DNA from: an uncultured Bacteroidales bacterium
GTDB lineage: Bacteria > Bacteroidota > Bacteroidia > Bacteroidales > VadinHA17
Direction: 5' to 3'
Assembly: GCA_963765005.1 (NCBI GenBank)
Contig: CAVXUP010000002.1
Coordinates: 279,607 to 343,606, forward strand
Length of the DNA: 64,000 nucleotides
Position numbers and translations under genes: made by a program
Part shown: piece after piece, positions 1 through 64,000 of the stretch
Numbering within the stretch: the first letter of the stretch is position 1
How the letters are laid out: each line of letters starts with the position of its first letter
The notes under the pieces: generated by a model
What the model was told of the DNA's origin: nothing
What the model saw: the letters and a program-made list of their open reading frames with translations, nothing else
Database searches by the model: none

Positions 1-13
1 TACTTTTATCAGC

Positions 14-910
14 ATGGAACGATTTACGCTTAATAACCTTGAAAGCCTTACCGGCATAAAGGCCGATACAATAAGGATCTGGGAGAGAAGGTATGGCCTG
101 CTTACTCCATCGCGTACGGCAACAAGGCGAAGATGGTATAACGGAGATGACCTTACCAGGCTGATAAACATTTCCCTGCTTTACAGCAAAGGGATCAAAA
201 TCTCACAGATCGCCAGATTATCTGATTCGGAGTTAAATGAAAGAGTTTCGTCATTAGGCGATGGGGATAGAAGAACATCAGATCAGATAGCTTCCATGGT
301 TGTTGCAATGACCAGACTCGATGAGGCATCAATAAATGAGATACTCCTGAAATCAATAATTACAAGGGGAATCGAAGCAACCTATTCAGAGGTCGTGTTT
401 CCATTTCTTCACAAGCTTGGCCTCATGTGGCACACAGGCGCTGTTGATATAGGTACTGAGCACTTTGTATCAGGAATTTTCAGAAAGCGTATTATTTCTG
501 CTATTGACTCACTCCCCGGTCGTTCTGCGGGAACAGGAAGGAGATTCCTTCTTTTTCTTCCTGAAGGTGAACTTCATGAGCTTGGTCTTCTGTTTTTTTA
601 CTACCTGATAGTCAGGGCGGGAGAACTAGTATTGTATCTCGGTCAGTCTACCCCGCTTAAAGCTGTTGTTAAGATTGCCGGGCAGTGGGATCCTCATGTG
701 ATAATAACCGGAACTCTGTCAGGCCTTGGTCAATATAAACCTGCTGAATTTCTCAGGCTCTTAAACAAAGAACTTCCCGGCAGAATGATTCTGGCTGCCG
801 GAGGACTTGCCGATAAAGCTGATAAGATTAATATTTCTGAGATAAAGTCACTGAGAAGCAGCAAGGATCTCGACCTGATACTAAAATCCCTCAGTATCAA
901 AGTCGGTTGA
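14..910 (+). CDS. MerR-family transcriptional regulator with C-terminal cobalamin (B12)-binding domain (CarH/LitR-like)
   Basis: N-terminal MerR HTH pattern ([23 protein letters not shown]...RRWY..DDL..L). C-terminal Rossmann-like part has an E-x-H-x-x-G B12-ligand motif (GELHELGLL) and a later GG. Confidence 0.75.
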
Positions 911-2476
911 ATCGACCCATCCTGCAGCCTTTCGCCAGAGTTCACCTTTCATATGCCTGTTATAAAAGTCTTTCACAGCCTTTTGCGAATATGGATAGTT
1001 GTCAAAAACATCTCCTTTTCCGTAGACTCGCGGATCGCCCTGTTCAAGGAGCTCGGTGTAAAGAAGTTCATTCAGGCGTCGTTTTACAGGGTTATAGCCG
1101 GCATCAGAAGACAGGTTGTTCATGCATCCGGGATCATTCCCCAGATTGTAAAGCTCATCATCCTTCCTCATGCCGAAACTTAATTTCCAGTATTCAGGAG
1201 ATTTTCCGGTACGCCTCATATCAAGAATAAGGGTTTTTGTGGGGCTTCCGTCTACATCAAGATAACCGGTCCCGGGGTTACCCGAAGGCCATCTTTCAGG
1301 CTTGTAGTTTTTAATATAAAGAAAACCTCCCTTTACAATGCCTCTGATCGGGTAACCCATATCATCAGGGCGGCCTACATCGTGGCGTTCTTTCCCGATC
1401 AGAACGAAATCACGATCCTTATCTACAAACCTATTCTTTTTAGAATAAAAAATCTCAGTCAGACTTTTTCCCTCAAACGGCTGCATTCCTGAGCTCTCAA
1501 TTTCAATTCCTGCCGTTTCGAGCAGGGTAGGGGCAAAGTCGATGAAACTGATGTAGTCATATATTGTTCGTCCGGGATTTTTGATGCCTTTTCCCCACAT
1601 TATGGCAAGCGGCATATGGTTCGAATATTCATATGCCTGTCCTTTTACACGCGGGAAAGGCATGCCATTGTCAGCCGTAACAATTACTATTGTGTTGTCA
1701 AGCTCACCCTGCTCTTCAAGGAGCTTAAGCATTTTTACAAGATGGCTGTCAAAATGTTCAATCTCATATGCGTAATCAAGTAAGTCATTTCTGACAATCT
1801 CATTGTCGGGCCAGAATTTGAATACTTCGGGGATATCGGTCAGTTTTTTTCCTCCTTTGCTAACCCCTGATCCATATTCGTATCTCCTGTGCGGTTCAGT
1901 GGAGCCATACCAGAAACAGAAAGGTTTGCTTCCGTCGCGGGTCTTGAGAAACTCCTCAAAGTTTGCTGCATAATCGATTGATGAGATTCCTGAGGCAGAA
2001 GGAGTTAATTTCCTGGAATTGAAAGGTATTCCTGTGAGCATTCGCGGCTTGCCTGTACTGTCGAGCGCTGTTCCCGGAGCCCATCCTTTTGCTGTAAATC
2101 CTGTAAAATACCCGTTTTCGCCCAGAACCTCGATAATGCTTTTAAACTTAGATGGGAAAAAAGGGACGTGATTTGCCGCCTCTTCAAGCTGCCAGCTGTT
2201 TCGTCCTGTAAGTATGCAGGCACGCGATGGAGAGGATTTTGCGTTCGGGGTATATGCATTGTTGAAGAGTATGCCTTCCCTTGCAACCCTGTCAAATCCC
2301 GGTGTTTTCACCCAGTTTGTTCCATAAGCCCCCATATGCGGGTATGAAATGTCATCACCAACGGCGATAAGTATATTCGGACGCTTATCACGTGTCACCT
2401 CTGTTGATGATCTTCCGCAACTGTAAAGAACGCATGGCGAAAGAATTATCAGTGATTTAAGACAGGCTGGTTTCAT
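881..2476 (-). CDS. Sulfatase (S1 family, Ser-type active site), lipoprotein signal
   Basis: [11 protein letters not shown] metal-site start; signature [12 protein letters not shown] (S-x-P-x-R...TGR); [11 protein letters not shown]; signal peptide ending LYSC. Its 3-prime end overlaps the convergent MerR gene by 30 nt. Confidence 0.85.
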
Positions 2477-2506
2477 TGCTGTATATGATTGATAAATTTT
2501 TTCTCA

Positions 2507-4759
2507 TCAGTATTTTCCACTTATCCTGAGACTGAAACTGCGCTGCGGCTGGATATCTCCGGGACGACCCATATATTCGGTATTCGTAATATTCTTTACA
2601 GCAAATGATAATGAGAGCTTACTGTTAAGCTTCATTCCTATATTGCCGTCTATTGTAAAATATCCTGTATTGTTTTCGAGCCAGTAATCGTAGAACCCGG
2701 GAAGGATGCTTTCTCTTGTAAGCTCATTCAGAAACACCTCATCGATATTCAGAATTCTGGACCTTGCAAATAGGGTCAATCCTGCTTCCAATGCCTTGTA
2801 AGCAGTGCCAAGAGATAGCTGCGCAGAGTGTTTTCTTCTGTATTTAAGATAGATGCCTGTGTTCTCATTTGTAAGCGGATTGTATTCAACAGGGTAGATG
2901 TATGTATATCCTCCCGACAGATTACTTGTAAAGCTGCCTGTGCTTCTTGTCAGCATGAATTCAGCCTCTGCTCCGTAAACTCTTGCCTGTTCAACATTTG
3001 TCGCCTGGAAGCCGAAATCAAAAACCCCGGTGACAGGATCGGGATAATTGCTGAATATATACTCAATCATATTTTCATTCTGCGAGAAGAATACTGTAAG
3101 ATCAACCTGTCCGCTTGTTTTGCCCGATAAAACACCCTGTTTGAACCCTAACTCAGTACTCCATCCCGATTCGGGTTCAACATATGGATTCGGGAAGATC
3201 TTTACTGAACCAAGGGTGGTTGAGGCGTACTTTTCAGCAATTGAAGGGTAGCGGTACCCCTCTCCGAATGATGCCCTTAAAAATGAGTATTCTGCAACTT
3301 TCCAGTTTATGCCTGTTCTGAAAACCGGCACCAGTTTGTCTTTGTAGCTATCGAGGGAATTCTGTTCCATACGCACACCTGCCACAAGTTTAAGAGAGCG
3401 GACCGGACTGGCCTCAATCTGTGAAAATGCCGCAAGATTCATGCCATTATGATCTCCATAGAAGTTCGAAACGACGCTGCTGAAAGTTTCAGAGAGACCT
3501 GCCGTTATTCCAAGGTATTCGGCAAATCTGTAGTTCATCTGATACTCCGAGAAGATTGCAAGTGCATCCGAATTATTATCGTCTCTGACAGGGAACCTGT
3601 TTGAGGAAGACTGAAAGCGTACTCTGAGATCATGAGTGAATTTTCCTCCTCCCTTGTATGATAAGTAAGGATCAACTGCAAGAAAAGTGCCATGCAGAAG
3701 AGACGCTGTTGAGGTATCCTGTTTAAGTGCTCCATAGTCCGCATCCTCCCAGAGTACGAAGTCTGTCTTTTCAGTATAGCCTGCATTTACATTCATCCCG
3801 TAGTTCAGACCTCTCACTTTTTGGTTGTAGTGTTTAAATCTGAGGCTCAGCCTTCCGAGTTTCTCATCATTGAGTTTTCTGTAGCCGTTATCATATAGAA
3901 TGTATGCCCCGACTCCAAGGTCGTTATTTCCGGCTTTCTGAAGGTGTGAAAATGACAGGCTTGAGAATGATCTCGGTGTATCCCACCATTTCCAGTTTAT
4001 ATTTCGCGGTTTATCAAATAACCCCGTCTCGGCATAAAACTGTCCTGAAGGCTTTATCCCCGCGTCGGAAGAACGGAAGTTTATTACACCGTTAAGTGCT
4101 GATGAGCCATACAGGACTGATGATGCTCCTTTAATTACCTCTATCTGAGAGATATTTTCGAATGGAAGGAATTGCCATTTTATGTTTCCCGCATCAGGTG
4201 ATATAACAGGCAAACCGTCGATAAGAGCCATTACCCTGCTGCCTGCTCCATAGCTGAAACCGCTTCCTCCTCTCACCGACGCTTGTCCATCCATAACCTC
4301 GATACCGGGAGTTTTGTTTATAAGCTCCTCTGCATCGGTAATATGTGTGTTAAGGAAGTCGTCGGCCTTCAGCACATCCATTGAGACTGTCAGCTCCGCA
4401 ATCTTTTGTTCCCTCTTGTTTGCGCTTATGACTATCTGACCAATATCCAGGATTTCCAATTCCATGCCCACTTCCAGGCTTAGAGTCGCGCCTTTGCCGG
4501 TAATGGCTGTTTGCTCAACTGATTTGTATCCCACATACTGGAACACCAGTTTCATTTTCCCGGTGTCGGCAGATATCGTGAACCGGCCATCCTGATCGCT
4601 TGTGGTTCCCTTTGACTTCCCGTATATGACATATACTCCTGCCAGGTTCTCCTTGGTGTTAATGTCGAACACTCTGCCGGTGATGGTCCCCTGAGAATAT
4701 GCAATACTCAGAAATGAAGAGGGGAGCAGTAATATAGCAACAAGCAGGAATCGCATCAT
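2507..4759 (-). CDS. TonB-dependent receptor (CarboxypepD_reg-like N-domain, plug and barrel); not SusC-type
   Basis: Signal peptide; GTITGRVFD...NLAGVYV carboxypeptidase-regulatory-like fold; plug motifs (IEVIKGASSVLYGSSALNGVINF); C-terminal aromatic end (RISGKY). Confidence 0.85.
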   Translation of the reverse strand: MMRFLLVAILLLPSSFLSIAYSQGTITGRVFDINTKENLAGVYVIYGKSKGTTSDQDGRFTISADTGKMKLVFQYVGYKSVEQTAITGKGATLSLEVGMELEILDIGQIVISANKREQKIAELTVSMDVLKADDFLNTHITDAEELINKTPGIEVMDGQASVRGGSGFSYGAGSRVMALIDGLPVISPDAGNIKWQFLPFENISQIEVIKGASSVLYGSSALNGVINFRSSDAGIKPSGQFYAETGLFDKPRNINWKWWDTPRSFSSLSFSHLQKAGNNDLGVGAYILYDNGYRKLNDEKLGRLSLRFKHYNQKVRGLNYGMNVNAGYTEKTDFVLWEDADYGALKQDTSTASLLHGTFLAVDPYLSYKGGGKFTHDLRVRFQSSSNRFPVRDDNNSDALAIFSEYQMNYRFAEYLGITAGLSETFSSVVSNFYGDHNGMNLAAFSQIEASPVRSLKLVAGVRMEQNSLDSYKDKLVPVFRTGINWKVAEYSFLRASFGEGYRYPSIAEKYASTTLGSVKIFPNPYVEPESGWSTELGFKQGVLSGKTSGQVDLTVFFSQNENMIEYIFSNYPDPVTGVFDFGFQATNVEQARVYGAEAEFMLTRSTGSFTSNLSGGYTYIYPVEYNPLTNENTGIYLKYRRKHSAQLSLGTAYKALEAGLTLFARSRILNIDEVFLNELTRESILPGFYDYWLENNTGYFTIDGNIGMKLNSKLSLSFAVKNITNTEYMGRPGDIQPQRSFSLRISGKY

Positions 4760-5163
4760 TTGGCCTTGAAGGTCATCCTGATGTTAGTCGGAGCGGACGG
4801 ATTTGCCAGGTTCGGATAACTTGTGGTGACTTTCAGGCTTTTTGCAGTCAGTTCGGCAATTTTTGTAGTAAGCGGAAATGGAAGTGAGTCGGAAGAAATC
4901 ACGAGCTGCGTATTATCGTATGCAAACCTCCAGGTCCCTTCATAAATCCCGAAATATCCTGAGCCGTCTTCATTGAATTTAGCATCTCCCTTGAAGTTTT
5001 TCAGCATTCCGTCGGGTCCGCTGGCATCGAGACCGTTGGCAAGCAGACTGTCGCTGGCCCATACCGGCCCTGTAAGCAAACTAACCTGACTATCACTGTC
5101 CTCTTTTTTACAGGATGCAATTGCAAGACCTGCAATAATAAACAATAAGGCAAGATTTTTCAT
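4756..5163 (-). CDS. Small lipoprotein of unknown function, translationally coupled to the receptor gene
   Basis: Start moved to the internal Met (MKNLALLFIIAGLAIASCKKED, lipobox). Its stop overlaps the downstream receptor start by 4 nt. The upstream part of the track ORF is translated 7-mer repeat. Confidence 0.55.
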   Translation of the reverse strand: MKNLALLFIIAGLAIASCKKEDSDSQVSLLTGPVWASDSLLANGLDASGPDGMLKNFKGDAKFNEDGSGYFGIYEGTWRFAYDNTQLVISSDSLPFPLTTKIAELTAKSLKVTTSYPNLANPSAPTNIRMTFKAK

Positions 5164-5193
5164 GATCCTGTTTTTTAAGTTTTTTTCCTGTGT

Positions 5194-5231
5194 GCCATGA
5201 GCCATGAGCCATGAGCCATGAGCCCTGAGCC
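5194..5231. repeat. Tandem 7-mer array (gccatga) x5
   Basis: Read directly: gccatga gccatga gccatga gccatga gccctga gcc. Lies in the spacer after the DUF1080 stop. Confidence 0.9.
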
Positions 5232-5977
5232 TATTTTATCTCCCTGATCTTAATGTTCTTATAGGATACTATATTCCCATGGTCCTGAAGAAGAATCCGT
5301 CCCTCCTCCACCTCACCGAAACCGGGAGATGTTTTGAATTTACTTGTAGCAACAAGATCTTTCCATGCCTGATTTCCTCTTTCGTATTCGACTGTCATCT
5401 GCCCGTTCAGCCAGTGCTGAACTTTGTTGCCTTTCACTACTATCGCTGCCCTGTTCCAGTTGTCTGTTCCGTTGTCCTTTACATTCTTCGGAGGAATCAG
5501 GTCATATAATCCGGCAAGAGTACGGTTGCCTGCAATACCGGCTTTGGCATCGGGATGATTTTTGTCGTCGAGCACCTGGTATTCACATCCTATACCTGAC
5601 AGCGATCCGTTATTTTTTTCAGTATCAACAAAATATTTAATTCCGCTGTTTGCTCCCTTAGTATATTTAAAGTCGACGGTGAGCTCAAAGTTTTTATATT
5701 TTTCAGCAGTTACAATATCGCCGCCTCCTCCATCTTTTTTTGTTTCAGGACTTACTCTCAGTTCACCGTTGCTTATAACCCAGCCATTAACAGGAAAGAG
5801 CCTGGATTTTGCATTCATCCAGCCTGAAGATGTATTGCCATCGAAAAGGAGTTTCCAGCCCTCCTTTTTTTCTTTTTCACTTAGCTGATTATCCGGGTTG
5901 TTCGACTGTCCGCTTGCAGGGACAATCAGAATGGACAATAAAATCGCAATAACATAAGCCGACATACTTTTTTTCAT
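5231..5977 (-). CDS. DUF1080 (3-keto-disaccharide hydrolase-like, concanavalin-type) secreted protein
   Basis: Signal peptide; GWKLLFDGNT..GW, NFELTVDFKY..ANSGI, EYQVLDD, LQDHG pattern typical of DUF1080. Confidence 0.7.
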   Translation of the reverse strand: MKKSMSAYVIAILLSILIVPASGQSNNPDNQLSEKEKKEGWKLLFDGNTSSGWMNAKSRLFPVNGWVISNGELRVSPETKKDGGGGDIVTAEKYKNFELTVDFKYTKGANSGIKYFVDTEKNNGSLSGIGCEYQVLDDKNHPDAKAGIAGNRTLAGLYDLIPPKNVKDNGTDNWNRAAIVVKGNKVQHWLNGQMTVEYERGNQAWKDLVATSKFKTSPGFGEVEEGRILLQDHGNIVSYKNIKIREIK

Positions 5978-6050
5978 GATTCTTCTATTTGGTTATCAAT
6001 ATTTTTTTGCACCCGTACCTTTCAGCCTCCGTAGCCTTGGCGAAGGAGGC

Positions 6051-6133
6051 CCGCACCCCGCACCCTGCACCCCGCACCCCGCACCCTTCAACCTCTTCAA
6101 CCTCTTCAACTACTTCAACCTCTTCAACCCCTT
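6051..6133. repeat. Two abutting tandem arrays: (ccgcacc) x5 then (ttcaacctc) x5
   Basis: Read directly. The 9-mer array runs into the last codons of the GH43 ORF. It is preceded by a small hairpin gcctcc...ggaggc (6025-6050). Confidence 0.9.
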
Positions 6134-7249
6134 CATTTCCCACTCCTCCCGCCACCTTATAACCGGCATGTCTGCCTCCCATTCCAGAGGAAGCCATACA
6201 TGAGGACTGTCAGAAAGATTTTCAGGCGTCCATCTGTCGCCCATATAAACAAATAAATCCTTTTTTATGTTCAGGGCAAGTACGTTTGTACTCTGAGATC
6301 CGAAAGTGATTTTATTTTCCTCTTCTGTTCCCCTGCACGGATTTCCGGCTGCCTTCCACTCACCGGTCAGCTTATCAGCTACAGAGAGCCTGCCCGGATT
6401 GGGTTTCCATCCTGTAGTCCCTGATGTAAACATGAAGTACTTCCCTTTTGCATAGAAGATTGCAGGAGCTTCATTCGATTCACCTGGAAGAACACGGTAA
6501 TATCTGCCTGTAAAATCGAGGAAATCATCAGTAAGCTCAGAGAAGTGGAGAGTCATATTCTCCTCAGCGGAATGAATATGATAAGCTTTTCCATCCTTGT
6601 CGATATAAAGAGTCATATCGCGTGCCATCTGACCGCCGGCAAAATCTCTCCTCACAAACAATCCATCTCTTACTGCCTGTTTCCACTCCTCGCTCCAGCT
6701 CTTGAGATCTCCTTCCTTTACCTGAAGTTTTTTCTGTTCTTCTGTAAAATTCTGAGGCCAGGTGCCGGCATTCGGGCGGAGACTCCGGATATATTTATAA
6801 GGACCTGTTATTTTATCGCTTACTGCTACTCCGGTCATTGCTGCCTTGTAGCCCTGTCCCTTCAGTTCATGATGAAACCACATTACAAATTTGCCGGTCT
6901 TGCTGTTAAAGATCACCTTTGGCCGTTCAATTACGCAACCTGGCTGAAGGAGACTTGCGGTATCATTTATTACCCTTAGGGAAAGGCCTTCATTTTTCCA
7001 GTTTATAAGATCATTTGACGAATAGCAGCCCACACCGTATTTTGTTTTGTCCTGGACTCCCCTTGGAAGCCTGCTCTCTCCAAACCAGTAATAGATACCC
7101 TTATGCTCAATTATTGCTCCTCCGTGGGCATTGATATGATTGCCATCGGTATCAGGCCATACCTGACCAGGCTTTATCGTTTTGCTTTCCTGTGCCTTGA
7201 CTCCAAGCGACAGGATTATAAGCAGAATCAGGGATATCTTTTTCTTCAT
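6110..7249 (-). CDS. Glycoside hydrolase family 43 (GH43_24-like, exo-beta-1,3-galactanase-type)
   Basis: Start at the internal Met with signal peptide (MKKKISLILLIILSLGVKAQ). DGNHINAHGGAIIEHKGIYYWFGE motif resembles GH43_24. The last ~8 codons are read out of the 9-mer repeat array. Confidence 0.6.
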   Translation of the reverse strand: MKKKISLILLIILSLGVKAQESKTIKPGQVWPDTDGNHINAHGGAIIEHKGIYYWFGESRLPRGVQDKTKYGVGCYSSNDLINWKNEGLSLRVINDTASLLQPGCVIERPKVIFNSKTGKFVMWFHHELKGQGYKAAMTGVAVSDKITGPYKYIRSLRPNAGTWPQNFTEEQKKLQVKEGDLKSWSEEWKQAVRDGLFVRRDFAGGQMARDMTLYIDKDGKAYHIHSAEENMTLHFSELTDDFLDFTGRYYRVLPGESNEAPAIFYAKGKYFMFTSGTTGWKPNPGRLSVADKLTGEWKAAGNPCRGTEEENKITFGSQSTNVLALNIKKDLFVYMGDRWTPENLSDSPHVWLPLEWEADMPVIRWREEWEMKGLKRLK

Positions 7250-7351
7250 TTCATAATGGTTGAAGTGAAGATCAAATTTATTCAAAAGATTAAATTATTT
7301 TTACGTTTGAATATATTATTAAAGCAAATTATTAAAAACCTTCTCAAAATT

Positions 7352-8128
7352 ATGAAAAATATTCTGGCAATTTCGCTTCTGTTTTCAGGGATGTTTATGC
7401 AAACATCATTTGGTCAGCCTGTTGTAGGGCTGGATAACTGGTTCAACCGCGAAACGAATGTAAAAACAGGAAATCCATATCATTATCTCTGGACTGATAC
7501 TGAGTGGAGCGGATATTCCCGCTGGGGTGAAATTTTCAAATCGAGAGGAGCTGTTATAACAACTATTGATAAACCACTTGCCTCTGCATTGAAAAAGATC
7601 AATGTTTATATAATTGTTGACCCTGATACCACAACTGAATCGAAAGCCCCAAACTATATTTTGCCCGACGATATAAAGGCAATAAAGAGCTGGGTGGAAA
7701 AAGGCGGTGTCCTTGCTGTGCTTGCCAACGATGCCCCGAATTGCGAGTTTACGCATCTGAACCAGCTGATGAGGGAATTCGGCATGACTTTCAATCATGT
7801 AACCCTCCACCCGGTTACCGGAACAAATTTTGAGATGGGCGCCAGCAAGGATTTTCCAGCCCATCCGTTATTCAAAGGAGTGTCAAAGATCTATATCAAG
7901 GAGGTATCAGATATAAATCTTTCAGGGTCGGCAAAATCTGTACTCTCTGAGAATGGAAAGGTTCTGATTGCTGAAAATAAATTCGGAAAGGGTTATGTTT
8001 TTGCTATTGGCGATCCATGGATATACAATGAATATATTGACCACGACAGGCTGCCGGAGAGCTTTGAGAACAGAAAGGCAGCTGAGAATCTGACGGATTT
8101 GCTTCTGGGATACACCAGGAAGAAGTGA
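7352..8128 (+). CDS. Secreted protein of unknown function (DUF4350-like, glutamine-amidotransferase-like fold suspected)
   Basis: Start at in-frame ATG 7352 giving a signal peptide (MKNILAISLLFSGMFMQTSFGQ). No catalytic motif recognised. Confidence 0.4.
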   Translation: MKNILAISLLFSGMFMQTSFGQPVVGLDNWFNRETNVKTGNPYHYLWTDTEWSGYSRWGEIFKSRGAVITTIDKPLASALKKINVYIIVDPDTTTESKAPNYILPDDIKAIKSWVEKGGVLAVLANDAPNCEFTHLNQLMREFGMTFNHVTLHPVTGTNFEMGASKDFPAHPLFKGVSKIYIKEVSDINLSGSAKSVLSENGKVLIAENKFGKGYVFAIGDPWIYNEYIDHDRLPESFENRKAAENLTDLLLGYTRKK

Positions 8129-8248
8129 GAGGGAGAGGGGGAGATTGGGAGAAAGGGAGAATGGGAGAGGGGGAGAATGGGAGAATGGGAGAATGGGAGA
8201 ATGGGAGAGGGGGAGACAAAAAGATAAAAGATAAAAGATAAAAGATAA
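8126..8248. repeat. Approximately 120-nt near-pure polypurine spacer: GGGAGA-type 8-mer array (gagaatgg etc.) then (gataaaa) x4
   Basis: Fills the whole spacer from the stop at 8126 to the ATG at 8250. Contains the 16-mer agggagagggggagat (8130-8145), which also occurs twice at 10920-10951 on the other strand. Confidence 0.9.
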
Positions 8249-8249
8249 G

Positions 8250-9482
8250 ATGAAAATCAAGATCATATACTTAGTTGCTGTAAGCATCTTGGGCTTGTCA
8301 ATTACTTCATTGACAGAGAGCTCAGCTCAGCTGATACCATCGGATAAAACCATTGAGGCAATGGTTCTTGCCAATAAATACTTCATGGAAAAATGGCCTG
8401 ATGTCGGGAAGACTATTATCACCGAAAGGGAAAGGCCGAGTAATATCTGGACACGTGGTGTCTACTATGAAGGTCTTATGGCTCTGTACAAGATCAGTCC
8501 AAATCCGGCTTATCTCGACTATACGGTCAGCTGGGGGCAATTCCATAAATGGGGTCTGAGGGATGGCATTACAACCCGGAACGGAGACAATCAGTGTTGC
8601 GGACAGACCTATATAGATATTTATATGCTCGACAGGTACAAAGAGGAGAGGATAAAGGACATAAAGGCATGTATCGACAACATGCTGGCCACTGATAAGA
8701 TCGACGACTGGAACTGGATTGATGCCTTGCAGATGGCTATGCCTGTATATGCACGGCTTGGTACCATATACAGGGATAAAAGGTACTTCGACAGGATGAA
8801 TGAAATGTATATGTATACCAAACTCAGCCATGGCACTAATGGTTTATACAATCCTGAGGATCATCTCTGGTGGCGCGATAAGGATTTTGTGCCGCCATAT
8901 AAGGAGCCAAATGGTGAGAATTGTTACTGGTCGAGAGGCAATGGATGGGTTGTTGCAGCCCTGGTAAGGACTCTTGAGTTTCTTCCCGAAAAGAACAAGT
9001 ACCGTGATGAGTATGTAAAAACGCTGAAAGAGATGCTGGAGGCACTTGTTCCCCTGCAGAGGAGTGACGGTTACTGGAATGTAAGCCTTAAGGATCCTTC
9101 AAACTTCGGAGGGAAAGAGCTGACAGGCACAGCTCTGTTTGTTTATGGGATGGCATGGGGAATCAACCAGGGGATCATAAGCAAAAAAGATTATCTTCCG
9201 GTTGTCACCAAAGCCTGGAATGCCATGGTTGCAGAATCAGTTCATCCTAACGGCTTTCTGGGTTATGTGCAGGGCACAGGGAAGGAGCCAAAAGACAGCC
9301 AGCCTGTAGGTTATGATATTGTTCCGAATTTTGAAGATTTCGGTCTTGGTTGTTTTCTGCTTGCCGGCTCCGAAGTATATAAGCTGAGCAAGTCTCTTGA
9401 GCCAAAACCGGAAAAAGGCGGTAAAGGCAGTAAAGGCAGTAAAGGCGATAAAGGGGAGAAAGGCGATAAAGGCGATAAATAG
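8250..9482 (+). CDS. GH105 (GH88-related) unsaturated rhamnogalacturonyl hydrolase
   Basis: YWSRGNGWVVAALVRTLEFLP and WWRDKDF motifs typical of YteR/YesR-type GH105. The C-terminal KGGKGSKGSKGDKGEKGDKGDK tail is translated 9-mer repeat. Confidence 0.8.
   Translation: MKIKIIYLVAVSILGLSITSLTESSAQLIPSDKTIEAMVLANKYFMEKWPDVGKTIITERERPSNIWTRGVYYEGLMALYKISPNPAYLDYTVSWGQFHKWGLRDGITTRNGDNQCCGQTYIDIYMLDRYKEERIKDIKACIDNMLATDKIDDWNWIDALQMAMPVYARLGTIYRDKRYFDRMNEMYMYTKLSHGTNGLYNPEDHLWWRDKDFVPPYKEPNGENCYWSRGNGWVVAALVRTLEFLPEKNKYRDEYVKTLKEMLEALVPLQRSDGYWNVSLKDPSNFGGKELTGTALFVYGMAWGINQGIISKKDYLPVVTKAWNAMVAESVHPNGFLGYVQGTGKEPKDSQPVGYDIVPNFEDFGLGCFLLAGSEVYKLSKSLEPKPEKGGKGSKGSKGDKGEKGDKGDK
9414..9476. repeat. 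Tandem 9-mer array (aaaggcNNt) x7 forming the GH105 C-terminal tail
   Basis: aaaggcggt aaaggcagt aaaggcagt aaaggcgat aaaggggag aaaggcgat aaaggcgat. Confidence 0.9.
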
Positions 9483-9493
9483 ATAATAAAACA

Positions 9494-9567
9494 AACAATC
9501 GAATAATAGAACAAACGAAATCAGAATAACGAACTGAAAAAGGTTCTGATTTCTAAATTCGATTGTT
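9494..9567. repeat. Imperfect long hairpin built from aacaatcgaa / gaaatcagaa words
   Basis: gaaatcagaa (9517-9526) pairs with ttctgatttc (9544-9553). aacaatcgaat (9494-9504) pairs with attcgattgtt (9557-9567). Confidence 0.7.
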
Positions 9568-9604
9568 CTTTATTCTTAATTCTTATTTCAAACCGGATAG
9601 TAGC

Positions 9605-10876
9605 ATGAAAAAACTGAAGTTTTCTTTTATCGGAGTACTATTACTGACATTAATTTCCTGTACAGAAAGTACAGAAAGCATGGTATTGCGCGATGCAGTT
9701 CCTGAGAGTGTTTCGGTTTCTGCTGAGCGTTTATCCCGTATTGATATGGTTCTGAAACAGGCCGTCGACAGCGGATGGATAGCCGGTGCGGCAGGTTTTA
9801 TAGCCCGCGATGGCAAAATTGTCTATAACAAGGCATTCGGATACAGCGACGTTGAGGCAAAAACTCCATTAAAGACAGATGATATCTTCAGAATTGCTTC
9901 ACAGACCAAAGCAATAACAAGTGTAGCTGTAATGATGCTTTTTGAGGAGGGTAAATTCCTGCTCGATGATCCTATTTCAAAATATATCCCCGAGTTTTCT
10001 AAACCTCAGGTATTGGATAAATTCAATCCATCTGATACTACTTATACTACACTTCCTGCGAAACGTGAGATTACGATAAGAAATCTTCTTACACATACCT
10101 CCGGAATAGACTATGCAGGGATTGGTTCAGAAACAATGAACGCTATCTACGCCAAAGCCGGTATTCCTACAGGATTTGTAGGTGAGAAGCTTAACCTTGG
10201 TGAAAAGATAAGAATCCTCGGGAAGATGCCCCTGGTGCATAATCCGGGCGAGAGGTTCACCTACGGCTTGAATACCGATGTGCTGGGTTATCTTGTTGAG
10301 GTGGTTTCGGGAGAGAGTTTTGACCAGTATCTTAAAAAGCATCTCTTCGAACCCCTTGGCATGGAAGATACCTGGTTTTATCTTCCGGAAGCAAAGGCAG
10401 GCAGGCTTGTGAAAGTAGCTGCAGAAAACAATGATCATAAACTTGTGAATTTCGTAAATGACTTTGTAAACTATCCTCTTGCTGCCGGTACCTATTTTTC
10501 AGGTGGAGCCGGGCTCAGTTCAACAACCCGGGACTATGCGGTATTCCTTCAGATGCTTCTTAATAATGGCGAATATAACGGAAAGCGAATCCTTGCGAGG
10601 AGGACTGTTGAACTCATGACCACCAACCAGATTGGCGACCTGGACCTTGGAGCAGATAAGTTCGGACTCGGATTCCAGGTAACAACAGAAAAAGGTCAGG
10701 CCAGACTTGGGGTTACCGAAGGGTCATTTTCATGGGGTGGTTATTTTGCAACCAATTACTGGGCCGATCCGAAGGAAAGACTTGTTTGTCTGATATTCCT
10801 TCAGCATATGGGATTCAGGCACGGAGAGATCCCTGATAAATTCAGGGCAATGGTTTACCAGGCGCTGAATGATTAG
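9605..10876 (+). CDS. Serine hydrolase of the beta-lactamase/PBP4* family (possible esterase)
   Basis: Start at internal Met with lipoprotein-like signal (LLTLISC). S-x-x-K nucleophile motif (FRIASQTKAITSV); YSGGAGL and WGG late motifs. Confidence 0.75.
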   Translation: MKKLKFSFIGVLLLTLISCTESTESMVLRDAVPESVSVSAERLSRIDMVLKQAVDSGWIAGAAGFIARDGKIVYNKAFGYSDVEAKTPLKTDDIFRIASQTKAITSVAVMMLFEEGKFLLDDPISKYIPEFSKPQVLDKFNPSDTTYTTLPAKREITIRNLLTHTSGIDYAGIGSETMNAIYAKAGIPTGFVGEKLNLGEKIRILGKMPLVHNPGERFTYGLNTDVLGYLVEVVSGESFDQYLKKHLFEPLGMEDTWFYLPEAKAGRLVKVAAENNDHKLVNFVNDFVNYPLAAGTYFSGGAGLSSTTRDYAVFLQMLLNNGEYNGKRILARRTVELMTTNQIGDLDLGADKFGLGFQVTTEKGQARLGVTEGSFSWGGYFATNYWADPKERLVCLIFLQHMGFRHGEIPDKFRAMVYQALND

Positions 10877-10878
10877 TA

Positions 10879-10953
10879 GGCATCAGGCAGCAGGCAGCAG
10901 GCAGCAGGCAGTATGTTCTATCTCCCCCTCTCCCTATCTCCCCCTCTCCCTTT
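10879..10953. repeat. (ggcagca) x5 array followed by 2x 16-mer atctccccctctccct
   Basis: Read directly. Lies in the spacer between convergent genes. The 16-mer is the reverse complement of 8130-8145. Confidence 0.9.
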
Positions 10954-10971
10954 CTTGTTCAGTGCCCTATG

Positions 10972-13800
10972 CTATTTCATCTTCCTCACAGGTGTCAGCG
11001 TCACCGGCCCGATAAGTCCCGATTCAAGAGGAAGCCAGTGAGATGCATCAAATAAACCATTCTTGTTGTTTTCCTTCAGCCTGGCTGCCATGTTTACATT
11101 ATAGAACTTTTTCCACCCGATTTTATTCCGGTCAAGGTAAGCAATTCTGTTTGCCATAAGGTTTGAGACCTTTAACTCAAGTGTATTGTTTTCGAGAATT
11201 AAACTTTTATCTATTATAACACTATAATCAGGGCCGATCAATGTTGCCAGCTCTTTGCCGTTAAGTGTAACTCTTACACTATTAAAGACTTTCCCGAGTT
11301 GAAGCTGCCAGGCATCTGAATTAGTGGCAGGCCTCCTGAAATTAATCTTATAAGTGGCCGTTCCTGAAAAATCCTTCAGTTGCTCACCGCCAAATTCAGT
11401 CCAAGTTTTAAGTGTGCTTATCCTGACAGGAGGAGGAAGCACCGGCCCTCCTTCCACGAAATCAACACTCCATGTTCCGGCGATTTCTAAAGGAGCTGAA
11501 GCAGGATCATAGAAGGGAAAGGGCTCTCCTGCAATTTTTTTATCTGATATTTTAATAATCTGTGATTCCCCGGGTTTCAGCCGTGTAAAGATTTCGATTC
11601 TGCTATCGCCATTCTTCCTTAATTTTGCTGTACCGAAATCAGCACTGTAAGGATTGAATATTGCTGCTGATCCGGCTCTTATACTTAAGGGAAGCCATCC
11701 ATTGAAGATCTTGTCTGATTTATTCTTTATGAAATAGCATGCGCCTCCATTAATCAATCTTCTCGAGAATTGAATTCCATTGTCTGCCATCTGTTCCCGC
11801 CTGATTCCCGCAAAGTTTAAAAGAGAGGGAAGATCATTCCCGATGATTATGCTTCCTGAACCAAGATCAGCTTTCTTTATTCCTGTTTGTGATGTTGTCT
11901 TAAATGGAATGCTATTCTTTATTTCAATGAATAATTTTTCTTTTTCTGCCTGAAGATACCAGCCTGATGTTTTTTCCGGCATAGAGCCAAGAAAGATGAT
12001 ACTGGCACCATCGTTTGCCAGTTTAAGGATCTGAGTAAAAGTTGTTATCGGAATGTATTGGCAACCTGGTATGATAAGTGTTTTATAGCGGTTACCCTCG
12101 GTTTCCAGTAGTTCATTTGTAATCCCGGTGTTTTTTAGTTGAAGATCAGAGATGTAGTCGAATGCATATCCTTTTTCAATCATTATATCAACGCCGGATT
12201 TAAAGGGTGTTCCCTTAAATGCCGGGCTTATTGCATCGAAATGTTCGAGCATTCCTCTTCCATAATCTGCATAGCGGTCAAAAACAGGGAAGTAAAGAAG
12301 AATGTCATTGTCAGCTTTTCCCTGCTGAAGAAATGACTGGACATGTGAGATATAACTATTCAGAGCCGGAAAATCGTTCCAGAAGCTGTTGGCAGGTGTA
12401 AATTCGACTGCTGCATAGAAAAGGAATCCCGGCCATGGTTCATTTTGCGGCGAGAAGCAGGTGCCGTGATAAAAAACATGATTGATGCCACCGAGGAAAA
12501 ACTGATCGACGGCATTCTTTACATCTGAAAGCGATGAAAGAAAATGTTCATTGAGCCAGGTGGCAGCTTCGGCGGAAGCATACTTTTTGCCTGTTACATT
12601 TGCTGCTGATGAGGCAAACTTGAGCTTTGTTAGTTCTGATCCTTCTGTCTCGGGTATATCAGAAGCTGCATAAAGATCAAGGATATTACCAGGCGATCCG
12701 TGCGCCTGGTTCCTTGTAGTCTTGCCCTGCTTATGAGCCCATGCTGTCCACGACATTGTGAACTTCTCAAGTATCAGGTCCGAAATAGTCTGCCGGTAAT
12801 CTGATAATACACGCTCATTTTTCTCCGGATCATCCTTCTGAAACAGTGCAGGAAGATTCATGCCCAGATCATAGCCTCTCCTTATCCTGAATTCATTGAA
12901 CAGGTCATTTGTCCAGTCAGCCTGGCCCGATGCATCATCAACTTCGTAAGAATCGTTGAAATATCCCCGCAGACCGTTGACATCATAATCTTTAAATATA
13001 GCGTCAAAATGTTTCAGATAGTTGTTAATTGCTCTCCCTGAGAAGTGGTCAATTACATCACCTTCCCCTCCGGGACCGGCTCTTTCTGCCTGTTTTCCGT
13101 GCCATCCTTCAAAAAGTGCATACAGGGTCCAGCTCCCGGGGGGAGCTGTCCAATCAAGTTTTCCTGTCTTGTTAACAGAACGGGTAAGATTAATCACCTG
13201 CCCTGAATCGGAATATGCCATAAGTATAGTCAGAGGCAGGGCCTTTTCGAACCTTATCTGGTCGAGGGCATAAAGCTGCAGATCCTTATTACTGCCGATC
13301 GGTTCTGTGAGTTTCGTGATATCGGGCTTCTGGCCGACAGGACGAACCAGTGGCTTCTGGATAAACTCAATCTTTTCACTTACTGTTTCTCCTCCCTTTA
13401 TACTCCAGGTCTTATAATTGATATTTCTGGAGGCATCCTGCGGATCAACCCAGGGCCCGCCGAATGGCCATCCTGAGGCATTGGCAAGATCAATGCCCAT
13501 GCCAAGCCGCTTACTCTCTGCCAGCGTATAGGTGAACATTTCCATCCATCTGGGAGACAGGTAATTAATAAATTTGTCTTCCTGTCCTTTTACCCCGTAT
13601 ATCACAGCAATCTCCATTCCGCCAAGTCCGGCCTTGCTGTACTTTTCCATGGCGGCTGTCAGATCAGCCTTGTTAACGATGCTTCCCGGCCACCACCATC
13701 GTGTCCAGGGTTTATTCTCTTTGGTAATCTCAGGCCAGGTAAGTTGCTGTGCGGATAATGTCTGGGACAATAGGAATGCAAAGAGGAGTAATCTCTTCAT
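10972..13800 (-). CDS. Large glycoside hydrolase, GH106-like (alpha-L-rhamnosidase family) with C-terminal galactose-binding-like domain
   Basis: Signal peptide; N-terminal KPWTRWWWPGS motif. The 942-aa size and the pectin-gene context are as I recall for GH106. Family assignment is from memory only. Confidence 0.5.
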   Translation of the reverse strand: MKRLLLFAFLLSQTLSAQQLTWPEITKENKPWTRWWWPGSIVNKADLTAAMEKYSKAGLGGMEIAVIYGVKGQEDKFINYLSPRWMEMFTYTLAESKRLGMGIDLANASGWPFGGPWVDPQDASRNINYKTWSIKGGETVSEKIEFIQKPLVRPVGQKPDITKLTEPIGSNKDLQLYALDQIRFEKALPLTILMAYSDSGQVINLTRSVNKTGKLDWTAPPGSWTLYALFEGWHGKQAERAGPGGEGDVIDHFSGRAINNYLKHFDAIFKDYDVNGLRGYFNDSYEVDDASGQADWTNDLFNEFRIRRGYDLGMNLPALFQKDDPEKNERVLSDYRQTISDLILEKFTMSWTAWAHKQGKTTRNQAHGSPGNILDLYAASDIPETEGSELTKLKFASSAANVTGKKYASAEAATWLNEHFLSSLSDVKNAVDQFFLGGINHVFYHGTCFSPQNEPWPGFLFYAAVEFTPANSFWNDFPALNSYISHVQSFLQQGKADNDILLYFPVFDRYADYGRGMLEHFDAISPAFKGTPFKSGVDIMIEKGYAFDYISDLQLKNTGITNELLETEGNRYKTLIIPGCQYIPITTFTQILKLANDGASIIFLGSMPEKTSGWYLQAEKEKLFIEIKNSIPFKTTSQTGIKKADLGSGSIIIGNDLPSLLNFAGIRREQMADNGIQFSRRLINGGACYFIKNKSDKIFNGWLPLSIRAGSAAIFNPYSADFGTAKLRKNGDSRIEIFTRLKPGESQIIKISDKKIAGEPFPFYDPASAPLEIAGTWSVDFVEGGPVLPPPVRISTLKTWTEFGGEQLKDFSGTATYKINFRRPATNSDAWQLQLGKVFNSVRVTLNGKELATLIGPDYSVIIDKSLILENNTLELKVSNLMANRIAYLDRNKIGWKKFYNVNMAARLKENNKNGLFDASHWLPLESGLIGPVTLTPVRKMK

Positions 13801-13839
13801 AATATGTTTAGTTAGTAACTATTACAGGCGAATGAGGGC

Positions 13840-15126
13840 TTAGAGGAAGACTAAAGTATCAAAAGGATCGGGTTTAGCCGGATCATAAACAGGCAATCCT
13901 TTTATAATATATTTTTTAATTCCCAGGTTATTTGATCTGATTCCTTCAATAATGCATTTGGCGAGCTGGTATGCTCCGTATGAATTGAAGTGAGTATTGT
14001 CGTTCAGTTCATTTGGCTCACCGGGAAAGGAATTGGCAGGATAAATTACAAAGGCCTTTTTCGAATTTTCAGGTCCCAGCGCTTCATACATTGTTTTTGT
14101 CATGGCATTAAGATCAATGAATGGCACCTTCATTTCCTGCGCAACTTTTCTTGCTGCTTCAGGATAGTCTCCCAGGGAGTTTGAAATCTTTCCATCATCC
14201 CCGAAAGACCTTCTGTTTGCAGGCGAGACAATAACAGGAATGCCTCCTTTTTTTCTTGCCTCAGTAACGAACAGCCTCATCCTTTCGGAGTATGATTTGT
14301 AAGCTCCGTCATCCGGACCCTTTTCCTTCATATCGTTATGCCCGAATTCGATAAAAAGGTAATCTCCTTTTTTCATGGTGCTCAGAACCTTTTTCAGCCT
14401 GTTTCCTGAAATGAAGCTTCCGAGTGAAAGCCCTGATTCTGCATGGTTGGCAACAGCGATACCAGGTTTCAGGAAACCGGTAATCATTTGCCCCCAAGAT
14501 GCCCATGGATCATCATCCTGGTCGACAACAGTCGAATTGCCTGCAAGAAAAACAGTTACTGCATCTTCGGTTTTAGTTATCTCGAGGGCACAGATACATG
14601 GCTTCTCATCATTGAATTCAAATGTCATTTTATTATCCCAGTCGAGTTTAAACTGTTCACGAGGTTTCTTCTGGACCATTTCTGTCGTACCCCTGATCTC
14701 CGGTACCCTGATATTTATTGTTGCTGAGAGTGTGGCAAATTTCCCGGGCTCTGTTTTTACCCTTTCAAACATAAGGCGTCTCGACTCGGCGCGGATCGTT
14801 GTAACCGAAGACTCTGTGATATTGCCTGTTATCACTTTTATGTTGTAATTGCCTTCGGGCAAAGCTACAGAGAAAAGGAAAGGCTTATCACTTGTCGCAT
14901 GCCCGCTGGTGACGTCATTTGTTCCTCCCTGGTCGATTGAAACAGGAGCGGTGCCAAAGTCAAAACCATATCCTCTCTCATCGGAATACTTATCACCGGG
15001 ATCAACTCTTATGTAGCCCGGCACTATCTTCTGTCCGAATGAAAACTTTACTGATATTGCCTGCTGGGAGTATAATGACGGAGCCCACATCAGGATCAGA
15101 AAGTAGATTATCTTTTTCATAAACAT
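13840..15126 (-). CDS. Rhamnogalacturonan acetylesterase (SGNH/GDSL hydrolase, CE12) with N-terminal extra domain
   Basis: SGNH blocks: VFLAGNSTVVDQ (block I), FGHNDMK (block III), DNTHFNSYGA (block V D-x-x-H). Confidence 0.8.
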   Translation of the reverse strand: MFMKKIIYFLILMWAPSLYSQQAISVKFSFGQKIVPGYIRVDPGDKYSDERGYGFDFGTAPVSIDQGGTNDVTSGHATSDKPFLFSVALPEGNYNIKVITGNITESSVTTIRAESRRLMFERVKTEPGKFATLSATINIRVPEIRGTTEMVQKKPREQFKLDWDNKMTFEFNDEKPCICALEITKTEDAVTVFLAGNSTVVDQDDDPWASWGQMITGFLKPGIAVANHAESGLSLGSFISGNRLKKVLSTMKKGDYLFIEFGHNDMKEKGPDDGAYKSYSERMRLFVTEARKKGGIPVIVSPANRRSFGDDGKISNSLGDYPEAARKVAQEMKVPFIDLNAMTKTMYEALGPENSKKAFVIYPANSFPGEPNELNDNTHFNSYGAYQLAKCIIEGIRSNNLGIKKYIIKGLPVYDPAKPDPFDTLVFL

Positions 15127-15162
15127 AATTTTTATTTGCCTTATCTTCAGTGATCAGCGATC

Positions 15163-16539
15163 TTACCTGTAATTACGCCAGTCGGTTCCTGTTGGATAGA
15201 ACATTACTGCCGCATCATTTATTACCACCTGGTAGTTTTTCAGCAGAGTGATCATTTCGGCTCCGGCCATTATTACCGGACCGTAGCCGTGGGCTGCCGC
15301 AACATTCACAGGTCTGTTATAATAAAACGACGGATCGAAAGCCATACCGGTACCAACACATGTACCTTCAACCTCTCCCTTGCTGTTTACCCTGGTCTGG
15401 ACTGCATTCCAGCCGAGCACAGCCATTGGTCCATAGGCCTGTGCATCCACCCAGCCTTTGTTTATTGCATGTGCGGCACAGAAAGTGAATATCGCCGTTG
15501 CCGATGTTTCATAATAGGAGTCATTCCTTGTTATAAGCTGGTGCCAGAAACCTGTCCCTGACTGATAAGAAGCAAGACCTTTCAGGTGGCTACGGAATTG
15601 TTCAAGTATCTTGCTTCTTGAAGGATGATTTTCAGGAAGCACATCAAGTAGTTCTGACATTGCAAGAAGAGCCCATCCATTGCATCTGGCCCAGTAAAAT
15701 TCAGGATGCGGATTCATATCCTGAATCCATCCGTGCATATAGAGGTTCAGGTTGCTGTTGAACATCCTTTGAGAAAACTGAAGGATCTGCTTGCAGGCAT
15801 CATCGAAGTACTTTTTTTCACCTGTTAATTTCCCCATCTGCGCCAGTGCCGGGACACTCATGTAAAGATCATCGAGCCAGAGAGCATTCGGAAGCGGACG
15901 GTTACGGGCAAGAGTTCCATCAGAAAGACGTTGCTGCTTACCTGAAATATAGTCAATATAGTTGTCAATGTATGGCCTAAGGGATTTATTGCCACCGGCA
16001 TTCAAGGATTTTATCATTGCGGCACACATAGATCCGGCATCATCAAGAGCACGCGGATCGATTACCGACCTGACTGGGCTGTTGCCTTGCTGACCCGTTT
16101 GGGGATTGGTTTTGAAATACTTTGCCACATCGCCAATCAGGTTTATTCGTTTAATTGTGTATTCCTTATACTTAGGGTCTCCTGTTGCTTCTGCGGCAGT
16201 CAGCATAGCTCCATACGCCACTCCCCACTCATAACTTATCAGGCGGAAGACCCCTGGTTCAAAGATCGAGCCTGACGTAAGCTTTGTCAGATCAGTAAGC
16301 TCAGTTTTAGTCTGACGGTCAATTACTTTTGCAGGAGTAGACACATCAAGAAATTCGTAGATCCTGTTCAGAACAGCAAGGATATCCTCAGTTTTCTGAG
16401 GGCCATATGGCACAGGGTAGTCGGGCTGCAACAGGTGAAGAGCCGTATTGGAGTCCGTAACTTTTGCAGGCGTTACCTGTGATAGCAGGGGATATGATAA
16501 ACCCGCTGATAACAAAATGATTATGATCCTCTTCTTCAT
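15163..16539 (-). CDS. GH105 (GH88-related) unsaturated rhamnogalacturonyl hydrolase (second copy)
   Basis: YWARCNGWALLAMSELLDVLPENHP and GTGFWHQL motifs; signal peptide. Confidence 0.8.
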   Translation of the reverse strand: MKKRIIIILLSAGLSYPLLSQVTPAKVTDSNTALHLLQPDYPVPYGPQKTEDILAVLNRIYEFLDVSTPAKVIDRQTKTELTDLTKLTSGSIFEPGVFRLISYEWGVAYGAMLTAAEATGDPKYKEYTIKRINLIGDVAKYFKTNPQTGQQGNSPVRSVIDPRALDDAGSMCAAMIKSLNAGGNKSLRPYIDNYIDYISGKQQRLSDGTLARNRPLPNALWLDDLYMSVPALAQMGKLTGEKKYFDDACKQILQFSQRMFNSNLNLYMHGWIQDMNPHPEFYWARCNGWALLAMSELLDVLPENHPSRSKILEQFRSHLKGLASYQSGTGFWHQLITRNDSYYETSATAIFTFCAAHAINKGWVDAQAYGPMAVLGWNAVQTRVNSKGEVEGTCVGTGMAFDPSFYYNRPVNVAAAHGYGPVIMAGAEMITLLKNYQVVINDAAVMFYPTGTDWRNYR

Positions 16540-16540
16540 A

Positions 16541-18405
16541 TTATTTGAGTATTATGCTAGGTTTTGGAGTATTCTTCATACCAGTGCCAAGGAAAAAACT
16601 TGTGTTCGGAGGCTGATTATAAGCTACATTCTGAGTTGCAATTGCCAACCGGTACTGTGGATCGTGCATAAGAGTGGGTATTCTGTACTGAGTGGGAATT
16701 GTTGTGGTATAAATTCTCAGATTCTGATTATCAGATGTCCGGAATATGACCTCTTCACGCCAGTCGCCAAAGAGATCTGCGCTCAGCGCCGGTGTGGATT
16801 TGCTCCCATTATTTGAAACACAACCCTCAGCGGTGAAAACTCTGCCTGTTTTGTATTTATCGATATGATTTCCATCCAGCAATTCACGTGTCAGGTCGCC
16901 ATCCCACCATATCAGGAAATTTGTTGAAACAGGAGGATCTCCTATTTTCTCTCCTTTCATATTGAAAAGCCCTTCCGAGCCTGCCCACCACATTTCAGCT
17001 CCCGGATTTTCAGGCCAGATATCGCCAGCGACTCCGCGACCGACATCCTTATTCATTGAGCCTTTAAACAGGACTTCTCCTGTTTCGTGCATCAAATACC
17101 GTAACTCCGGGCCCTGTGGTTTTTGTCTCAATTTCATGTATCCCGAATACCTGAAGCCCTGGCCGGCCTGGTATGAATTCTCCGACATGTATTGCATCTC
17201 CGTGCCTGAAGCCTGTGGAAAACAGACCCTTACCGTTATCATCAACAACCATTGATCCGTAAATAATCTCATCTTTCCCGTCAGCATCAACATCGGCAAC
17301 ACTTAAGTTATGATTACCCTGGCCGGAATAAGGGTTTTCCCCGTCCTTGCTGTCAAACACCCAGCGGGAAGTAAGTTTTCCATCCCTCCAGTCCCAGGCT
17401 GCCAGCACCGATCTTCCGTAATAACCGCGACACATAATAACACTGGGATGAACTCCGTCGAGGTATGCCACACAGGCCAGCATCCGGTCAACACGGTTGC
17501 CGGTGCTGTCGCCTCCTCCGTTTCCTCCGTGACCGTTCCACCCATTTAGGGGATAACGGTCAGGAATATAATCTGTTGTGGCAAGTGCTTCACCTGTTTT
17601 TCCGCTGAAGATTGTAAAATATTCAGGGCCTTCGAGTATTTTGCCATAAAAGGGACCGCTGCTTTTATCGAGGTTTCGCCAGTCCCTGGTTGAATCACCA
17701 ATCACCTTGCCAATGACCATCAATTGTGCCATCAGCAGTTTTACATGCAAATTCTGAGATCCCGTCTCCGTCGAGGTCAAAGACCATAAACTGGGTATAA
17801 TGTGCTCCTTCGCGGATGTTTTTTCCAAGGCTTATTTCCCAGAGAAATGTACCGTCAAGCTTGTATGCCTGAAATATCGGAATACCTGAAATGCCGGTTG
17901 ACGGAGTGTCGATACTCCTGCCGGTTTGATGCAGGATTAACTCATATTCCCCGTCTCCATCGAGGTCTCCTGCAGAAACATCATTCGGAGTATAGCCGAT
18001 CGGAGTCCTCAGAGGAATATTGATGTATTGCTGTGCAGGCGCATTGGCTTTCAAAGTGAAGGTTTTACTTTTTTCCTGTTCTTTGCCATTCAAAATTGCC
18101 CTGACGTAATATGTATTGTCTGTTAAGAAATTAACACTCCCGTCCAAATAATTTGTACTTTCCGAAATGGGCTTTTTATTAAGCCTGACAGGGTTTTCAT
18201 TACCGCATTTTCTGTACAGATTGAATGAGATCTCATCGGGTTCGGTGCCCAGCACTCTCCATCCAATATATGAAGAATCGTTCCCGGTTCGGATAGCGAT
18301 AACCCCGCGGTCAAGGTTTTCCATCTGTCGCTGCGCAAATGTCTCAGTTCCGGCAATTATCATTAAAAACGCTGCAGCAAAATATTTTCTGATCATTTTC
18401 TTCAT
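16541..18405 (-). pseudogene. Rhamnogalacturonan lyase PL11 (YesW-like), interrupted by two frameshifts
   Basis: Three overlapping ORFs in three frames (17695-18405, 17064-17828, 16541-17302) together give one ~620-aa FG-GAP/propeller lyase (DLDGDGEYE, DVDADGKDE, WWDGDLTRELLD, RIPTLMHDPQYR). Breaks lie near 17700-17730 and 17080-17100. Confidence 0.75.
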
Positions 18406-18474
18406 TTCTTACTTATACATTTATCAATCAGAACAATAAATAATTCTTTCATTGGTTGTTGTTTTCCCTTTATA

Positions 18475-18822
18475 TTATTCTTTCAGAAACGCTATAACTG
18501 CTTCCCTGATATCCAGTTTTATGGCCTTTTCAGCAGATTCACCAATAAAGTACATTCTTCCCATATTCTCTTCCTGATTATTTCCAAAATCGGTATAGCT
18601 GAAGTTTCTTTTGAGGAATGAATCAATTACTCTAAAGTTTATAGTGCCATATTCAGCATCTGTAAATAAATCAATATCAATAGATTGACGGTGTCTGAAC
18701 TGTAAGCTTAAGCAAGTGCCTCCAACTAACCTGAAAGCAGCTAGCTCCCGGGCATCCATTAGTATTTGCAGTGCATCAATAATTTCTTTTGAAACGGGTT
18801 TTGTTATTTCATTTTCAGACAT
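18475..18822 (-). CDS. AbiEii/AbiGii-like nucleotidyltransferase toxin, N-terminal core only (truncated)
   Basis: NTase motif LVGGTCLSLQFRHRQSIDIDLF (GG..x..DxD). Only 115 aa, whereas I recall this family at roughly 200-300 aa. It overlaps the upstream gene by 19 nt. Confidence 0.6.
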   Translation of the reverse strand: MSENEITKPVSKEIIDALQILMDARELAAFRLVGGTCLSLQFRHRQSIDIDLFTDAEYGTINFRVIDSFLKRNFSYTDFGNNQEENMGRMYFIGESAEKAIKLDIREAVIAFLKE

Positions 18823-19349
18823 AACAAATCATCTTTATTTATTTCAAGATATTTTTCAGCATTAAAAATAGCATTCTGATTCAACCTGTTTGCAGATTTA
18901 ATTATTCTGATGCAGTCTATCTTGCCATAGAATGATATGATTTCAAGAACTTCCTCATTTGTTCCTCTTTCGAATACCCTTTCAATTACATATCTTTTTC
19001 TTTTACTGAAATCAATTTTTTCAAAATTGACATCCCAAAAAAGAGCTCTCCTTAATAATTTCGGTCCTGGTTTTGTCTTTTCATTATGCTGCTTTTTTTT
19101 CTCCATTGAAATTTCATAATAGGCCTGAAGAATCATAAAGTATCCTTCTTCAGCTTCAAGCGCTCTTTCAATACGAATCGCCAATCCGGCATTCATTCCT
19201 CGTCTTTGCTTCGTCAAATCAGTAATTATTCCCGGATATACGCCTATCTGCAGGGCAAAAGCAGATTTTCTTATCCCTCTCTTTTCAAACTCCCTTTCGA
19301 GGATGATGCCTGGATGAATGCCTTTAATATCAGTAATTTCTGGTAACAT
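18804..19349 (-). CDS. HigA/XRE-type HTH antitoxin-like protein fused to a C-terminal DUF6922-like domain
   Basis: N-terminus HPGIILEREFEKRGIRKSAFALQIGVYPGIITDL..RRGMNAGLAIRIERAL is HigA/VapI-like. The C-terminal LFWDVNFEKIDFSKRKRYVIERVFERG pattern is the one I associate with partners of AbiEii-like genes in Bacteroidota. Confidence 0.6.
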   Translation of the reverse strand: MLPEITDIKGIHPGIILEREFEKRGIRKSAFALQIGVYPGIITDLTKQRRGMNAGLAIRIERALEAEEGYFMILQAYYEISMEKKKQHNEKTKPGPKLLRRALFWDVNFEKIDFSKRKRYVIERVFERGTNEEVLEIISFYGKIDCIRIIKSANRLNQNAIFNAEKYLEINKDDLLCLKMK

Positions 19350-19469
19350 AATAATGCAAAATTAATAAATATAATTGTTTAAACAAAAATGAGTAAGTAT
19401 TAAATCATCAAAAAATGCATTAATCGATTTTATTTTGCAAAATTGCAACACATTAACAATGGTAAAAAA

Positions 19470-22221
19470 ATGAAACGAACAATTTTATTAGTATTTATTC
19501 TTTTATCCTTATTTCCTGTAAAAGCCCAGAAAACCGAAATTCAATATTTATCAGGCACTGATAAAGACAATATGGTTCAATGGGATTTCATGGTTAACAA
19601 TGGCATGAACAAAGATAAATGGAGTAAAATTGGTGTCCCTTCAAATTGGGAACTTCAGGGTTTTGGTTCGTATCTGTATGGAAAGGTCAATAAGGAGATT
19701 AATGAAACCGGTCTTTATAAGTATGAATTTACAGTTTCCAGAACATGGAAAAAGAAAAAGGTATATATAGTTTTTGAAGGGTCAATGACCGATACCGAGG
19801 TGAAAATTAATGGAAAACCTGTCGGGGCCGGTGCATCAGGGAGCCTTTTATCAATTTAAGTATGATGTATCAGAATTGCTGAACTGGGAAGGGAAGAACC
19901 TGCTGGAGGTCAAAGTAACCAAAGAATCAGCTAATGAAAGTGTTAACAGGGCTGAGCGATTGTCGGACTACTGGGTTTTCGGAGGGATATTCCGGCCGGT
20001 TTACCTGAAGGCTGTTCCTCCTCAGTTTATCGACAGGGTGGCAATTGATGCAAAGGCTGATGGCTCATTTTATATGGATGCATATACCAAAGGAGCCGGC
20101 AAGGCAAAAACTCTGACAGCACAATTACAAACTATTGATGGCAAACCTTTCGGGGGAGTGCTGACAGCTGGTGTTAATAATGATTCAACGGGTAAGGCTA
20201 CAATCAGGGGATCATTCACGAAACCTGCTTTGTGGAATCCTGAGTTTCCAAATCTGTACCAGGTTGTTGTAAGCTTAAAGGAAGGGAAGAAGTCAACTCA
20301 TGAGCTAACTCAGAAGTTCGGATTCCGTACTGTTGAGGTAAGACCTGAAGATGGCATATATGTAAATAACCAGAAGATTATCTTCAGAGGTGTCTGCCGT
20401 CATACATTCTGGCCATCGTCGGGACGCACAAGCAGCAAGCAACTGGCAATCGACGATGTGAACCTTATGAAGGATATGAATATGAATGCCGTGAGGATGA
20501 GTCATTATCCTCCTGACCAGTATTTTCTTGATGTCTGCGATTCGATGGGGATGTTTGTTCTTGATGAGCTTGCAGGCTGGCAGAAGTTTTATGATACCCC
20601 AACTGCTAAAAGACTGGTAAGACAGGTTGTTGAAAGAGATGTTAACCATCCTTCAATAGTACTCTGGGACAATGGAAATGAGGGAGGTTTCAATAAGGAT
20701 GTGCGTGGAGATTATGCACTTTATGATCCTCAGAAACGTACGGTAATCGAGCCATGGTCAATTATAAATGGCACTAATACAAAGCATTATCCAAAATATC
20801 CTTATGTTGAGAATGCACTGAATAATGGTAAGGAGATTTTCTTTCCAACCGAATTTCTGCATGGGTTAAACGATGGCGGACATGGTGCCGGGCTCGATGA
20901 TCAATGGAATTTCATGCTCTCCAAACCTCAGGCAGCAGGAGCATTTTTATGGGTATTTGCTGATGAGGGAGTAGAGCGAAAAGATAAAAATGATTCGATC
21001 GACACCTGGGGTAACCAGGCTCCCGATGGTATCCTTGGCCCTTACCATGAAAAGGAGGGAAGTTTTTACACAGTGAAGGAAATCTGGTCGCCTGTGTATT
21101 TTAAAACAACTGAAATCGGTCCGGATTTCAATGGAAAGCTGGAGGTAAGCAACCGGTTTCTATACAGCAATCTGAACCTTTCCACTTATTCTTTTGAACT
21201 CGTAAAATTCGGCTCTGGCTTTCCAAAAGTTGAATCTGTCAGAAAAACCGGAGCTGTTAAGTCCCCTGATATTGCTGCAGGTGAACATGGAACCCTGAAC
21301 CTGGAACTTCCCGGTGACTGGAAGACCTTTGACGTCTTGTATGTAACAGCAACTGACCAGTATGGCCGTCAGATCAACACCTGGTCGTGGAATCTGGTAA
21401 AGCCTGTAGATTTCAGCTCACGAATTTTAAAATCTGCTTCCCCATCCATGGTAAGTTCTTCAGAGCTTAACAATCAACTTACAGTTACATCGGGGAATAC
21501 TGCAATAACTTTTGATAAGCTTAACGGGTCAATAAGCTCTGTGAAAAGTAATGGTAGGAGCATTCCTTTCGGAGGGTTTCAGTTTGCAGGATTTAACCGG
21601 AATTATAAAGAAATGAAGAGCTATAAAGATGGCGAGGACTTCATTGTTGAAATTGTATACGACAGTTCCTGTTTTGCAAAGTGGACAATGCTTAAAGGTG
21701 GATTGATAAAGCTTGATTATGGATACTCTTTGAAAGGGTCGGTTGATTATTCCGGAATAACTTTTTCATATCCTGAAAGTATTGTAACTGGCGCAACACT
21801 AATGGCAAACGGACCATACCGGGTCTGGAAAAACAGACTTAAGGGAACGCAGTTTGGTGTTTTCAATAAGAAGTATAATAACACTGTTACCGGTCAGTCG
21901 TGGGATTACCCTGAGTTCAAAGGATATTATTCCAATTTCTATGCAGTTGAGATTCAGACAAAAGAGCTGCCTGTTACAATTTTCACCTCTACACCTGACC
22001 TTTTCCTGCACCTCTTTACACCTTCAGCAGCCACTAACTTAAGAGGTGTCAGAGGTGGAATGACACCGGCTTTCCCATCTGGAAACATATCTTTTTTGCA
22101 TGGGATCAGCGCCATCGGCACAAAGTTTTCGAGTTCACAGGCCGAGGGTCCTCAGGGAGAGAAGAATGTTTATTCCGGCGAACCGGTGACAGGAACGGTA
22201 TATTTCAGATTTGGTTTGTAG
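19470..22221 (+). pseudogene. Glycoside hydrolase family 2 (beta-galactosidase/glucuronidase-type), one +1 frameshift at a G4 run
   Basis: Two ORFs (19443-19859, 19810-22221). Joining KINGKPVG to PVHQGAFYQF requires removing one G from GGGG at 19824-19827. GH2 motifs VNHPSIVLWDNGNEGG; signal peptide from ATG 19470. Confidence 0.8.
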
Positions 22222-22257
22222 GCACCCGTGGCAATTGTTGTGGAGACGCACTGCAAC

Positions 22258-22293
22258 TGTAGTAGAGACGCGATGCATCGCGTCTCTACAATA
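22258..22293. terminator. 28-nt perfect palindrome gtagagacgcgatgcatcgcgtctctac (bidirectional terminator candidate)
   Basis: Perfect pairing 22262-22289 checked base by base. Lies between convergent GH2 and DUF5009 genes. Preceded by the partial word gtggagacgca. Confidence 0.7.
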
Positions 22294-22311
22294 GACCATA
22301 TCGAATTATTA

Positions 22312-23433
22312 TCATACTCTGAGGAATATTTTTTTCTTATAGAGAATATAGAGGAAAACCCAGGCAATGGCTGTCACACCTATTCCGTTTATGAGTGGTG
22401 CCCATGCTTCAGGGAAAAGCTCAGTGATTCCGCCGAAGAAAAATCTTGTCGCGGACCTGAAATTAATAATTCGCTCAGTAAGATAGATTGTTATCGGGTT
22501 CATGCCGATGACTACAAAAAAGAATGACCATTTGCTGAACTTCCACACATCAATTATAAGATGGAAGACTGAAAAGAGAAGGATGCTCAGTCCGCCGACA
22601 AAGCAGACAAATGAGCTGCTCCAGAAATTCTTGTTTATCGGGAATGCAAGATTCCAGATCTTTCCGATAGCCATCAGGGCAATGGCAGCAAGTACCAGGT
22701 AAAGAACCTTTTTCAGTGGCTTGTCGTTAAGGTATTTCGACAGCATGAATTCGCCTGTGAACATTCCCAGTAAGGCAGTGCATATAGCAGGCAAAGTGCT
22801 GAAAAGTCCCTCCGGGTCATGATTTCCAAGATAAAGTCTTCCCGGCATTATCATTCTGTCGATATAACTTGCAAGATTGCCCTCCTGAGAGTAAGGATCC
22901 ATTGATCCAAGGTCATGCGCCGGGAAGAGAATAAACATAGCCCAGTAGCCAAGAAGGATAACCCAGAACCATATTATCCGGAAACTGAGTTTTGTATTGA
23001 TGAAGATAAGCGCTGCGAACATCCAGGCAAGACCGATTCTTCCCAGAACGCTTCCATAGCGGAGTCCGTCGAAATTGAATTTTATACCATTATTATATAT
23101 AATGCCAAGGAAAACAAGGATCAGTCCCCTTGTAAAAATATGTTTATATATCACCTGCCGGCTTTCCCCTGAAGCTATCCTTTTTGCCATTGAGAAAGGA
23201 AACGAAATCCCTGCAATAAAAAGGAAGAGCGGGAAGATCATATCGTAAAATACAAATCCATGCCAGGGCACATGATCGAGTTGTCTGGCCCACCATTCGA
23301 ATACGGGCCAGCCGGTAAGTGTAGCAAGGCCTATAAAGATACTTTCACCGCCCATTATCCAGAACATGTCAAAACCTCGTAAAGCATCGAGTGATTGAAG
23401 ACGATTGGTTGCAGGTTTGTTTTCAGTTGCCAT
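22312..23433 (-). CDS. Multi-pass membrane acyltransferase, DUF5009/DUF1624 (heparan-alpha-glucosaminide N-acetyltransferase-like)
   Basis: RLQSLDALRGFDMFWIMGGE start and about 10 hydrophobic segments, typical of this family in PULs. Confidence 0.6.
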   Translation of the reverse strand: MATENKPATNRLQSLDALRGFDMFWIMGGESIFIGLATLTGWPVFEWWARQLDHVPWHGFVFYDMIFPLFLFIAGISFPFSMAKRIASGESRQVIYKHIFTRGLILVFLGIIYNNGIKFNFDGLRYGSVLGRIGLAWMFAALIFINTKLSFRIIWFWVILLGYWAMFILFPAHDLGSMDPYSQEGNLASYIDRMIMPGRLYLGNHDPEGLFSTLPAICTALLGMFTGEFMLSKYLNDKPLKKVLYLVLAAIALMAIGKIWNLAFPINKNFWSSSFVCFVGGLSILLFSVFHLIIDVWKFSKWSFFFVVIGMNPITIYLTERIINFRSATRFFFGGITELFPEAWAPLINGIGVTAIAWVFLYILYKKKIFLRV

Positions 23434-23895
23434 TATAGGATTATTATGGTTATTAGTAGCATTGACTCATTTCTTTTTGAAAAGTCAGTCTCGATGCAAA
23501 TTGCAAATAATATCTCAGAATATTTATCAAATGTCAGGAGATTTTTTTCTCCGCACCACCATATGTTTGCCAGATAATTACTTGCATATTAGTCTGCATT
23601 GCTCAGAAGGTGAGAGGTTATTAAAAAAAGTTAATTCGTGTAACATTTTTGTAACAATAGTATTTTTTTCATAAATTGCTCCATTAATGGTTCTTTAAAT
23701 TCAGAAGTGACTAAACAATAATGATGTAATATAAAATTTTTATTTGCTTAACCATTCCGAAATATTAAAATGAGAATTTTGCCATGGATGAACATAATTT
23801 CTTTTTCTGCGTTAATACCTTTGATTTGAAGTAACCTTAACCTTTCTAATTTGTTTTTTATTCAAACCTTAATACTAACTAATCCCTAATTATTT

Positions 23896-26800
23896 ATGAA
23901 AAATGTTCTGATGATCCTGTTATTTTTGGCATCGACAGCGGTCTATGCTCAAAGAATAACAATTACAGGAACAGTTACCGACTCGCAGGGCGTAGGCCTT
24001 CCGGGGGCGACTGTTACGGTGAAAGGCACAAATCAGGGAGTACTTTCCGGCCCAGACGGGAAGTATTCTATTGATGTAGCCAGCACAAATGTTACTCTGG
24101 CATTTTCTTTCGTGGGTTATATCACAAAGGATGTTCCGGCGAATAATCAAACAGTTATAAATGTTATGCTGGTTGACGATACACAGAGCCTTGGCGAGGT
24201 TGTTGTTGTCGGTTATGGAACCCAGAAAAAACTAAATCTTACTGCTGCCGTTGACCAGGTTACAAGTGAAAGACTCGAAAACAGGCCTGTTGCAAACATC
24301 ACCCAGGGTCTTCAGGGGGTAATGCCCAACCTGAATATCAGGGTGCTCGACGGTAAGCCGATACAGGCGCCCAGCTACAACATCAGGGGAACAACCTCGA
24401 TCGGGCAGGGTGGAAGTGCACTGGTACTTATTGACGGTGTTGAAGGCGATCCATCACTTCTGAACCCTAACGATATTGCCAGCGTATCGATGCTTAAGGA
24501 TGCTGCATCTGCCTCCATCTATGGAGCAAGGGGCGCCTTTGGAGTGGTGCTTATAACAACCAAAAACCCTGATAAGGGTAAAACAAGTGTTACTTTCTCC
24601 TCTAATTTCGCAGTTAAAAAGCCGATTGGAGTTCCTGATTTTGTAACCGATGGTTACACCTATGTGAAGATGTTCTCCGAAGCATTTCTTAACGGTGACG
24701 GTTCCTTTCCTCAGAACATAAACAAGACCCAGAAGTTCTCACAGGCATATCTCGATGCCTTCAGGGCAAAAGTTGAATCTGGCCAGCCTTATAATGAAGT
24801 TGAGATCGACCCGGTTACAGGCGAATATGTTTATTATGCAAGCACAGATTATTATGACGAGTTATATAAGGATAACACTCTCGCATCGGATAATAACATT
24901 ACTATAACCGGAAGCGGAGATAAAACAACTTTCCTTATTTCCGGACGTTATATGGCCCAGAACGGTCTGTTTAAATATAATTCCGATGATTACAATATGC
25001 TGAACTTCCGCGCAAAGGGAAGTATCCAGGTTACACCGTGGCTTGTAATCGATAATAACACCGATTATTCAGAAATGAAGTATCACAACCCTCTCAACGT
25101 GGGTGAGGGTAGCGGTATATGGAGGAATATCGGTGATGAAGGTCATCCTTCATCTCCCTTATTCAATCCCGACGGTACCATCACTATGTCATCAGTTTAC
25201 ACAGTGGGCGATTTTTGGTATAACAAGAATGGTATTGATCAGAAAAGAGGCGTGTTCAGAAATACAACTGGTTTTACAGCGGAATTTCTTAATAAGACGT
25301 TGCGATTCAAGGGAGATGTGACTTTCAGGAATACTAATAACAACACGGAGACGAAGCGTGTGCAAGTGCCTTACAGCAACAAGCCCGGTACCATAGCATA
25401 TGTCGGAACAACGACTAATGACCTTAATTTTGACCAGAGAGAGACACAATACCTGGCAACTAACATCTATACCGAATATGAAAACACCTTCTCCGATGCT
25501 CATTATCTGAAAGTGCTTGTAGGCTATAACTATGAACAATCAACCTACAACAGGCTTGCAACACAGAGGAATGGTATTATCTACGAAGATGCAACAGACC
25601 TTAACCTGGCTTTAGGTCAGGCAATAGTTACAGGCGGCGGTTATGAGAAATGGGCAATCCTTGGTGGATTCTCCAGGCTAAACTATTCTTATAAAGACAG
25701 ATACCTGCTTGAGGTGAATGCACGTTATGACGGCTCATCAAAATTTCCTGCCGATCAGAGATATGCTTTCTTCCCCTCTGTGTCAGCAGGCTGGCGTCTG
25801 TCTAAAGAGGCTTTCTGGAATGTATCTCCGAAGATCATTTCCGATATTAAGATCAGAGGATCGTATGGATCACTCGGAAACGGAAACATAAACTCATATG
25901 TATACCAGGAACAGTTCTCCATTTCACAGGCCGGATACATTCTTAACGGTGTCAGACCTCAGAGGACCAGCAGTCCGAGCGTACTTCCTGATGGAATTAC
26001 CTGGGAGACATCAACCACAACAGACTTCGGACTTGACTTTGCAATGTTATCCGACAGGTTAAGGTTCGTCGGTGACTATTATATAAGAAATACAACCGAT
26101 ATGTACACTATTGGTCTGACTCTTCCCCAGGTGTTCGGTGCAACACCACCAAAAGGAAACTATGCCGACCTTCAGACAAAAGGCTGGGAACTTACGCTTT
26201 CATGGCGGGATAAGTTTAATATCGGCCCCAAACCTCTTAATTATAGTTTCCGATTTACCCTTGCTGACAACAAAGCAGTTATTAAGCGATATAACAATCC
26301 TGACAAACTACTTTCTGATTACTATGAAGGGCAGGTTATTGGCGAGATGTGGGGTTATACAACAGAAGGGTTCTTCATTGATCAGGCAGATGTTGATTCT
26401 CATGCCAAGCAGAGTCCGCAGATGAGGGCATCTCCTACAAACCTCTGGTTTGCAGGTGACATTAAACTCAAAGACCAGAATGGTGACGGTTTTGTAAATA
26501 TTGGCACAAACAGGGTTTCAGATCCGGGCGACAGGACAATCATTGGCAACAGCGCTCCTCACTACAACTATAGTATGACTTTCGAGGCTGATTACAGTAA
26601 TATCTTTTTCTCAATGTTTTTCCAGGGTATAGGAAAACAGCAGTGGTACCCAAGTACCGAGTCTGAGATTTTCTGGGGCCAATATAACAGGCCATACAAC
26701 AACGTCCCGATTTTCCATCTCGGAAACATGTGGACACCTGAAAATGTAAATGCATATTTTCCAAGGACAATGTCGCGCGCAGCATCAAGCAGTTCGGCCA

Positions 26801-27108
26801 GGGAACTTGGAGTTGTTCAGACAAAATACCTCCAGAATATTGCCTATTTAAGACTGAAAAATATTCAGCTGGGATATAACCTCCCGCAGAACATTGTTTC
26901 AAAGATCGGAGCAAGCGCCTTAAGAGTCTATGTATCAGGTGAAAATGTCTTTACCTGGTCGCCGCTCTATGACCTCGTTGGCAAAGGGCATATTGATGTT
27001 GAGAATACGGGGCCCTCTGACCAGGTATTTACCTCTGGTAATGCCGGTGACGGATATAATTATCCAATGATGTCGAGCATGTCGTTTGGAATTAATGTAA
27101 CATTTTAA
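23896..27108 (+). CDS. susC: SusC/RagA-family TonB-linked outer membrane transporter
   Basis: 1070 aa; CarboxypepD_reg N-domain (ITITGTVTDSQGVGLPGATVTVKGT); VVVVGYGTQKK TonB-box region; plug (ASVSMLKDAASASIYGARGAFGVVLITTK); C-terminal F. Confidence 0.9.
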   Translation: MKNVLMILLFLASTAVYAQRITITGTVTDSQGVGLPGATVTVKGTNQGVLSGPDGKYSIDVASTNVTLAFSFVGYITKDVPANNQTVINVMLVDDTQSLGEVVVVGYGTQKKLNLTAAVDQVTSERLENRPVANITQGLQGVMPNLNIRVLDGKPIQAPSYNIRGTTSIGQGGSALVLIDGVEGDPSLLNPNDIASVSMLKDAASASIYGARGAFGVVLITTKNPDKGKTSVTFSSNFAVKKPIGVPDFVTDGYTYVKMFSEAFLNGDGSFPQNINKTQKFSQAYLDAFRAKVESGQPYNEVEIDPVTGEYVYYASTDYYDELYKDNTLASDNNITITGSGDKTTFLISGRYMAQNGLFKYNSDDYNMLNFRAKGSIQVTPWLVIDNNTDYSEMKYHNPLNVGEGSGIWRNIGDEGHPSSPLFNPDGTITMSSVYTVGDFWYNKNGIDQKRGVFRNTTGFTAEFLNKTLRFKGDVTFRNTNNNTETKRVQVPYSNKPGTIAYVGTTTNDLNFDQRETQYLATNIYTEYENTFSDAHYLKVLVGYNYEQSTYNRLATQRNGIIYEDATDLNLALGQAIVTGGGYEKWAILGGFSRLNYSYKDRYLLEVNARYDGSSKFPADQRYAFFPSVSAGWRLSKEAFWNVSPKIISDIKIRGSYGSLGNGNINSYVYQEQFSISQAGYILNGVRPQRTSSPSVLPDGITWETSTTTDFGLDFAMLSDRLRFVGDYYIRNTTDMYTIGLTLPQVFGATPPKGNYADLQTKGWELTLSWRDKFNIGPKPLNYSFRFTLADNKAVIKRYNNPDKLLSDYYEGQVIGEMWGYTTEGFFIDQADVDSHAKQSPQMRASPTNLWFAGDIKLKDQNGDGFVNIGTNRVSDPGDRTIIGNSAPHYNYSMTFEADYSNIFFSMFFQGIGKQQWYPSTESEIFWGQYNRPYNNVPIFHLGNMWTPENVNAYFPRTMSRAASSSSARELGVVQTKYLQNIAYLRLKNIQLGYNLPQNIVSKIGASALRVYVSGENVFTWSPLYDLVGKGHIDVENTGPSDQVFTSGNAGDGYNYPMMSSMSFGINVTF

Positions 27109-27129
27109 CACTGCTAAAAATTTTAAGTT

Positions 27130-28896
27130 ATGAAAAAACAATATTTACTGTTCCTCTTTATTGGCTTGCTGCTTGCAAGTTGCGAGCTGGAACAAATTCC
27201 GCAGTCAACCGCTTCAAAGGAGGCTGTCTTCGGCAGTGAGAGCGGGCTGCAGTTATATACCAACTCCTTTTATGCCATACTGCCGCAGCGCAGTGCACAC
27301 CGCAACGACGCCATGGCGGATTATATGCCTGTAAAAACTGTTCCTACATTCGTTCAGGAAGGGGCATTTGCTCCTACCCTCAGCTCTGGTTGGGACTGGG
27401 GTGATCTGAGAAACATCAATTACTTCATAGCAAATAACAACGATCCCAAAATTCCGGTAGATATTAGGAAGAACTATACAGCGATTGCAAAGTTCTTCAG
27501 GGCTTACTTCTATTTTGAGAAGGTGAAGCGTTTCGGTGATGTTCCATGGATCAACAAGCCGCTCGATGTAGCCGATCCTGAACTTTATGGTCCTCGCAAT
27601 CCGAGAACTCTTATCATGGATTCCATTATAGCAGACTTAGACTATGCTTGTGCAAATATAAAATCGACAAGTGATGCCACGCGCAGCCTTGTTACAAAAT
27701 ATGTTGCCTACGCCCTTAAATCGAGAGTCTGTCTCTTCGAGGGAACATTCAGGAAGTATCACACAGAACTAAACCTGCAGGGAACTGCCAATACCTTCCT
27801 CGACCTCGCAGCTGTAGCTGCAAAGGAGGTAATGGACAAGGGTGGTTATTCAATCTACACTACAGGAGGCCCGGGTAAATCATACCGTACTGTATTCACA
27901 AATGCAACACCGATTAGTCAGGAAGTCATGCTTTCGGCGATCTGTGACCTTACCTTGTCAATATTGAATGATGCCAACTGGTATTGGACAAGCGGGACCT
28001 ATGGCGATAAGGCAAGTTTTAACAGAACATTTATCAACACTTATCTTAACCTTGACGGGACACCATATACCGACAATCCTGCGTATACAACAATGCTCTT
28101 CAAAGACGAAGTCAAGAACAGGGACCTGAGGCTGAAGCAGACAATCAGGCTTGGTGATTATAAGAGAATAAGCGCTGGCCAGCTTGTTGCCGGACCGCCG
28201 CTCTTTTCATATACCTTTACAGGCTATATGCCAATCAAATGGGCTCTCGATGACATGTATTATGATACAAGAGACCTTAACATAAACTCCATAGCAATGT
28301 TTCGCTTTGCTGAAGTTCTGCTGAATTTTGCTGAGGCAAAAGCTGAGCTCGGTACACTTACCGATGCTGAATGGGCTTCAACAATCGGCGTTCTTCGCAC
28401 CAGGGGAGGTATAACAGCTGGTCTTTCTACAAAGCCAACTGTAGTTGATACATATCTTCAGACCAATTATTTTCCGGCTATAACAGATCCTGTGATACTT
28501 GAGGTAAGAAGGGAAAGAGGAATTGAGCTCAGTCTCGAAGGATTCCGGTTCCATGATATACTCCGATGGAAGAGGGGTGAACTCATGAACCAGGAGTGGA
28601 ACGGTTTCTATGTTCCTGCTCTTTCAACACCAATGGACCTGAATGAAGATGGAGTCAATGATGTTGTCTTCTACCAGGGAACCAAGCCAAGCCTTGGATC
28701 ATCGCTTACTTATGTTGACGTTTCAGCTACAGTAGGGGGTAAAACCAACCCTCAGCTTCTTAAGAACGGCACTTCAGGCGAAATTACCTGGATGAATAAC
28801 ATTAAGAGGAAATGGGAAGATAAAATGTACTACTATCCTATCCCGCAATCAGCGCTGATCCTTAATCCCGACCTGGGGCAGAACCCAGGCTGGTAA
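27130..28896 (+). CDS. susD: SusD/RagB-family outer membrane glycan-binding lipoprotein
   Basis: Lipobox LLLASCE; lies immediately downstream of susC; FRAYFYFEKVKRFGDVPW and FRFAEVLLNFAEA motifs. Confidence 0.9.
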   Translation: MKKQYLLFLFIGLLLASCELEQIPQSTASKEAVFGSESGLQLYTNSFYAILPQRSAHRNDAMADYMPVKTVPTFVQEGAFAPTLSSGWDWGDLRNINYFIANNNDPKIPVDIRKNYTAIAKFFRAYFYFEKVKRFGDVPWINKPLDVADPELYGPRNPRTLIMDSIIADLDYACANIKSTSDATRSLVTKYVAYALKSRVCLFEGTFRKYHTELNLQGTANTFLDLAAVAAKEVMDKGGYSIYTTGGPGKSYRTVFTNATPISQEVMLSAICDLTLSILNDANWYWTSGTYGDKASFNRTFINTYLNLDGTPYTDNPAYTTMLFKDEVKNRDLRLKQTIRLGDYKRISAGQLVAGPPLFSYTFTGYMPIKWALDDMYYDTRDLNINSIAMFRFAEVLLNFAEAKAELGTLTDAEWASTIGVLRTRGGITAGLSTKPTVVDTYLQTNYFPAITDPVILEVRRERGIELSLEGFRFHDILRWKRGELMNQEWNGFYVPALSTPMDLNEDGVNDVVFYQGTKPSLGSSLTYVDVSATVGGKTNPQLLKNGTSGEITWMNNIKRKWEDKMYYYPIPQSALILNPDLGQNPGW

Positions 28897-28921
28897 TCCG
28901 CTAATTTTTTTTTAAAACTAA

Positions 28922-28962
28922 TTAACCGCAAAGCGAGCAAAGCCTGCAAGCTTTGCGGTTAA
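28922..28962. repeat. Hairpin ttaaccgcaaag...ctttgcggttaa (12-bp stem) with gcaaag words in the loop
   Basis: Read directly. Lies 3-prime of susD and 5-prime of the EEP gene. Confidence 0.8.
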
Positions 28963-28998
28963 CTTTTAATAAATTCATCTCATAAACAGATTAAAATC

Positions 28999-29862
28999 AT
29001 GAATAAAAGATATTTTATATTATTGTTTTCTGCATTGTTGCTGTTTGCCGCATCCATTACCACTGCAAGCGGACAGGGCAAAAAAGATACCCCATTCAAT
29101 ATTATTACTTATAATATAAGAATGAATACTCCTGATGATGGAGTAAATGCATGGCCATTAAGAAAAGATAAAGTAGCCGGATTGCTGAAATTTTATCAGG
29201 CAGATATCTTTAATGTCCAGGAAGCTCTTCCTGAGCAGATGGATGACCTGACTGCACTTTTCGCTGAATTTGACCATGTTGGTGTTGGCCGCGACGACGG
29301 TAAAAGAGCCGGAGAACATATGGGCATCTTTTACAAAAAATCGCGCTTCGAGAAACTGGCAGACGGAATGTTCTGGCTTAACGAGGCTACCGATAAACCT
29401 GGTTTTGGCTGGGATGCAGTTTGTAACAGGACAGTTACCTGGATAAAACTCAAGGATCTGATTACAAAAAAAACAATCTTCGTTTTTGATACCCATTTTG
29501 ATCACAGGGGAGTGAAGGCAAGAGAGGAATCAGCAAAACTTATCCTCAATAAAATAAAGGAAATAAATAAGGAAGGGCTTCCATTAATACTAACAGGTGA
29601 TCTGAATCTTGTGAAAACAAGTGTTCCTGTTCAGACAATCCTGAAAGACTTACCGGATGCAATGGATAAGACAGTTGCTCCGCATTATGGTCCTGAAGGT
29701 ACAAGCGGAGGATTCGACGTTAAGATCCTGCCACGGAAGATAGACTATATCTTTATCAACGATGGCGTTACAGTTTTGCGACACGGCCATCTTTCTGATT
29801 CATTCGGACTTTTCTATCCGTCGGATCATCTGCCGGTACTTGCTGAAGTAGTTATTAAGTAA
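28999..29862 (+). CDS. Endonuclease/exonuclease/phosphatase (EEP) family secreted protein
   Basis: ITYNIRMN start, FNVQE, DTHFDH, SDHLPV end motifs; signal peptide. Confidence 0.8.
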   Translation: MNKRYFILLFSALLLFAASITTASGQGKKDTPFNIITYNIRMNTPDDGVNAWPLRKDKVAGLLKFYQADIFNVQEALPEQMDDLTALFAEFDHVGVGRDDGKRAGEHMGIFYKKSRFEKLADGMFWLNEATDKPGFGWDAVCNRTVTWIKLKDLITKKTIFVFDTHFDHRGVKAREESAKLILNKIKEINKEGLPLILTGDLNLVKTSVPVQTILKDLPDAMDKTVAPHYGPEGTSGGFDVKILPRKIDYIFINDGVTVLRHGHLSDSFGLFYPSDHLPVLAEVVIK

Positions 29863-29867
29863 TCCAT

Positions 29868-29983
29868 TTAACCGCAAAGGACGCAAAGTCTAGACGCAAA
29901 GTTCGCAAAGAAAGAATTAACATTAGTATTCTTTGAGTTCTTTGCGTTCTTTGCGTTTCTTCTCTTAGAGTCCTTTGCGGTTT
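29868..29983. repeat. 116-nt word-array hairpin: (cgcaaag) x4 arm and (ctttgcg) x3 arm, same outer stem as 28922-28962
   Basis: ttaaccgcaaagg acgcaaag...acgcaaag ttcgcaaag | ...ttctttgcg ttctttgcg...cctttgcggttt. Confidence 0.8.
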
Positions 29984-30060
29984 ATGGATTTTGATTCTAA
30001 ACATTAATAAGTATATTTTGTTTACTTTTAACATACTTATATTATCTGGCTTATATATAA

Positions 30061-31191
30061 ATGTTTACTATCACTTCCGTTAATAATAAATTCAAACAGT
30101 TCCTCACATGTTTCCTGTTCTTATTCCTTCTGGGTAATTCGCATCTGAGTGCTCAGATCCTGAAAGACAGCGTTTCCTTAAAGCATGTAAAAGAAGGTAT
30201 CGACAATATCTATAATCTTGAATTTAAAAAAGCCGGAGAAAATTTATCAAAAATACAGAAGTCATATCCCGGACATCCTGTAGCATATCTTCTCAATGGA
30301 TTGAGGACATACTGGGAGAATTATCCGCTGATAACCACATCACAGTCCCGAAGCTCCTTTGAAAATGACCTTCGAAAATGCATTGAATTAACTGAAAAAA
30401 CTGCAAAACAGGAAGATGATTATGAATCCCTGCTTGCGAATCTTGCCGCACGCGGTTTCCTCCTCTTATTCTATGCAGACAATGATCTCACAATGGATGT
30501 TATCCCCCTTGCGGCAAGTACCTACCCTTTTATAAGAAGATCTTTCGGGTATACTTCAGTGCTGAATGATTTCCTTTTCTTCACAGGGCTCTATAATTAT
30601 ACCAGGGAGGCCTATCCCGAAGCATATCCTGTTTACAAGACTGTTGCTTTCATGTTCCCCAGGGGTGACAAGGCGAAGGGATTGAAAGAACTGCAGACCG
30701 CTGCAAAAAGCTCCATATTTTTGAAGGCTGAATCCTCCTTATTTTTGTCAGGGATCAGCATAAGTATAGAGAATAATTATTATCAGGCCTATGCCTACAG
30801 CAAAACTCTACATGAGCAGTATCCGGCAAACCCCGGATTCCTCTCGCTGTATCTCCGTAATCTGTTTTTGATTAAAAAGTATGATGAAGCGGAATTGGTG
30901 ATGAAATCAACTGATGCAATCAATAAAAATGCCTTTTACAGAGCCCAGTTATCAGTCTTCAACGGGATATTGTATGAGAAGAAATATCAAGATGATAAGC
31001 TTGCAAGACAGCATTATACTGAAGCAGTGAAAGCACTGTCGGTTTTCGGACATTACGGAAATGAATACTCGGCCTATGGATATTATGGACTGAGCCGGAT
31101 AAGCAGCAGAAATGGCGATGACAGTTACAGAAAAACCTACAGGAAGAAGGCTGATGAACTTGCTGATTTCAAAAAGGTGAATTTCGATTAA
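30061..31191 (+). CDS. Hypothetical secreted helical-repeat (TPR-like) protein
   Basis: Long uninterrupted ORF with a signal-like N-terminus and helical repeat character. No catalytic motif. Confidence 0.5.
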   Translation: MFTITSVNNKFKQFLTCFLFLFLLGNSHLSAQILKDSVSLKHVKEGIDNIYNLEFKKAGENLSKIQKSYPGHPVAYLLNGLRTYWENYPLITTSQSRSSFENDLRKCIELTEKTAKQEDDYESLLANLAARGFLLLFYADNDLTMDVIPLAASTYPFIRRSFGYTSVLNDFLFFTGLYNYTREAYPEAYPVYKTVAFMFPRGDKAKGLKELQTAAKSSIFLKAESSLFLSGISISIENNYYQAYAYSKTLHEQYPANPGFLSLYLRNLFLIKKYDEAELVMKSTDAINKNAFYRAQLSVFNGILYEKKYQDDKLARQHYTEAVKALSVFGHYGNEYSAYGYYGLSRISSRNGDDSYRKTYRKKADELADFKKVNFD

Positions 31192-31709
31192 TGCAACAGC
31201 AAATCTTCAATCTCATCCCATGAAGTAACGGTTTTGTGCTTGTGGTTGGTGCTGTTAATGTTATGCGGCTGGATGAACATTATAGTTTCACCATCAAAAT
31301 TATCGAGGTTCTTGAAATGATCGTCTATCATAATATCTGCCTTGATAAGGCTCTTGTTGCCACAGAAAACAGACTGTCTCCAGCTGATGAACGGGAAATT
31401 GTCGTGAAGCCATAACTGTTTATCTGTCAGGCTTTCAGGGAATTCAGTAGCCATCGAAACAACAGCAACATCATACTTTTCATTGAGCAGTTTCATTACC
31501 CTTTGACTCCCGGGCATTACAGGTATTGTTCTGAAAAAGCCGGGAATCGTCACCCATTTGTGAAGTAAGGGGAATGCCTCTCCCTCTTTAAGGCCGATTA
31601 TCTCATCCATACTCTTCCTGACTCCTGTTTCTTCCTCATGACGGTCGAAGAAGCGATGGTATACATCGGCCAGAACACCGTCCATGTCAACAAGGATTCT
31701 TTTATTCAT
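31188..31709 (-). CDS. 5-prime(3-prime)-deoxyribonucleotidase (HAD superfamily)
   Basis: HAD motif I VDMDGVLAD; 173-aa size; DDH late motif. Confidence 0.65.
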   Translation of the reverse strand: MNKRILVDMDGVLADVYHRFFDRHEEETGVRKSMDEIIGLKEGEAFPLLHKWVTIPGFFRTIPVMPGSQRVMKLLNEKYDVAVVSMATEFPESLTDKQLWLHDNFPFISWRQSVFCGNKSLIKADIMIDDHFKNLDNFDGETIMFIQPHNINSTNHKHKTVTSWDEIEDLLLH

Positions 31710-31795
31710 ATTAAGATAAGTTGAATATAAAAATAGTTTATTTATGTTGTTTTCATAATTTAGTATCAGAAATGAATTTGAAATGATAACAGATC

Positions 31796-32054
31796 GCTCC
31801 TACGGAGCTACAAACAGAACGAGCCTATGGCGCTATAATTTATTGTATGGTGTCTTTGCTACAAACAGAAAGCGCCTATGGCGCTCACTATGTAAGTAGC
31901 ATACATACATTAAGGGGTTTTAAGCTGCGTAGCAGCAACCTGTTTGTAGCAAATATGCATTAGGTTTTTTTTTTGAGCCGCGTAGCGGCGACCTGATTGT
32001 AGAAAGGATGCTATTTTGTGTTTTTGAGCTGCGTAGCAGCGACCTGTTTGCAGT
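31796..32054. repeat. REP/BIME-like cluster: 5-6 copies in both orientations of a ~30-nt unit (gctacaaacag + 2-3 nt + 13-15-nt mini-hairpin)
   Basis: Mini-hairpins gctcc-tac-ggagc, agcgcc-tat-ggcgct (x2, one degenerate), and in reverse orientation gctgc-gta-gcagc (x2) and gccgc-gta-gcggc. Each is next to tacaaacag or its complement ctgtttgta. Confidence 0.8.
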
Positions 32055-32100
32055 CAGCCTGTTTGCTAAATCTCATTTGGTTTACATAAAATATTATTCT

Positions 32101-33117
32101 ATGCGACTTTTTAAGACTTTCCTGATCGCTTCTGTATTATTCCTGACATCCAGTTGCTATACAAAGCAGACGGAGACCGAAATTATAATGACAGTCAACG
32201 GGCCCATATCCTTAGTTGAAATGGGAGTTACACTTACCCATGAGCATATTCTGGTTGATTTCATTGGCGCTGATTCAATAAATGAGAGCCGGTGGGATAA
32301 GGCTATCGTCGGAGAAAAAGTGGCTCCATATCTCAAGCAGATTAAAGATCTGGGTTGCAAAACATTTATCGACGCCACACCGGAATACATTGGAAGGGAT
32401 CCTTTGCTGCTTCAGTCAATTTCAAAATCTGCAGGGATTAACATTATTACTAATACCGGATATTACGGAGCTGGCACCAACAATAAGTTCATTCCGAAGC
32501 ATGCATTCACCGAGACTGCTGACCAGCTTACAACACGCTGGACTAAGGAATGGACAAACGGGATAGGGGAGACAGGCATAAAACCGGGATTCATAAAAAT
32601 CGGAGTTACAAAAGACTCTCTTTCTGAGCTGCACAGGAAACTGGCTCTTGCAGCGGCGCGTACTCATCTTAAAACAGGATTGGTTATTGCATCTCATACA
32701 GGCCCGGCACTGCCGGCTTTCCAGCAGATTGAGATCCTGAAGGAAGAGGGGGTGCATCCTTCTGCATTCATATGGGTACATGCGCAGGGTGAGAAGGACC
32801 GGATTAAGCATCTGAGCGCTGCAAAAGCAGGAGCATGGGTAAGCCTTGATGGTCTAAATGAGAACAATATTGAGGATTATGTCTCAATGATTACAAATAT
32901 GAAAGAGAACTCCCTTCTGGGCAAAGTTCTTCTTTCGCACGATGCCGGCTGGTATGATCCTGCAAAGGAGAATGGCGGTACTTTCAGAGGATTCACAACC
33001 CTATTCGAGAAGCTTTTGCCCGCACTTAAAATGGCGGGATTCACTGATGATGAGATTAATCAGCTGCTCGTTAAGAATCCTGCTGAGGCGTTTACTGTAA
33101 GGGTCCGGAAACTATAG
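32101..33117 (+). CDS. Phosphotriesterase-related protein (amidohydrolase superfamily, PTE/Php family)
   Basis: Start moved to in-frame ATG 32101 with a lipoprotein-type signal (LTSSCY). GVTLTHEHILVDF (H-x-H), SHT, VHAQG, LSHD metal-ligand pattern. The upstream part of the track ORF is translated repeat. Confidence 0.75.
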   Translation: MRLFKTFLIASVLFLTSSCYTKQTETEIIMTVNGPISLVEMGVTLTHEHILVDFIGADSINESRWDKAIVGEKVAPYLKQIKDLGCKTFIDATPEYIGRDPLLLQSISKSAGINIITNTGYYGAGTNNKFIPKHAFTETADQLTTRWTKEWTNGIGETGIKPGFIKIGVTKDSLSELHRKLALAAARTHLKTGLVIASHTGPALPAFQQIEILKEEGVHPSAFIWVHAQGEKDRIKHLSAAKAGAWVSLDGLNENNIEDYVSMITNMKENSLLGKVLLSHDAGWYDPAKENGGTFRGFTTLFEKLLPALKMAGFTDDEINQLLVKNPAEAFTVRVRKL

Positions 33118-33120
33118 ACA

Positions 33121-33185
33121 TTCGCTAAGCGAAGTTTGCAACTTCGCTTTATGTCCGACGAAGTCACAGACTTCGCCGAGCGAAA
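33121..33185. repeat. Cluster of small hairpins from cgaagt/acttcg and ttcgc/gcgaa words
   Basis: ttcgc-taa-gcgaa, gcgaagt-ttgca-acttcgc, cgaagtc-aca-gacttcg, ttcgc-cga-gcgaa. Lies between convergent PTE and GH31 genes. Confidence 0.75.
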
Positions 33186-33197
33186 ACCACAACGTCA

Positions 33198-35348
33198 TTA
33201 CTCACTCATAAATTTCCACGTCACAACCCCGATATTATCCGGCCTTCCTTTTTCCGCTTTAGAGATAGTTCCTGAAGGTTTGCCCTTTTTATCCGGAACT
33301 ACCTTTATCTCACGCCACGAATAAAAACCATTTTCATAATCGAAGGTCTCGCCATCATCGTCATAAAGGAGGTACTTTCCGGGCATTGATCCGTAATACC
33401 TGATTTCGAGATCGAACTTTTCCCCTGCTGAAGGAGCATGCAGCAAAGGTTTCATCATTGGGATTATACCTCCGTCTTTTACAAATACAGGGATCCTCGC
33501 AATTCCGGGTGAAACTGTTATAACCTCGCCATTGCCGGCGAGTTGCCCGGTGTAGAAATCATACCATTTTCCCTGCGGCAGTACTACTTTGCGTGAGGTC
33601 TGACCTGCATACATTGGTGCCACAAGAAGGTATTCACCTGTCATATACTGGTCTCTGATCTCCTTCACAACAGCTTCAGCATATGGGTTTTCGCCCAGGT
33701 TGCTGTTTTTCAGCTCCGCACCGGCCTTTACGTTAAACCCGGGTTCCAGGTTCATCCCCCTGAAAGGAGGTGTACCTTCGAAATGATACTTCGCAAATTC
33801 AGAATAGAGATAGGGGATTAGCTGCATCCGCAGAAGAGCATACTCTTTAATCTCCTTTTCGACATCCGGAAATGACCATGGTTTCGTTCCGCTCGACCAG
33901 GCATTTATCATTGCCATCGGTGAGAAAACAACGCTCTGAAATCGTCTGAGCCACTCCTCGGCAGTCTTTGAGCTTCTCACTTCAGGTGTCCATAATACTC
34001 CGCTGAAACCGCTGTTGATCAGCGCAGTAATAAAGTCTTCGTGACTATAGTAATCATTGTAAATCACATAAGGAAAAGATGATGCACCTCCATTGGAAGC
34101 CCTTGTGAGCCCGTATGTTCTCGTATTCCTGCTGCGGAACAGGTCAGCGGTCATTTTCTGGAGCAGAAGGCCGTATGTCTGTCTCAGCTGTTCTGCACTG
34201 TTTCCCGATGGAAATAGTGCAACATCGGGCCAAAGCCACCTGTCGTATCCGTCGCTTTCATCGATCTTATAGCCGCTTACCCCGATTCTTACCTGATCAT
34301 TGTCGAGTTGCTTAACCATAATTTCCCTGGCCTTCTGCATTGTAAGGTCAGGGACTACACCTCCCCATACTGTATGAGTGCCTGTATAAGGTAATACTTC
34401 GCTGTAAAGAGGTGATTCAGGGGATACATAAGGATTTGTCCATAAATTCAACCTTATACCCATTTCCCTCATTTCGCTGACAAAGGCAGGAGGATCAGGA
34501 AAACGGCTCTTATCCCATTCAAAAGTGCAAGGATATGACTTGCTTTGCCAGCCTGGTTCCAGCCCGATGAAATCGAGGGGGAAGCCTTTTTCAGCAAACA
34601 TAGCAGCCTCTGTTTTCACCTGTTCGGAGGTGTAAAGTGTCGGTACTCTCTGTGTAAAACCAAGGCCCCACCTGGGAGGAAGGCAGCCTCCTCCGCAATA
34701 GAGGTTATAGCGGCGCACGGCATCGAGTGTTGTCGGGCCTGCAAAAATATAAATTTCCACCCCGGCAGCCGGCACCACTATTTCGACAGCATCGGAATAG
34801 GGTTGTGATGTCCACTTTCTGTCCGAGTTTCTGTCGAGGGGTTCTGGTGCTTCCGGACTGTCTTTCCTTACTGCAGTGCCTGCATATACAGTCAGGTATC
34901 TCGAGCTGTTTATAAAGACGCCATAGCCTTTGTCAGATACCCAGAATGGAACAGGAGCATGTGTCCTCCCGTTATCTGTTCCTCCATAATGGTCGACATG
35001 GAGCTGGAGTATTTTGCCTCTTTGATATACTGTCTTGAAGTTAAGGCCAAAACCAAATATCTGTTCTTCCCTTACAAGCGGAAACCTCAGATATGTTTTG
35101 CCACCTGTGATTTCGGCATTGATCTTTTCGCCAGGAATAGGGAATCCGGCATCACCCATTAGCTTAAGGGCACCTGATGATGGTTTTATCCCTGCTGTAC
35201 TAAAGAGATCCAGTTTGTCGGGATTGCCAATAACTGCTTTCCATACCCCTGGTTCCACCAGTTCCCATACTGGTGTCTGGCCTGAAGTTGTTACATAGGT
35301 TCCTGCAAGAAGTAAGATTGTGAATAAGATGTTCAGCGGTTTTTTCAT
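33198..35348 (-). CDS. Glycoside hydrolase family 31 (alpha-glucosidase/alpha-xylosidase type)
   Basis: 716 aa, signal peptide, LNLWTNPYV and GYKIDESDG (nucleophile-region-like) motifs. Subfamily not resolvable by eye. Confidence 0.65.
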   Translation of the reverse strand: MKKPLNILFTILLLAGTYVTTSGQTPVWELVEPGVWKAVIGNPDKLDLFSTAGIKPSSGALKLMGDAGFPIPGEKINAEITGGKTYLRFPLVREEQIFGFGLNFKTVYQRGKILQLHVDHYGGTDNGRTHAPVPFWVSDKGYGVFINSSRYLTVYAGTAVRKDSPEAPEPLDRNSDRKWTSQPYSDAVEIVVPAAGVEIYIFAGPTTLDAVRRYNLYCGGGCLPPRWGLGFTQRVPTLYTSEQVKTEAAMFAEKGFPLDFIGLEPGWQSKSYPCTFEWDKSRFPDPPAFVSEMREMGIRLNLWTNPYVSPESPLYSEVLPYTGTHTVWGGVVPDLTMQKAREIMVKQLDNDQVRIGVSGYKIDESDGYDRWLWPDVALFPSGNSAEQLRQTYGLLLQKMTADLFRSRNTRTYGLTRASNGGASSFPYVIYNDYYSHEDFITALINSGFSGVLWTPEVRSSKTAEEWLRRFQSVVFSPMAMINAWSSGTKPWSFPDVEKEIKEYALLRMQLIPYLYSEFAKYHFEGTPPFRGMNLEPGFNVKAGAELKNSNLGENPYAEAVVKEIRDQYMTGEYLLVAPMYAGQTSRKVVLPQGKWYDFYTGQLAGNGEVITVSPGIARIPVFVKDGGIIPMMKPLLHAPSAGEKFDLEIRYYGSMPGKYLLYDDDGETFDYENGFYSWREIKVVPDKKGKPSGTISKAEKGRPDNIGVVTWKFMSE

Positions 35349-35505
35349 GATATAAAAAATGGTTCTGGTTAAAATATGTTAAACTGTAACAAATGTTAAA
35401 AAACTGCTCATTTTGCTTGTTAACGTTAACGAAATTGGAGTAAATTTACACGAAACCTTGCAATGATAATAAGGGTTTTACAGTATTAATCAAAAAACTT
35501 GCAAT

Positions 35506-36594
35506 ATGCCAACCGGAAAAAAGTCAATTACTTATTTATGCAGGCTTTCAGCTCTTGTGCTGATGCTGGCAATTTTGAATAACCAGGGAACAATTGTATC
35601 GGCCCAGAAATCCGATAAAAAGGGTGTAAAAGTGGTAAGGGTGGACGATAAGCAAAAGGTAGATATCTTCATAGATGGCAAACTCTTTACCTCTTATCAG
35701 TACCCCTCAAATATTGAAAAGCCGTTTTTATTCCCTGTAAATGCCCCGAACGGCTCTGTAATTACAAGGGGCTTTCCAATCGAGCCACGAAAAGGTGAGC
35801 GCGTCGATCACCCTCATCACATTGGGATCTGGTTCAACCACGGCGATGTGAATGGACTTGACTTCTGGAACAACTCTTCGGCAATTGCTGCTGATAAAAA
35901 GGATAAATATGGTCATATTGTACACCAGAAGATTCTTAAAACAGAGAACGGGAAGAAGGGAATACTGGAAGTGGAAGCCAACTGGAATGATATTAAGGAA
36001 AACACGCTGCTTGTCGAAAAAACCACATTTATCTTCACAGGTGATGCCGTCTCCACTACAATGGACCGCATCACTACTCTTACAGCACTCAATGGTCCTG
36101 TAACCTTTGGAGAGAGCAAGGAAGGCATGTTTGCCATAAGGGTTGACAGAGCATTCGAAATGCCCTCAAATGAATCACTTATTTTTACTGATGACAAGGG
36201 AAATCCAACAACGGTAAAAGCAATTGACAACACTGGTGTAACCGGGATGTATGTCTCGAGCGAGGGGCTCCAGGGAGATAAGGTCTGGGGAACAAGAAAT
36301 GCATGGGTTCTCCTTACCGGGCAGAAGGATAATACAACAATCTCCTTCGGGATCTTTGACCATCCAAAAAATCCGGGTTATCCTGCCTATGCTCATGCCC
36401 GCGGGTACGGCCTCTTTTCGCTGAATAATCTTGGGCAGAATGCCTACGATCCAAAGCAGGAAAAGAAAACAACTACTCTGCAGAAAGGAGAATCTCTTAC
36501 TCTGCGTCACAGATTCTATGTTCAATCCGGTCTGACAAAGGATCGTGAATCTACTATGTATGTCTGGCAGGATTTTATAAAAACATATAAATAA
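35506..36594 (+). CDS. DUF6807 (PmoA-like) family protein
   Basis: FLFPVNAP...RVDHPHHIGIWFNHGDVNGLDFWN motif; signal peptide. Confidence 0.6.
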   Translation: MPTGKKSITYLCRLSALVLMLAILNNQGTIVSAQKSDKKGVKVVRVDDKQKVDIFIDGKLFTSYQYPSNIEKPFLFPVNAPNGSVITRGFPIEPRKGERVDHPHHIGIWFNHGDVNGLDFWNNSSAIAADKKDKYGHIVHQKILKTENGKKGILEVEANWNDIKENTLLVEKTTFIFTGDAVSTTMDRITTLTALNGPVTFGESKEGMFAIRVDRAFEMPSNESLIFTDDKGNPTTVKAIDNTGVTGMYVSSEGLQGDKVWGTRNAWVLLTGQKDNTTISFGIFDHPKNPGYPAYAHARGYGLFSLNNLGQNAYDPKQEKKTTTLQKGESLTLRHRFYVQSGLTKDRESTMYVWQDFIKTYK

Positions 36595-36595
36595 T

Positions 36596-36675
36596 ATTGT
36601 AAAAACGCCATGCATGGCGTTTCTGCAACAACACAACATCACATTGTAAAAACGCCATGCATGGCGTTTCTACAA
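36596..36675. repeat. Two tandem copies (46-nt period) of attgtaaaaacgccatgcatggcgtttct(g/a)caac, each with a 20-nt perfect palindrome
   Basis: aaacgccatgcatggcgttt at 36603-36622 and 36649-36668. Related to the 22262-22289 palindrome. Confidence 0.85.
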
Positions 36676-36712
36676 CAATAACAAATGAACCAAACCTTAA
36701 ACCAGAAAAACC

Positions 36713-37504
36713 ATGAAAAAAATCATTACCAGAATTGCACCTGTATTTCTCATACTGCTGTGTGTTGTCTCTTCATCATTTGCGCTGCCCCCTGCAAAAC
36801 AGATGTATTATGAGATGAAGATTTACAGAATAAACGGACCGGCTCAGGAAGCTTTAATGGATGCTTATCTGAAAGATGCCTTTCTACCTGCTCTTCATCG
36901 TGCCGGTATTCCAACTGTCGGAGTATTCAAACCGATTGAGAAAGATACTGCTTATGGAAAAATGGTTTACGTATTCATTCCATACAAGACTATTGATCAA
37001 TATGCCGGTTTGTCTGCCAAACTTGCTAAGGACAAAGTTTATGCCGAGGCAGGGAAGGCATTTCTCGATGCACCTTATAACAATCCTCCCTATGTAAGGT
37101 ATGAGAGTGTACTGTCGCTGGCTTTCACACATATGCCTGAATTAAAGATTCCGACATTCACTACTCCCCCGTCTGAAAGGATCTACGAATACCGCAGCTA
37201 TGAGAGTGCTACTGAAGCAAAGGCTGACAAAAAGATAGAGATGTTCAACGAGGGTGGTGAAATAGATATTTTTGTGAAGATCGATGCTAAGCCAGTTTTT
37301 TATTCGAAGGTTATACTCGGAAGTCAGATGCCAAGGCTGATCTATATGACCACATATGCAGATATGAAGTCGCATGACGAACGTTGGGCTGCATTCAGGG
37401 CTCATCCCGACTGGAAAAGAATTTCAGGTATGGAAGAGTATAAAAATACAACCTCAAAAACAAAGGCATTTCTCCTTCATCCTACATCATATTCAGATTT
37501 TTAA
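36713..37504 (+). CDS. NIPSNAP-domain secreted protein
   Basis: Signal peptide; two NIPSNAP-like halves (YEMKIYRI..., IYEYRSYE...). Confidence 0.55.
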   Translation: MKKIITRIAPVFLILLCVVSSSFALPPAKQMYYEMKIYRINGPAQEALMDAYLKDAFLPALHRAGIPTVGVFKPIEKDTAYGKMVYVFIPYKTIDQYAGLSAKLAKDKVYAEAGKAFLDAPYNNPPYVRYESVLSLAFTHMPELKIPTFTTPPSERIYEYRSYESATEAKADKKIEMFNEGGEIDIFVKIDAKPVFYSKVILGSQMPRLIYMTTYADMKSHDERWAAFRAHPDWKRISGMEEYKNTTSKTKAFLLHPTSYSDF

Positions 37505-37510
37505 TCTTAT

Positions 37511-37581
37511 AATCTGCGATAATCTGCGTTATCTGCGGGAAATATTTTCTCCCGCAGATCTCGCAGAAATTCGCAGAAATT
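37511..37581. repeat. Word-array hairpin: (atctgcg) x3 arm and (cgcaga) x3 arm
   Basis: aatctgcga taatctgcg ttatctgcggga aatatttt ctcccgcagat ctcgcagaa attcgcagaaatt. Lies between convergent NIPSNAP and trpB2 genes. Confidence 0.8.
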
Positions 37582-37597
37582 AATTTTCCTGTCCCAA

Positions 37598-38959
37598 TTA
37601 AGATGGGAAGGTAATTTTGGATATTGCATCATCTACTTCGGCTGTTGTCATCTGATGATCCGGAAGGTTATTCTCAAAGTATTTCTCATAAGCCGAGATA
37701 TCAAAATGACCATGGCCGCTGAGGTTGAAAAGTATTGTTTTTGACACTCCTTCAATATCAGCCTTTCTTGCTTCATCCATAGCACCTGCAATTGCATATG
37801 TCGATTCAGGAGCCGGAAGAATGCCTTCATTCCTGGCAAAAAGGACTCCTGCCTCAAAGCACTCTCTCTGCAGTTTTGCTTTTGCTTCAACAAGTCCGTC
37901 TTTAAGAAGCTGACTTACAATCACACCTGCACCATGGTAGCGCAAGCCTCCGGCATGTATCTTTTCCGGGATGAAATTATGCCCGAGAGTGTACATCGGA
38001 AGCAAAGGAGTCATCCCGGCCGAATCGCCAAAGTCGTACATGAATTTGCCCTTTGTTAGTTTCGGACATGAAGCAGGTTCAACAGCCACGAGCCTGATAT
38101 CCTTTTTATTAAGCAGTTTCTCGCGCAGGAACGGAAAAGCAATTCCTGAAAAGTTCGAACCTCCGCCGAAACAGCCGACAACTACATCGGGATAATCGCC
38201 AGCTTTCTCCATCTGAATCAAAGCTTCCTGTCCAATTATAGTCTGGTGAAGGCTGACATGATTCAGGACGCTTCCCAGCGAATATTTAGTGTATGGATCC
38301 TGTCCGGCCACTTCCATTGCTTCCGAAATTGCAATACCAAGACTTCCGGGGGAGTCCGGATCGAGTTCAAGAACTTTCCTGCCGTATTCTGTCATTGTGC
38401 TCGGAGAGGCCAGAACTTTGGCATTATAAGTATTCATAAGGAGTTTCCGGCCGGGTTTATTATCATAGCTTACCCTGACCATAAAGACCAGAAGCTCAAT
38501 TCCGAAATAGTTGCAGGCGAAACTCATCGCGCTGCCCCATTGTCCGGCACCTGTTTCAGTTGTGATCCTCCTTACGCCCTCCTGTTTATTGTAATAGGCC
38601 TGAGGAATTGCTGTATTTGCTTTATGTGAGCCTGAATAATTGCCTCCTTCATACTTGTAGTAAATCTTGCTCTTTGTGCCAAGTGCTCTTTCGAGATTTA
38701 AAGCTCTGAAAAGAGGAGAGGGGCGATAAGTCCTGTACAGATCAACAACTTCTTCAGGTATATCGATATATCTCTCTGTAGATACCTCCTGTTTGATGAG
38801 TTCCATCGGAAAGACAGCCGCAAGGTCCTGTGGCCCGATAGGCTGCCGTGTAACCGGGTGAAGAGGTGGCATAGGCTTGTTTGGCATATCAGCCAGGAGG
38901 TTATACCATTGCCTCGGCATTTCATTTTCGCTTAAAATAATTTTTCTGAGCTTTTCCAT
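37598..38959 (-). CDS. trpB: TrpB-like PLP enzyme (tryptophan synthase beta chain type 2, TrpB2)
   Basis: 453 aa, long TrpB2-type N-terminus (PRQWYN..ADMP..P.PP); PLP-lysine context GSHKANTA; GGGSNF loop; no trpA nearby. Confidence 0.85.
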   Translation of the reverse strand: MEKLRKIILSENEMPRQWYNLLADMPNKPMPPLHPVTRQPIGPQDLAAVFPMELIKQEVSTERYIDIPEEVVDLYRTYRPSPLFRALNLERALGTKSKIYYKYEGGNYSGSHKANTAIPQAYYNKQEGVRRITTETGAGQWGSAMSFACNYFGIELLVFMVRVSYDNKPGRKLLMNTYNAKVLASPSTMTEYGRKVLELDPDSPGSLGIAISEAMEVAGQDPYTKYSLGSVLNHVSLHQTIIGQEALIQMEKAGDYPDVVVGCFGGGSNFSGIAFPFLREKLLNKKDIRLVAVEPASCPKLTKGKFMYDFGDSAGMTPLLPMYTLGHNFIPEKIHAGGLRYHGAGVIVSQLLKDGLVEAKAKLQRECFEAGVLFARNEGILPAPESTYAIAGAMDEARKADIEGVSKTILFNLSGHGHFDISAYEKYFENNLPDHQMTTAEVDDAISKITFPS

Positions 38960-38986
38960 TGTTTTCGTATTTATTGGTTAGTAATT

Positions 38987-39025
38987 TTTTAAAATAAAAA
39001 AGGCATGCTGTGATCAGCATGCCTT
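38987..39025 (-). terminator. Intrinsic terminator (attenuator) between the Trp leader and trpB2
   Basis: Perfect 11-bp stem aaggcatgctg / cagcatgcctt (39000-39010 and 39015-39025) with a 4-nt loop. On the minus strand it is followed by UUUUUUAUUUU. It ends about 40 nt upstream of the trpB2 ATG. Confidence 0.7.
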
Positions 39026-39059
39026 CTTAAGTAAGTATTATTATAATGTTACATAATGG

Positions 39060-39122
39060 CTAAATCACAGCTTCGTTTGATGTGCTGCGCCAAGACCAGT
39101 TATGTGACATTTCTATTCTCAT
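39060..39122 (-). CDS. Candidate Trp leader peptide MRIEMSHNWSWRSTSNEAVI (or MSHNWSWRSTSNEAVI from the second ATG)
   Basis: Hand-translated minus-strand mini-ORF with two Trp codons (tgg tct tgg). It lies between a promoter-like motif and the terminator hairpin upstream of trpB2. Confidence 0.55.
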   Translation of the reverse strand: MRIEMSHNWSWRSTSNEAVI

Positions 39123-39127
39123 GAGGG

Positions 39128-39157
39128 CAAATATATGGAAAAATTTATATTGTCAAA
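39128..39157 (-). promoter_or_regulatory. Bacteroidota-type promoter candidate (TTTG-N18-TATATTTG) for the Trp leader
   Basis: The minus strand reads gTTTGacaatataaatttttccaTATATTTGccctcATG. This matches the published -33 TTTG / -7 TAnnTTTG consensus. Confidence 0.35.
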
Positions 39158-39208
39158 CAAAATCGGGAATATTTTAATTAATTTTTATAAAACACTTAAT
39201 ATTTTAAA

Positions 39209-39330
39209 GTCCGAAGACCGAAGACCGGAGACCGGAGTTTTCATTCAGGACATCACCCTGGCCCCAAAGGGGGAATTTGAAGAGCTTCTAACTTCGGACT
39301 TCGGTCTTCCGTCTTCGGTCTTCTGTCTTC
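39209..39330. repeat. Word-array hairpin: (ccgaaga/ccggaga) x4 arm, ~55-nt loop, (tcttcgg-type) x5 arm
   Basis: Read directly. Starts 12 nt after the aroA stop. Shares the 17-mer ccgaagaccgaagaccg with 42745-42811. Confidence 0.85.
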
Positions 39331-39341
39331 TTATTCGTGAA

Positions 39342-40580
39342 TCACCGCCCCAGCGACCTCATATCGTCAAAGAATCCCGGATACGATTTTGCAACGCAGT
39401 GCGAATCCCTGATATGGACTTTTCCGCTTGCCCCCAGGGCAGCAACCGCTGTTGCCATGGCTATACGATGATCTTCATGCGATTCAACATGAGCACCAGA
39501 AGGCTTGCCGCCAGTCACATACATTACATCGCCGTTTACTTCAACCTTTATATTCATCTTACCGAACTCATTCATAAGTGTCGCAGCCCTGTCGCTCTCT
39601 TTATGGGCAAGTCGCGATACACCAGTTATTGAGGATACTCCATTGCAATAAGCGGCAAGTGCGACAAGAGGCGGGAAGAGGTCGGGTGACTCGGTTGCAT
39701 CAAATTCAAAGGCCTTCAGGTCAGATTTTTTAACATAAATATACTCCTTGCCAGCATCTATTGAAGCCCCTGCACTAAGCAGGGCCTTTAAAATTCCCTT
39801 GTCGCTCTGATTGCTTTCAGAGTGCAGTCTTTCTATTTTCAGATCACCGTTTATTGCTCCGGCCACCAGTAAGAAAGCCGCTCCGCTCCAGTCTCCTTCA
39901 ACAGTATATTCGCAGGGGATATATTTTTGTTTTCCGGGAATAATAAACCTGTCATAACCGTCTCTCTCAATTTTGATTCCAAACGAAGCCAGTATACCGA
40001 GCGTCATGTCGATATAGGGTTTGCTTTTAAGGTTAATGACTTTTACATCTGAATCCTTTGGAGCAACAGGCAGTGCCATAAGAAGTCCTGTAAGAAGCTG
40101 GCTGCTGACCGACCCGTCGATTTCACATTTCCCTCCCTTAAGCGGCCCTTTTATCATCAGAGGTAAAAAACCGTCTGTGGATGTGCATTTTACTCCAAAC
40201 TGTTTAAGTGCATCGCCGATCATGTTCATCGGCCTTTTTCTGAGCGAGTTGGCGCCGGTTATTGTTATCTCTGCAGGATATAGTGCTGCAATAGGAGAGA
40301 ACATGCGGATTGCAAGACCAGATTCGCCGCAATTCAGCTTCGATTCTTTCAGTATGCCAGTCCCCCTGATTTTAAGCTCATGGGCTTCAGGTTTGATAAT
40401 GGCTCCCAGCCCTACAGCTATACTCATGGCAGCAACGGAGTCATCACAGTATGATGGATTATGGATTATTGTCTCTCCGTCGGCAAGCAATGCAGCTGCT
40501 ATTGCTCTTTGTGTCATGCTTTTTGATGTAGGGGCTTTGATTGTCCCTTTTATTTGTGACGGCTCTGCAATTCGTTCCAT
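39342..40580 (-). CDS. aroA: 3-phosphoshikimate 1-carboxyvinyltransferase (EPSP synthase)
   Basis: 412 aa; KSMTQRA, LNCGESGLAIR, RLAHKESDR, DHRIAMA motifs. Confidence 0.9.
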   Translation of the reverse strand: MERIAEPSQIKGTIKAPTSKSMTQRAIAAALLADGETIIHNPSYCDDSVAAMSIAVGLGAIIKPEAHELKIRGTGILKESKLNCGESGLAIRMFSPIAALYPAEITITGANSLRKRPMNMIGDALKQFGVKCTSTDGFLPLMIKGPLKGGKCEIDGSVSSQLLTGLLMALPVAPKDSDVKVINLKSKPYIDMTLGILASFGIKIERDGYDRFIIPGKQKYIPCEYTVEGDWSGAAFLLVAGAINGDLKIERLHSESNQSDKGILKALLSAGASIDAGKEYIYVKKSDLKAFEFDATESPDLFPPLVALAAYCNGVSSITGVSRLAHKESDRAATLMNEFGKMNIKVEVNGDVMYVTGGKPSGAHVESHEDHRIAMATAVAALGASGKVHIRDSHCVAKSYPGFFDDMRSLGR

Positions 40581-40595
40581 AATCTTCTGACGGTT

Positions 40596-41711
40596 TTATT
40601 TTTTCCTGACTTTCTCGTTCACTTCTTCGTTCATGACCTTCATCTGGTGGTTGATTGACTCCTGGTGAATTGCCTTGAAGATTGTATCAATCAGTTCGGC
40701 ACTAAGGCCTTTAGCCTCTCCTCTTACAATCACCTTTTTTATTATTTCATCCCAGCGGGTGCTCTGCAAGATAGTGATATTATTTTCCTTTTTATAACGT
40801 CCGATTGTTTCTGCTACTTTCATTCTCTGTTCCATCAGATCGAGCAGGTGATCGTCGTAAATGTCGATCTGCTGCCGTAATTCTCCAAGTACATCAAGCA
40901 ATCTGGGATCGTTTGTATTCGCATTTCTGTAAATGAGCCTGCTCAGGAGCTCCTTCAGATCATTGGGTGTCAGCTGCTGCGCAGAGTCGCTGAGTGCTTT
41001 TGCAGGGTTGATATGCGACTCTATCATAAGTCCGTCGAAGTTGAGATCCATGGCCTTTTGTGAGATCTCGTGCAGGTATTGCCTTGCACCGGCAATATGA
41101 CTTGGATCGCAGATCATCGGCAGATCAGGGATACGCCGGCGCAATTCAATAGGGAGCTGCCAGTTGGGCTGGTTCCTGTATAGTGTTTTTTCGTACGAGG
41201 AGAAGCCGCGATGTATAGCGCCGATTCGTGTTATACCTGCTTTCGCTATACGTTCAATGGCACCCATCCAGAGTTCAATGTCAGGATTAATCGGATTCTT
41301 AACAAGAACCATAACATCGACCCCGTTAAGCGCATCTGAGATCTCCTGTACTGTGAAAGGATTAACAGATGTTCTGGCGCCTATCCACAAAAGGTCAATC
41401 CCATATTTGAGAGCTTCATAGACGTGCTTCTCGTTCGCAACCTCTGTACCAACAAGCAATCCTGTCTCCTGCTTTACACGCCTGAGCCATTTCAGCCCTT
41501 CGCTTCCGACTCCCTCGAATGAGTTTGGACGGGTCCGGGGCTTCCAGATCCCTGCGCGAAAGATGCTTATTTGATCTATGCTTGCCAGCTGACGGGCTGT
41601 CTCCATAACCTGTTCTTCCGTCTCAGCACTGCAAGGACCTGAGATTAAAAATGGTTTGCCTTTATAGCCTCTCCAGTCCTTAATAAGTGAATTCTCAAGA
41701 TTTAATACCAT
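40596..41711 (-). CDS. Bifunctional 3-deoxy-7-phosphoheptulonate (DAHP) synthase (type I-beta) / chorismate mutase
   Basis: N-terminal KDO8PS-like DAHPS (ISGPCSAE, FRAGIWKPRT, ICDPSH) and a C-terminal AroQ-type CM helix region (LRQQIDIYDDHLLDLMEQRMKVAETIGRYK). Confidence 0.85.
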   Translation of the reverse strand: MVLNLENSLIKDWRGYKGKPFLISGPCSAETEEQVMETARQLASIDQISIFRAGIWKPRTRPNSFEGVGSEGLKWLRRVKQETGLLVGTEVANEKHVYEALKYGIDLLWIGARTSVNPFTVQEISDALNGVDVMVLVKNPINPDIELWMGAIERIAKAGITRIGAIHRGFSSYEKTLYRNQPNWQLPIELRRRIPDLPMICDPSHIAGARQYLHEISQKAMDLNFDGLMIESHINPAKALSDSAQQLTPNDLKELLSRLIYRNANTNDPRLLDVLGELRQQIDIYDDHLLDLMEQRMKVAETIGRYKKENNITILQSTRWDEIIKKVIVRGEAKGLSAELIDTIFKAIHQESINHQMKVMNEEVNEKVRKK

Positions 41712-41744
41712 TATTTTAAATGTTAGTCATTTATAATTTTAGAA

Positions 41745-41869
41745 ACAAGTTTGGAGTGAGCTAGAGTTTGGAGTGAGCTAGAGTTATAAGAAATCTACTA
41801 ATATATTAACTCTAGGCACTCCAAACTCCAAACTCCAAACTTGTTTTTAACTCTAGCTCACTCCAAACT
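41745..41869. repeat. Word-array hairpin from gtttggagtgagctagag (x2) and its complement plus (ctccaaa) x3
   Basis: Read directly. Fills the tyrA to DAHPS/CM spacer. Confidence 0.85.
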
Positions 41870-41870
41870 T

Positions 41871-42716
41871 TTAGTTTAGAATCTTCCTGATCTTATTCGC
41901 CTCCTCCATTAGCTCTTTCAGCCCTTCCATATCTCTTTCAACAATCATTTTTCTGAAAAGGTTCATCTTATCAATATATGTATCCATTACTTCAATTATA
42001 TATTCTGCATTCTCGACAAAGATTGGCGCCCATGTATCGCCGTTACTCTTTGCAAGCCTTACTGTGCTTTCGAAACCACCTCCGGCAAGTGTAAGGATGT
42101 TTTGTTCCTCATGCTCTTTGTCAAGTACACTTAAAGCAAGTGAGAAAGATGTTATATGTGAAATATGTGAAATATACGCAACGTGGATATCGTGATCGCT
42201 CGAGTTCATATACACCTTTTGCATATTCAGCAGGTCAAGCATCTTTTCAACTTTTTCAAGCGCATCGCTGTCGCTGAGCTCTCTGTCGCAGACAATTGCT
42301 CTTTTGTAATCAAAGAGATGTCCTATTGCAGCAAGCGGACCTGAGTATTCCGTACCAGCCATCGGGTGGACTGCAACATATCGGCCCCTGGCTTTATTGC
42401 CCTCTGATGCTTCGGCAATGCTGACCTTTGTTGAGCCCATATCTGTTACAACCTTGCCGGTGCCGGCTATCCTGTCGAGAATGACGGGAAGCAGTCTGCA
42501 GTTTGTATTAACAGGGGCAGAGAGGATAATGAGATCGCTGTTGTCAACTGCATTCTCAAGAGAGTCAATCTCGTCTGCCAGTCCGCAGAGCTTTGCGATG
42601 TTCTGGTGATGGAGGTTTGAGTCAACTCCGATAATGCGGTCTGTAAATCCACGCCTGCGCAGGTCAACAGCCAGCGACCCTCCAATAAGTCCTATACCTA
42701 TTATTGCTATAGTCAT
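41871..42716 (-). CDS. tyrA: Prephenate dehydrogenase
   Basis: N-terminal Rossmann IAIIGIGLIGGSLA; HPMAG motif. Confidence 0.85.
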   Translation of the reverse strand: MTIAIIGIGLIGGSLAVDLRRRGFTDRIIGVDSNLHHQNIAKLCGLADEIDSLENAVDNSDLIILSAPVNTNCRLLPVILDRIAGTGKVVTDMGSTKVSIAEASEGNKARGRYVAVHPMAGTEYSGPLAAIGHLFDYKRAIVCDRELSDSDALEKVEKMLDLLNMQKVYMNSSDHDIHVAYISHISHITSFSLALSVLDKEHEEQNILTLAGGGFESTVRLAKSNGDTWAPIFVENAEYIIEVMDTYIDKMNLFRKMIVERDMEGLKELMEEANKIRKILN

Positions 42717-42744
42717 TTTATTTATGAATGTAATTAGTATTAAT

Positions 42745-42811
42745 GACCGAAGACCGAAGACCGAAGTCCGAAGTTATTTTTACTTCGGTCTCCCGTCTTC
42801 CGTCTTCTGTC
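42745..42811. repeat. Word-array hairpin (gaccgaag) x4 / (cttcggtc-type) x4; right arm overlaps the aminotransferase 3-prime end
   Basis: gaccgaag accgaag accgaag tccgaag ttattttt acttcgg tctcccg tcttccg tcttctg tc. Confidence 0.85.
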
Positions 42812-43976
42812 TTTTTCCTAAATATTCTTCGAGCCTTGCTTTTGCTTCAAAAAGCCGCTCTTCGTTAGCGCAAAGCGAGATCCTGATATATCTCGCTCCG
42901 TTTTTTCCGAAAATAAATCCGGGTGTTATGAATACGTGCGTTGCCTGCAGGATATCCTCCACAAAACTCTCGCAATCAGTAGTTTTGTCAGTGATCCTTC
43001 CCCATACGAACAAACCTGTCTGTGAAGGGTCAAATCTGCACTCCAGCAGTTCCATAATCTCTTCGACTGTTTTACGTCGTCTGCGATAAACCTCGTTGAC
43101 CGTATCGTACCACGATTCAGGGTTTGCCAGGGCTTCAGCGGCGGCAAGCTGCATGGGAAGAAACATCCCTGAATCCATATTGCTTTTTACCTTAAGAATA
43201 TTCTTAATAAACCCGCTGTCGCCGGCAACCATTCCTACTCTCCATCCTGCCATATTATGCGATTTGCTCAAAGAATTCAGCTCAAGTGCTGTTTCCTTCG
43301 CACCATCAGTCGCAAGCAGGCTGAGATGGTTTTTATTCAGGATGAAGCTATATGGATTATCATTACACAGAAGTATGCCATGTTTTTGGGCAAAAGCGAC
43401 CAGTCTTGTAAAGAGCTTTTGTGAACCGTTTGTACCTGAAGGCATATGAGGATAGTTCACCCACATGAGCTTCACCCTCGAAAGGTCACTGTTCTCAAGT
43501 GCACCAAGGTCGGGAAGCCATCCTCCTTCTTCATTAAGGTCATAGGTCCTTGCCACCCCGCCGACAAGGTTCGTAACCGAAGAATATGTCGGATACCCCG
43601 GATCAGGAATGAGCACCTCATCGCCCGGATTGACATAAGCCATGCTGATGTGCATAATGCCCTCCTTGCTGCCCATAAGGGGAAGGATCTCTTTGTCAGG
43701 GTCAAGTTCAACATTGAAATATTTGCGGTACCAATCTGCAAAAGCCTTTCTCAGGACCGGAGCCCCTGTATAGCTCTGGTAGCCATGAGTCGTCTTTTTC
43801 CGTGCCTCTTCTGCGAGCGTGGCAACAGTGCTTTCCGAAGGAGCCTGATCGGGACTTCCGATACCAAGGTTGATGATATCCGCGCCAGACCTGCGCATCA
43901 TCTCTATCTGCGCTAATTTCCGTGAGAAGTAGTATTCCTCTACACTGTTTGTGCGTTCTGCCGGTTTAACTTTCAT
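42780..43976 (-). CDS. Class I/II PLP-dependent aminotransferase (aromatic/aspartate type)
   Basis: NSLSKSHNMAGWRVG (PLP-Lys motif) and NPGDEVLIPDPGYP. The last ~10 codons (KRQKTEDGRPK) lie inside the ccgaaga hairpin arm. Confidence 0.85.
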   Translation of the reverse strand: MKVKPAERTNSVEEYYFSRKLAQIEMMRRSGADIINLGIGSPDQAPSESTVATLAEEARKKTTHGYQSYTGAPVLRKAFADWYRKYFNVELDPDKEILPLMGSKEGIMHISMAYVNPGDEVLIPDPGYPTYSSVTNLVGGVARTYDLNEEGGWLPDLGALENSDLSRVKLMWVNYPHMPSGTNGSQKLFTRLVAFAQKHGILLCNDNPYSFILNKNHLSLLATDGAKETALELNSLSKSHNMAGWRVGMVAGDSGFIKNILKVKSNMDSGMFLPMQLAAAEALANPESWYDTVNEVYRRRRKTVEEIMELLECRFDPSQTGLFVWGRITDKTTDCESFVEDILQATHVFITPGFIFGKNGARYIRISLCANEERLFEAKARLEEYLGKRQKTEDGRPK

Positions 43977-44029
43977 ACAGCATGTCTCCTTTCAGATAAA
44001 CTCCGAGAATCTCGAGGTTTGTAGTATAG

Positions 44030-44804
44030 TTACTTAATGCCCGTCTTATCACGTCTGCGTTTGTGTTCTTTGGGAAGCTCAAGATCGAGATAAAACATAT
44101 ATTCCCACTCCCCGTTCAGTCGCGGGACAGATTGGATTTTTGTAAGGTTTATATCGAGTTCTGCTATCTTGACAAGCACCCTGGCCAGAGATCCGGGTTT
44201 GTGGCCGGTTGAGAAGCAGACTGATACCTTATTGCCCTTGCGATTCCCCATTTCCTCCTTGCCGACAACCATAAAGCGGGTGTAATTCTGCTTGTAGGTT
44301 TCTATACCTTCTGCAAGGATCTCAAGTCCGTATATTTCAGCAGAAATCGCTGAAGCAATTGCAGCGACTCCCTTCTCCCTGGTTTCGCTTATTTCCCTTG
44401 CACTTCCGGCTGTATCATCACTTTCGATAAGGGTTATGCCCGGAAACTGGTTAAGGTATGTCATGCACTGAGCTATGGCTATGGGATGCGATCTTATCTT
44501 ATTTATCTCTGATATGCTCTGTCCGGGCAGAGCCATCAGGTTCTGCCTTATCCGGAGATTGTGCTCACCGAGGATCTTCATACCTGATTCCCTGTAGCAG
44601 AGTATAGTTATACAGTATACTTCCTGAACGGGCATTTTCTATTGCCATTACTGCAAAATCAGCATCACCTGCCTTCAGAGTATTAAGTGTAAGATCAAAT
44701 GTCGAACATGGAACGATATCAATCTCATCATAGCTGAAATACTGCCTTGCAGCAACTTCATGAAAACATCCCTTTTCTCCCTGAATAGCAATTTTCATCT
44801 TCAA
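44030..44804 (-). pseudogene. pheA: Prephenate dehydratase, one +1 frameshift at a G3 run
   Basis: ORFs 44565-44804 and 44030-44635. Joining AIENARSGSILYNYTLLQ to ESGMKILGEH requires removing one G (plus-strand ccc 44590-44592). C-terminal ACT domain present. Confidence 0.8.
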
Positions 44805-44819
44805 AGTAGTATTAAAATG

Positions 44820-44845
44820 GCAAGGGCCCCTCGAGGGACCCTTGC
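44820..44845 (-). terminator. GC-rich hairpin (candidate attenuator) between the Phe/Tyr leader and pheA
   Basis: Minus-strand RNA gcaaggguccc-ucga-ggggcccuugc (11 bp including one G-U) followed by cauuuuaau. It ends 15 nt before the pheA ATG (21-nt stretch from hairpin end to start codon). Confidence 0.5.
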
Positions 44846-44883
44846 TTTACAAAAATTATCTTTATCTGTATACAAAAATCCCT

Positions 44884-44949
44884 CTATCTCTCTTTAAAAT
44901 AAAAAAAGAAGTAAAAATAGGAGTAGAAGTATTTGTACACAATATTCAT
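44884..44949 (-). CDS. Candidate Phe/Tyr leader peptide MNIVYKYFYSYFYFFFYFKER
   Basis: Hand-translated minus-strand mini-ORF of 21 codons, of which 6 are Tyr and 6 are Phe. It lies upstream of the pheA-aminotransferase-tyrA-DAHPS/CM-aroA genes. Confidence 0.6.
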   Translation of the reverse strand: MNIVYKYFYSYFYFFFYFKER

Positions 44950-44970
44950 TATTGTCGCTTTATAGGCTTA

Positions 44971-45000
44971 CAAAAGTAATCTATTTTTTAATAATGCAAA
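44971..45000 (-). promoter_or_regulatory. Bacteroidota-type promoter candidate (TTTG-N18-TACTTTTG) for the Phe/Tyr leader
   Basis: The minus strand reads aTTTGcattattaaaaaatagatTACTTTTGtaagcc, about 20 nt upstream of the leader ATG. Confidence 0.35.
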
Positions 45001-45199
45001 TAAAAATCAAGAAAAAATGCCGATACTGTAAACAGAGATTAAAACCAGAAGAAATTATGAAATTTTAACAGCTGTTAATGTTTTATTAAGGGCGTTATTA
45101 AAATTGTTTTTTTTTAATACCTTATTTTTACAGCAGCTGAGATTTGATTTTATGAGATAATGACACCTGAATAGTAAATAAGATTATACACTTTTTAAC

Positions 45200-47476
45200 A
45201 TGAGAACTACCATAACAATGATTATTGTGTTTGCAATTATTTCCCTTACTTATAATTGCACAACAAAACATCTGCCAATTGATGAACCTGTTGATCATGT
45301 TAATCCATATATGGGGAACATCAGCCACCTGCTTGTACCTACGTTTCCTACAATCCATTTGCCAAACAGCATGTTACGGGTATACCCCGAAAGAAGAGAT
45401 TATACCGGGCTCTTATTGAAAGGTTTGCCTCTCATGGTGACCAGTCATCGCGGTAGTTCAGCATTCAACCTGAGTCCTTTTCAGGGTGATGAGAAGGATA
45501 TTGAGTCAGTTGTTTCCTACAGTTATGATCTGGAGAAAATCAACACCCTATTCATATTCTGTTTACCTCGATGAACAGAAAACCGGCATTAACTTCGCGG
45601 TTTCTCACCAGTCAGCTCTTTATAAGATTACATTACGATAAAGATCAGGAATCATTTCTTATAATAAATTCACGTAACGGAGAGCTTAAATGGGACGGTA
45701 AGGCAATCAGCGGTTACCAGAATCTTGATAACAACACAAAGGTTTATATCTTCCTTGAATCGGATATCAATCCTCTGGGATCAGCAGTATATAAAGATGA
45801 TGCAATTTTAAAAGGTGAAACTGCTGCTGAAGGCAGGAACGCCTGTATCGTCCTGAATTACCCTTCAGATGCCTCAGTAATTAATGTCAGATATGGCATA
45901 TCATTTATTGACGAAGCCCAGGCAAAAAGAAACCTTGAGAGGGAAATAAAGAACTACGACCTGGACCAGTTAATATCACAGGGACGAGAAAAATGGAATG
46001 AAGCTCTTGGAAAAATAAAGGTTTCCGGTGGATCACCTGATGATCTTGCCGTTTTCTACACCTCTCTTTACCGTACCTATGAACGGCCTGTGAATATTAC
46101 CGAGGATGGCAGATACTATAGTGCATTCGACGGGAAAATTCATAATGCTGAAGGAATGCCTTTTTATACCGACGACTGGATCTGGGATACCTATCGTGCA
46201 ACACATCCGCTAAGAGTTTTATGCGAACCGAAGATGGAAGTTGATATTATTAACTCATATCTCCGTATGGCTGAACAGATGCAGGATAACTGGATGCCTA
46301 CTTTTCCTGAGATCACAGGCGACAGCCGCCGGATGAACTCAAATCATGCAGTTGCAACTGTTATTGATGCATATAATAAAGGATTAAGAGGATTTGATCT
46401 TGAAAAAGCTTATGAATCGTGCAGGAAGGGCATTATGGAAAAAACACTGGCCCCATGGTCGGGAAAACCGGCCGGTGAACTTGACAGGTTCTACAGGGAC
46501 CATGGATACATTCCCGCTCTTAAAGAGGATGAAAAAGAGACAATCCCGGAAGTTCATTCCTTCGAAAGAAGACAGCCTGTTGCAGTGACCCTTGGTACAG
46601 CCTACGATGAGTGGTGTCTTGCCCAGATAGCAAGGGAATTGGGAAAAACAGAAGACTATAACTATTTTCTTAAATGCGTCATATAATTATCGTAATCTGT
46701 TTAATGCTGAAACTGATTTCTTTCACCCGAAAGACAGCAAAGGCAATTTCATTATGCCCTTCGACTATAAATTTTCAGGAGGACAGGGTGCCCGGGGTTA
46801 TTATGGTGAGAATAATGCCTGGACCTACCGCTGGGATGTGCAGCATAATATAGCCGATCTTATCAGCCTGATGGGAGGCGATGAGGCATTTCTATCGAAA
46901 CCTCGATGCTACATTTGTTGAACCGCTTGGCAAAAGTAAATTTGAGTTTTATGCCCAGTTGCCTGACCATACAGGTAATGTAGGACAATTCTCTATGGCT
47001 AACGAGCCTTCTCTTCATATTCCATATCTGTATAATTATGCCGGTCAACCATGGAAGACTCAGAAAATGATAAGGGCTCTGCTTACAGTATTGGTTCAGA
47101 AACGATCTGATGGGAGTTCCCGGCGATGAAGATGGAGGCGGGACATCAGCATTTGTGGTCTTTTCACAGCTTGGATTTTACCCTGTAACACCCGGATCGC
47201 CTACATATAATATAGGAGTCACCTGTATTCACAGAATCAGTTGTGAAGATGGATAATGGAAAGGAATTCAGGATAAAGGCAACAAATTGTTCTGACGACA
47301 ATAAGTATATCCAGTCTGCAAAGCTTAACGGGAAAGAGTGGAATAAACCGTGGTTCAGCCATGATGACATTAAGGATGGCGGATTACTTGAACTTGTAAT
47401 GGGAAAGATGGCAAACAGAGACTGGGGAAGCTCACCTGAGTCAGTACCTCCCTCTGCAGAAAGGCTGGAATTTTAA
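45200..47476 (+). pseudogene. GH92 alpha-mannosidase, multiple frameshifts
   Basis: Fragments 45200-45574, 45571-46686, 46881-47129, 47243-47476 plus unlisted pieces. GH92 motifs include SMANEPSLHIPYLYNYAGQPWKTQ and PGDEDGG (hand-translated at ~47120). The first break is an extra A in aaaa at ~45546. Confidence 0.75.
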
Positions 47477-47491
47477 CAAAAATCATTCTAT

Positions 47492-49720
47492 ATGTCTGTT
47501 ATAGTTTTTAAAGGTCTTTTCAGATTTGTTAAATGTAGTATTCTGATACTACTTTGTACTGTGATAAATGAAAGTGCCGGGGCACAGAAGTTAACTCAAT
47601 TTGTTGATCCGTTGATTGGCTCCGGAGGTCACGGCCATGTATTTGTAGGAGCAAGCGTGCCTTTTGGAGCGGTACAACTGGGTCCTAACAATATTTACAA
47701 AGGCTGGGACTGGTGTTCGGGTTACCATTATTCTGATAGTCTGATAATTGGTTTTTCTCATTTGCATCTAAGCGGTACCGGCATTGGTGATCTGGGAGAT
47801 GTATTAATCATGCCGGTAACCGGGGAAGTGAAACTGGATAAAGGCAGGCAGGAATTTCCACACAAAGGTTATTTAACAACTTTTAGCCATAAGAATGAAA
47901 TTGCCAGGCCGGGATATTATTCTGTGAAAATGGATAATGGGGTGGCAGTTGAACTTACAGCCTCCGAGCGTGTTGGTTTTCATCAGTACCGATTCCCTAA
48001 AGGTAAAGAGGCACATTTGATTATAGACCTTAAAGAAGGAATCAACGACAAAAGTACCGACACATATCTGGAACAGACCGATGAATTCACCCTGAAAGGA
48101 TACCGTTTTTCTTCAGGCTGGGCGAAAGGAGCAGCAGGTTTTCTTTGCTATCCGTTCGTCGAAACCCATAAAAAATCTGATTATTTTACAACGAGGATAA
48201 ACCACTTTCAGGCAAAAAAGGCCAGGGGATTTCAGTAAAAGGTGTAATTGGATTTAATGCAGGGGGATTTTGTGCAGTTGAAAGTGGGTATTTCACCTGT
48301 CAGTGCAGAAAATGCACTTGATAACATCAATGCTGAAATTCCGGATTGGAACTTCACTGGAATAGTGAAACAGGCTGATGCAAAATGGAACAAGGAACTT
48401 TCGCGAATTGAAATTGGAACGAAGAACGCAGTCCGATAAACGGATCTTCTACACGGCCCTTTTTCATTCCATGATTCATCCATCGCTGTTCAACGACCAT
48501 AATGGCGATTATCAGGGAGCCGACAATAAAATATACACCAAGACCGGCATTTAAAAACTATTCGGTATTTTCAACCTGGGACACTTACCGGGCAGCACAT
48601 TCGCTATTTACTATTGATTGCTCCTGATACGTGTTAATGATTTTGTCAATAGCATATTAGCAATTAACGACCAGCAAGGTTTTATGCCCATCTGGCATCT
48701 GAATGGATACGAGACCGAATGATGACAGGGATCAGCAGTTTGCAGATTGTTGCAGAAGCATATCTGAAAGGATTTCGGGGATTTGATGCAGAAAGAGCCT
48801 ATCAGGCAATTAAGAAAAACAGCCATGTCTGACTTACGTGGGCTTAACTTTCTGACGGGATTTGAAACCCATTCCCGGTCGGATAAAAACAGTGTGGGCA
48901 GGTCAGTAGCTCCAGACAATGGAATTATCAATTTCTGATGGCAGCATTGCTTTAATGGCAAAGGCTCTAGGGAAAAATGAAGATTCTGCTACTTTAGCAA
49001 ACGGGCAAAAAATTACCAGCTCTTATTACGACCAGTCAGTTGGTTTTTTCAGAGGGATTAAGAGTGACGGAACCCGTAATCCGGAATTTGATGCATTCAA
49101 ATCTACAAAACCCTGGGCTGAGGATTATGCCGAAGGTAATGCCTGGCAGTACTTATGGCTGGCTCCACAGGATGTTTCAGGATTAATAGATTTTTTGGGT
49201 GGGAAAGATATCTTCAATGCAAGATTAGACAGCTTTTTTACACTCACGTCCCAAAGACAATTCAGAAGCATTGGTCGATCTTACAGGTCTTATCGGTCAG
49301 TATGCACATGGCAACGAACCCAGCCACCACATTGCTTATTTGTATGCTTATTCTGGGCAGCAATGGAAAACAGCAGAGAAAGTTCGCTACATCATGAAGG
49401 AGTTTTACCACGATGACCCGGATGGAGTAATTGGAAACGAGGATTGCGGACAGATGTCGGCCTGGTATATTTTTTCATCGCTTGGTTTTTACCCGGTTTT
49501 TCCAGCCTCACAAGATTATGTTTTGGGAAGCCCCTTGTTTGATAAAGCAACAATCAATTTACCCGATGGAAAGAAATTTACAGTTGAGGCGGTAAATAAC
49601 AGCTCCGAAAACATCTATATCCAGCAAGTGGAATTGAATGGACAGAAACTCGCTAAATTCTCTGTCAGTCATAAGGATATTCTAAATGGCGGGGCTTCTG
49701 AAAATAATGATGTGGAATAA
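47492..49720 (+). pseudogene. GH92 alpha-mannosidase (second tandem copy), multiple frameshifts
   Basis: N-terminus FVDPLIGSGGHGHVFVGASVPFGAVQLGPNN and FSHLHLSGTG; C-terminus HGNEPSHHIAYLYAYSGQQWKT and GNEDCGQMSAWY. Breaks include extra Gs at 48128-48129 and at the G5 run 48262-48266. Confidence 0.8.
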
Positions 49721-49734
49721 ACCGAATAATAACT

Positions 49735-51252
49735 TTAGTGGGACATTAGAAGAGTAGCAATTGAGGAATTGATGACTTCCTGTTTGCCTGTATCAGGTAC
49801 CTTCGAGGCAAAATCATTATAAAAACCACGAAGTTTTTCAATTTCCCCTCTATATTTCTCGTTTTTGATCTGGTTACTGATCTCCTGCGGATCCGATGCC
49901 CGTATAAAAAACTGATCGCCGAATTCCCTGTAGTCCGCTTTCTTCTGATAGTTGGTCGGATCGAGCATAATCCCGAGCTTATAGTTTTTAGTTATTACAG
50001 CAGCCTGCGACCAGCTCTCTGATATAAAATACTCCCTGTTTATTGGTTTTCCTTTAAGAAGATTTCCGGCAATAGATTGCCCCTGAACAGGATGCTTCAA
50101 CTCAGGCATCTTCAGCCCGAGCAATTCAACAAGTGTGGGATAGATATCAACCAGGCTCACTAATTCTGCCGACCGTTTTCCTCTTTGCTTATTGCCAGGG
50201 TACCTGATGATCAATGGGATATTCAGAATATCCTCATAAATATTTTGCCCTGCAGCAGCCTTTTCAACCATTCCGTGATTCCCAACAAAATCACCATGAT
50301 CGGAGGTATAGATAACGATAGTCTCTTCAGAAATTCCGGCTTCATCCAGCGCGCTCAGGATCTGACCTATACAATTGTCAATTTCAGTTACAAGTGCATA
50401 ATAGGCACCTATATAGTTTCGCCAGATCTGTTCGTCTGCATATGCTTTGTCGACATTCCATACTTTATTGTTCCCCTCACGTATCGACTGCATCAGAGGC
50501 GGAATATTCACTTTTGGTTCATAGAGGCTTGCCGGTTTTTTTATTGAACTTCCATTATTTCGCCCCTCGCCCCATGATGTCACATCGTACATATCCATAT
50601 ATTTTTTGAGAGGGGTATAGGGTTGGTGAGGTCTGTAGAATGTAGCCCAGCAGAAGAATGGTTTATCGTTTTTTGTTTGTTTTTTGATCATCTCGACAGT
50701 AAGCATAGTAGTAAATGCCTCCATTGTCATGTTCTCAGGCAATGATGAAATGCGGGTTCCCAGATCAGCAGTCGGAATAGCTGCTCCTGACTGTGAAGAA
50801 CAAGGAGATCCTTTGCCAAACTCTGCAGCCCAATCCATCGCAAATTCCTTTGCGTAACCATTCTTTTCTACCCACTCAACATAACCGTTACCCCTGGTTT
50901 CATTGCACAAATGACTTTGTTCAACATCCCAGCCAGCGTCAACAGCTGCCGATGTGTGACGTTTACCGAAAGCGTAGGTTCTGTAGTTATTTTGCTGAAA
51001 CAGTGATGCAAGGGAAACAACCTCATTCATTACCGATGTCCTCTCGCTGTTTGAAAGCAGACCAAGGGTACGAGGATAAAGTCCTGTCATCATTGATGAT
51101 CTTGAAGGAGCTGATATTCCTACAGAACAATAAGCACGATCAAAAACCACAGACTGCTTTGCCAGGTTATCGAGGTTTGGTGTCAGGACATCAGGATGTC
51201 CTTCGAAACCCATAACATTTTTACTGTGCTGATCTGAAAAAAGAATGAGCAC
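49735..51252 (-). CDS. Sulfatase (S1, Ser-type); interior intact, N-terminal signal region apparently disrupted
   Basis: LILFSDQHS, signature SAPSRSSMMTGLYP, YTSDHGDF. The track start is GTG. An ATG at 51372 is in the same frame but is separated by in-frame stops, with a signal-like stretch (IITQGVLLFLRTLLA). This suggests a compensated frameshift pair. Confidence 0.75.
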   Translation of the reverse strand: MLILFSDQHSKNVMGFEGHPDVLTPNLDNLAKQSVVFDRAYCSVGISAPSRSSMMTGLYPRTLGLLSNSERTSVMNEVVSLASLFQQNNYRTYAFGKRHTSAAVDAGWDVEQSHLCNETRGNGYVEWVEKNGYAKEFAMDWAAEFGKGSPCSSQSGAAIPTADLGTRISSLPENMTMEAFTTMLTVEMIKKQTKNDKPFFCWATFYRPHQPYTPLKKYMDMYDVTSWGEGRNNGSSIKKPASLYEPKVNIPPLMQSIREGNNKVWNVDKAYADEQIWRNYIGAYYALVTEIDNCIGQILSALDEAGISEETIVIYTSDHGDFVGNHGMVEKAAAGQNIYEDILNIPLIIRYPGNKQRGKRSAELVSLVDIYPTLVELLGLKMPELKHPVQGQSIAGNLLKGKPINREYFISESWSQAAVITKNYKLGIMLDPTNYQKKADYREFGDQFFIRASDPQEISNQIKNEKYRGEIEKLRGFYNDFASKVPDTGKQEVINSSIATLLMSH

Positions 51253-51461
51253 ATTAGGTTTTTTATCTGGTGTTTTTGCAAGCAGGGTTCTGAGAAATAA
51301 TAAGACTCCCTGTGTGATAATTCCTGAGTTTAGTTATTAATTCGAAAGTCAGGGCCAATTTTTAGTTCTCATGTTCTTGTAAGACTATACGGATTAGTTG
51401 ATGTATTTCGATCAGGCTAACGATCGAGTTTATTAGATGAGGTTTGCTATATTTAATCTTC

Positions 51462-52849
51462 TTATTTAAGAGACTCGAGAAAGCTTTCATATTTTCTGAT
51501 CATCTCTCTCTTAATTTCAGGGTACTTTACCAGACAGATCAGTGCTTTCAGTACGATCATTTTCGAGGTCGAACAACAGCATCTCACCTTCCATTTTTTC
51601 TGGTTTTATTCCGGGATAGGCAGCCGGAGTGAATTGTTCAAAAGGAGCTATAATTGTTGTCCCGTCAGGTCCTCTCGGCGTCCTTCCAGTTATCAAGATT
51701 GGGACTTTTGTAATAGTCGGGAGTTACAACGAACAATTTCCATTTGCCATCGCGAATGGTCTTTATCTGCTTTTCTCTCATGGTAAAAATCGGATTATGA
51801 GCCATCTGTTTCCCTGTTAGAATGGGCATAATGTTCTGTCCGTCAAGGATTATTGCGGGATCTGTCTTAATTCCTGCAAGGTTCATTATTGTAGGAAGAA
51901 TATCCGGTGACCAGCAGGGAGTTGAGATTGTTTTATTCTGAGGTAATTTCTGCGGATACCTTATTATGAACGGAACACGGGTTCCTCCTTCCCAGTTTGT
52001 TGCTTTCATTCCTTTCAGTCCACCGGTATCTCCTCCATACCATGGCCCGTTGTCTGACATAAAGATTACAATTGTGTTCTCAAGAATTCCCAGATCTTTC
52101 AATTGTTTGATAATCACACCGGTCGACCAGTCCAGTTCCTTTATTGCAGCAGCATACAGATCTTTGGCTGTTCCGGAGGTATAAAAGGCTTCTGAAGCAC
52201 CCAGCGGTTTATGTGGCATTGCATGGGCCAGATAAAGAAAGAACGGGGTATCCTTGTTTCTCTCAATAAAATCAAGAGCTTTCCTGGTATATTTTTGTGT
52301 CAGAAGATTCTGGTTAACAGGATATTCAACTGTATCCATATTTTCGATGATCTGTACCGGCCTCATGTCATTAGAATAAAGTATGCCGTAGTATTCATCA
52401 AAACCATGTTTTACGGGGAAGAACTCTGGTTTATGACCCAGGTGCCATTTCCCGATGCATTTGGTATGATAACCTGCACCCTGAAAAAGTTCACCCATTG
52501 TTACCTCACTTGCATTAATGCCAGGATCATTTATCCCTGCGTCAGGCGCCGGATTCTGAACTACTCCATGCCGCAGCGGAAACCTTCCGGTCAGTAGAGT
52601 TGCCCTTGAGGGTGCACTATAAGGTGTCGGGACATAAAAATCAGTCAGTCTTACTCCTTCTGAAGCCAGCCGATCGATATTGGTTGTTTTTATCTGGTTC
52701 TTATTGTAACATGAAATATCTCCATATCCCATATCGTCGGTCAGAATGATAACAACATTCGGTTTTGTATCTTCGGGAAAGGCATAAATGCCTGCTAAAG
52801 GAAGAGCAGCTCCTGCAAATATTGATGTAATCGCAATTTTGCTTTTCAT
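51462..52849 (-). pseudogene. Sulfatase (S1, Ser-type) with two frameshifts in the C-terminal ~65 codons
   Basis: ORF 51665-52849 (VVIILTDDMGYGD, signature YSAPSRATLLTGR). The tail ...LFDLENDRTESTDLSGK / YPEIKREMIRKYESFLESLK is recovered by hand in two other frames down to the stop at 51462. Confidence 0.75.
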
Positions 52850-53107
52850 TTATATATTGTTTCTATTCCGAGAAGCTTCTCGTAAAAATTTATAGTAAAA
52901 ATAAGCCTATTAACTTCAACGGCTTAACTATTTATACCTTTATTATTAAGAAAAGATTAATAATTCATTAATCTGTTAAATAATAGTATTTGCTTAATTA
53001 AGAGCTATTAATAATTATTTAAATCTCTTATATTCGTATGATTCATCTGTTGCTGAATTATTATCAGAAGCAGGAATAATATAAAAATATGATAACGCAA
53101 TCTGTAT

Positions 53108-54483
53108 ATGAAAAAGTATTTTTCATTAAGCTCCATAGTGGTCAGTGCCTGCACTTCCCAGATCCTATTCCGGTTGATGAAGACAGGGATAAGAATGTTC
53201 TGTTTATTAGTTGTCGACGATCTGACAACTACATTAGGATGCTATGGTCATCCTGTAGTAAAGACTCCAAATATTGACAGGTTGGCCAGGAATTGGGGTA
53301 AAGTTCAATCATGCTTATTGCAATTATGCAGTAAGTAATCCCAGCCGATCATCTTTCCTCACCGGATTGAAACCGGAGACAACAACAATACTTGATAATG
53401 TTAAGACTTTGCAGTCAATACTTGGCGACAGGATCACATTACCTTACCTGTTCAGGCAAAACGGTTATTATACTATGAGCCTGGGGAAAATATTTCACGG
53501 AGGCAAGGAACATAATGATCTTAAGGCCTGGGATGAGATTTATTCATTTCGGAGCCAACAGAGACTGGGAAAGACAGGTGAAAAACGCAATATGACCGGA
53601 GGAGTATTGAAATGGTGCGAGTGGATGGCTGCTGAGGGAGATGATGAAGATCAGGCAGACGGACAGATCGCACGGAAAGCAGTTGAATTTATTTCAGCTA
53701 AAAGAGAACAGCCTTTCTTCCTTGCTGTTGGATTTCACAAACCCCATGATCCTTTTTATGCCCCCAAAAAGTATTTTGACATGTATCCGCTTGAGATATG
53801 CAACCCTCCTGTTCTTCCGCAGGGATGGGTCGCTCCGTATAAACATACCCTGCCAACGGAAACTGCAGTTTTTGATAAGTTTACTGACCAGGACAAACGG
53901 GAATTTCTCAGATCGTACTATGCCTGCACCAGTTTTCATGGATGCACAGGTCGGAAAGCTGCTGAAAGCACTTGAGGAGTCGGGACAAATGGATAATACA
54001 CTTATTGTATTCATGGGTGACCACGGATATCATTTAGGCGAGCATAACTGGTGGAATAAGGTGACCATTTTCGAAAAAGGGACTAATGCTCCGTTCATAA
54101 TTGCCGGCAATGCAGCAGGCCAAAAAGGAGTTGAAACCGATGCAATGTTTGAATTCATTGATATCTATCCTACGCTTGCCGAACTGATGGGATTGAAAAA
54201 TGTACCTGACTATCTTGAAGGAAGAAGTTTTTCAGAAGTATTAAAAAATCCATCTCTTCCCTTCAGAAGTTCGGTACGTGCAGATAGTAAACAGGGGTGC
54301 GATGCTGGGCAGAACTGTAAAAACCGAATAAATGGAGATATACGGAATGGGATAACGGGAATAAGGGAAATGAACTCTATGATCAGGGAAAGGATCCGGT
54401 CGAGTATAATAATCTTGCTACTGATCCAGTCTTATTCTGCGGTTGTTGCAGAGATGAAAAAACTGCTTTATCAGAAGAATTGA
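53108..54483 (+). pseudogene. Sulfatase (S1, iduronate-2-sulfatase-like, Ser-type), many frameshifts
   Basis: Fragments 53108-53338, 53274-53975, 53641-54483 plus hand-recovered pieces ([16 protein letters not shown]; [33 protein letters not shown]). Signature [15 protein letters not shown]; GDHGYHLGEH. Confidence 0.75.
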
Positions 54484-54614
54484 TCTTTATTGAAAGATTT
54501 ATTTCAATTATAAGTTTTAGAAAAGGAATTCAGAGTCCGGAAATCATTTTTAAAAGCAATCATCTATATAAATGAATCAATCATACGATACCGACATTAT
54601 TAACCCCAGGAACT

Positions 54615-55858
54615 ATGAAAAGGAGATTTGTTTTTTCCATACTCTGTCTGCTGGCTTTGACATTTGTTGTTTCAGCCCAGAACAAACATTCAAAAACTAC
54701 AGCTTATCCTACCTATAAAGGACTGGTAATGGCAGGATACCAGGGATGGTTCATCCAGAAAGATGGGAAAATGTATACTGATCCCACTAAAATAAGCATA
54801 GATATGTGGCCCGATATGAAAGAGTATAAACAGTCATACCCGACAGGTGTCAAATATGCTGATGGTACTACTGCCACCTTTTTCAGTGCCACTGATAAAT
54901 CGACTATTGATCTTCATTTTAAATGGATGAAGGAATATGGTATCGACGGTGTATTCATGCAGCGGTTTTTCAATCGTGCACGTAAAGGAACCGAGCAGAG
55001 GAAGATCTATGCCAAAATGCTGGCTGATGCTCTCGATGCAGCATCAAAATACAACAGGGCAATTGCAGTGGAATACGATCTCTCAGGTCTTAAGGCAACA
55101 GGAGAGGATTGCTCAATGCTTATTGAAGACTGGAAGTTTCTTGTCGATTCACTTAAAGTGACAAACCAGAAGGGTAAAAAGACTTATCTGTATCACAACG
55201 GGAAACCACTGGTTGCAATCTGGGGTCTCGGATTTCCTGACCGTCCATATGATATCAGGAACATCGGATTTGATAAGCTTCTTGATTTCCTTAAAAACGA
55301 TCCTGTTTACGGCGGATGTTCAATTCTGATCGGAGTTCCTACTTACTGGCGTGAATTAGGCAGCGACTGTATAAAGGATACCTATTTGCATGACCTGATT
55401 AAAATGTCGGATATAGTACTTCCGTGGATGGTCGGACAGGACAAAGACTTGAAACTTATGATGCGTACAGGGATAATATCGCGAAAGATCTGGCATGGTG
55501 TAAAGAGAATAAAGTCGACTACTGCCCGGTAATATGGCCCGGATTCAGCTGGCATAATCTCAAGAAAACTGCTGAATCAAATGCTACACCAAGGCATGGG
55601 GGAACATTTTTCTGGAACCAGATCTACCATTCGATCAACTATGGATGTGAAATGCTTTTTATTGCAATGTTTGATGAGGTCAACGAAGGGACAGCAATAT
55701 TTAAGATTACAGATAATCCGCCAGTAGACGATGTCGCAAAATTTGTAGGACTGGAAGGAAAACCTTCTGATCACTACCTCTGGCTGACAGGCGAGGCAGG
55801 CAAAATGTTGAGAAAGGAGATCCCACTTACACCAACAATACCTGAAAGGAAAAAGTAG
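54615..55858 (+). pseudogene. Secreted putative glycoside hydrolase of unassigned family (TIM-barrel suspected), one frameshift
   Basis: ORFs 54615-55532 and 55424-55858 join at PWMVG|TGQRLETYD if 1 nt is missing after gg at 55434-55435. Motifs MAGYQGWF, GIDGVFMQRFF, AMFDEVNEGTAIFK. Family not identified by eye. Confidence 0.55.
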
Positions 55859-55903
55859 AGATCTGATTTAACAGTTTAATTAATATTTAAATATTAATCA
55901 TTT

Positions 55904-57176
55904 ATGAAAAAAATCTGTATTGTATTGTGGGCTGTCTTATTTGCAGTTAGTCTTATTGCACAACCGCCGTCAAAGCATTCTGCCACAACAATGTATCCAT
56001 CATATAAGAGCCTTATTATGGCAGGGTACCAGGGATGGTTCCACTCACCTAAGGAAGGGCAGCTGCTGTATCCCGATCCCACAAAATTAAGTATCGACAT
56101 GTGGCCCGACGTTTCGGAATATGAAAAGACATACGAAACAGGGTTGATGCATGCCGACGGCATCCAGGGCCCGCTTTTTCAGCGCTGATGATAAAAGCAC
56201 TGTCGATCTCCATTTCAAATGGATGAAGGACTATGGACTGGATGGAGTGTTCATGCAACGGTTCTTTAATTCAGCCCGGCCAGGAAACTCAAGTAAAAGT
56301 ACAGACGGCTATCTTGGCAAATGCCCTGGAAGCTGCATCGAAATATCAGAGAGCAATCGCGTTAATGTACGATCTCTCGGGTATTGAAACGGGCAGGCGA
56401 GGATTGTTCTCAATTAATTGCAGACTGGAAATATCTCGTTGACTACTGTAAAGGTAACTAACCAGAAAGGAGCACAAGACATATCTTTTCCACAGGGGAA
56501 AGCCACTTGGTAGTAATATGGGGAGTTGGATTTCCCGACCGCCCTTATGATATCAGGAATATAGGTCTTGAAAGATTCATGGATTTCCTGAAAAATGATC
56601 CTGTATATGGCGGCTGTTCTGTTATGCTTGGAGTTCCGACTTTCTGGCGCGATCTCAATGCCGATTGCATACATGATCCATATCTTCATGAACTTATCAG
56701 GTCAGCTGATCTGATCATGCCCTGGATGGTCCAGCGATTCACCCCGTTGATACATAACGATATGGACCGTTACAGGGATGTGATACTTGAGGATATGAAA
56801 TGGTGCAAGGAAAATAATGTTGATTATGTACCGTGTGTATGTCCCGGGATTCAGCTGGCATAACCTGAGTGTAAGGCAGTTCCCTGACGATATAAAGCCT
56901 GTTGGATCAATACCCAGACAGGGAGGAAGATTCTACTGGCAACAACTGTCGACTGCAATTCTTGCAGGAGCTGAAATGATTTATGTAGCTATGTTCGATG
57001 AAGTAAATGAGGGTACTGCGATTTTCAAGATAAGCGACAATCCTCCGGTACACGATACCGCACTGTTTGTAAAGAATGACGGTAAACCATCGGATCACTA
57101 TCTGTGGCTGACAGGAGAAGCATCAAAGATGCTGAAAAGACAGAAACCACTTAGTCTGCAAATGCCGCAGAGATAA
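55904..57176 (+). pseudogene. Tandem paralog of the 54615-55858 putative glycoside hydrolase, at least 4 frameshifts
   Basis: Fragments 55904-56188, 56151-56387, 56233-56442, 56507-56863 and 56817-57176 align colinearly with the upstream gene (MAGYQGWF, DLHFKWMKDYGLDGVFMQRFF, AMFDEVNEGTAIFK). Confidence 0.6.
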
Positions 57177-57267
57177 CACAATGATTCACAGTAACTATAT
57201 TTTAGAGAAGAAAATATAATAAAATGTGAGATTTTAAACTGAGATGAATGCTGATGTACTGTATTCC

Positions 57268-57304
57268 GGGTTAGGTTAGGCCAGGTTAGGTTAGGTAGGG
57301 TTGG
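57268..57304. repeat. Tandem 6-mer array (ggttag)-type
   Basis: gggttaggttaggccaggttaggttaggtagggttgg. Confidence 0.8.
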
Positions 57305-57308
57305 ATTG

Positions 57309-57376
57309 TCCGGGCTTGGTGGTTCTGTTAAAAGGTGAATACCTGAAACAGGGTTGTCAGCCCGGATTTTCTTTTT
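57309..57376 (+). terminator. Hairpin plus T-tract terminator downstream of the glycosidase paralogs
   Basis: tccgggct (57309-57316) pairs with agcccgga (57359-57366), with inner ctgtt/aacag pairing, followed by ttttcttttt. Confidence 0.5.
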
Positions 57377-57388
57377 ATACCTGTTTAA

Positions 57389-59944
57389 TCAGAGATTGGC
57401 AATTGTTGTAAAGGATTTTGAATAATCTGTGTTATATAATAATTTGTATTCCCTTGAAAAATGGTCATATACTTCCTTGGCCACAGTATGCCTGCCCAGA
57501 ATAATCGAGGCTTTACATTTGTTTTGCATAGCTTCTTCATTAACCCCGTCGAAATTAAAGATGGCATCTGCAACCTGAATAACGTGTTCAGGCTGATCTT
57601 CAATTACCAGGATTCTTTCATAACGAACAAGCCTGTCTATCATCTCGTTGGAAACAGCAACCCTGAACTCATCAAGCCATTTATACCTGAGGTTGCTTAA
57701 CAGCGCCCCCCTGTGTCCGAATTCGATAAGCTTAAGCATATTAGGCTTTGAGATCTCAGTTTTTGCATTAACGATCTTAATAAATTCGTAATAGTCATTT
57801 ATAACATGCTTGCTTTTATAATCAATTTTCCAGTAGCCAGTCTCCTTGTAGGATAAATCGCACCAAAGCTCCTTTGTAAGTATGGCTCTGAGTTTTGCAA
57901 TGTTTACTGCTTTATTGTTATTTGCGCTGCTTTCAGAGAACCCGTGCCAGAGAATTTCAGTGATCTTTTCATTTGAAATGCCCATGTCATTCTTTATCGA
58001 GTTAAACCATATCAGGAGGAAGAGCTCTTTGAGGAGAGGTGTGAATTTTCGGGTAATATCAGTTCCTGCTGAATTGATAATCTGGAAATCGCCAAAGAAA
58101 TGAACTGAGCATGACAGTCCCTTTGAGGAAGAGTTTTGAAGAATTGCATTTGGAGAACTTTCATCCTGCATCTTTTCAGAGCCTCTTCTTTTCCTCCTGG
58201 AAGATATGTAGAGATGGGTACTGATTATTATAAATAAACACAAAAGGAAAATCGCTGCATATTTTATTAAGCTCCTGCCTGGTCCGGCAGTTTCATTAAT
58301 TGAATTCGCGTTGTCAGGAGGAAAGCCAAGAGAATAGATCTTCACGCGCGATTTGCCCTCCTCGTTCTGAAGAGTAACTGCGAGCAACTTCTTGTTTTGT
58401 TTGCAGTAAAACAGATCTGAATATGAGACAATATCAAGAAACTGATATGGTATCTGGCTCCCCATCAATGAGATCCCCGGCTTGTCGAGCGAACCCTTTA
58501 TCAGCTGAAGATAACCGTCATAACTGAAGATCGGGAATCCAAGAACATAAAATGACCTGTCATCTGTATTAATCACCATAGAATTTGAAAATGCAAAATC
58601 CTCATCACGAGACGGGATCTCAGACTTTTTAACAAAAGAATTGTTCTTTAAAGAGTACGCCATAAGATCATTTAAGCTGTGCGGGTTCAGTATTTGTTCT
58701 CCTGTAGCACTTCCAAATCCTCCCAGAATATATACTGTGTCGTTTAAGTAGCCCAGGGCGGCCAGATATCTGGGATTAAAAAAATCGCCAGTCGGTTTCA
58801 GAACCGTCATCGACTTGCTGACTAAATCGTATTTCTGTAAAAGGTTCTTGTATCTATGGTGCCCGTATCCGCCAAAGAAATAGACAGAACTGTCTGAAGC
58901 GGAGAAAAACTTATTGTAATGTGCAAAATCTGCATCTTTTATGTTAGGGTTCAGATCCTCTGACCAGGTAAGAGTATTAAAATCAAAAACTGACACAGAT
59001 GGTTTATCAATATCAAGACAGTAGAGCAGGTCTGACTTAGTATCATATACTGCCTGGCGCTGTGGTAAAAGGTTTGAATTTAAGTTTTTTGGAGTGAACC
59101 TGATTTCAGTGTTATTCCTGACGGAGAATTTTATAATCTCATCCGGCCCTGCAATAATTAAATCCTCATTATCAGGATCAAATGCCAGTTGCAGATTGCC
59201 TTCAGCTTCAAGAGTATATAATTCTCTCCAGTTGTAATGTTCAGATTTAAGCCACATAGGCTGTACCGCTGAGGCAGTATTATTTCCTTCAGTATCTTTT
59301 GCAGTGTTGCCTGTGAGTTCATCGAGAGGCCAATGATGAATTACTTTCTTGTTTTCTGAAATTCTTATATCCTTTACATTCATCGCAGGAACGTCAGTAG
59401 TCCTGAATTTTTCATAATTGCATATCCCAAAGGACAATCGCGCCTTATCTCCCTTCCTGAGAGCAAGTCCGTTGACTGTTATTGAGGAATCAGGCAGAAC
59501 AAAAGTAATTTCACTGTTTCCGGTATTGAGGATAAATCTGAAATCTTTCCAGTTTGAGCAAAGATCATTGAAATCTGTTTTCAGTTTAATGAGAAGTTTC
59601 TGATCCTGTACCAGGGTAAAAAACGCATTATTGATGCCATTAAAATTATAAATGAGGTCAATATTTCCGTTCTCGGTTATTAGTCTGAATACATAACCGA
59701 AATAATGTTTCTCGTCTGCCCTTAGAATGAAACTGAATGAGAGCTCAAAGTTGTCTTTTATCAGAAAGGGCTTGTCAGGAGTCAGGTTAAGTCCGGTTCT
59801 GAGATCCTTCGACTTTCCATAAGAATAAAATCCCAGACCGGAGATTTGCGACAAAACAAGCTCATTTGAAATCGTCAGAAGAATTCCAATGAATATCACA
59901 AGAAACTGATATTTTAAGCAACTTCTTGTTTTGTTTGAGCGCAT
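57389..59944 (-). CDS. Membrane-spanning one-component transcriptional regulator: LamG-like and Kelch-like extracytoplasmic part, TM helix, cytoplasmic OmpR/SARP-type winged helix plus BTAD-like domain
   Basis: 851 aa, unbroken frame. Hydrophobic segments FLVIFIGILLTI (N-terminus) and YAAIFLLCLFIIISTHLYI followed by RRKRRG. Kelch-like VYFFGGYG / VYILGGFG. C-terminal FFGDFQI...LLKELFLLIW...ITEILW...AVNIAKLR. Divergent from susC. Confidence 0.65.
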   Translation of the reverse strand: MRSNKTRSCLKYQFLVIFIGILLTISNELVLSQISGLGFYSYGKSKDLRTGLNLTPDKPFLIKDNFELSFSFILRADEKHYFGYVFRLITENGNIDLIYNFNGINNAFFTLVQDQKLLIKLKTDFNDLCSNWKDFRFILNTGNSEITFVLPDSSITVNGLALRKGDKARLSFGICNYEKFRTTDVPAMNVKDIRISENKKVIHHWPLDELTGNTAKDTEGNNTASAVQPMWLKSEHYNWRELYTLEAEGNLQLAFDPDNEDLIIAGPDEIIKFSVRNNTEIRFTPKNLNSNLLPQRQAVYDTKSDLLYCLDIDKPSVSVFDFNTLTWSEDLNPNIKDADFAHYNKFFSASDSSVYFFGGYGHHRYKNLLQKYDLVSKSMTVLKPTGDFFNPRYLAALGYLNDTVYILGGFGSATGEQILNPHSLNDLMAYSLKNNSFVKKSEIPSRDEDFAFSNSMVINTDDRSFYVLGFPIFSYDGYLQLIKGSLDKPGISLMGSQIPYQFLDIVSYSDLFYCKQNKKLLAVTLQNEEGKSRVKIYSLGFPPDNANSINETAGPGRSLIKYAAIFLLCLFIIISTHLYISSRRKRRGSEKMQDESSPNAILQNSSSKGLSCSVHFFGDFQIINSAGTDITRKFTPLLKELFLLIWFNSIKNDMGISNEKITEILWHGFSESSANNNKAVNIAKLRAILTKELWCDLSYKETGYWKIDYKSKHVINDYYEFIKIVNAKTEISKPNMLKLIEFGHRGALLSNLRYKWLDEFRVAVSNEMIDRLVRYERILVIEDQPEHVIQVADAIFNFDGVNEEAMQNKCKASIILGRHTVAKEVYDHFSREYKLLYNTDYSKSFTTIANL

Positions 59945-60275
59945 TCAAAAATAGTTTTAATTATAAAATTTCAACTTTTCATTCCAGATCAAAATGGGCT
60001 CTCTCCACAAAAATAAAAAACGAATTGCGGAAACCGTAAATATCAGGTTTAATTTGCAATTTCTGGTAAATTTTCAGTAAGTACTTAGCATTATACTTCG
60101 CTAAATTATGCTGTTTAATAAATTTTTAATGATTAATTAATGGCATTAATGAGTTCTTAAGGTATAATTAATTATTATAAAAAGTATCGGTTAATTATTG
60201 ATTTTTATGAATAGGCAGAAGTTTCTCACATGTAGTTTTATGCAAAGACTAAATTCTTAACCAAAACTTCTATCT

Positions 60276-63200
60276 ATGAATGAAAAAATGAGTTATCCTT
60301 CGGAAGAAGGTGTCTGTGCAAATCTCTGGAGAAAGATAAGGTTGTCCTTATTTCTCCTTTGTGTATTTATGCTTCCTGCCGTCGCAGGGGCAGTGCCTGA
60401 AGGTGGCGATAACCCTATGCAGCAGATCAGTATCAAAGGGAAGGTCATTGATAATGAAACCCTTGAAGCATTGCCAGGGGTCAACGTTGTTATAAAAGGT
60501 ACAACTCTTGGAAAAATAACTGACGTTAACGGTGAATTTTCAATTGAGGTACCTAATAATGATGTAATACTTACTTTCTCTTTTATGGGGTATGTTCTTC
60601 AGGAAATTCCTGTTAAAGGGATGACTGTGATCAATGTTAACATGAAATCTGCCCTGACAGGGCTTGACGAGGTTGTGGTTGTCGGATATGGGACCCAGAA
60701 GAAAGCTACCTTAACAGGGGCTGTAGCTTCAATCAAAAGTGAGCAACTTTCTGTCACTAAAAACGAAAACGTGGTAAATATGTTGACCGGTAAATTGCCG
60801 GGGGTACGTGTAGTTCAAAAGAGTGCCGCCCCGGGCGACTTACAATACCCTTATTGACATCCGTGGTATGGGTACACCTTTGTTTGTCATCGACGGGGTG
60901 ACACGCGACCAGGATTATTTTGCCCGTATGGACCCTGCAGAAATCGACAACATTTCAGTATTGAAAGACGGTTCAGCGGCCATCTATGGTTTGCGTGCAG
61001 CAAACGGTGTTATTCTGGTCACTACAAAAAGCGGTAGTTTCGCAACAGGGGAAAGTGGATATCACCTATACCGGCAGTTATTACCATGCAACAGTTCCTT
61101 TATGTGCCGGAAGGGGTTGACGCCCTGGATTATATGATGCTTGCGCAACGAATCAATCTTCCAGAACTTCACCAATAACTATCTGGTGCGCCAGGCCCCG
61201 TATTTCAGTCAGGCCCAGATGCAGCCTTACGTCGACGGGAAACCGTCCTACAACTGGATGGACGCCATATTTAATAAGAACACCCCGCAGCAACAGCATA
61301 ATTTAAGCATAAACGGGGGAAACGAGAAATTACGTTATTTCATGAGTCTGGGTTACTTTACACAGGAAGGTTCATACTCAAGCGGCGATTATTACTTCCG
61401 ACCGCTGGAATTTCCGTTCAACTGTTGATGCCCAGATTACAAAGCGTTTGAAAGCAAAGGTTACGATAGGTGCTATCCTCGACAAAACCACAATGCCAAA
61501 CGGAACCGGTTGGTCGACCTATAAATCAGCATGGCTGATGCGCCCCGATGCCCCGATCTATGCAAACGACAACACCTCATATCTTAATGGCGATGCTTCA
61601 TTGTTGTACGATGGGCATAATATGGTTGCAGAAGATCAATTCGGACCTTGTTGGTTATAATATTAACAATGGGCGCCGGGTTAACGGTACCTTGCAATTA
61701 TCCTACGACATACCCGGAGTAAAAGGCTTGTCGGCAAAAGGGTCCTTCGACTATGCCACCAGCCTGCCCGACTATACTGCATATCACAGCAGTTATTTCC
61801 TCTATATATATAACCCTGTTACCGAGGATTATACGCCCACTACAAAAGGAGCGCCTTCAACAATACAGCGAAGTTCCAACATCAATTACAATACCGATTT
61901 GCAGCTGGGCTTGCACTATAACAACAGGTTTGGCAATAATAATATCAACAGCTTTCTTATCTTCGAACAAGCCTACTATAATTGGGACAGTTATAGCGCT
62001 TACCGCGAATTACTTATTGCATCAGAGTACCTGTTTGCCGGTGAAGACCTGAACCAGAGAGCCCAGGGTGGCACTCCCGGCGACCGTGCAAGCCAGTCTC
62101 TCATAGGTTCGTTAAACTACGATTACAGCGGGAAATACCTGTTTGATTTCAGATTCCGTTACGATGGTTCTTCCCGTTTTCCGGAAGGCAGCCGCTGGGG
62201 GTTCTTCCCGTCAGTTTCAGCAGGATGGCGCCTCAGTGAGGAAAGTTTTATTAAAGATAACGTTTCTGTGATAAGTAATTTAAAACTCAGGGCTTCTTAC
62301 GGTGAAATGGGCGACGACGGATCAGCAGCCAACTATCCGCCAACCTTAGGTTATAGCATTGCGCCTGCTACCGGATCGAGTAGTATTGGATGGCAGTTTG
62401 CCAATATTTTGAGCGGAGGTGTTACACCACAGGCTCTTCCCAACCCTAACCTGACCTGGTACGAAATAAAGATGTACAACGCAGCTATTGATTTTGGTCT
62501 ATTTAAAAATAAGCTGAGTGGCACATTTGAAGTATACAGACGCGACCGCACCGGTTTGCTGGCAACCAGCGCATCAGTTGTTCCCGGTACCGTTGGAGCT
62601 GCCCTGCCCCAGGAGAACCTGAACTCCGATCGTAATTTCGGATGGGAATTTTCTCTTGATTACCGTGATAAGATCGGTAATCTCAATTATTATATAAGCC
62701 CGCAAATATCCCATACAAGGACTATGCGTACCTATTGGCTTGAAACGACAGCCAACAACCAGTTCGACTATTGGCGCAACCGTACCAGCGGACGATATAA
62801 CGAGATCTGGTGGGGTAACGAATCACAACACATGTTTACAAGCATGGAGGAAATCCGGAACTACAACCTTCCTATGGGACAGGGATCAACACCCGGCGAC
62901 TGGATTCTTAATGACTGGAATGGTGATGGTGTAATTGACGGCAATGATACCCACCCGATCGCTACAAATGGCCTACCCAAGTTTAACTATGGCATTAATC
63001 TGGGAGCATCCTGGAAGGACTTTGATCTGGCAATGAATTTCCAGGGAGCATACGGGGCTTATAACCAGTATGGCGAGCTGCTTATTCAGCCTTTGCCTTT
63101 CAGCGGACAAAATACCTTGTCATATTTTCTGGACAGGTGGCGTCCGGCAGATCCCAATGCCGATTATTTCAGCCCTGCAACAGAATGGATACCTGGGTTT

Positions 63201-63503
63201 TATCCGGTTACCGGTCATGACGGCCGCCGGACAGGTACTAATCTTGTACAGAATTCTTCCTACCTGCGTTTAAAGACACTGGAACTTGGTTACACCTTAC
63301 CTCAGAAATTAATGTCAAAGGTGAATGTAAAGAGTTTTAGAGTCTATGTCAGTGGATATAACCTTTTAACATTTACAAAACTTGAAAATGTAGATCCCGA
63401 ACGTCAGGGCGCTGATCCAACGACTAATTCAACACCCTATGTGGATTTCTATAGCTATCCGGTAAATAAGACATTTACAATTGGGGCAAGCATTAAATTC
63501 TAA
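60276..63503 (+). pseudogene. susC: SusC/RagA-family transporter, at least 4 frameshifts
   Basis: Fragments 60276-60857, 60823-61137, 61141-61428, 61448-61660 and 61548-63503 are colinear with a SusC (ISIKGKVIDNETLEALPGVNVVIKGT, VVVVGYGTQKK, ISVLKDGSAAIYGLRAANGVILVTTK, C-terminal IKF). Confidence 0.8.
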
Positions 63504-63506
63504 AAA

Positions 63507-64000
63507 ATGAGAATTATGAAAATTAAACTTATATTATTTATAGCAATTTTTGGGTTTGTCATTTCTTCATGCAATAAACTGGAGTTGGAACCCAAAGGGA
63601 TTTTAGGAGAACCGGAACTGTTCGGTACTTCAGATGGCGTTCGGAAATATTTTATCCAGCTCTATATGAAACTTCCGATAGAAGATTTCATTTATTATGC
63701 AAATGCTAGCATTATAACCCGGGCAACAACAACTCCTGGCAGGCTTATAAAAATAGCCCAGGGACAAATGAGCGGTGAGATCTTTGGCTGGAACGTAGCG
63801 ATGAAAAGTGATGGTTTTGGTTACTGGCCATACAGCCAAATTCGCATTGTGAACACTTTTATTAATAATTTCCCCAATTATAAGGATAAGTATGATAATG
63901 CTACCTATAACTCTTTAATGGGCGAAGCCCATTTCCTCCGCGCTTTCTTTTACCAGGGAATGGCCAAACGTTACGGAGGTGTGCCGATAATAACCGAAGT
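63507..64000 (+). CDS. susD: SusD/RagB-family lipoprotein (5-prime partial, runs off the window)
   Basis: Hand-translated open frame from ATG 63507: MRIMKIKLILFIAIFGFVISSCNK... (lipobox), later EAHFLRAFFYQGMAKRYGGVP. It starts 3 nt after the susC stop. Confidence 0.8.
   Translation, partial: MRIMKIKLILFIAIFGFVISSCNKLELEPKGILGEPELFGTSDGVRKYFIQLYMKLPIEDFIYYANASIITRATTTPGRLIKIAQGQMSGEIFGWNVAMKSDGFGYWPYSQIRIVNTFINNFPNYKDKYDNATYNSLMGEAHFLRAFFYQGMAKRYGGVPIITE

Follow-up and report, generated by a model that had tools for sequence, protein, structure and literature searches.

The question raised by the window, a stretch of 64,000 nt analysed here from the genome of an uncultured freshwater or peat Bacteroidales, is what fills the gaps that follow its genes, and whether it amounts to a new kind of genetic element. 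Short tandem repeats crowd these gaps 3′ of genes, in many cases set out as mirror-image pairs able to fold as hairpins. They add a new, dense case to a class of bacterial repeats that is known but still unexplained, and are not a new kind of element. A previous sequence-only reading had pointed to the abundance of arrays in 3′ gene spacers, an observation confirmed as a whole; its interpretation stands in part, for density, 3′ bias and inverted pairing, but not for an undescribed class or an exclusive bias toward 7-mers.

Repeats were detected with Tandem Repeats Finder (TRF), which recovered every array that the reading had located. According to our own gene calls, 21 spacers in the first 45 kb reach 60 nt or more; short-unit arrays (periods of 17 or less) occur in 11 of them and only longer repeats (periods of 22, 25/53 and 46 nt) in three others; the resulting 14 of 21 come close to the initial tally of about 15 of roughly 21. 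Under a strict criterion (period 5-11, at least three copies, score of at least 40) the figure is 9 of 21. Within the same 45 kb, 11 of the 15 non-divergent spacers are occupied and TRF found short-unit arrays in 0 of the six divergent ones. Past 45 kb, most of the long array-free "spacers" turn out to be pieces of broken GH92, sulfatase and GH99 genes and are thus not true spacers.

The conclusion that this density is real and lineage-enriched is supported by several comparisons. The window spacers hold 11 of the 16 strict arrays of the whole window, and dinucleotide shuffling of these spacers leaves about 0.5 per replicate. The window carries 0.25 arrays/kb, and 80 related Bacteroidales loci 0.07-0.15/kb; six unrelated Bacteroidota stretches of similar G+C (266 kb) carry 0.019/kb, about 13 times less than the window. 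Furthermore, over a pooled 1.38 Mb the arrays are biased to gene 3′ ends, with 2.34 per kb in convergent spacers and 1.11 in tandem ones versus 0.24 in divergent spacers and 0.007-0.056 in coding DNA. Spacers with an array number 82 versus 2.6 after shuffling for the tandem type (n=444), 27 versus 0.05 for the convergent (n=95) and 6 versus 0.65 for the divergent (n=75; Fisher test, 3′-type against divergent spacers, p=0.011).

A first group of arrays lies between 5194 and 10955. On the minus strand, (GCCATGA) x5.4 at 5194-5231, which reads (GGCTCAT)n on the mRNA strand, begins at the TAG stop of a 3-keto-disaccharide hydrolase gene (5231-5977, minus strand; Pfam) and occupies the gap up to the next gene, with its likely ATG at 5163; it is retained with small indels in a strain contig about 95% identical. 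Downstream of a GH43-like gene, also on the minus strand, lies (CCCGCAC) x5.3 at 6050-6086 (mRNA (GTGCGGG)n), adjoined by a 9-mer array (CTTCAACCT) x5.6 at 6086-6135, which spans the stop codon of the GH43-like ORF (6110-6112). Its upstream portion, 6110-6135, is a translated repetitive C-terminal tail according to the ORF list, as is (AAAGGCGAT) x7.3 at 9414-9479 (plus strand), which codes for a (K-G-x)n tail up to the stop codon of a GH88 gene; neither is spacer DNA. The spacer ahead of that GH88 gene contains two plus-strand arrays: (GGGAGAAT) x10.8 at 8131-8216, 2 nt past the TGA stop of a DUF4350 gene (7352-8128), whose mRNA strand lacks C and whose GGG tracts are compatible with a G-quadruplex, and the A-rich, G-poor (AAAAGAT) x4.3 at 8219-8248, which adjoins the start codon, ending 1 nt before the GH88 ATG (8250; Pfam). 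In a convergent spacer, (AGGCAGC) x4.9 at 10878-10911 (plus strand) starts 1 nt past the stop of a beta-lactamase-family gene and is followed on the minus strand by a 16-mer (CTATCTCCCCCTCTCC) x2.4 with 8-nt sub-units (10918-10955), G-rich (GGAGAGGGGGAGATAG) on the mRNA of the convergent GH106 gene (stop 10972). Farther along, inverted 10-mer arrays at 37509-37581, assigned to neither strand, (ATAATCTGCG) x3 (37509-37537) and (CGCAGAAAT) x2 (37561-37581), lie on either side of a central hairpin in the spacer (MFE -0.44 kcal per nt) between the convergent NIPSNAP and trpB2-like genes, and (GGTTAG / GGTTA) x5-6 occupies 57268-57302 (plus strand) in a convergent spacer ahead of a SARP-type sensor gene.

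The sequence-only reading did not recognise a described element family, and on this point it does not hold. Long simple-sequence repeats that are heptamer-dominated, scarcer between divergent genes and sometimes arranged as inverted-repeat pairs have been reported (Rehm et al., PMC4692102), and the window arrays share with them the positional rules and the inverted pairs. The part of PMC4679880 that summarises Mrazek 2007 likewise describes heptamer-dominated long simple-sequence repeats with 5-11-nt units, together with a heptamer excess and the idea of polymerase slippage. Compared with this prokaryotic class, the window arrays are unusually dense and comprise many different units. Regarding the supposed bias toward 7-mers, period 7 does lead in the pooled set (45 arrays), but not exclusively, since periods 10 (43) and 9 (26) follow, and in the relatives periods 9-10 are nearly as common as period 7. 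The 45 heptamer arrays comprise 37 distinct canonical units; with four copies in 28 arrays and three copies in 20, heptamer copy numbers show a local mode at 4 and no monotonic decay. As for the units being locus-specific, most are unique to their own locus, but CCGAAGA and the GCAAAG 9-mer each occur at two loci of the window; moreover, at least 120 metagenome contigs, whose G+C ranges from 0.30 to 0.73, contain exact (CCGAAGA)3.

Inverted pairing is real: by a strict test, 27 of 160 arrays (17%) have a reverse-complement partner versus 1-4 for reversed, complemented or direct controls, and adjacent arrays of the same period form 14 inverted pairs versus 1 direct. A correlation between the lengths of paired arms (Spearman 0.59, p=0.026, n=14) lends some backing to the suggested paired expansion of both arms, but independent growth also occurs, the left arm exceeding 8 units at L012 and the right one 16 at L030.

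The arrays turn over fast. Three window modules, all on the minus strand, sit between genes of an aro operon whose order is conserved in 80 genomes. Downstream of aroA, the module at 39207-39330 (CCGAAGA / CTTCGGT) presents on the mRNA a purine-rich 5′ arm (AAGACCG-like, x5.6, 39292-39330), a 57-nt loop and a 3′ arm (CTTCGGT-like, x4, 39207-39234). Between the prephenate dehydrogenase and DAHP synthase/chorismate mutase genes, the hairpin module at 41745-41869 (TRF, 41748-41841) combines GTTTGGAGTGAGCTAGAG units, (GTTTGGA) x3 and its complement x2, with like unit motifs at the equivalent junction of at least 10 related species. A CCGAAGA-family inverted module at 42745-42813 (arms 42745-42773 and 42783-42813) marks the junction of the aminotransferase and prephenate dehydrogenase genes; its 5′ arm, 42783-42813, supplies the final ~11 codons of the aminotransferase ORF. 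In strains about 95% identical, 16-18 unrelated nt replace such segments: 16 nt, TACTGCACCCCGCACC, for 6012-6094 (contig X3), 18 nt for 39165-39330, that is the whole aroA-downstream module, and 18 nt for 42719-42821 in the strains of runs X1 and X4, restoring an overlapping stop/start ATGA. Among the 80 relatives with a syntenic aro operon, about half have a compact PDH-to-DAHPS junction of 14-18 nt; arrays occupy this junction in 20 of 71 loci and comprise 22 distinct canonical units. The AT-to-PDH junction has arrays, built from 11 units, in 13 of 68 loci, and the translationally coupled pheA-to-AT junction in 0 of 67.

Altogether, we lean towards the view that the arrays are long simple-sequence repeats, slippage-driven spacer DNA tolerated past stop codons. 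Replication slippage or unequal exchange within an array would underlie growth, shrinkage and homogenisation, the observed face of which is turnover, and new arrays might be seeded by local duplication or by copying of an existing module from another site; unit families are common to different loci and different genomes. An array adjoining its own reverse complement would form a long imperfect hairpin, and the similarity of arm lengths could come from hairpin-templated (template-switch) copying or from selection for a stem. Arrays last only where they are harmless, i.e., just past stop codons, between translationally uncoupled cistrons and in convergent spacers; as the densities show, promoter-bearing divergent spacers are cleared of them, and so is coding DNA except where the unit length is divisible by three. 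The arrays are not canonical terminators, nor are they needed by the adjoining genes. No U-tract is present at the array modules, and a scan for the terminator consensus returned true terminators and no array modules, except for weak matches in a short GCAAAG hairpin (28937-28958). The location of the three aro modules inside an operon of conserved gene order likewise speaks against a terminator role.

Several observations count against this view: like unit families occur at unrelated loci and in unrelated organisms, the heptamer copy number has its local mode at four, all 11 informative window arrays that come first after a stop are G-rich on the mRNA strand, and near-identical strains differ by whole inverted modules, not by single units only, for which the gain or loss of a ready-made module is an easier account than stepwise change. 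The inverted modules could derive, with the gene missing, from a dispersed hairpin cassette whose full form would be a PF05635 gene between two inverted short-unit arrays; gain, loss and inversion would then affect whole modules, and the protein would perhaps bind the arrays. We regard this as unlikely. PF05635 is the family of the 23S rRNA intervening-sequence protein, which is an Avd-like four-helix bundle. Such genes lie between inverted short-unit arrays in all five cases in the DNA compared (L044, L039, L048, L120 and L150), a small and partly array-selected sample. The first three represent one orthologous site (E 1e-26 to 1e-30), at which the cassette is in opposite orientation in L048 and L052 is empty, and in L120 (organism G+C 0.62) the arms belong to the CCGAAGA / TCTTCGG family, like the two heptamer hairpins of the window. 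However, tblastn found no PF05635 gene in the window, no target-site duplication was seen at the modules and the unrelated nucleotides at empty sites do not represent clean excision; such cassettes have no known recombinase or transposase, and this origin is further weakened by the uniqueness of most units to their locus and the small proportion of arrays with an inverted partner.

It is distinctly unlikely that the arrays are functional transcript parts, 3′-end or intercistronic elements such as G-rich/G-quadruplex tracts, mRNA-stabilising hairpins, RNA polymerase pause sites, Rho shields or setters of cistron ratios. The four-unit mode would suit such roles, as would the position of 34 of the 121 pooled tandem-spacer arrays, which begin within 10 nt past the stop, and the purine-rich 5′ arm of 4/4 long window hairpins. 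In particular, the first array after a stop in the window has G>C on the sense strand in 11 of 14 cases and is never C-rich, a pattern that pure neutrality does not predict; in pooled tandem spacers, near-stop arrays are G-rich 25:13 and those farther on, toward the next start, C-rich 51:26 (Fisher p=0.0014), a rule also found by Rehm et al. (PMC4692102). Nevertheless, only 10 of the 21 inverted pairs in relatives have the G-rich arm in first place, unit sequences are unconserved and a G-quadruplex is impossible for the majority of units. Sense RNA folds no better than antisense in inverted-pair spacers (5 versus 10), the own arms of a locus pair no better than between-locus chimeras in the PDH-to-DAHPS family, and half of the relatives, as well as near-identical strains, dispense with the junction modules.

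Very improbable is a reading confined to the 9-10-nt families, GCAAAG in the window and CACAAAG and CTCTGTG / CACAGAG in relatives, as arrays that offer a protein, one that binds DNA or RNA, sites at intervals of about one helical turn, and not primarily as hairpins. In these families a 6-7-nt core is conserved and the 3-4-nt inter-core spacers are variable and non-complementary between arms, typically with four cores per arm at a 10-nt period and with conserved ends or hairpin tips (TTAACCGCAAAG and GTGTAAGTTCTT); the CTCTGTG element follows a trpB2-like gene at the equivalent site in more than 20 species. Only two window elements, both on the plus strand, belong to this class, and no candidate protein is known. 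The short one, TTAACCGCAAAG...CTTTGCGGTTAA at 28922-28962 (TRF, 28928-28949), comes after a SusD-like gene and its ends recur in L025 and L008. The long one, at 29867-29984 (TRF, 29929-29957), reads (nnnGCAAAG) x4, loop, (CTTTGCnnn) x4, with ends TTAACCGCAAAG / CTTTGCGGTT and non-complementary 3-nt spacers between cores. A hairpin with internal loops is an equally good fit, because the two arms remain inverted copies of each other.

Lastly, frame breaks in some window genes are compatible with error-prone assembly, but an artefact of chance, composition or assembly is ruled out by shuffles with 30- to 500-fold fewer arrays, by matching arrays in independent short-read contigs of other samples and by like features in 80 independently assembled relatives. 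In metagenomes, the summed contig depth of the 8131-8216 array reaches about 40x that of its flanks.

Tandem Repeats Finder (TRF), run over the whole window, recovered all the short-unit arrays that a sequence-only reading had placed in this DNA, each with its unit, and the sequences themselves are clean head-to-tail repeats. With genes called by a simple codon-usage caller, the key ones being verified with Pfam, the first 45 kb contain exactly 21 spacers with a length of 60 nt or more. Short-unit arrays are found in 11 of them, in none of the six divergent spacers, and longer repeats (22-nt, 25/53-nt and 46-nt periods) in 3 further ones, so that the earlier tally of about 15 of 21 holds under a lenient rule (11 plus 3), while a strict rule gives 9 of 21. 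The entire window has 15-16 arrays with a period of 5-11, at least three copies and a TRF score of at least 40; 11 of these strict arrays fall in the tested spacers, against approximately 0.5 arrays per replicate in dinucleotide-preserving shuffles of the window spacers. The same arrays are present in independent short-read contigs of other samples, and like features in 80 independently assembled relatives; they are not an assembly artefact.

Past 45 kb, array-free "spacers" are largely pieces of disrupted GH92, sulfatase and GH99 genes, as identified with Pfam, and for this reason cannot be counted as empty. Fragments of GH92, sulfatase and GH99-like genes lie at 45200-45574, 47492-48238, 49271-49720, 53641-54483 and 56817-57176, and those within 45200-57200 inflate the apparent count of long array-free spacers. 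The pheA gene (region 44030-44800) also seems broken or truncated in comparison with all relatives. These genes could be either pseudogenes or products of assembly frameshift errors.

Relatives were collected with the window's EPSP synthase gene (aroA) as query, yielding 80 loci, at 64-73% identity and exclusive of the window's own genome, from uncultured Bacteroidales MAGs of fens, peat, lake sediment and similar habitats. Counted by a single rule (a period of 5-20, 2.5 or more copies and a TRF score of 40 or more), there are 0.25 arrays per kb in the window and 0.33 in its first 45 kb, 0.07-0.15 in the relatives, and 0.019 in 266 kb of unrelated Bacteroidota (Bacteroides fragilis, Parabacteroides, two Phocaeicola pieces, Hymenobacter and Persicobacter, four of the six having a G+C of 0.42-0.44). 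The sequence-only reading had staked its claim on a density different from that of unrelated Bacteroidota, and on this 266-kb sample the window is indeed the denser.

Regarding position, the window and the 80 loci were pooled, which gave 1.38 Mb with 614 spacers of 40 nt or more. Arrays occur in 27 of 95 convergent spacers (2.34 arrays per kb; shuffled mean of 0.05 spacers per replicate), in 82 of 444 tandem spacers (1.11 per kb; shuffled mean of 2.6) and in 6 of 75 divergent ones (0.24 per kb; shuffled mean of 0.65), and coding DNA has 0.007-0.056 arrays per kb. None of the eight divergent spacers of the window carries an array, and convergent plus tandem spacers taken together differ from divergent ones (Fisher p=0.011); the paucity of arrays in divergent spacers, perceived earlier by eye, is thus borne out at both scales. 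Inside tandem spacers, 68 arrays are nearer the stop and 52 nearer the next start, a difference that is not significant (p=0.17), and 34 of the 121 begin at most 10 nt from the stop. Since position within the spacer is not significant, the bias towards gene 3′ ends consists mainly of the contrast of convergent and tandem with divergent spacers, together with this stop-touching subclass.

Strand composition also follows the stop codon. On the mRNA strand, 11 of the 14 first-after-stop arrays of the window have more G than C, with the remaining three neutral and no C-rich one among them. When tandem spacers are pooled, stop-near arrays tend to be G-rich (25:13) and farther ones C-rich (51:26; p=0.0014). 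The long hairpins of the window have a purine-rich 5′ arm in four of four cases; inverted pairs in the relatives lack arm polarity, the G-rich arm coming first in 10 and the C-rich arm in 11, and hence there is no general rule, the window itself being consistent. An enrichment of stop triplets on the sense strand of stop-proximal units (31 versus 15) was discarded as circular, because arrays containing a stop end the ORF by definition.

Nearly all 80 loci preserve one gene order, namely pheA, aminotransferase (AT), prephenate dehydrogenase (PDH), DAHP synthase/chorismate mutase (DAHPS), aroA and a trpB2-like gene. Arrays are present at 0 of 67 pheA-to-AT junctions, where the genes overlap by 11 nt, at 13 of 68 AT-to-PDH junctions (11 distinct units), at 20 of 71 PDH-to-DAHPS junctions (22 distinct units; about half compact, 14-18 nt, the longest 361 nt), and at 1 of 79 DAHPS-to-aroA junctions. 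The module that fills the PDH-to-DAHPS spacer of the window is homologous to modules of at least ten species (GTTTGGAGTGAGCTAAAG ... CACTYTAGG), and other species have quite different units at this junction, including GGAACCA, GGTGCAG, CACAAAG and AACCTGA. Furthermore, in strains approximately 95% identical to the window, found in Logan contigs of metagenome runs, the modules 42719-42821 and 39165-39330 are each replaced by 18 nt, with the overlapping stop/start ATGA restored at the former, and 6012-6094 by 16 nt, while the array 5194-5231 is retained in such a strain with small indels. At the array-free sites of these close strains no target-site duplication was seen, the sites having 16-18 unrelated nt instead. 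Strain replacements and junction unit diversity together show a turnover that is fast and often concerns whole modules.

The largest expansion seen lies inside this conserved operon in one relative (L003, 6390-8059), whose 499-nt AT-to-PDH spacer is nearly all made up of (GAAGTCG)n and, after it, some 50 copies of GACTTCG, with a heptamer array that TRF puts at 54 copies.

As for the units, period 7 accounts for 8 of the 16 strict arrays of the window, and the pooled non-coding periods are 7 (45 arrays), 10 (43), 9 (26), 12 (13), 8 (11) and 14 (10), the shuffles being flat; the proposed preference for 7-mers therefore stands in that period 7 leads, but outside the window it leads only narrowly. 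Copy numbers of heptamers have a local mode at four (28 arrays versus 20 with three copies). The 45 heptamer arrays comprise 37 distinct canonical heptamers, a comparison of units gave no consensus common to the arrays, and at least 13 unit types occur within 64 kb. Nevertheless, units are not strictly locus-specific, contrary to what had been supposed: CCGAAGA appears at two window loci (39207-39330 and 42745-42813), and so does a GCAAAG 9-mer element with TTAACCGCAAAG / CTTTGCGGTTAA ends (28922-28962 and 29867-29984), which is also found in two relatives (L025 and L008). Moreover, at least 120 metagenome contigs contain exact (CCGAAGA)3, approximately one match being expected by chance, and their G+C, spanning 0.30-0.73, indicates very different host organisms. 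In the contigs picked for this sequence (L087-L166), it often adjoins arrays of other heptamers, and three of them (L108, L118 and L122) have a common conserved loop (…GCGGGCCTACGTTAGCGGG…) between inverted arms.

A reverse-complement partner lies at most 250 nt away for 27 of 160 arrays, versus 1-4 in reversed, complemented or direct controls, and neighbouring arrays of the same period form 14 inverted pairs and one direct pair. Inverted pairing is real, yet it concerns a minority of arrays. The suggestion that both arms of a hairpin expand together gains some support from the correlation of arm lengths (rho 0.59, p=0.026), but single-arm growth is seen in two relatives (L012 and L030).

These features have precedents. 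The STRR heptamers of heterocystous cyanobacteria are intergenic heptamer arrays. According to the summary in PMC4679880, Mrazek et al. (2007) found that scattered free-living lineages contain long simple-sequence repeats whose units measure 5-11 nt (LSSR5-11). Heptamers were the most abundant, units within genes were multiples of three, and slippage favoured by a polymerase footprint of approximately 7 nt was proposed. The window arrays likewise iterate 5-11-nt units beyond chance with period 7 the commonest (PMC4679880; PMC4692102), are mostly intergenic, and vary between close relatives, as LSSR5-11 do, given the three modules reduced to 16-18 nt and the junctions of 14-361 nt. Those forming C-terminal protein tails (9414-9479, and 6110-6135 within 6086-6135) are translated 9-mer arrays; a 10-mer array scored within a gene (28306-28334) and the heptamer arm 42783-42813, where the aminotransferase ORF has its final codons, are exceptions to the multiples-of-three rule. 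Unlike in the LSSR5-11 reports, the host is an uncultured Bacteroidales bacterium, arrays are very dense at 0.25-0.33 per kb, units per genome are many, there is a strong second class of 9-10-nt periods, and the inverted-pair layout is frequent.

A parallel in placement is offered by the G-rich heptamers GGGAATC of Xanthomonas and GGGGA(C/T)T of Nostoc (Rehm et al., 2015; PMC4692102). They are in excess between aligned ORFs and in deficit in genes and between divergent ORFs, their G-rich strand is sense within 50 bp of the stop and antisense upstream of ORFs, four units are preferred, the same genes of related species do not conserve them, and each Xanthomonas genome has 70-75 inverted heptamer pairs (PMC4692102). 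The array-poor divergent spacers of the window and its stop-proximal arrays, G-rich on the sense strand, agree with this pattern. Those genomes have essentially one G-quadruplex-forming consensus unit, whereas the diversity of units in these 64 kb does not fit a single dominant genome-wide heptamer of the GGGNATC type, and GGG tracts occur in the window only in the GGGAGAAT and GGAGAGGGGGAGATAG arrays (8131-8216 and 10918-10955). TAACTGA direct repeats, known from Beggiatoaceae, some Cyanobacteria and five Bacteroidetes, mostly precede a start codon by 1-43 nt and hardly ever form inverted pairs (MacGregor, 2015; PMC4679880). With them and with STRR the window shares intergenic heptamers and a unit patchily distributed across phyla, as (CCGAAGA)n is, and an (AAAAGAT)4 array abutting a start codon resembles the TAACTGA placement; unlike TAACTGA, the window arrays mostly follow stop codons.

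Like REP/BIME elements and MITEs, the arrays are intergenic, hairpin-forming, strain-variable and located in operon gaps and convergent spacers. In contrast to REP/BIME, their arms are tandem arrays, and the arrays compared have no consensus palindrome in common; the empty sites, with unrelated nucleotides and no duplication, do not fit a MITE. At 31788-32050, within a divergent spacer, some five units resembling REP/BIME (CTACAAACAG with a 13-15-nt mini-palindrome) are clustered in both orientations, and they belong to an element class separate from the tandem arrays.

Overall, what the sequence-only reading observed is confirmed and its interpretation is in part supported; its view that no described element family applies does not survive, given that every rule it thought undescribed is already in print for other phyla (PMC4692102; PMC4679880). 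The present case differs in its host lineage and array density, in having many units per genome, in its 9-10-nt families of core plus spacer, and in the turnover documented at junctions and between strains. Heptamer-rich repeats have been noted in bacteria since STRR and the 2007 survey.

With modest confidence, we favour the reading that the arrays are fast-turnover repeat DNA of the known heptamer class. Replication slippage would make and reshape them; they would be tolerated behind stop codons and kept out of promoter spacers, and templated copying or selection would keep hairpin arms alike. This reading and the three that follow are not mutually exclusive.

A link to cassettes encoding a PF05635 protein is the first of these, and we regard it as unlikely. 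PF05635 (S23p) is the 23S rRNA intervening-sequence protein family, an Avd-like pentameric four-helix bundle. Intervening sequences of 23S rRNA can bear an ORF, a PF05635 gene within the long stem. Looking for inverted arrays separated by 250-800 nt gave one hit with an ORF between the arms, in L044 (17729-18210, arms GAGATAT, after a URO-D-like gene), and its 104-residue product belongs to PF05635 (E 3.6e-26). At the orthologous site, L039 has a cassette in the same orientation (9230-9800, arms GAGGGGT, 72-75% identical to L044), L048 has one in the opposite orientation (17600-18300, arms GAGGAAT / CTCACGC), and L052 is empty and without arms. Two of the 80 metagenome loci chosen solely for (CCGAAGA)3 add further cases: L120 (G+C 0.62) has arms of the CCGAAGA / TCTTCGG family around a PF05635 gene with one internal stop, and L150 (G+C 0.57) has an intact gene with arms of another unit, 11 kb from its CCGAAGA array. 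All five PF05635 genes met are therefore armed, one of them (L120) with the unit family of the window's gene-less hairpins, in a sample that is small and partly selected for arrays, for which reason the cassette reading is kept secondary. The enclosure of these genes by inverted heptamer arrays recalls the ORF-bearing intervening sequences of 23S rRNA; unlike those, the window modules are gene-less and lie between protein-coding genes and not in rRNA, and tblastn found no PF05635 gene in the window. In its specific form, which we hold to be quite unlikely, inverted heptamer hairpins such as those of CCGAAGA (39207-39330, 42745-42813) would be gene-less members of a cross-phylum cassette family whose autonomous members carry the PF05635 gene between like arms, the protein recognising about 4-5 tandem units and driving gain, loss or inversion, or the upkeep, of modules. 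If true, the long-unexplained heptamer repeats would acquire both a protein partner and a mechanism that generates them.

That the arrays are functional elements of transcripts appears quite improbable. Three modules sit between genes of the conserved operon and must consequently permit read-through. A consensus terminator scan picked the true terminators 44845-44820 and 39028-38997 (the latter an attenuator hairpin) and, save weak matches inside the short GCAAAG hairpin 28937-28958, none of the array modules; scan and intra-operon sites rule out an identity as intrinsic (Rho-independent) terminators, with a G+C-rich stem and U-tract. Rfam gave no match at gathering score in the 64 kb, and among RNA runs none was found to contain this stretch. 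Sense RNA has a weak folding advantage in all spacers, with arrays or not; in spacers with inverted pairs it folds no better than antisense (5 versus 10), which lends no support to selection on the hairpins at the RNA level. In homologous PDH-to-DAHPS modules, own arms were no more stable than chimeras, in a crude test with uncertain split points.

For the 9-10-nt families, whose arms are complementary in a 6-7-nt core only and not in the 3-4-nt spacers, a role as protein-binding arrays is very improbable.

More than 20 species among L002-L059 share an element of the form (CTCTGTGnnn) x4, GTAAGTTCTT loop, (nnnCACAGAG) x3-4, with a 10-nt period and 7-nt cores that alone are complementary. It is conserved at two places, after the trpB2-like gene (~12,800-13,100) and after a hisF-like gene (~4,400-5,300).

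This Bacteroidales lineage is a very dense natural case with dozens of units, filled and empty orthologous junctions, and strain-level presence or absence, which make it suited to separating slippage, mobility and function. In practical terms, arrays extend or truncate annotated ORF ends, break short-read assemblies and supply false start codons, and annotators of such MAGs should thus expect them; for instance, the long form of ORF 4756-5205 opens with an ATG that falls in the array 5194-5231 and is unlikely to be the true start.

Three other features of the window deserve mention. The gap between aroA and the PALP (trpB2-like) gene (38960-39130, minus strand) holds a conserved leader in which a mini-ORF with two Trp codons (...Y-I-W-S-W-R-S...) precedes a perfect hairpin and U-tract (39028-38997), kept in nearly all 80 relatives; by its sequence, this leader before a stand-alone trpB2-like gene resembles a Trp attenuator. 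At 36596-36675, where DUF6807 and NIPSNAP genes flank the site, there is a terminator-like palindrome (AAACGCCATGCATGGCGTTT) in two tandem copies with a period of approximately 46 nt. Finally, at 18475-19349, a truncated AbiEii-like toxin fragment (PF08843) adjoins a gene for a DUF6922 protein, possibly what is left of a type IV toxin-antitoxin pair.

Follow-up and report, generated by a model that had tools for sequence, protein, structure and literature searches.

A putative tryptophan attenuator in front of a TrpB2-type gene in uncultured Bacteroidales

What TrpB2 does in the cell has been a matter of debate ever since the enzyme was discovered. A gene for a protein of this type lies on the minus strand of the DNA analysed here, a stretch of 64,000 nucleotides from an uncultured Bacteroidales bacterium (the window), and an earlier note, made from the sequence alone, had proposed that a leader peptide with tryptophan codons controls it by attenuation. 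Is this leader a genuine attenuator, and what would control by tryptophan say about the enzyme? Our analysis suggests that the gene is very probably preceded by a ribosome-mediated transcription attenuator, which would sense charged tRNA-Trp through the translation of a leader peptide, and the comparative evidence strongly supports this reading. The element is real, and the proposed mechanism is an ordinary one on an unusual target.

The trpB2 gene and its leader ORF

The regulated gene encodes a member of the TrpB2 family, as indicated by full-length matches above curated cut-offs (NF009057, 703 bits against a cut-off of 366; TIGR01415, 616 against 519) and by the presence of the PLP-binding lysine. 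This lysine lies in a GSHK motif that is conserved in the alignment to 6hul_B. The canonical TrpB model, TIGR00263, gives 137 bits against a cut-off of 392, and the nearest solved structures are archaeal TrpB2 proteins (6hul_B, 4qys_B, and 6hte_B, with 447 bits to 6hul_B). The earlier note presented TrpB2 as standing alone. This is accurate for the pathway, where it is the only trp gene of the genome, but not for the chromosome, where it adjoins an aro cluster: trpB2 is located downstream of pheA-aminotransferase-tyrA-DAHPS/CM-aroA, on the same strand, and the aroA-trpB2 synteny is kept in 67 loci. Downstream of aroA, the window has first a 122-nt hairpin that belongs to this gene and then the conserved promoter box. 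In two relatives (L012/L046 and L018/L065), the aroA stop is directly followed by the same hairpin as in front of the window trpB2 and then by trpB2, the promoter and the leader having been lost.

All the features described in the earlier note are present on the minus strand, as seen by direct reading of the window sequence (Table 1), including the mini-ORF and the promoter-like motif TTTG-N18-TATATTTG. This motif is of the Bacteroidetes type, whose consensus we took as it is quoted in PMC7366714. It ends 5 nt upstream of the leader ATG, and a TAnnTTTG box ending 5 nt 5' of the leader start codon was found in 61 of 73 distinct homologous loci. No such box occurs in the 40 nt from the terminator to the trpB2 ATG. 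Transcription would start a few nucleotides upstream of the leader AUG, and therefore the mRNA is probably nearly leaderless. Starts of this kind are rare in Bacteroides, a 5' UTR of less than 10 nt being seen in about 3.7% of cases (PMC7366714), which counts against the attenuator reading.

The conservation of the ORF was assessed in 69 distinct sequences from upstream of Bacteroidales trpB2 genes (alignment A1). The relatives carrying the leader are Bacteroidales MAGs, and indels are nearly absent from columns 1-62 of the alignment. An ATG is found exactly 24 nt 5' of the first UGG (W1) in 66 of the 69 homologues, with GTG taking its place in two. The conserved start is this first ATG (39122); the second one (39110), which the earlier note had offered as a start, was rejected, as that codon is ATG in some homologues only. 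The leader frame is free of stops over its first 39 nt in all 69 sequences, whereas the other two frames contain stops in 65 and 22 of them, and the encoded peptides have 14, 16, 18, 19, 20, 23, or 24 residues. Both UGG codons are invariant (69/69), while the codon between them takes eight meanings (S, W, R, C, L, T, P, and F). Since the second tryptophan codon (W2) is in no helix of our model, its invariance argues for a coding constraint. The codon after W2 varies between R, C, and H (CGC, UGC, and CAC), and every change retains the pairing with a downstream segment (segment 2). These changes are nonconservative for the peptide and yet keep the pairing; hence, the constraint downstream of the tryptophan codons is on RNA structure. 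An arrest peptide acting at W-x-W plus Arg was rejected on the same observation, and the conservation at this position was attributed to segment 1. The fixed ATG, the open frame, and the invariant UGG codons thus point to a short translated ORF carrying codons for the cognate amino acid, as a leader attenuator requires.

Table 1. Positions of trpB2 and of the elements of its putative attenuator in the window
Feature	Position	Strand	Details
trpB2, regulated gene (453 aa)	37598..38959	-	ATG at 38959
Intrinsic terminator	38988..39028	-	Stem 39028-39015 / 39010-38997 (up to 14 pairs), loop AUCA 39014-39011, then U6AU4
Segment 3, AUCACAGC, antiterminator 3' strand	39007..39014	-	Terminator loop and top four bases of the 3' arm
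Outer helix P0	39045..39111	-	39111-39095 with 39060-39045; encloses the 1:2 helix and contains the first Trp codon
Leader peptide ORF	39060..39122	-	MRIEMSHNWSWRSTSNEAVI, 20 codons and UAG; direct sequence reading
Segment 2, GCUGUGAU	39064..39071	-	Alternative partners: segment 1 or segment 3
Segment 1, CGCAGC, 5' strand of the 1:2 anti-antiterminator helix	39084..39089	-	Alignment A1
Sensor codons UGG-UCU-UGG	39090..39098	-	Trp at 39098-39096 and 39092-39090
Bacteroidetes-type promoter	39128..39157	-	TTTG 39157-39154 (-33), 18 nt, TATATTTG 39135-39128 (-7 box); direct sequence reading

Alternative structures of the leader RNA

A region of 171 nt folds with -43.3 kcal/mol (z = -5.4 relative to shuffles). 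The terminator hairpin and its U6AU4 tract were found where the earlier note had placed them, before trpB2, with a stem that can reach 14 pairs, and no second terminator-like site was identified within 38800-39450. An intrinsic terminator therefore separates the leader ORF from trpB2. It is paired in 97.9% of the cells of the alignment and shows compensatory changes in six pairs (C:G to U:A 11 times and G:C to A:U 11 times among them). The list of structures given in the earlier note was right on the terminator and the antiterminator and lacked two helices, the 1:2 helix and the outer helix that includes the first Trp codon (P0). In the window, the 1:2 helix joins CGCAGC (39089-39084) with GCUGUG (39071-39066). 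Its pairs 34:57 to 39:52 of A1 are formed in 93 to 100% of cases, with changes from CG to UG, GU to AU, and CG to UA. P0 is present in both the minimum-free-energy and the centroid folds. It is paired in 87% of cells across the 69 sequences, with two-sided changes in five pairs; for example, ACAUAA/UUAUGU in the window corresponds to AUAUAU/AUAUAU in other homologues. P0, the 1:2 helix, and the terminator together beat 500 of 500 column shuffles in percentage of pairing and in covariation score, although these shuffle controls overstate the significance because the homologues share kinship. Slid controls for the terminated structure were paired in 27 to 50% of cells.

The competing structure is the 8-bp antiterminator, whose complementarity proved to be exact, as proposed in the earlier note: GCUGUGAU (39071-39064) matches AUCACAGC (39014-39007) base for base. 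This helix covaries across the 69 homologues and is paired in 96.7% of cells, against 22 to 50% in slid controls. Covariation links bases of the terminator loop to segment 2 (59:116, AU to UA 8 times; 58:117, AU to UA 4 times; 52:123, GC to AU 6 times). This covariation supports the antiterminator, since the terminator stem itself does not explain it. In the window, the end of the leader ORF, with its final codons and its UAG (39062-39060), overlaps segment 2 or lies next to it. We also looked for an antiterminator directed against the 5' arm of the terminator. This yielded a 5-bp candidate (segment 1 CAGC(A) with GCUG of this arm) and a 3-bp GCC:GGC contact seen within the predicted antiterminated fold, and no others. 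Neither was adopted, because the columns are invariant and can give no covariation signal. A pseudoknot arrangement is conceivable, in which the lower 7 to 9 bp of the terminator stem would pair despite the antiterminator. The alignment proposed as a check in the earlier note has thus returned invariant tryptophan codons and a conserved frame in the 69 sequences, as well as covariation in the terminator, the 1:2 helix, and the antiterminator.

The folding check gave the terminator, and it gave the antiterminator when the 5' part of the RNA was masked as it would be by a stalled ribosome. When the homologues were folded as free full-length RNAs, the terminator formed in 69 of 69 and the 1:2 helix in 63 of 69. 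With a ribosome mask reaching column 46 and the RNA out to column 125, the antiterminator formed in silico in 68 of 69 sequences, as opposed to 2 of 69 for RNA of equal length without the ribosome. The simulations thus predict a mutually exclusive antiterminator that depends on the position of the ribosome. For the window, the energy of the antiterminator state lies between -16.1 and -17.4 kcal/mol as long as the RNA has emerged to bases 116-120, and that of the terminator state is -22.1 kcal/mol once base 123 has emerged. Full-length RNA is always more stable with the terminator than with the antiterminator, and therefore control must be kinetic. Against the attenuator reading we have counted this difference in stability, the shortness of the antiterminator (8 bp), its pairing with the loop and upper 3' arm rather than the 5' arm of the terminator, the conceivable pseudoknot, and the loss of promoter and leader in the two relatives.

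From the combined evidence, we infer a switch that would operate by ribosome stalling and kinetic competition, respond to tryptophan, and control an enzyme whose substrate is probably indole. A ribosome would translate the 20-codon leader. When tryptophan is plentiful, it would move past UGG-UCU-UGG to the stop codon and cover segment 2; once it has left, segments 1 and 2 and the outer helix would pair again. Segment 2 would be unavailable in either case, the terminator hairpin would form, and RNA polymerase would stop at about 38990. The absence of translation would also lead to termination, through the 1:2 helix. When Trp-tRNA is scarce, the ribosome would stall with a UGG codon in its A site, the outer helix being melted and segment 1 covered, the latter as judged from the size of the ribosome footprint. 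Such a ribosome would leave segment 2, located 21 to 27 nt downstream, uncovered. The free segment could then pair with the loop and the upper 3' arm of the terminator as they emerge, preventing closure of the hairpin and allowing the polymerase to enter trpB2.

Known leaders and rival explanations

Among the closest known systems is the trpL attenuator of Escherichia coli (RF00513, Trp_leader), in which the antiterminator pairs with the 5' arm of the terminator and the target is the whole operon. Textbook accounts of trpL show clear likenesses with our leader: a leader ORF whose Trp codons, in tandem or nearly so, lie just 5' of segment 1; mutually exclusive 1:2, 2:3, and terminator pairings, with segment 2 masked by a ribosome at the stop codon; and a terminator that is more stable than the antiterminator, hence kinetic control. 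The two differ in sequence, trpL showing no similarity to the window leader and RF00513 no match, and in that the mRNA here is probably without 5' UTR and Shine-Dalgarno sequence and serves a single gene. They also differ in the order of the segments, which is 1, 2, 4', 3: segment 3 is the terminator loop with the upper 3' arm, and the 5' arm of the terminator consequently lies between segments 2 and 3.

Is the leader related to other leaders of its own phylum? The closest described class is the Bacteroid-trp leader (RF01692; Weinberg et al. 2010, PMC2864571, Additional file 1). Both occur in Bacteroidota and combine a hairpin, in which a short ORF with at least two conserved UGG codons is embedded, with a downstream intrinsic terminator; tryptophan attenuation is presumed for both. 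They differ in their core (W-x-W here, inside helix P0/P1, and usually WWW in Bacteroid-trp), in the single-gene target, and in the start codon placed 5 nt after the -7 box. The Bacteroid-trp seed sequences that we read precede trpE or canonical trpB, and here the gene is TrpB2. The context is therefore the one of Bacteroid-trp, i.e., a UGG-bearing ORF in a hairpin upstream of a gene for tryptophan synthesis in Bacteroidota, except that the target is of the TrpB2 type. RF01692 gave no match to 38000-40000 at E values up to 10, its gathering threshold being 49 bits. Over the rest of the genome, it gave two unrelated 24-bit matches that we regard as chance, and the canonical trp leader of a congener scored 30.6 bits, also below the gathering score. 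A covariance model built from the trpB2 leaders only (R1) was more revealing. It recovered leaders of trpE-first and trpB1-first operons in other Bacteroidales families with 44 to 59 bits (E of about 1e-8 to 1e-12 in the loci searched), and it gave 39.5 bits with the canonical leader of the congener. There is thus detectable similarity to bona fide trp operon leaders of the phylum. Since R1 recovers canonical trp operon leaders, the trpB2 leader is a paralogue of that known class. The canonical leaders contain the same kind of loop-invading antiterminator, e.g., CCGUGA:UCACGG in L116. As far as we found in the literature, this loop-pairing design has not been described; it is common to the canonical Bacteroidales trp leaders.

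The attenuator reading, supported by comparative sequence evidence, has to be weighed against other explanations. The conserved unit spans a promoter to a strong terminator, folds well (z = -5.4), and shows weak sub-threshold Rfam similarities that are all to terminators of small RNAs, which are numerous in Bacteroides (PMC7366714). It could be an independent small RNA of about 130 nt with an incidental mini-ORF, trpB2 being expressed from elsewhere or by unregulated read-through. We find this very improbable, because the distance from the ATG to the Trp codons is fixed, the leader frame stays open in all 69 sequences when the other two have stops in 65 and 22, and both UGG codons are invariant, one of them outside any helix, when the codon between them varies. 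Moreover, the element is always directly 5' of trpB2, or of trp operons in its relatives, and there is no promoter box between the terminator and trpB2. The hairpin could instead be the terminator of the upstream aro operon, with trpB2 expressed at a low constitutive level by read-through and the Trp codons devoid of regulatory meaning. The aroA-trpB2 synteny of the 67 loci fits this idea, as do L012/L046 and L018/L065, where the hairpin stands without a leader between the aroA stop and trpB2. Yet the window aroA has its own 122-nt hairpin followed by a promoter box, the promoter, ORF, and antiterminator are kept in 69 distinct loci, and the covariation between terminator loop and segment 2 would go unexplained. 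We therefore give this explanation hardly any weight.

Covariation proves that the alternative helices exist and says nothing of what selects between them. A TRAP-like protein, uncharged tRNA acting as in a T-box, or the direct binding of tryptophan could flip the same structures. We consider such factors highly unlikely. With Rfam, 38000-40000 gave no Trp_leader, T-box, or riboswitch at E values up to 10, only chance matches driven by the terminator, and the GAG/UAG triplet repeats typical of TRAP are absent from the sequence. A sensor based on the ribosome requires a conserved start codon, an open frame, and Trp codons placed as they are here, 1 to 9 nt 5' of segment 1, all of which the alternatives leave unexplained. 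A different doubt accepts the attenuator and concerns the product of TrpB2, which could be another beta-substituted amino acid, or the enzyme could be a serine/phosphoserine deaminase. The role of TrpB2 is debated, and NCBIfam names it only "TrpB-like PLP-dependent enzyme." This is an unlikely outcome in our view, given that control by Trp codons points to a product that supplies tryptophan, that this is the sole TrpB-family gene in a genome without the rest of the pathway, and that related enzymes act on indole. The B. thetaiotaomicron TrpB2 homologue (BT_RS23500) rescues an E. coli delta-trpA strain via cross-fed indole, thus converting it to tryptophan in vivo (PMC11535334), and a sub-micromolar Km for indole is given there for Thermotoga TrpB2 (T. 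maritima, Hettwer and Sterner 2002 as cited in PMC11535334).

Probable tryptophan supply from indole

If trpB2 is controlled by a tryptophan attenuator, what would the enzyme do for the cell? The genome, which is 97.6% complete, contains no trpE, trpD, trpC, trpF, trpB1, or trpA: a tblastn search with the seven trp proteins of a congener matched only trpB2. It does encode a tryptophanase (NF053783, 809 bits against a cut-off of 750). With no other trp gene and a tryptophanase, TrpB2 is most likely the sole route to tryptophan. It would use indole and serine (or phosphoserine) and would most likely be switched on under tryptophan starvation only; the cell would most likely make its enzyme for turning indole into tryptophan only when tryptophan is short. 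The situation recurs in the genus. About 40% of its high-quality genomes (15/38) lack trpA, and every genome lacking trpA has kept the leader and trpB2, among the 30 trpB2 loci examined. The congener with a canonical trp operon has on it a separate W-R-W-W leader. In the order, the model built from trpB2 leaders found matches in 66 of 301 sampled genomes.

Indole salvage without a complete trp pathway has a precedent in the trpRBA genes of Chlamydia trachomatis genital strains, which are expressed under tryptophan limitation and use indole made by neighbouring microbes. That system differs from ours in having a canonical TrpB with TrpA, control by the TrpR repressor among others, and a host in a different phylum; it has no homology to this leader. 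The TrpB2 proteins of T. maritima, B. thetaiotaomicron, and Sulfolobus (6hul, 4qys, 6hte) belong to the same family as the product regulated here. Tryptophan synthesis from free indole has in vivo support for the Bacteroides homologue (PMC11535334) and is the role that we propose. Those three have a full trp pathway alongside, whereas here no trp gene other than TrpB2 is left and a putative Trp attenuator is dedicated to it. We found no Trp attenuator on a TrpB2-type gene in the literature on trpB2 attenuation and indole salvage. The "trpB2A" of C. diphtheriae (PMC1262725) is a coincidence of naming and designates a second trpB-trpA operon.

These results have two kinds of implications. On the RNA side, the Rfam Bacteroid-trp model overlooks a well-conserved branch of Trp leaders, represented here by 69 distinct sequences, which could join annotation pipelines. 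On the metabolic side, the leader is useful regulatory evidence for TrpB2 making tryptophan from indole. A Trp-specific sensor, a sole trp gene, the absence of trpA from about 40% of the high-quality genomes of the genus, and a tryptophanase are strong regulatory and genomic arguments for this supply. We tentatively suggest, as a plausible scenario for which the case is not yet the stronger one, that a large group of uncultured Bacteroidales, a clade found in fens, peat, sediments, and digesters, has discarded the seven-gene trp operon. It would rely on a tryptophan starvation module, i.e., a near-leaderless leader, a loop-invading antiterminator, and TrpB2, to make tryptophan from indole released by the community or by the cell itself. 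Tryptophanase would reverse the reaction when tryptophan is plentiful, and the attenuator would prevent a futile cycle. If this is true, the primary physiological role of TrpB2 would be defined, and indole would serve anoxic communities as a currency in which tryptophan is cross-fed.

The leader locus in front of trpB2

The earlier note had proposed that trpB2, on the minus strand of the window, is controlled by a Trp-responsive attenuator with a leader peptide. When the minus strand was re-read, all of its coordinates proved correct, as did the 8-bp complementarity that it described between GCUGUGAU and AUCACAGC. The observation is confirmed, and conservation, covariation and folding support its interpretation: we consider it very probable that the trpB2 leader is a functional Trp attenuator. 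The terminator hairpin is the only terminator-like site between 38800 and 39450, and the 171-nt region has a folding energy of -43.3 kcal/mol (z = -5.4 against dinucleotide shuffles), its predicted fold consisting of the terminator and a long 5' hairpin that spans the ORF.

Features of the trpB2 leader (window positions) and its helices (columns of A1, an alignment of 69 distinct leaders in 137 columns)
Feature	Position	Strand	Cells paired	Details
Bacteroidetes-type promoter	39157-39128	minus		TTTG, 18 nt, TATATTTG
Leader ORF	ATG 39122, UAG 39062-39060	minus		20 codons, MRIEMSHNWSWRSTSNEAVI; ATG five nt past promoter box
Segment 1	39084-39089	minus
Segment 2	39064-39071	minus
AU-rich spacer	between leader ORF and hairpin	minus
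Terminator hairpin	39028-38997	minus		stem of at most 14 pairs, 4-nt loop, then U6AU4
Segment 3	39007-39014	minus
trpB2 start	ATG 38959	minus		453-aa gene
Outer helix P0, enclosing 1:2	A1 columns 16-29 with 63-75		87.2%	5 pairs changed on both sides
1:2 helix	A1 columns 34-43 with 48-57		93-100% (core 34:57 to 39:52)	CG->UG, GU->AU, CG->UA
Terminator	A1 columns 104-115 with 120-130		97.9%	6 pairs changed on both sides
Antiterminator, 2:3 helix	A1 columns 52-59 with 116-123		96.7%	3 pairs changed on both sides

The protein downstream of the leader is, by sequence, a bona fide TrpB2. It scores 703 bits against NF009057 (cut-off 366) and 616 bits against TIGR01415 (cut-off 519), and the canonical TrpB model gives 137 bits, below its cut-off of 392. 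Among solved structures it is closest to archaeal TrpB2 (6hul_B, 4qys_B and 6hte_B), and it retains the PLP-lysine motif. Since an aminotransferase, tyrA, a DAHP synthase/chorismate mutase fusion and aroA lie upstream on the same strand, trpB2 follows on from a Phe/Tyr cluster and does not stand alone on the chromosome. In 67 loci aroA, leader and trpB2 come in this order. The aroA-trpB2 spacer is usually about 290 nt and reaches 382 nt in the window because of an extra 122-nt hairpin (39209-39330) between the aroA stop codon and the trpB2 promoter. This hairpin, absent from most relatives, has arms of tandem GAAGACC/GGTCTTC-type words (-53.6 kcal/mol, z = -3.7) and may be an insulator of trpB2 from the aro operon or a repeat-element insertion.

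Conservation of the reading frame and of the alternative helices

We found trpB2 in 53 of the 61 related genomes searched, and a scan of GTDB species genomes added 80 loci; the loci come from MAGs of uncultured Bacteroidales, with fens, peat, sediments, biofilms and digesters as the habitats. The upstream element accompanies every Bacteroidales locus whose TrpB2 is at least 70% identical, with the exception of L012 (the same as L046) and L018 (the same as L065). These loci belong to two species of the genus and have lost the promoter and the leader ORF: the terminator hairpin comes immediately after the aroA stop codon, and trpB2 comes next. Both genomes (G018 and G006) retain a canonical trp operon. 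The element is absent upstream of trpB2 in Chitinophagales, Saprospirales and Cytophagales, whose proteins are about 67% identical. Loci from Chitinophagales, Saprospirales and similar groups (L092-L108) have another conserved motif, GATCTTTTTCAGTATCTTGAT, about 20-40 nt before the trpB2 ATG, possibly a promoter or operator.

Of 73 distinct loci, 61 have a TAnnTTTG box that ends exactly 5 nt ahead of the start codon, and in 3 others the distance is 4 nt. Because boxes of this type are placed at "-7" (PMC7366714), the leader mRNA would begin with few untranslated bases, if any. Such short 5' UTRs are uncommon in B. thetaiotaomicron, where those under 10 nt make up about 3.7% (PMC7366714). In the canonical trp leader of a congener, G004, the start codon comes about 22 nt past the -7 box, as against 5 nt here.

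Columns 1-62 of the alignment are nearly free of indels. Of the 69 leaders, 66 begin with ATG and 2 with GTG, and one has its start out of frame; the first UGG follows at exactly 24 nt in nearly all. The out-of-frame leader (L007, 2882-3013) has an apparent 1-nt insertion between ATG and Trp codons, either an assembly error or a decaying copy. No leader has an in-frame stop in the first 39 nt; in the remaining two frames, 65 and 22 sequences do. Both UGG codons are invariant (69/69), and the codon between them encodes S, W, R, C, L, T, P or F. The second UGG is in no helix of the model, so that its invariance is best explained by decoding. The next codon (CGC, UGC, CAC, UGU or CGU, for R, C or H) changes in ways that preserve its pairing with segment 2. 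The stop position shifts, giving predicted peptides of 14, 16, 18, 19, 20, 23 or 24 aa, as would fit a peptide whose sequence is unimportant.

Jointly, P0, the 1:2 helix and the terminator pair 87.1% of cells, versus 27-50% with the partner slid, and none of 500 column shuffles matched this structure in percentage paired or covariation score. The slid control of the antiterminator gave 22-50%. Its covariation (52:123 GC->AU six times, 58:117 AU->UA four times, 59:116 AU->UA eight times) is not a by-product of the terminator stem, because columns 116-117 are terminator loop bases; this lends specific support to the 8-bp antiterminator first put forward from the window alone. A C->U change at column 123 is matched at three sites, in segment 1, segment 2 and the terminator 5' arm, which is what a 1:2 / 2:3 / 3:4 switch would predict.

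Could the element be an independent sRNA, a switch whose sensor is something other than the ribosome, or a plain terminator of aroA? None of these would account for a start codon at a fixed place with an open frame, for a UGG that is invariant though unpaired, or for loop bases that covary with segment 2.

Predicted response to the position of the ribosome

We folded all 69 leaders under three conditions. As free full-length RNA, all were predicted to form the terminator and 63 the 1:2 helix. With the 5' part masked through column 46 as by a stalled ribosome, roughly 15 nt beyond a UGG in the A site, and with RNA out to column 125, 68 formed the antiterminator; at equal length without the ribosome, 2 did so and 61 formed the 1:2 helix. 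In the window leader the antiterminated state is predicted at -16.1 to -17.4 kcal/mol with bases out to 116-120, and the terminator state at -22.1 kcal/mol after base 123 emerges. Since the latter outweighs the former once base 123 is out, control would have to be kinetic, as in E. coli trpL.

Judging from the ribosome footprint, stalling at either UGG would cover segment 1 and leave segment 2, which starts 21-27 nt downstream, free. At the stop codon (bases 61-63 of the window's leader) the ribosome would cover segment 2, and in 24-aa variants it would have passed both segments, allowing the 1:2 helix to re-form behind it. Segment 3 comprises the terminator loop and the top four bases of the 3' arm, and not the 5' arm. 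Loop bases would emerge ahead of 3'-arm bases, which would put the antiterminator about four nucleotides ahead; once zipped up, it would block closure of the terminator hairpin. Alongside the antiterminator, the bottom of the terminator stem (7-9 bp) could still pair as a pseudoknot; that termination would be blocked all the same is the weakest mechanistic link.

Known Trp leaders and the supply of tryptophan

Rfam's two relevant families, Trp_leader (RF00513) and Bacteroid-trp (RF01692), had no match in positions 38000-40000 of the window at E up to 10. Weinberg et al. (PMC2864571) describe Bacteroid-trp as a hairpin of loose conservation that has UGG codons and precedes trpB and trpE; the seed sequences that we examined precede trpE or a canonical trpB heading a Bacteroides operon, not TrpB2. 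The trpB2 leader is beyond the reach of the current model. A covariance model built from trpB2 leaders only (R1) detected a single copy in the window's own genome and gave matches in 66 of the 301 genomes sampled from the order. Twelve of these loci were fetched and the downstream gene was assigned in 11: five precede trpB2 (L114, the window's own, L115, L120, L122 and L125) and six, at 44-59 bits, precede canonical trpE-first or trpB1-first operons. The remaining match, L121, had no trp-protein match. In the canonical leaders among these loci, segment 2 likewise pairs with the loop of the terminator, but the bases differ (CCGUGA:UCACGG in L116). These matches and the common pairing make the trpB2 leader a paralogue of the Bacteroidales trp-operon leader. 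The congener G004 has a trpEGDCFBA operon with its own leader, MTVFFTSWRWWHSKFHCKL, and its own terminator (L033, 4485-4625); this leader scores 39.5 bits with R1 and 30.6 bits with RF01692 (gathering score 49). One genome therefore has two paralogous Trp leaders with differing 5' ends.

Another mini-ORF in the window, MNIVYKYFYSYFYFFFYFKER (44949-44884, minus strand), lies behind a TTTG...TACTTTTG promoter-like motif. After it, immediately ahead of the gene that opens the pheA/aminotransferase/tyrA/DAHPS-CM/aroA cluster, comes a GC-rich hairpin (about 44845-44820). From its sequence, this element (44820-44949) looks like a Phe/Tyr leader-peptide attenuator, and leader peptides therefore seem to be used for both branches of aromatic amino-acid supply.

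Searched by tblastn with the Pfam-confirmed TrpEGDCFBA proteins of G004, the window's own genome (12 contigs, 97.6% complete) returned trpB2 only, besides weak TrpG matches to unrelated amidotransferases. A PF00290 search found no trpA in this genome; among 38 high-quality genomes of the genus, 15 likewise gave none, and all trpA-lacking genomes among 30 trpB2 loci examined retain the leader and trpB2. E. coli delta-trpA is rescued by a TrpB2 homologue from B. thetaiotaomicron that draws on cross-fed indole, and a sub-micromolar Km for indole is given for Thermotoga TrpB2 (PMC11535334). The most economical reading is that TrpB2, from indole, is the organism's only route to tryptophan. The own genome (G000) also encodes a tryptophanase (NF053783, 809 bits, cut-off 750) and, 14 kb away, another paralogue from the tryptophanase / tyrosine-phenol-lyase family. 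The two lie at C1:585286-586416 and C1:599646-600758 (L126, L127), beyond the window. Both are carried by a genome unable to make tryptophan de novo. The attenuator, a classical mechanism on an informative target, may limit TrpB2 to Trp starvation and would also avoid a futile cycle with tryptophanase.

Follow-up and report, generated by a model that had tools for sequence, protein, structure and literature searches.

Tandem heptamer arrays and the S23p/FHB proteins are two long-standing puzzles that have previously been described apart. Heptamer repeats are known from cyanobacteria (STRR), Xanthomonas (GGGAATC) and Geobacter (GGGACCG), while S23p/FHB proteins, which are distantly related to Avd, are known from intervening sequences (IVS) of rRNA and from the solved structure 2gsc. 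By FHB (four-helix bundle) we refer to PF05635/TIGR02436, the 23S-rRNA intervening-sequence protein family (S23p), distantly Avd-like. To our knowledge, FHB proteins have no catalytic activity, and we know of no enzyme that moves elements composed of FHB genes and arrays. The cyanobacterial STRR heptamer arrays, treated by Mazel et al. in 1990 and Elhai et al. in 2008, are said to contain small dispersed repeats nested within them.

The stem of the Coxiella burnetii IVS contains the tandem heptamer GACAGAT, of which some strains have two copies and others three, and is cut by RNase III; ORF-bearing 23S rRNA IVS of Coxiella and Leptospira have long been suspected of being selfish or once mobile (Warrier et al. 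2016, PMC4990558). The G-rich heptamers known from Xanthomonas (GGGAATC) and from Nostoc (GGGGA(C/T)T) form arrays of ~4 units that are mostly intergenic, lie within 0-50 bp of stop codons or overlap them, and were described as G-quadruplex formers (PMC4692102). These arrays are transcribed, their repeat type is kept while copy number is species-dependent, and each Xanthomonas genome contains 70-75 convergent (inverted) pairs; Rehm et al. 2015 name no protein partner for them (PMC4692102).

Three word-array hairpins in an aro operon

We analysed a window of 64,000 nt from an uncultured Bacteroidales bacterium, the window being the whole stretch of DNA. On the basis of ORFs and Pfam matches, its minus strand carries an aro operon of five genes (39342..44635) which are, in transcription order, PDT (44635-44030), an aminotransferase (43976-42780), prephenate dehydrogenase (PDH, 42716-41871), DAHP synthase-chorismate mutase (DAHPS-CM, 41711-40596) and EPSP synthase (AroA, 40580-39342). 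At least 64 of the 80 related loci that were compared have kept this gene order, and the sole Bacteroidetes-type -7 motif on the minus strand was located at 39135, outside the operon. The original prediction that three spacers of this cluster hold hairpins with tandem-word arms was correct for all three, with fold z-scores of -8.0, -8.3 and -4.4 on the mRNA (minus) strand for elements 1, 2 and 3, respectively.

Element 1 (42742..42814, minus strand), recognized as an inverted repeat, by its fold and from TRF arrays, reads in the mRNA sense as a 5' arm (42814-42782), a 7-nt loop (42781-42775) and a 3' arm (42774-42742), where the arms are 33 nt each and 82% complementary. The PDH start codon (42716) follows 25 nt past its end. 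Its fold was computed at -40.3 kcal/mol, compared with -17.0 +/- 2.9 for shuffled sequences, and the TRF arrays comprise 4.1 copies at 42745-42773 and 4.4 copies at 42783-42813. Element 3 (39207..39330, minus strand; inverted repeat, fold) starts 11 nt after the AroA stop codon (39342-39344), with arms at 39207-39239 and 39290-39322/39330 that are 85% complementary and form the 3' arm (39239-39207) and the 5' arm (39330-39290) of the mRNA; its fold was -53 kcal/mol, with a z-score of -5.3 on the plus strand. An eight-letter repeat word had been read in element 1, but elements 1 and 3 in fact repeat a 7-nt unit (GACCGAA, equal to GAAGACC), and both are GAAGACN heptamer hairpins. The mRNA word is GAAGACG/A in their 5' arms versus (GGUCUUC)n in their 3' arms, and these slightly different words result in a purine-purine mismatch at about every seventh pair. 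The 17-mer CCGAAGACCGAAGACCG, which had been noted in both of these spacers, is indeed exact at window positions 39211 and 42747, but it occurs 24 times in the genome and is thus a family marker with no special tie between the two.

Within the 50-nt interior of element 3 (39240..39289, minus strand), genome matches revealed a degenerate copy of a dispersed module of ~42 nt, GCTCTTCAAATTCCCCCTTTGAAGGGGGCTAGGGGGATGT, in which a short loop separates a C-run from a G-run and a second G-run follows after 3 nt. Seven of the ten matched genome loci were true copies, mostly inside or beside GAAGACN-type arrays, and the same type of module was found in the aro spacers of many relatives.

Element 2 (41747..41870, minus strand; inverted repeat, fold) is a member of the AGTTTGG/AGTGMCTAGAGTTA family that begins right after the PDH stop codon (41871-41873) and is followed, 35 nt past its end, by the DAHPS-CM start (41711). 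The 17-mer AGTTTGGAGTGAGCTAG is present twice at 41748-41781, with its exact complement at 41849-41870 (22 nt, 100%) and heptamers of the CTCCAAA type at 41817-41841. In the mRNA sense, an additional 5' half-arm (41870-41849) precedes the main 5' arm (41844-41806), which consists of (AGTTTGG)3 and then AGTGCCTAGAGTTAA, the loop (41805-41790) and a 3' arm (41789-41747) containing both 17-mers, and the fold reached -59.2 kcal/mol. Between the arms of elements 1-3, whose interiors are 7, 16 and 50 nt long, no ORF was found. GAAGACC and AGTTTGG contain no run of three G and lack quadruplex-forming G-tracts, in which they differ from the Xanthomonas and Nostoc heptamers.

The 5' arm of element 1 was also found to be translated in silico as the end of the aminotransferase, in agreement with the KRQKTEDGRPK tail that had been proposed for this overlap. 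The last 10 codons (RQKTEDGRPK) and the TAA occupy 42780..42812 on the minus strand according to translation and C-terminal alignment, the C-terminus ...EEYLGKRQKTEDGRPK* is read from the arm, and the TAA (42780-42782) lies at the top of the arm where the loop starts. Given that most of 44 aligned aminotransferase homologues end ~8-10 residues sooner and that some likewise bear array-encoded tails, we concluded that the tail is an array-encoded extension.

Long, G+C-containing stems past stop codons, one of them after the last gene of the operon, might be taken for transcription terminators or attenuators of the aro genes. However, none of the three elements is followed by a U-tract or was called in the terminator scan, and stops after the second and third genes would cut off downstream genes for which no internal promoter motif is present. 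Classical terminators do exist in this organism: a canonical terminator-like hairpin of 14 pairs followed by UUUUUUAUUUU was called on the minus strand at 39028-38997, where it follows element 3 by 180 nt and precedes the next gene by 38 nt. A terminator function is therefore very improbable, as had been anticipated from the missing U-tracts, with elements 1 and 2 inside a promoter-less operon and the terminator further downstream.

Word families in the genome and in related genomes

The aro hairpins are not specific to the aro cluster. In the 4.38-Mb genome, 71 well-folding array hairpins and several hundred arrays of 7-9-nt words were detected, belonging to a few word families; GAAGACN arrays are present at 43 loci, and the element-2 family has ~20 full-length copies with the same asymmetric arms and variable loops, whose identity reaches 95% over 95 nt. 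An inverted partner exists for only about 17% of the arrays. For the 39 array hairpins in co-oriented spacers, the median distance to the stop codon was 2 nt and that to the next start 47 nt, and 34 of these hairpins were closer to the stop (p = 2e-6); the leader that separates hairpin and start is A/T-rich and usually tens of nt long. The proposed resemblance to REP elements holds to the extent that these are families of dispersed, extragenic, imperfect palindromes beside gene ends. MITE-like inverted ends are likewise present in the array elements, and no target-site duplication was evident by eye in the ~20 element-2-family copies or in the comparison of filled with empty sites. We also observed that copies of this family share arms but not loops, unlike ordinary MITEs.

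At the same junctions, about half of the related genomes have a bare spacer of 11-15 nt. The PDH-DAHPS junction was empty in 39 of 75 relatives, the junction between aminotransferase and PDH in 43 of 71 and the DAHPS-AroA junction in 64 of 80, which rules out the hairpins as a conserved feature of the aro cluster and characterizes them as facultative inserts rather than conserved operon signals. The expected length variation of arms made of repeat units was clearly visible, since the copy number at one and the same junction ranged from about 3 to 54 across related genomes. In each of four genomes, the aro spacer and the flanks of an FHB gene carry a common word (AACCTGR, GTAGTAAG, GAAGTCC and AGGTTA). 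Two relatives, G042 and G047, both possibly incomplete, have array hairpins in their aro spacers, and no FHB gene was found in them.

REPs of Escherichia coli stabilize upstream mRNA, and those within about 15 nt of a stop codon lower translation of the upstream gene. The aro hairpins could accordingly be host-beneficial RNA elements of a REP-like kind that protect the upstream cistron from 3' exonucleases or set aro expression by processing or by ribosome stalling at the stop codon. Their very stable stems immediately after stop codons, the location of elements 1 and 2 inside an operon without internal promoters or terminators and the repeated filling of the same junctions in relatives, where fold z-scores of -2 or below were obtained for 21 of the 33 PDH-DAHPS spacers that are filled, all favour such a role, but the bare spacers and the variation of words between genomes speak against it. 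In addition, arm mismatches on the mRNA strand showed no excess of G-U over A-C (52 versus 44) and element-2-family copies showed no preferred orientation relative to genes (6 versus 8), neither of which points to selection on the sense RNA, and hairpins were about equally frequent in divergent and co-oriented spacers (12/577 versus 39/2604). Selfish spread combined with tolerated positions accounts for the same facts, and we consider a host-beneficial RNA role unlikely.

FHB genes enclosed by the same words

The comparison with REP elements had been made without a link to FHB genes, yet the same words also wrap FHB genes elsewhere in the genome. Six FHB genes (PF05635) were found, five of which are enclosed by inverted arrays, while the sixth is truncated and flanked on one side. 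The flanking arrays belong to different word families (GAAGACC, AGTTTGG, GGCTGTAGA, GGCGCAAC, AAAATTTG and AAGACCGC), these being among the top TRF word families, and the cassettes, in which the arrays enclose one FHB gene, are roughly 0.5 kb in size. The word of elements 1 and 3 recurs in a cassette with GAAGACC arms (C5:115990-116343) and the composite arm of element 2 in a cassette with AGTTTGG/AGTGACTAGAGTT arms (C1:83757-84116). Elements 1-3 thus share word and composite arm with FHB cassettes of the same genome, and in each a pair of inverted arrays, whose word is short and mostly of 7 nt, forms a long imperfect stem. Gene-less hairpins and arrays outnumber the FHB cassettes by about 20-40 to 1, and for the abundant word families GTTTCGG, GGTGCGG and GGGAGAAT no FHB gene was found in their own genome. 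The gene-carrying form encodes the FHB protein only and no transposase, and neither the single RT gene nor the Y1 genes of the genome were associated with FHB cassettes.

In eight related genomes, 24 of 30 FHB genes were located inside inverted arrays, compared with 0 of 30 controls. Within well-supported clades, FHBs with the same word were 67-85% identical across genomes, while the paralogues within the study genome were only 16-39% identical. On the FHB tree, word class changed 21 times, where the minimum possible was 18 and 500 shuffles averaged 27.1 changes and never gave fewer than 25; the word classes e2, GTCTTGCG and GGGAGAAN formed no clade, the rows concerned being long or truncated. 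FHB lineages thus keep their word across species, and cassettes with the same word occupy unrelated genomic contexts: no homologous ORFs were shared among the flanks of four GAAGNCN cassettes, and the DNA homology of aligned cassettes ends at the outer array ends. Homing of FHB genes into the loops of a single hairpin family, instead of movement together with their arms, would likewise produce such a fidelity of word and protein.

Among FHB loci from more than 15 phyla, inverted arrays were found at 42 of 77, compared with 1 of 77 controls, and the array period was 7 in 34 of the 42. In Xanthomonas and Pseudoxanthomonas, an FHB gene lies past the accB stop and ahead of the accC start, enclosed by arms of the GGGAATC type, the heptamer already published by Rehm et al. 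(PMC4692102); the Xanthomonas gene is a homologue of XCC0516 (PDB 2gsc).

These data bear on the possibility that all arrays arise purely locally, by replication slippage and template switching independently at each site, with FHB genes gaining arrays simply as small intergenic genes. The wide range of copy numbers, the separate sub-words amplified in the arms of element 2 (CTCCAAA three times versus the 17-mer twice), the low proportion of arrays with an inverted partner and the heptamer excess known in many bacteria (PMC4692102, PMC4679880) would fit. This explanation nevertheless leaves unaccounted for the ~20 copies with identical composite asymmetric arms, the small vocabulary common to a genus, the fidelity of FHB lineages to their words in unrelated contexts and the enrichment of inverted arrays at FHB genes across phyla, and we regard it as improbable.

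REPINs are dispersed inverted pairs near gene ends as well, and, as in the present case, several families of dispersed extragenic palindromes exist per genome, each tied to one protein gene that is flanked by its own repeats (Bertels & Rainey 2011, PMC3116915). Although the genome has four Y1_Tnp-family matches, the partner of the word arrays is a non-enzymatic four-helix bundle and not a Y1 transposase, and the arms are composed of tandem 7-9-nt words. The flanks of the Y1 genes contain no word arrays; the RAYT genes of this genome instead carry their own, different REPs, among them hairpin repeats such as GGCGCGGATTTGCAATCCGTGCC and a 51-bp unit. True REP/REPIN elements mobilized by a RAYT (Y1 HUH) transposase were ruled out on account of these unrelated REP-like hairpins, and the probability left to them is negligible.

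The array elements resemble 23S rRNA IVS in that tandem-heptamer terminal inverted repeats form a long stem and the gene-carrying form encloses an S23p/PF05635 gene. On the other hand, the aro elements have no ORF, lie in spacers of an mRNA operon rather than in helix 25/45 of 23S rRNA and belong to several word families with dozens of copies in the study genome, and the RNase III cleavage on record is that of the Coxiella IVS. With the Xanthomonas and Nostoc heptamers they share arrays of ~4 units that are intergenic, at or near stop codons and often inverted. As in cyanobacterial STRRs, tandem heptamers fill intergenic space and structured modules lie inside the arrays (compare the ~42-nt C-run/G-run module of element 3), but the phylum and the words are different. 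Neither the hairpin arrangement nor an FHB partner belongs, as far as we know, to the descriptions of STRRs.

A family reading of the aro hairpins

We infer, with a probability of roughly 60%, that the aro hairpins belong, as copies without a gene, to two families of inverted word arrays that extend over the whole genome, and are related to the IVS-like FHB cassettes. Such elements would spread by copying, after which their arms would lengthen and shorten through slippage, and they would survive only where genes stay undamaged, which in tight operons would be immediately at the stop codon. FHB proteins, which are pentamers, probably recognize tandem copies of their own word. The aro elements would be transcribed within the polycistron, where they would form imperfect stems of some 30-45 pairs, which, by analogy with the heptamer stem of the Coxiella IVS, are likely substrates of RNase III; the genome has an RNase III gene. 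Cleavage would then part one cistron from the next, and the upstream mRNA would end in a stem at its 3' side; we view this as a by-product that the host tolerates and not as a conserved function. More tentatively, and with appreciably less confidence, we propose that FHB pentamers are sequence-specific readers of their own heptamer word, that an FHB gene with its inverted arrays constitutes a minimal autonomous element and that gene-less hairpins and solo arrays are made or spread in trans.

In the study genome, heptamer arrays and FHB proteins are joined family by family, where each FHB lineage carries its own word, kept from one species to another, and is accompanied by dozens of copies that lack the gene and are lodged exactly at stop codons within operons. 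For genome annotation, array elements add repeat-encoded tails to proteins, look like regulatory hairpins and may wrongly be taken as signals specific to one operon. If true, a system of FHB word readers would explain the heptamer excess in bacteria, including STRRs and the GGGAATC arrays of Xanthomonas, and would also explain rRNA IVS and the FHB genes wedged into operons.

Word-array hairpins of the aro operon and its relatives

The minus-strand aromatic amino-acid (aro) operon comprises, in transcription order, the genes for prephenate dehydratase (PDT, 44635-44030), an aminotransferase (AT, 43976-42780), prephenate dehydrogenase (PDH, 42716-41871), DAHP synthase-chorismate mutase (DAHPS, 41711-40596) and EPSP synthase (AroA, 40580-39342). 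The three hairpins predicted here, elements 1 (42742-42814), 2 (41747-41870) and 3 (39207-39330), were all present and folded strongly. Element 1 had 33-nt arms with 82% complementarity around a 7-nt loop, element 2 consisted of two copies of a 17-mer, an exact 22-nt complement and CTCCAAA heptamers, and element 3 had arms of 33-41 nt enclosing a 50-nt interior. Their mRNA-strand folding energies were -40.3, -59.2 and -53.0 kcal/mol (z = -8.0, -8.3 and -4.4, respectively), and none of 200 shuffles folded as well as any of them. The tandem unit (word) of elements 1 and 3, GAAGACC, was 7 nt long rather than 8 nt as originally proposed, and the 17-mer common to both was indeed identical but occurred 24 times genome-wide. 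The 5' arm of element 1 did encode an aminotransferase tail, RQKTEDGRPK, running past the usual end of its homologues.

As predicted, a U-tract was absent from all three elements; a classical terminator was called elsewhere, at 39028-38997 downstream of element 3. The single Bacteroidetes-type -7 motif (TAnnTTTG) on the minus strand within 38900-44800 was at 39135, so that, judged by sequence, elements 1 and 2 are internal to a single transcription unit. On the minus strand of 38960-39135, this -7 motif (TATATTTG) is followed by the classical hairpin and U-tract, which end 38 nt before the start of a PALP-family gene (38959) and may serve that gene as leader or attenuator instead of, or besides, terminating the aro operon. 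An Rfam search of 38900-43100 (E <= 1) returned just chance matches to microRNA precursors, far below threshold.

We compared 80 related loci, at least 64 of which conserved the aro gene order; the closest AroA relatives (73% identity) were metagenome-assembled genomes (MAGs) from fen, peat and lake. With spacers of less than 50 nt regarded as empty and those of 50 nt or more as filled, the AT-PDH junction (median spacer 36 nt) was empty in 43 of 71 loci and filled in 24, the PDH-DAHPS junction (median 15 nt; typically 11-15 nt when empty) was empty in 39 of 75 and filled in 36, and the DAHPS-AroA junction (median 14 nt) was empty in 64 of 80 and filled in 15. The filled spacers contained arrays and hairpins of many different words, including AACCAGG, ACCTGCA, AATCCGC, CTTTGTG, AACCTGA and AGGTTA, and the word family of element 2 (AGTTTGG) was found at the PDH-DAHPS junction in about a dozen related genomes. 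Scored by fold z, which replaced an inverted-repeat score that was too strict and had a noisy control, 21 of 33 folded filled spacers at PDH-DAHPS, 8 of 20 at AT-PDH and 7 of 14 at DAHPS-AroA reached z <= -2. The anticipated length variation of the arms was borne out by copy numbers of ~3 to 54 among the arrays of relatives. In the AT-PDH spacer of MAG MFD02416.bin.2.233 (L003:1559-1976), six copies of GGAAGTC preceded 54 perfect copies of TCGGACT (378 nt), an array that reflects either genuine expansion or an artifact of long-read assembly; the only four-helix-bundle (FHB) gene of this genome (L099) was flanked by the same word.

Occupancy and word identity at these junctions thus varied among relatives, and the array elements are recurrent yet dispensable and fast-changing. 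The case for a conserved function in the aro operon is weakened by this variability, under a condition that the original prediction had itself set, even if structures of this type are retained among relatives.

Word families and their positions in the host genome

In the 4.38-Mb host genome (12 contigs, C1-C12), where the window spans C2:279607-343606, Tandem Repeats Finder detected 362 period-7 and 286 period-8 arrays, in which a few words were recurrent: AAACTCC (30 arrays), AAAATTTG (28), AAGACCG (26), AAGACGG and AAGACCGC (18 each), AAACCCG (17) and AACGGCGC (16), all in canonical form. While intergenic sequence makes up roughly 11% of the genome, 275 of 379 array clusters were intergenic. 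Inverted partners were searched by strict ungapped matching, then by local alignment and finally by folding every spacer; the strict search lost most partners because the arms were mismatched every 7 nt. With a minimum stem length of 18 pairs and periodicity of the arms as criteria, we obtained 100 hairpin loci, 71 of which folded well on both strands, where shuffling the arms left almost none. GAAGACN arrays occupied 43 genomic loci. The element-2 family comprised ~20 full-length copies with up to 95% identity over 95 nt, together with solo half-elements, and its consensus was (AGTTTGG)n AGTGMCTAGAGTTA, a variable loop and TAACTCTAGCTCACTCCAAACTCTAGCTCACTCCAAACTT. Slippage acting separately on each copy cannot account for the arm asymmetry that they have in common. 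The window contained further word arrays at 5194-5231, 6086-6135, 8131-8248, 9414-9479, 10878-10951, 29929-29957 and 37509-37537, including GGGAGAAT x10.8, AAAGGCGAT x7.3, CTTCAACCT x5.6 and AGGCAGC x4.9, the last adjoining a C-rich partner.

The 39 well-folding hairpins in co-oriented spacers lay at a median of 2 nt from the upstream stop and 47 nt from the next start, 34 of them being nearer the stop (p = 2.4e-6), and all 20 hairpins in convergent spacers were within 21 nt of a stop. Divergent spacers contained hairpins no more rarely (12 of 577) than co-oriented ones (39 of 2604), and the element-2 family occurred in either orientation relative to genes (6 versus 8). Arm mismatches, used as a test for a functional RNA strand, revealed no G-U excess on the mRNA strand (52 G-U versus 44 A-C); purine-purine mismatches numbered 81 versus 45 pyrimidine-pyrimidine, which by loci was just 24 versus 12. 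A 'G-rich arm first' type dominated the array hairpins (46:9), but we rejected this as a polarity relative to transcription, since an inverted repeat presents its arms in one order on whichever strand it is read; the ratio is a trait of the palindrome alone. What does relate to genes is the unequal spacing, with hairpins lying close to stops and farther from starts.

Some arrays contained nested modules. A dispersed module of ~42 nt, GCTCTTCAAATTCCCCCTTTGAAGGGGGCTAGGGGGATGT, composed of a C-run, a short loop, a G-run, 3 nt and a second G-run, was found at 39240-39289 in the window and at C1:649334, C1:196029, C6:202635, C6:463170, C9:231206 and C12:98460, mostly within or adjoining GAAGACN-type arrays. 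Its variants were present in both orientations in the aro spacers of many relatives (L014, L024, L025, L030, L053, L059, L069 and L077). Cyanobacterial heptamer arrays likewise contain small dispersed repeats, of which this module is reminiscent. A second module of two small hairpins, GCTCGGCGAAGTTTGTAACTTCGCCG ... AAGCGAAGTTGCAAACTTCGCTTAGC, was located inside 8-mer-armed hairpins (GGCGCAAC / GCCGTTGC) at C10:105142-105325, C2:439292-439511, C9:310458-310589 and C1:416908-417084, making these hairpins composites in which arrays surround conserved modules.

Association of words with four-helix-bundle genes

The host genome encodes six FHB genes (PF05635, 23S_rRNA_IVP; TIGR02436, 'four helix bundle protein'), each with a different flank word: GAAGACC, the word of elements 1 and 3, at C5:115990-116343; AGTTTGG with AGTGACTAGAGTT, the word of element 2, at C1:83757-84116; GGCTGTAGA at C8:52825-53187; GGCGCAAC at C6:148602-149024; AAAATTTG at C10:7122-7478; and, on the 3' side only, AAGACCGC at a truncated gene (C8:85161-85451). 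These flank words rank among the most abundant word families of the genome, and the aro hairpins thus belong to two word families, each with an FHB gene enclosed by inverted arrays (a cassette) in the same genome.

In eight related genomes, inverted arrays enclosed 24 of 30 FHB genes; with reversed sequences as the control, the count was 0 of 30. The aro-spacer word was also the FHB-flank word in four of these genomes, namely AACCTGR in G043, GTAGTAAG in G044, GAAGTCC in G045 (up to 54 copies in the spacer, and at the flank of its only FHB gene) and AGGTTA in G046, while two relatives with hairpins had no FHB gene that we could find. When word class was mapped onto a phylogeny of 36 FHB proteins, 21 changes were required; the minimum possible is 18, and 500 label shuffles averaged 27.1 with a lowest value of 25. 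Within the well-supported clades, FHB proteins sharing a word had 67-85% identity across genomes, versus 16-39% among the host-genome paralogues. Four GAAGNCN cassettes resided in unrelated contexts (a homologous flanking ORF in 0 of 6 pairs), with DNA homology stopping at the outer array edges; a 9-mer cassette, unlike these, was at a conserved position. FHB protein lineage and word therefore go together across species and contexts; the arms may travel with the FHB gene, or the gene may instead home into hairpins belonging to its family. In the cassette DNA alignment (columns ~730-790; the C5 cassette, L117 and L122), a short G-rich array begins at the FHB stop codon (TAAGTCGGAAGTCGG...) ahead of the C-rich 3' arm, repeating inside the cassette the rule that an array begins at a stop codon.

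Two other links were rejected. Four Y1 (RAYT-like) transposase hits (C2:192067-192411, C3:211233-211565, C5:240928-241188 and C7:78590-78799) were flanked by other REP-like hairpins without word arrays. Each had its own such hairpins, e.g. a 51-bp tandem unit and GGCGCGGATTTGCAATCCGTGCC, which places a REP/RAYT system alongside the word-array system in this genome; a GGCGCGGATTT-type hairpin was also seen in the aro spacer of a relative (L057). A reverse-transcriptase link, following Avd-like logic, was likewise discarded, as the only RVT_1 match in the genome was not near any FHB gene.

Generality and interpretation

The C5 FHB protein matched XCC0516 of Xanthomonas campestris (PDB 2gsc; E = 1.6e-13). 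Using the aligned XCC0516 fragment as the query, we sampled 80 loci from more than 15 phyla, 77 of which were usable. Inverted arrays surrounded the FHB gene in 42 of 77 loci (control, 1 of 77). Of these 42, 34 had a period of 7 and 39 had the G-rich arm first. In Xanthomonas vasicola (L123:560-1400) and a Pseudoxanthomonas MAG (L124), an XCC0516 homologue was located after the stop of accB and before the start of accC, enclosed by inverted GGGAATC-type heptamer arrays. GGGAATC has been reported at ~185 sites per Xanthomonas genome, with 70-75 inverted pairs and a stop-codon bias, and no protein partner was named (Rehm et al., PMC4692102). The accB-accC cassette ties a solved protein of unknown function (2gsc) to these published 'quadruplex' repeats. 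The nearest gene-carrying relative in print is the Coxiella 23S rRNA IVS, where an S23p ORF is inside a 28-bp stem with GACAGAT heptamers of strain-dependent number, the stem being cut internally by RNase III (PMC4990558). The presence of FHB genes within cas operons has also been reported, and left unexplained (PMC3936711). Our literature search for FHB genes with inverted arrays found just the Coxiella IVS paper and the reports of FHB genes in cas operons.

We infer that the aro hairpins are gene-less relatives of FHB cassettes, a relationship comparable to that of MITEs to IS elements or REPINs to RAYTs. The elements would have spread by a copying process and then been reshaped by slippage, with an FHB pentamer as the likely reader of the tandem word. 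A given junction is filled in some relatives and empty in others, and elements adjoin stop codons; in a tight operon, such a site would permit survival by neither breaking a gene nor covering the A/T-rich leader of the next one. Once transcribed within the polycistron, the stems are probably RNase III substrates and barriers to 3' exonucleases, with no dependence of the host on such processing or protection apparent to us. The original prediction of REP-like mRNA stabilizers or processing sites is thus supported in part: terminators can be dismissed and the logic is REP-like, but the elements are neither REPs nor a signal conserved in the aro operon. In the literature searched, the coupling of protein lineage and word appears undescribed; the elements themselves represent a gene-less version of something whose separate parts were known, as inverted heptamer pairs and as IVS-type hairpin cassettes.

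Follow-up and report, generated by a model that had tools for sequence, protein, structure and literature searches.

The window, by which we mean the whole 64,000-nt stretch of DNA that was analyzed, carries on its minus strand a gene cluster that begins with pheA and continues through a class I/II aminotransferase, tyrA, DAHP synthase fused to chorismate mutase (DAHPS/CM), and aroA (Table 1). With both prephenate dehydratase and prephenate dehydrogenase encoded, the operon makes both Phe and Tyr. An earlier, sequence-only reading of this DNA had described the cluster as pheA-tyrA-DAHPS/CM-aroA; all of the genes that it named were recovered by Pfam, and the aminotransferase, which it had not listed, has to be added. 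In this assembly, a +1 insertion near 44596 (1 nt relative to 7 relatives) breaks pheA into two frames, and PF00800 and PF01842 match the two pieces. Both this frameshift and one affecting GH92 (45200-47500) may be assembly errors. A minus-strand scan for hairpins followed by a T-run inside the cluster returned a weak 5-bp match at the end of the pheA coding region and no other, so that a single transcription unit is plausible.

Table 1. Features of the pheA leader and the downstream operon (positions in the window)
Feature	Positions	Strand	Basis or detail
-33 promoter element TTTG	44997-45000	minus	direct read of the minus strand; 18-nt spacer to the -7 box
-7 promoter element TACTTTTG (TAnnTTTG)	44971-44978	minus	direct read; 21 nt separate it from the leader ATG
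Leader peptide ORF, MNIVYKYFYSYFYFFFYFKER plus TAG stop	44884-44949	minus	ATG at 44949; TAG at 44886-44884
Regulatory codons: 12 Phe/Tyr within codons 5-18, run YFYFFFYF	44896-44937	minus	direct read
Region 1: leader-coding strand pairing with region 2 and the K-E-R codons	44900-44941	minus	MFE folds
Region 2: antiterminator 5' strand GAGGGAUUUUUGU	44872-44884	minus	overlaps the stop codon by one base, its first G
Region 3: GCAAGGGUCCCUC, common to antiterminator and terminator	44833-44845	minus	extends the terminator 5' arm (44845-44835) by 2 loop bases
Region 4: terminator 3' arm GGGGCCCUUGC	44820-44830	minus	terminator scan
Interrupted U-tract CAUUUUAAU	44811-44819	minus	direct read; UUUU at 44817-44814
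pheA (prephenate dehydratase plus ACT domain), first gene after the leader	44030-44798	minus	Pfam PF00800, PF01842; ATG at 44798-44796
Rest of the operon	39342-43976	minus	Pfam matches
Class I/II aminotransferase	42780-43976	minus	Pfam
Prephenate dehydrogenase (tyrA)	41871-42716	minus	Pfam
DAHP synthase fused to chorismate mutase	40596-41711	minus	Pfam
EPSP synthase (aroA)	39342-40580	minus	Pfam

Upstream of pheA lies a short ORF for a 21-aa leader peptide in which 12 of the 21 codons specify Phe or Tyr: 6 Phe (4 TTT, 2 TTC) and 6 Tyr (4 TAC, 2 TAT). It is preceded by TTTG-N18-TACTTTTG, which we take to be the layout of a Bacteroidetes sigma-A promoter (TTTG / TAnnTTTG), and the position of the -7 box would place the transcription start near 44966. 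Downstream of the ORF is a GC-rich hairpin, GCAAGGGTCCC-TCGA-GGGGCCCTTGC (RNA GCAAGGGUCCC-UCGA-GGGGCCCUUGC; 44845-44820, minus strand), followed by CATTTTAAT. It begins 38 nt past the leader stop, has a stem of 11 bp with 8 G-C pairs and a dG of -21.1 kcal/mol, and is also called by a terminator scan. The mini-ORF with its 6 Phe and 6 Tyr codons, the promoter-like motif, and the 11-bp hairpin 38 nt past the stop had all been picked out by the sequence-only reading and stand as described; the gap between the hairpin and the pheA ATG is 21 nt, not the 15 nt that it gave, a distance that leads instead to an in-frame TTG at 44804. The nearest minus-strand ORF upstream of the leader (45358-45128) has no Pfam match; the promoter sits between that ORF and the leader, and no minus-strand gene ends just upstream.

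The composition of the leader ORF was compared with that of 72,337 ATG-started small ORFs (sORFs) of 8-45 codons, taken from all six frames of the whole 4.38-Mb genome. The pheA leader alone has Phe or Tyr at eight of eight consecutive codons; 35 sORFs reach at least six of eight, and among these the pheA leader alone has a terminator 3' of it. No second F/Y-rich leader with a terminator was found in this genome-wide sORF scan. The element is beyond chance.

The 5' arm of the terminator can also pair with a segment that starts at the last base of the leader stop codon. This antiterminator (region 2 with region 3; 44884-44872 with 44845-44833) comprises 13 consecutive bp, 4 of which are G-U, with a duplex dG of -18.6 kcal/mol (z = -6.0 relative to shuffles), and its stem-loop (-20.4 kcal/mol) compares with -21.1 kcal/mol for the terminator. 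The sequence-only reading had found just a 6-bp candidate antiterminator, GAGGGA/UCCCUC, which proves to be only the first part of this helix, itself covarying with the terminator. In MFE folds, an outer 1:2 helix (44941-44932 with 44876-44867) and inner helices (44929-44924 with 44886-44881; 44909-44900 with 44896-44887) link region 1 to region 2 and to the K-E-R codons. Since the leader-coding strand pairs in this way beside the 2:3 and 3:4 pairings, the leader possesses the classical four-region set. Folding of the RNA, which had been put forward earlier as a check, returned both the 1:2 helices and the 13-bp 2:3 alternative to the terminator.

The U-tract consists here of only UUUU, broken by C, A and AAU, and intrinsic termination at this site may therefore be inefficient. 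The 4-U tract is common to a sub-clade with a longer GCAA/UUGC stem, most relatives having U7-U9. The sequence-only reading had listed the short U-tract among its weak points, rightly so, and in this genome it is a real weakness.

A search of 40 related genomes with the pheA protein yielded loci in 23 congeneric species and in 7 other families of the order, 6 of which had readable upstream DNA. Of the 23 same-genus genomes, 22 have an F/Y-rich sORF ~150 nt upstream of pheA, as does every one of the readable families (6/6), with peptides such as MHNNSANTFFYFYFYFFGKIE and MNIFGFAYYFFFYFYFTK. The one same-genus genome that departs from this (L023) retains an intact AYYYFYFFKKR run, but in a frame other than that of the start codon. 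Across a phylum-wide sample, the device was found in two further Bacteroidia families, one of them with peptides like MLSNRFYFSNSYYFFWKVERDCCMVI; two of the Bacteroidia families sampled had no such leader before pheA, and it was absent from the six sampled families outside Bacteroidia. At some loci of the leaderless Bacteroidia families, another coding region reaches the pheA start.

A scan of named genomes provided 80 loci, 76 with sufficient upstream DNA, and an sORF with at least six F/Y in eight codons was present at 70 of these 76. The taxa represented include uncultured Bacteroidales, Bacteroides, Parabacteroides, Paludibacteraceae, Lentimicrobium, Saccharicrinis, Draconibacterium, Carboxylicivirga, Salinivirgaceae and Chitinophagales; MAG relatives of Bacteroides and Parabacteroides have leaders of the types MNAGLFAYFYFFFFW... 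or MTRFSFTYYFYYFYF... The maximum in a reverse-complement control on the same named loci was five F/Y in eight. The sequence-only reading had staked its claim on the presence of an aromatic-rich mini-ORF in orthologous regions, and the counts from the genus, the other families and the named loci bear it out.

In total, 94 distinct orthologous leaders were assembled from Bacteroidales, Flavobacteriaceae and one Chitinophagales-labelled MAG. In all of them (94/94), Phe and Tyr codons each occur twice or more, with means of 5.4 and 3.9, respectively, which supports the dual Phe/Tyr leader attenuator that had been put forward; Trp is also present in 21 of the 94. A TAnnTTTG motif occurs within 60 nt upstream of 77 of the 94 leaders, where chance would be expected to place one at ~2%, and in 57 of those 77 it stands 18-21 nt from the ATG. 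Between families, the peptide keeps its F/Y composition and its spacing but not its sequence.

Terminators were identified sequence by sequence in the 107 leaders analyzed, and in 102 of them the sORF is followed by a perfect GC-rich stem and a T-run of four or more. In 91 of the 94 distinct leaders (97%; p <= 0.05 relative to shuffles), a segment past the aromatic run complements the 5' arm of that leader's terminator, and over these 94 the antiterminator has a median length of 11 bp and a median of -14.35 kcal/mol, compared to -14.45 kcal/mol for the terminator. Because terminator sequences vary between lineages, pairing of region 2 with its own arm could be compared with pairing to arms of other lineages, a test of cognate against non-cognate pairing that is independent of alignment. 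Among 44 distinct terminator cores, region 2 paired with its own arm 5.1 kcal/mol better than with other-lineage arms (Wilcoxon p = 6e-13), and the same comparison for the 1:2 pairing gave a ddG of -4.3 kcal/mol (p = 4e-9).

Within the genus, 43 sequences were aligned with MAFFT (alignment A3). The outer 1:2 helix is 86% paired across these sequences, and four of its pairs have changed on both sides, mostly from UA to CG (11 sequences) and from GC to AU (4). The presence of this helix accounts for the conservation, at the nucleotide level, of the peptide N-terminus MNIVY. For the whole three-helix structure tested, the covariation score exceeded that of all 500 shuffles. The antiterminator is 88.6% paired and almost invariant within the genus, and support for its covariation therefore comes from the comparisons between families. 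Because the alignment is ragged across the loop and 3' arm of the terminator, terminator pairs were left out of the counts made on it.

Region 2 starts 10-14 nt past the last aromatic codon in 74 of the 94 leaders, with a mode of 12, and 0 or 1 nt past the stop codon in 46 of the 94. These positions suggest a nearly fixed rule, by which the antiterminator would start ~12 nt past the last sensing codon. The effect of ribosome position was modelled with a mask from -18 to +12 nt around the first A-site base, a footprint size that is general knowledge from toeprinting, and with nascent RNA ending at region 3. When any of codons 5-18, the span that holds all twelve F/Y codons, occupies the A site, none of the 13 bases of region 2 is masked (0/13) and the antiterminator forms with a probability of 0.98-0.99. 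The probability declines to 0.84 at K19 (2/13 masked), 0.50 at E20 (5/13), 0.30 at R21 (8/13) and 0.06 at the stop codon (11/13). Given these probabilities, the last Phe codon would be the last stall site that still permits antitermination, and the leader spacing is, within this model, the geometry that attenuation would demand.

Equilibrium folds of the full-length leader with a masked ribosome contained the terminator in every ribosome state. We consequently do not regard full-leader equilibrium folding as proof of a switch, the nascent-RNA model being the informative one, and since these folds always contain the terminator, the switch must be kinetic. The decision in classical attenuators is likewise kinetic. 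In nascent RNA ending at region 3 with no ribosome present, 2:3 is preferred over 1:2, so that "superattenuation" (termination without translation) would depend on 1:2 forming first.

The leader thus combines the parts of an attenuator, namely an ORF rich in F/Y codons, a terminator (with a weak U-tract here), an antiterminator that shares a strand with it, a 1:2 helix, and spacing suited to the ribosome. We consider it probable, at roughly 0.88, that this is a ribosome-mediated leader-peptide transcription attenuator that couples expression of the pheA-aminotransferase-tyrA-DAHPS/CM-aroA operon to the supply of charged tRNA-Phe and tRNA-Tyr, and we infer that ribosome stalling and regulated termination take place in vivo. 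Transcription would begin from the TTTG/TAnnTTTG promoter, and a ribosome would load at the leader AUG. When Phe and Tyr are plentiful, the ribosome would pass the 12 F/Y codons, reach the UAG and cover region 2, leaving region 3 to pair with region 4; the terminator so formed would halt RNA polymerase at the U-tract, before pheA. When Phe or Tyr is scarce, the ribosome would stall on an F/Y codon and keep region 1 apart, and region 2, free just past the leading edge, would pair with region 3 (13 bp) once the latter has been made, which would block the terminator and allow the operon to be transcribed. In the absence of translation, region 1 would pair with region 2 and the terminator would form.

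The weak U-tract is relevant to a different output for the same sensor. The leader might sense Phe and Tyr as proposed and act through termination by Rho or another factor on the untranslated leader, or through an effect of the hairpin on pheA translation or mRNA stability. A short and interrupted U-tract in this genome and its sub-clade would fit such an output, as would the position of the hairpin only 21 nt from the pheA AUG. Translation initiation in the Bacteroidetes phylum favors upstream sequence free of structure over a Shine-Dalgarno sequence. However, the start codon lies outside the hairpin, U7-U9 follows a canonical GC stem in most orthologues, and the antiterminator is precisely complementary to, and covaries with, the terminator 5' arm, as competition between two hairpins predicts. 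We therefore regard a Rho-, translation- or stability-based output as improbable.

Still less probable is a stand-alone small gene that merely adjoins pheA, whether an independently transcribed sRNA (own promoter, own terminator) or a hydrophobic aromatic micropeptide with a separate function. An own promoter and terminator is the profile by which intergenic sRNAs of Bacteroides thetaiotaomicron have been called, and the leader gives a weak, sub-threshold Rfam hit to one of these, BTnc231 (RF04180), a Northern-validated intergenic sRNA of that species located at 5,366,995-5,367,200. By a rough estimate of gene positions, this is presumably not the pheA locus. The hit reaches 20.5 bits (E = 0.27), compared to a gathering score of 80.4, and a similar one to Phe_leader (RF01859) reaches 20.5 bits (E = 2.3), compared to a gathering score of 55. 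Neither family gave a hit at E <= 0.01 in 20 diverse loci upstream of pheA, Bacteroides and Parabacteroides included, and with nothing in these orthologous loci and nothing at gathering score, both sub-threshold hits were dismissed as chance. A search of the Rfam leader families had been suggested by the sequence-only reading and produced no match at that level; no Rfam 15 family covers the pheA leader element, and no hit at or above gathering score was obtained in the whole window. The stand-alone gene also fares poorly on other grounds, in that a micropeptide leaves the antiterminator geometry unexplained, the element is always directly upstream of pheA and on the same strand, and only F/Y composition and spacing, not peptide sequence, are kept across families. 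As for a chance ORF beside the ordinary terminator of an upstream transcript, the region is indeed rich in AT, where codons of the TTT/TAT type are common, but the uniqueness of the 8/8 F/Y run among the 72,337 sORFs, the retention of the frame and the aromatic run over class-level distances while nucleotides change, and the location of the promoter between ORF 45358-45128 and the leader, with no minus-strand gene end just upstream, all speak against it, and this reading is effectively refuted by the comparative data.

The preferred reading, a ribosome-mediated attenuator, places the pheA leader beside several known systems. In Escherichia coli, 7 of the 15 codons of the pheL-pheA leader specify Phe, and the RNA can form alternative 1:2, 2:3 and 3:4 pairings; this leader senses Phe only, and tyrA is controlled separately by the TyrR repressor. 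The window shares with it the logic of attenuation before pheA. In contrast, there is no detectable homology between the two, the promoter is of another type, Phe and Tyr codons are mixed in the window leader, and the window operon holds both branch enzymes together with DAHPS/CM and aroA. The reading of two or three amino acids of a branched pathway by one leader is familiar from E. coli thrL (Thr and Ile) and ilvL (Ile, Leu and Val), in which starvation for any of them relieves termination. The multi-amino-acid readout is common to these leaders and the one described here, whereas the amino acids differ and thrL and ilvL belong to Proteobacteria.

To our knowledge, the Bacteroid-trp leader is the only leader-type cis-regulatory RNA of Bacteroidetes in Rfam. 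The 2004 work of Vitreschak and colleagues on attenuators outside Proteobacteria reportedly mentions Bacteroidetes/Chlorobi in its abstract. The Bacteroid-trp leader (RF01692) is found upstream of trp genes (Weinberg et al. 2010, PMC2864571) and resembles the pheA element as a leader-type cis-regulatory RNA, while serving another amino acid and operon. It has no match at gathering score in the 64,000-nt window.

Apart from one Flavobacterium annotation, no leader reading Phe and Tyr together was found in Rfam 15 or in the literature searched. Guérin et al. 2021 (ISME Commun 1:33, PMC9723704) reported clues to leader-peptide attenuation upstream of amino-acid operons of Flavobacterium psychrophilum, including a conserved 5' element before pheA that had no Rfam hit. 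This element, THC0290_N_0195, is the pheA-aspC3 leader (Table S7 of that paper); it has a mapped TSS and shows condition-dependent read-through in minimal media, was annotated from sequence and expression profiles, and is labelled as phenylalanine biosynthesis only. An antiterminator, a spacing rule and phylogenetic spread were not described (PMC9723704). The window leader and THC0290_N_0195 share a site 5' of pheA and an aminotransferase gene, an sORF rich in F/Y(/W) (theirs MNTNNTFYSNNSFYFYWNIGRDCYMVI), a GC hairpin and a U-run. They differ in that one comes from Flavobacteriales and the other from an uncultured Bacteroidales genus, and neither the peptides nor the RNA sequences can be aligned; the window peptide is also shorter (21 aa), richer in F/Y (12/21), and ends 0 nt before region 2.

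The THC0290_N_0195 peptide is near-identical to the peptides of loci from one sampled family (f24), such as MLSNRFYFSNSYYFFWKVERDCCMVI in L043, and by way of these loci it forms one continuous Bacteroidia family with the window leader. The architecture is common to the window, the Flavobacteriaceae-like loci (L039-L043) and the published sequence, with membership of this Bacteroidia pheA-leader type resting on synteny, design and a continuum of intermediates rather than on nucleotide similarity. Whether the pheA leader constitutes one class-wide Bacteroidia RNA family outside Rfam, acting as a two-input OR gate in which starvation for Phe or for Tyr each relieves termination, is in our estimation an even bet.

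Taken together, the leader before pheA is real and widely conserved, and it very probably acts as a Phe/Tyr-sensing attenuator that turns the operon on when either amino acid is short. Switches of this kind are textbook knowledge, and this very device had been predicted earlier for pheA of the related F. psychrophilum; the mechanism being familiar, the finding leaves concepts unchanged, and its value is in annotation and practical use. Added here are the 13-bp antiterminator, the 1:2 helix with compensatory changes, the ~12-nt spacing rule, complementarity statistics over ~100 leaders, and the taxonomic spread. No annotation covers the element, and the ~100 collected leaders could be turned into a model that would annotate it in much of Bacteroidia. 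The sharp spacing rule and the lineage-specific complementarity provide a clean, testable model. The element predicts that Phe/Tyr biosynthesis in gut and environmental Bacteroidales would be under the control of tRNA charging by way of a mixed-codon leader, not a TyrR-like repressor. Were the class-wide OR gate with its spacing rule to be confirmed, the leader would be a compact demonstration of tight transcription-translation coupling in a phylum not reliant on Shine-Dalgarno initiation, and Bacteroides engineering would gain a ready-made part that responds to Phe and Tyr.

The same contig also carries candidate His, Ile/Leu/Val and Trp leaders before hisG-, ilvD- and trpB2-like genes. Alongside the pheA leader, these candidates suggest that leader-peptide attenuation is general for the amino-acid operons of this organism.

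In some related genomes the pheA leader departs from the usual form. A natural variant at the pheA locus of genome G023 (L010) has lost the stop codon of the leader peptide, and the resulting ORF, MNIVYNYFISFYYFYFYFKKRKRDFCIQIN, extends through region 2, the 5' strand of the antiterminator, to end 13 nt upstream of the terminator stem. Region 2 would still lie under a ribosome that terminates there. At the locus of genome G015 (L011), an insertion of approximately 120 nt, containing another GC-rich palindrome (GGGCTCGCGAGCTCG), separates the terminator of the attenuator from the start of pheA, so that the leader lies 271 nt upstream of pheA, compared to the usual ~150 nt. The sole same-genus genome lacking an intact F/Y sORF is G022 (locus L023), in which the AYYYFYFFKKR-stop run is preserved and the ATG lies in another frame, the in-frame product being MNIIYNLVCRLLLLLLF. 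For the ATG to be out of frame with the preserved run, a single nucleotide must have been gained or lost, whether in the organism itself or through faulty assembly of this 86%-complete MAG.

In the window, pheA itself is split by a 1-nt insertion at 44590-44600 (minus strand). The insertion lies in a non-homopolymer context, CTGCTACAGG, and comparison with seven relatives found CTnAT-CAGG-type sequence at this site in all 7. The gene is intact in all relatives, at ~276-280 codons. The split pheA may be a genuine pseudogene or else the product of an indel in the assembly, and how it is read is influenced by the density of frameshifts in the GH92 glycoside hydrolase region adjoining the leader. 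There, frameshifts divide one GH92 gene on the plus strand into four or more pieces (45200-45574, 45571-46686, 46881-47129, and 47243-47476), and the following GH92 ORF breaks off after its N-terminal domain. Frameshifts this numerous within ~3 kb suggest that indels arose in the assembly of long reads, or that the genes in this stretch are decaying.

Features of the pheA operon and its surroundings, and further sORFs in the genome
Feature	Position	Strand	Description
pheA	44798-44030	minus	two frames: 44804-44565 and 44635-44030
GH92 region adjoining leader	45200-48238	plus	broken ORFs
Intercistronic spacer, prephenate dehydrogenase/DAHPS/CM	41712-41870	minus	159 nt, long imperfect inverted repeat
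F/Y-rich sORFs MFLKSFYFYYYFIIHVVFWR, MRKYASFFYFYALLKNNH, MTTFFSEFFYFFEIT	contig C9 398338; 267163 and 370917	plus; minus, minus	
sORF MKISLIHIILLLIIARCR	one of C2 starts 368398, 356664 (outside window), window 39122/39110	minus	upstream of gene read as ilvD-like
sORF MNYTSTHHHHSHTCSQARRM	one of the same three	minus	upstream of gene read as hisG-like
sORF MSHNWSWRSTSNEAVI	one of the same three	minus	upstream of trpB2-like gene

Three other F/Y-rich sORFs were located in the genome, and none of the three has a perfect-stem terminator nearby. A scan for the combination of sORF, terminator, and downstream gene identified 3 further leader-peptide candidates inside ~50 kb of contig C2; the ilvD-like assignment is a reading of the N-terminal sequence. 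This organism seems to use attenuation as a general strategy.

Within the operon, the arms of the inverted repeat in the intercistronic spacer are built of tandem GTTTGGAGT / ACTCCAAAC units, and the repeat lacks a U-tract. It may represent a REP- or MITE-like element, or a site of mRNA processing or stability. Similar hairpins with arm-wise repeats occur at other places in the same genome.
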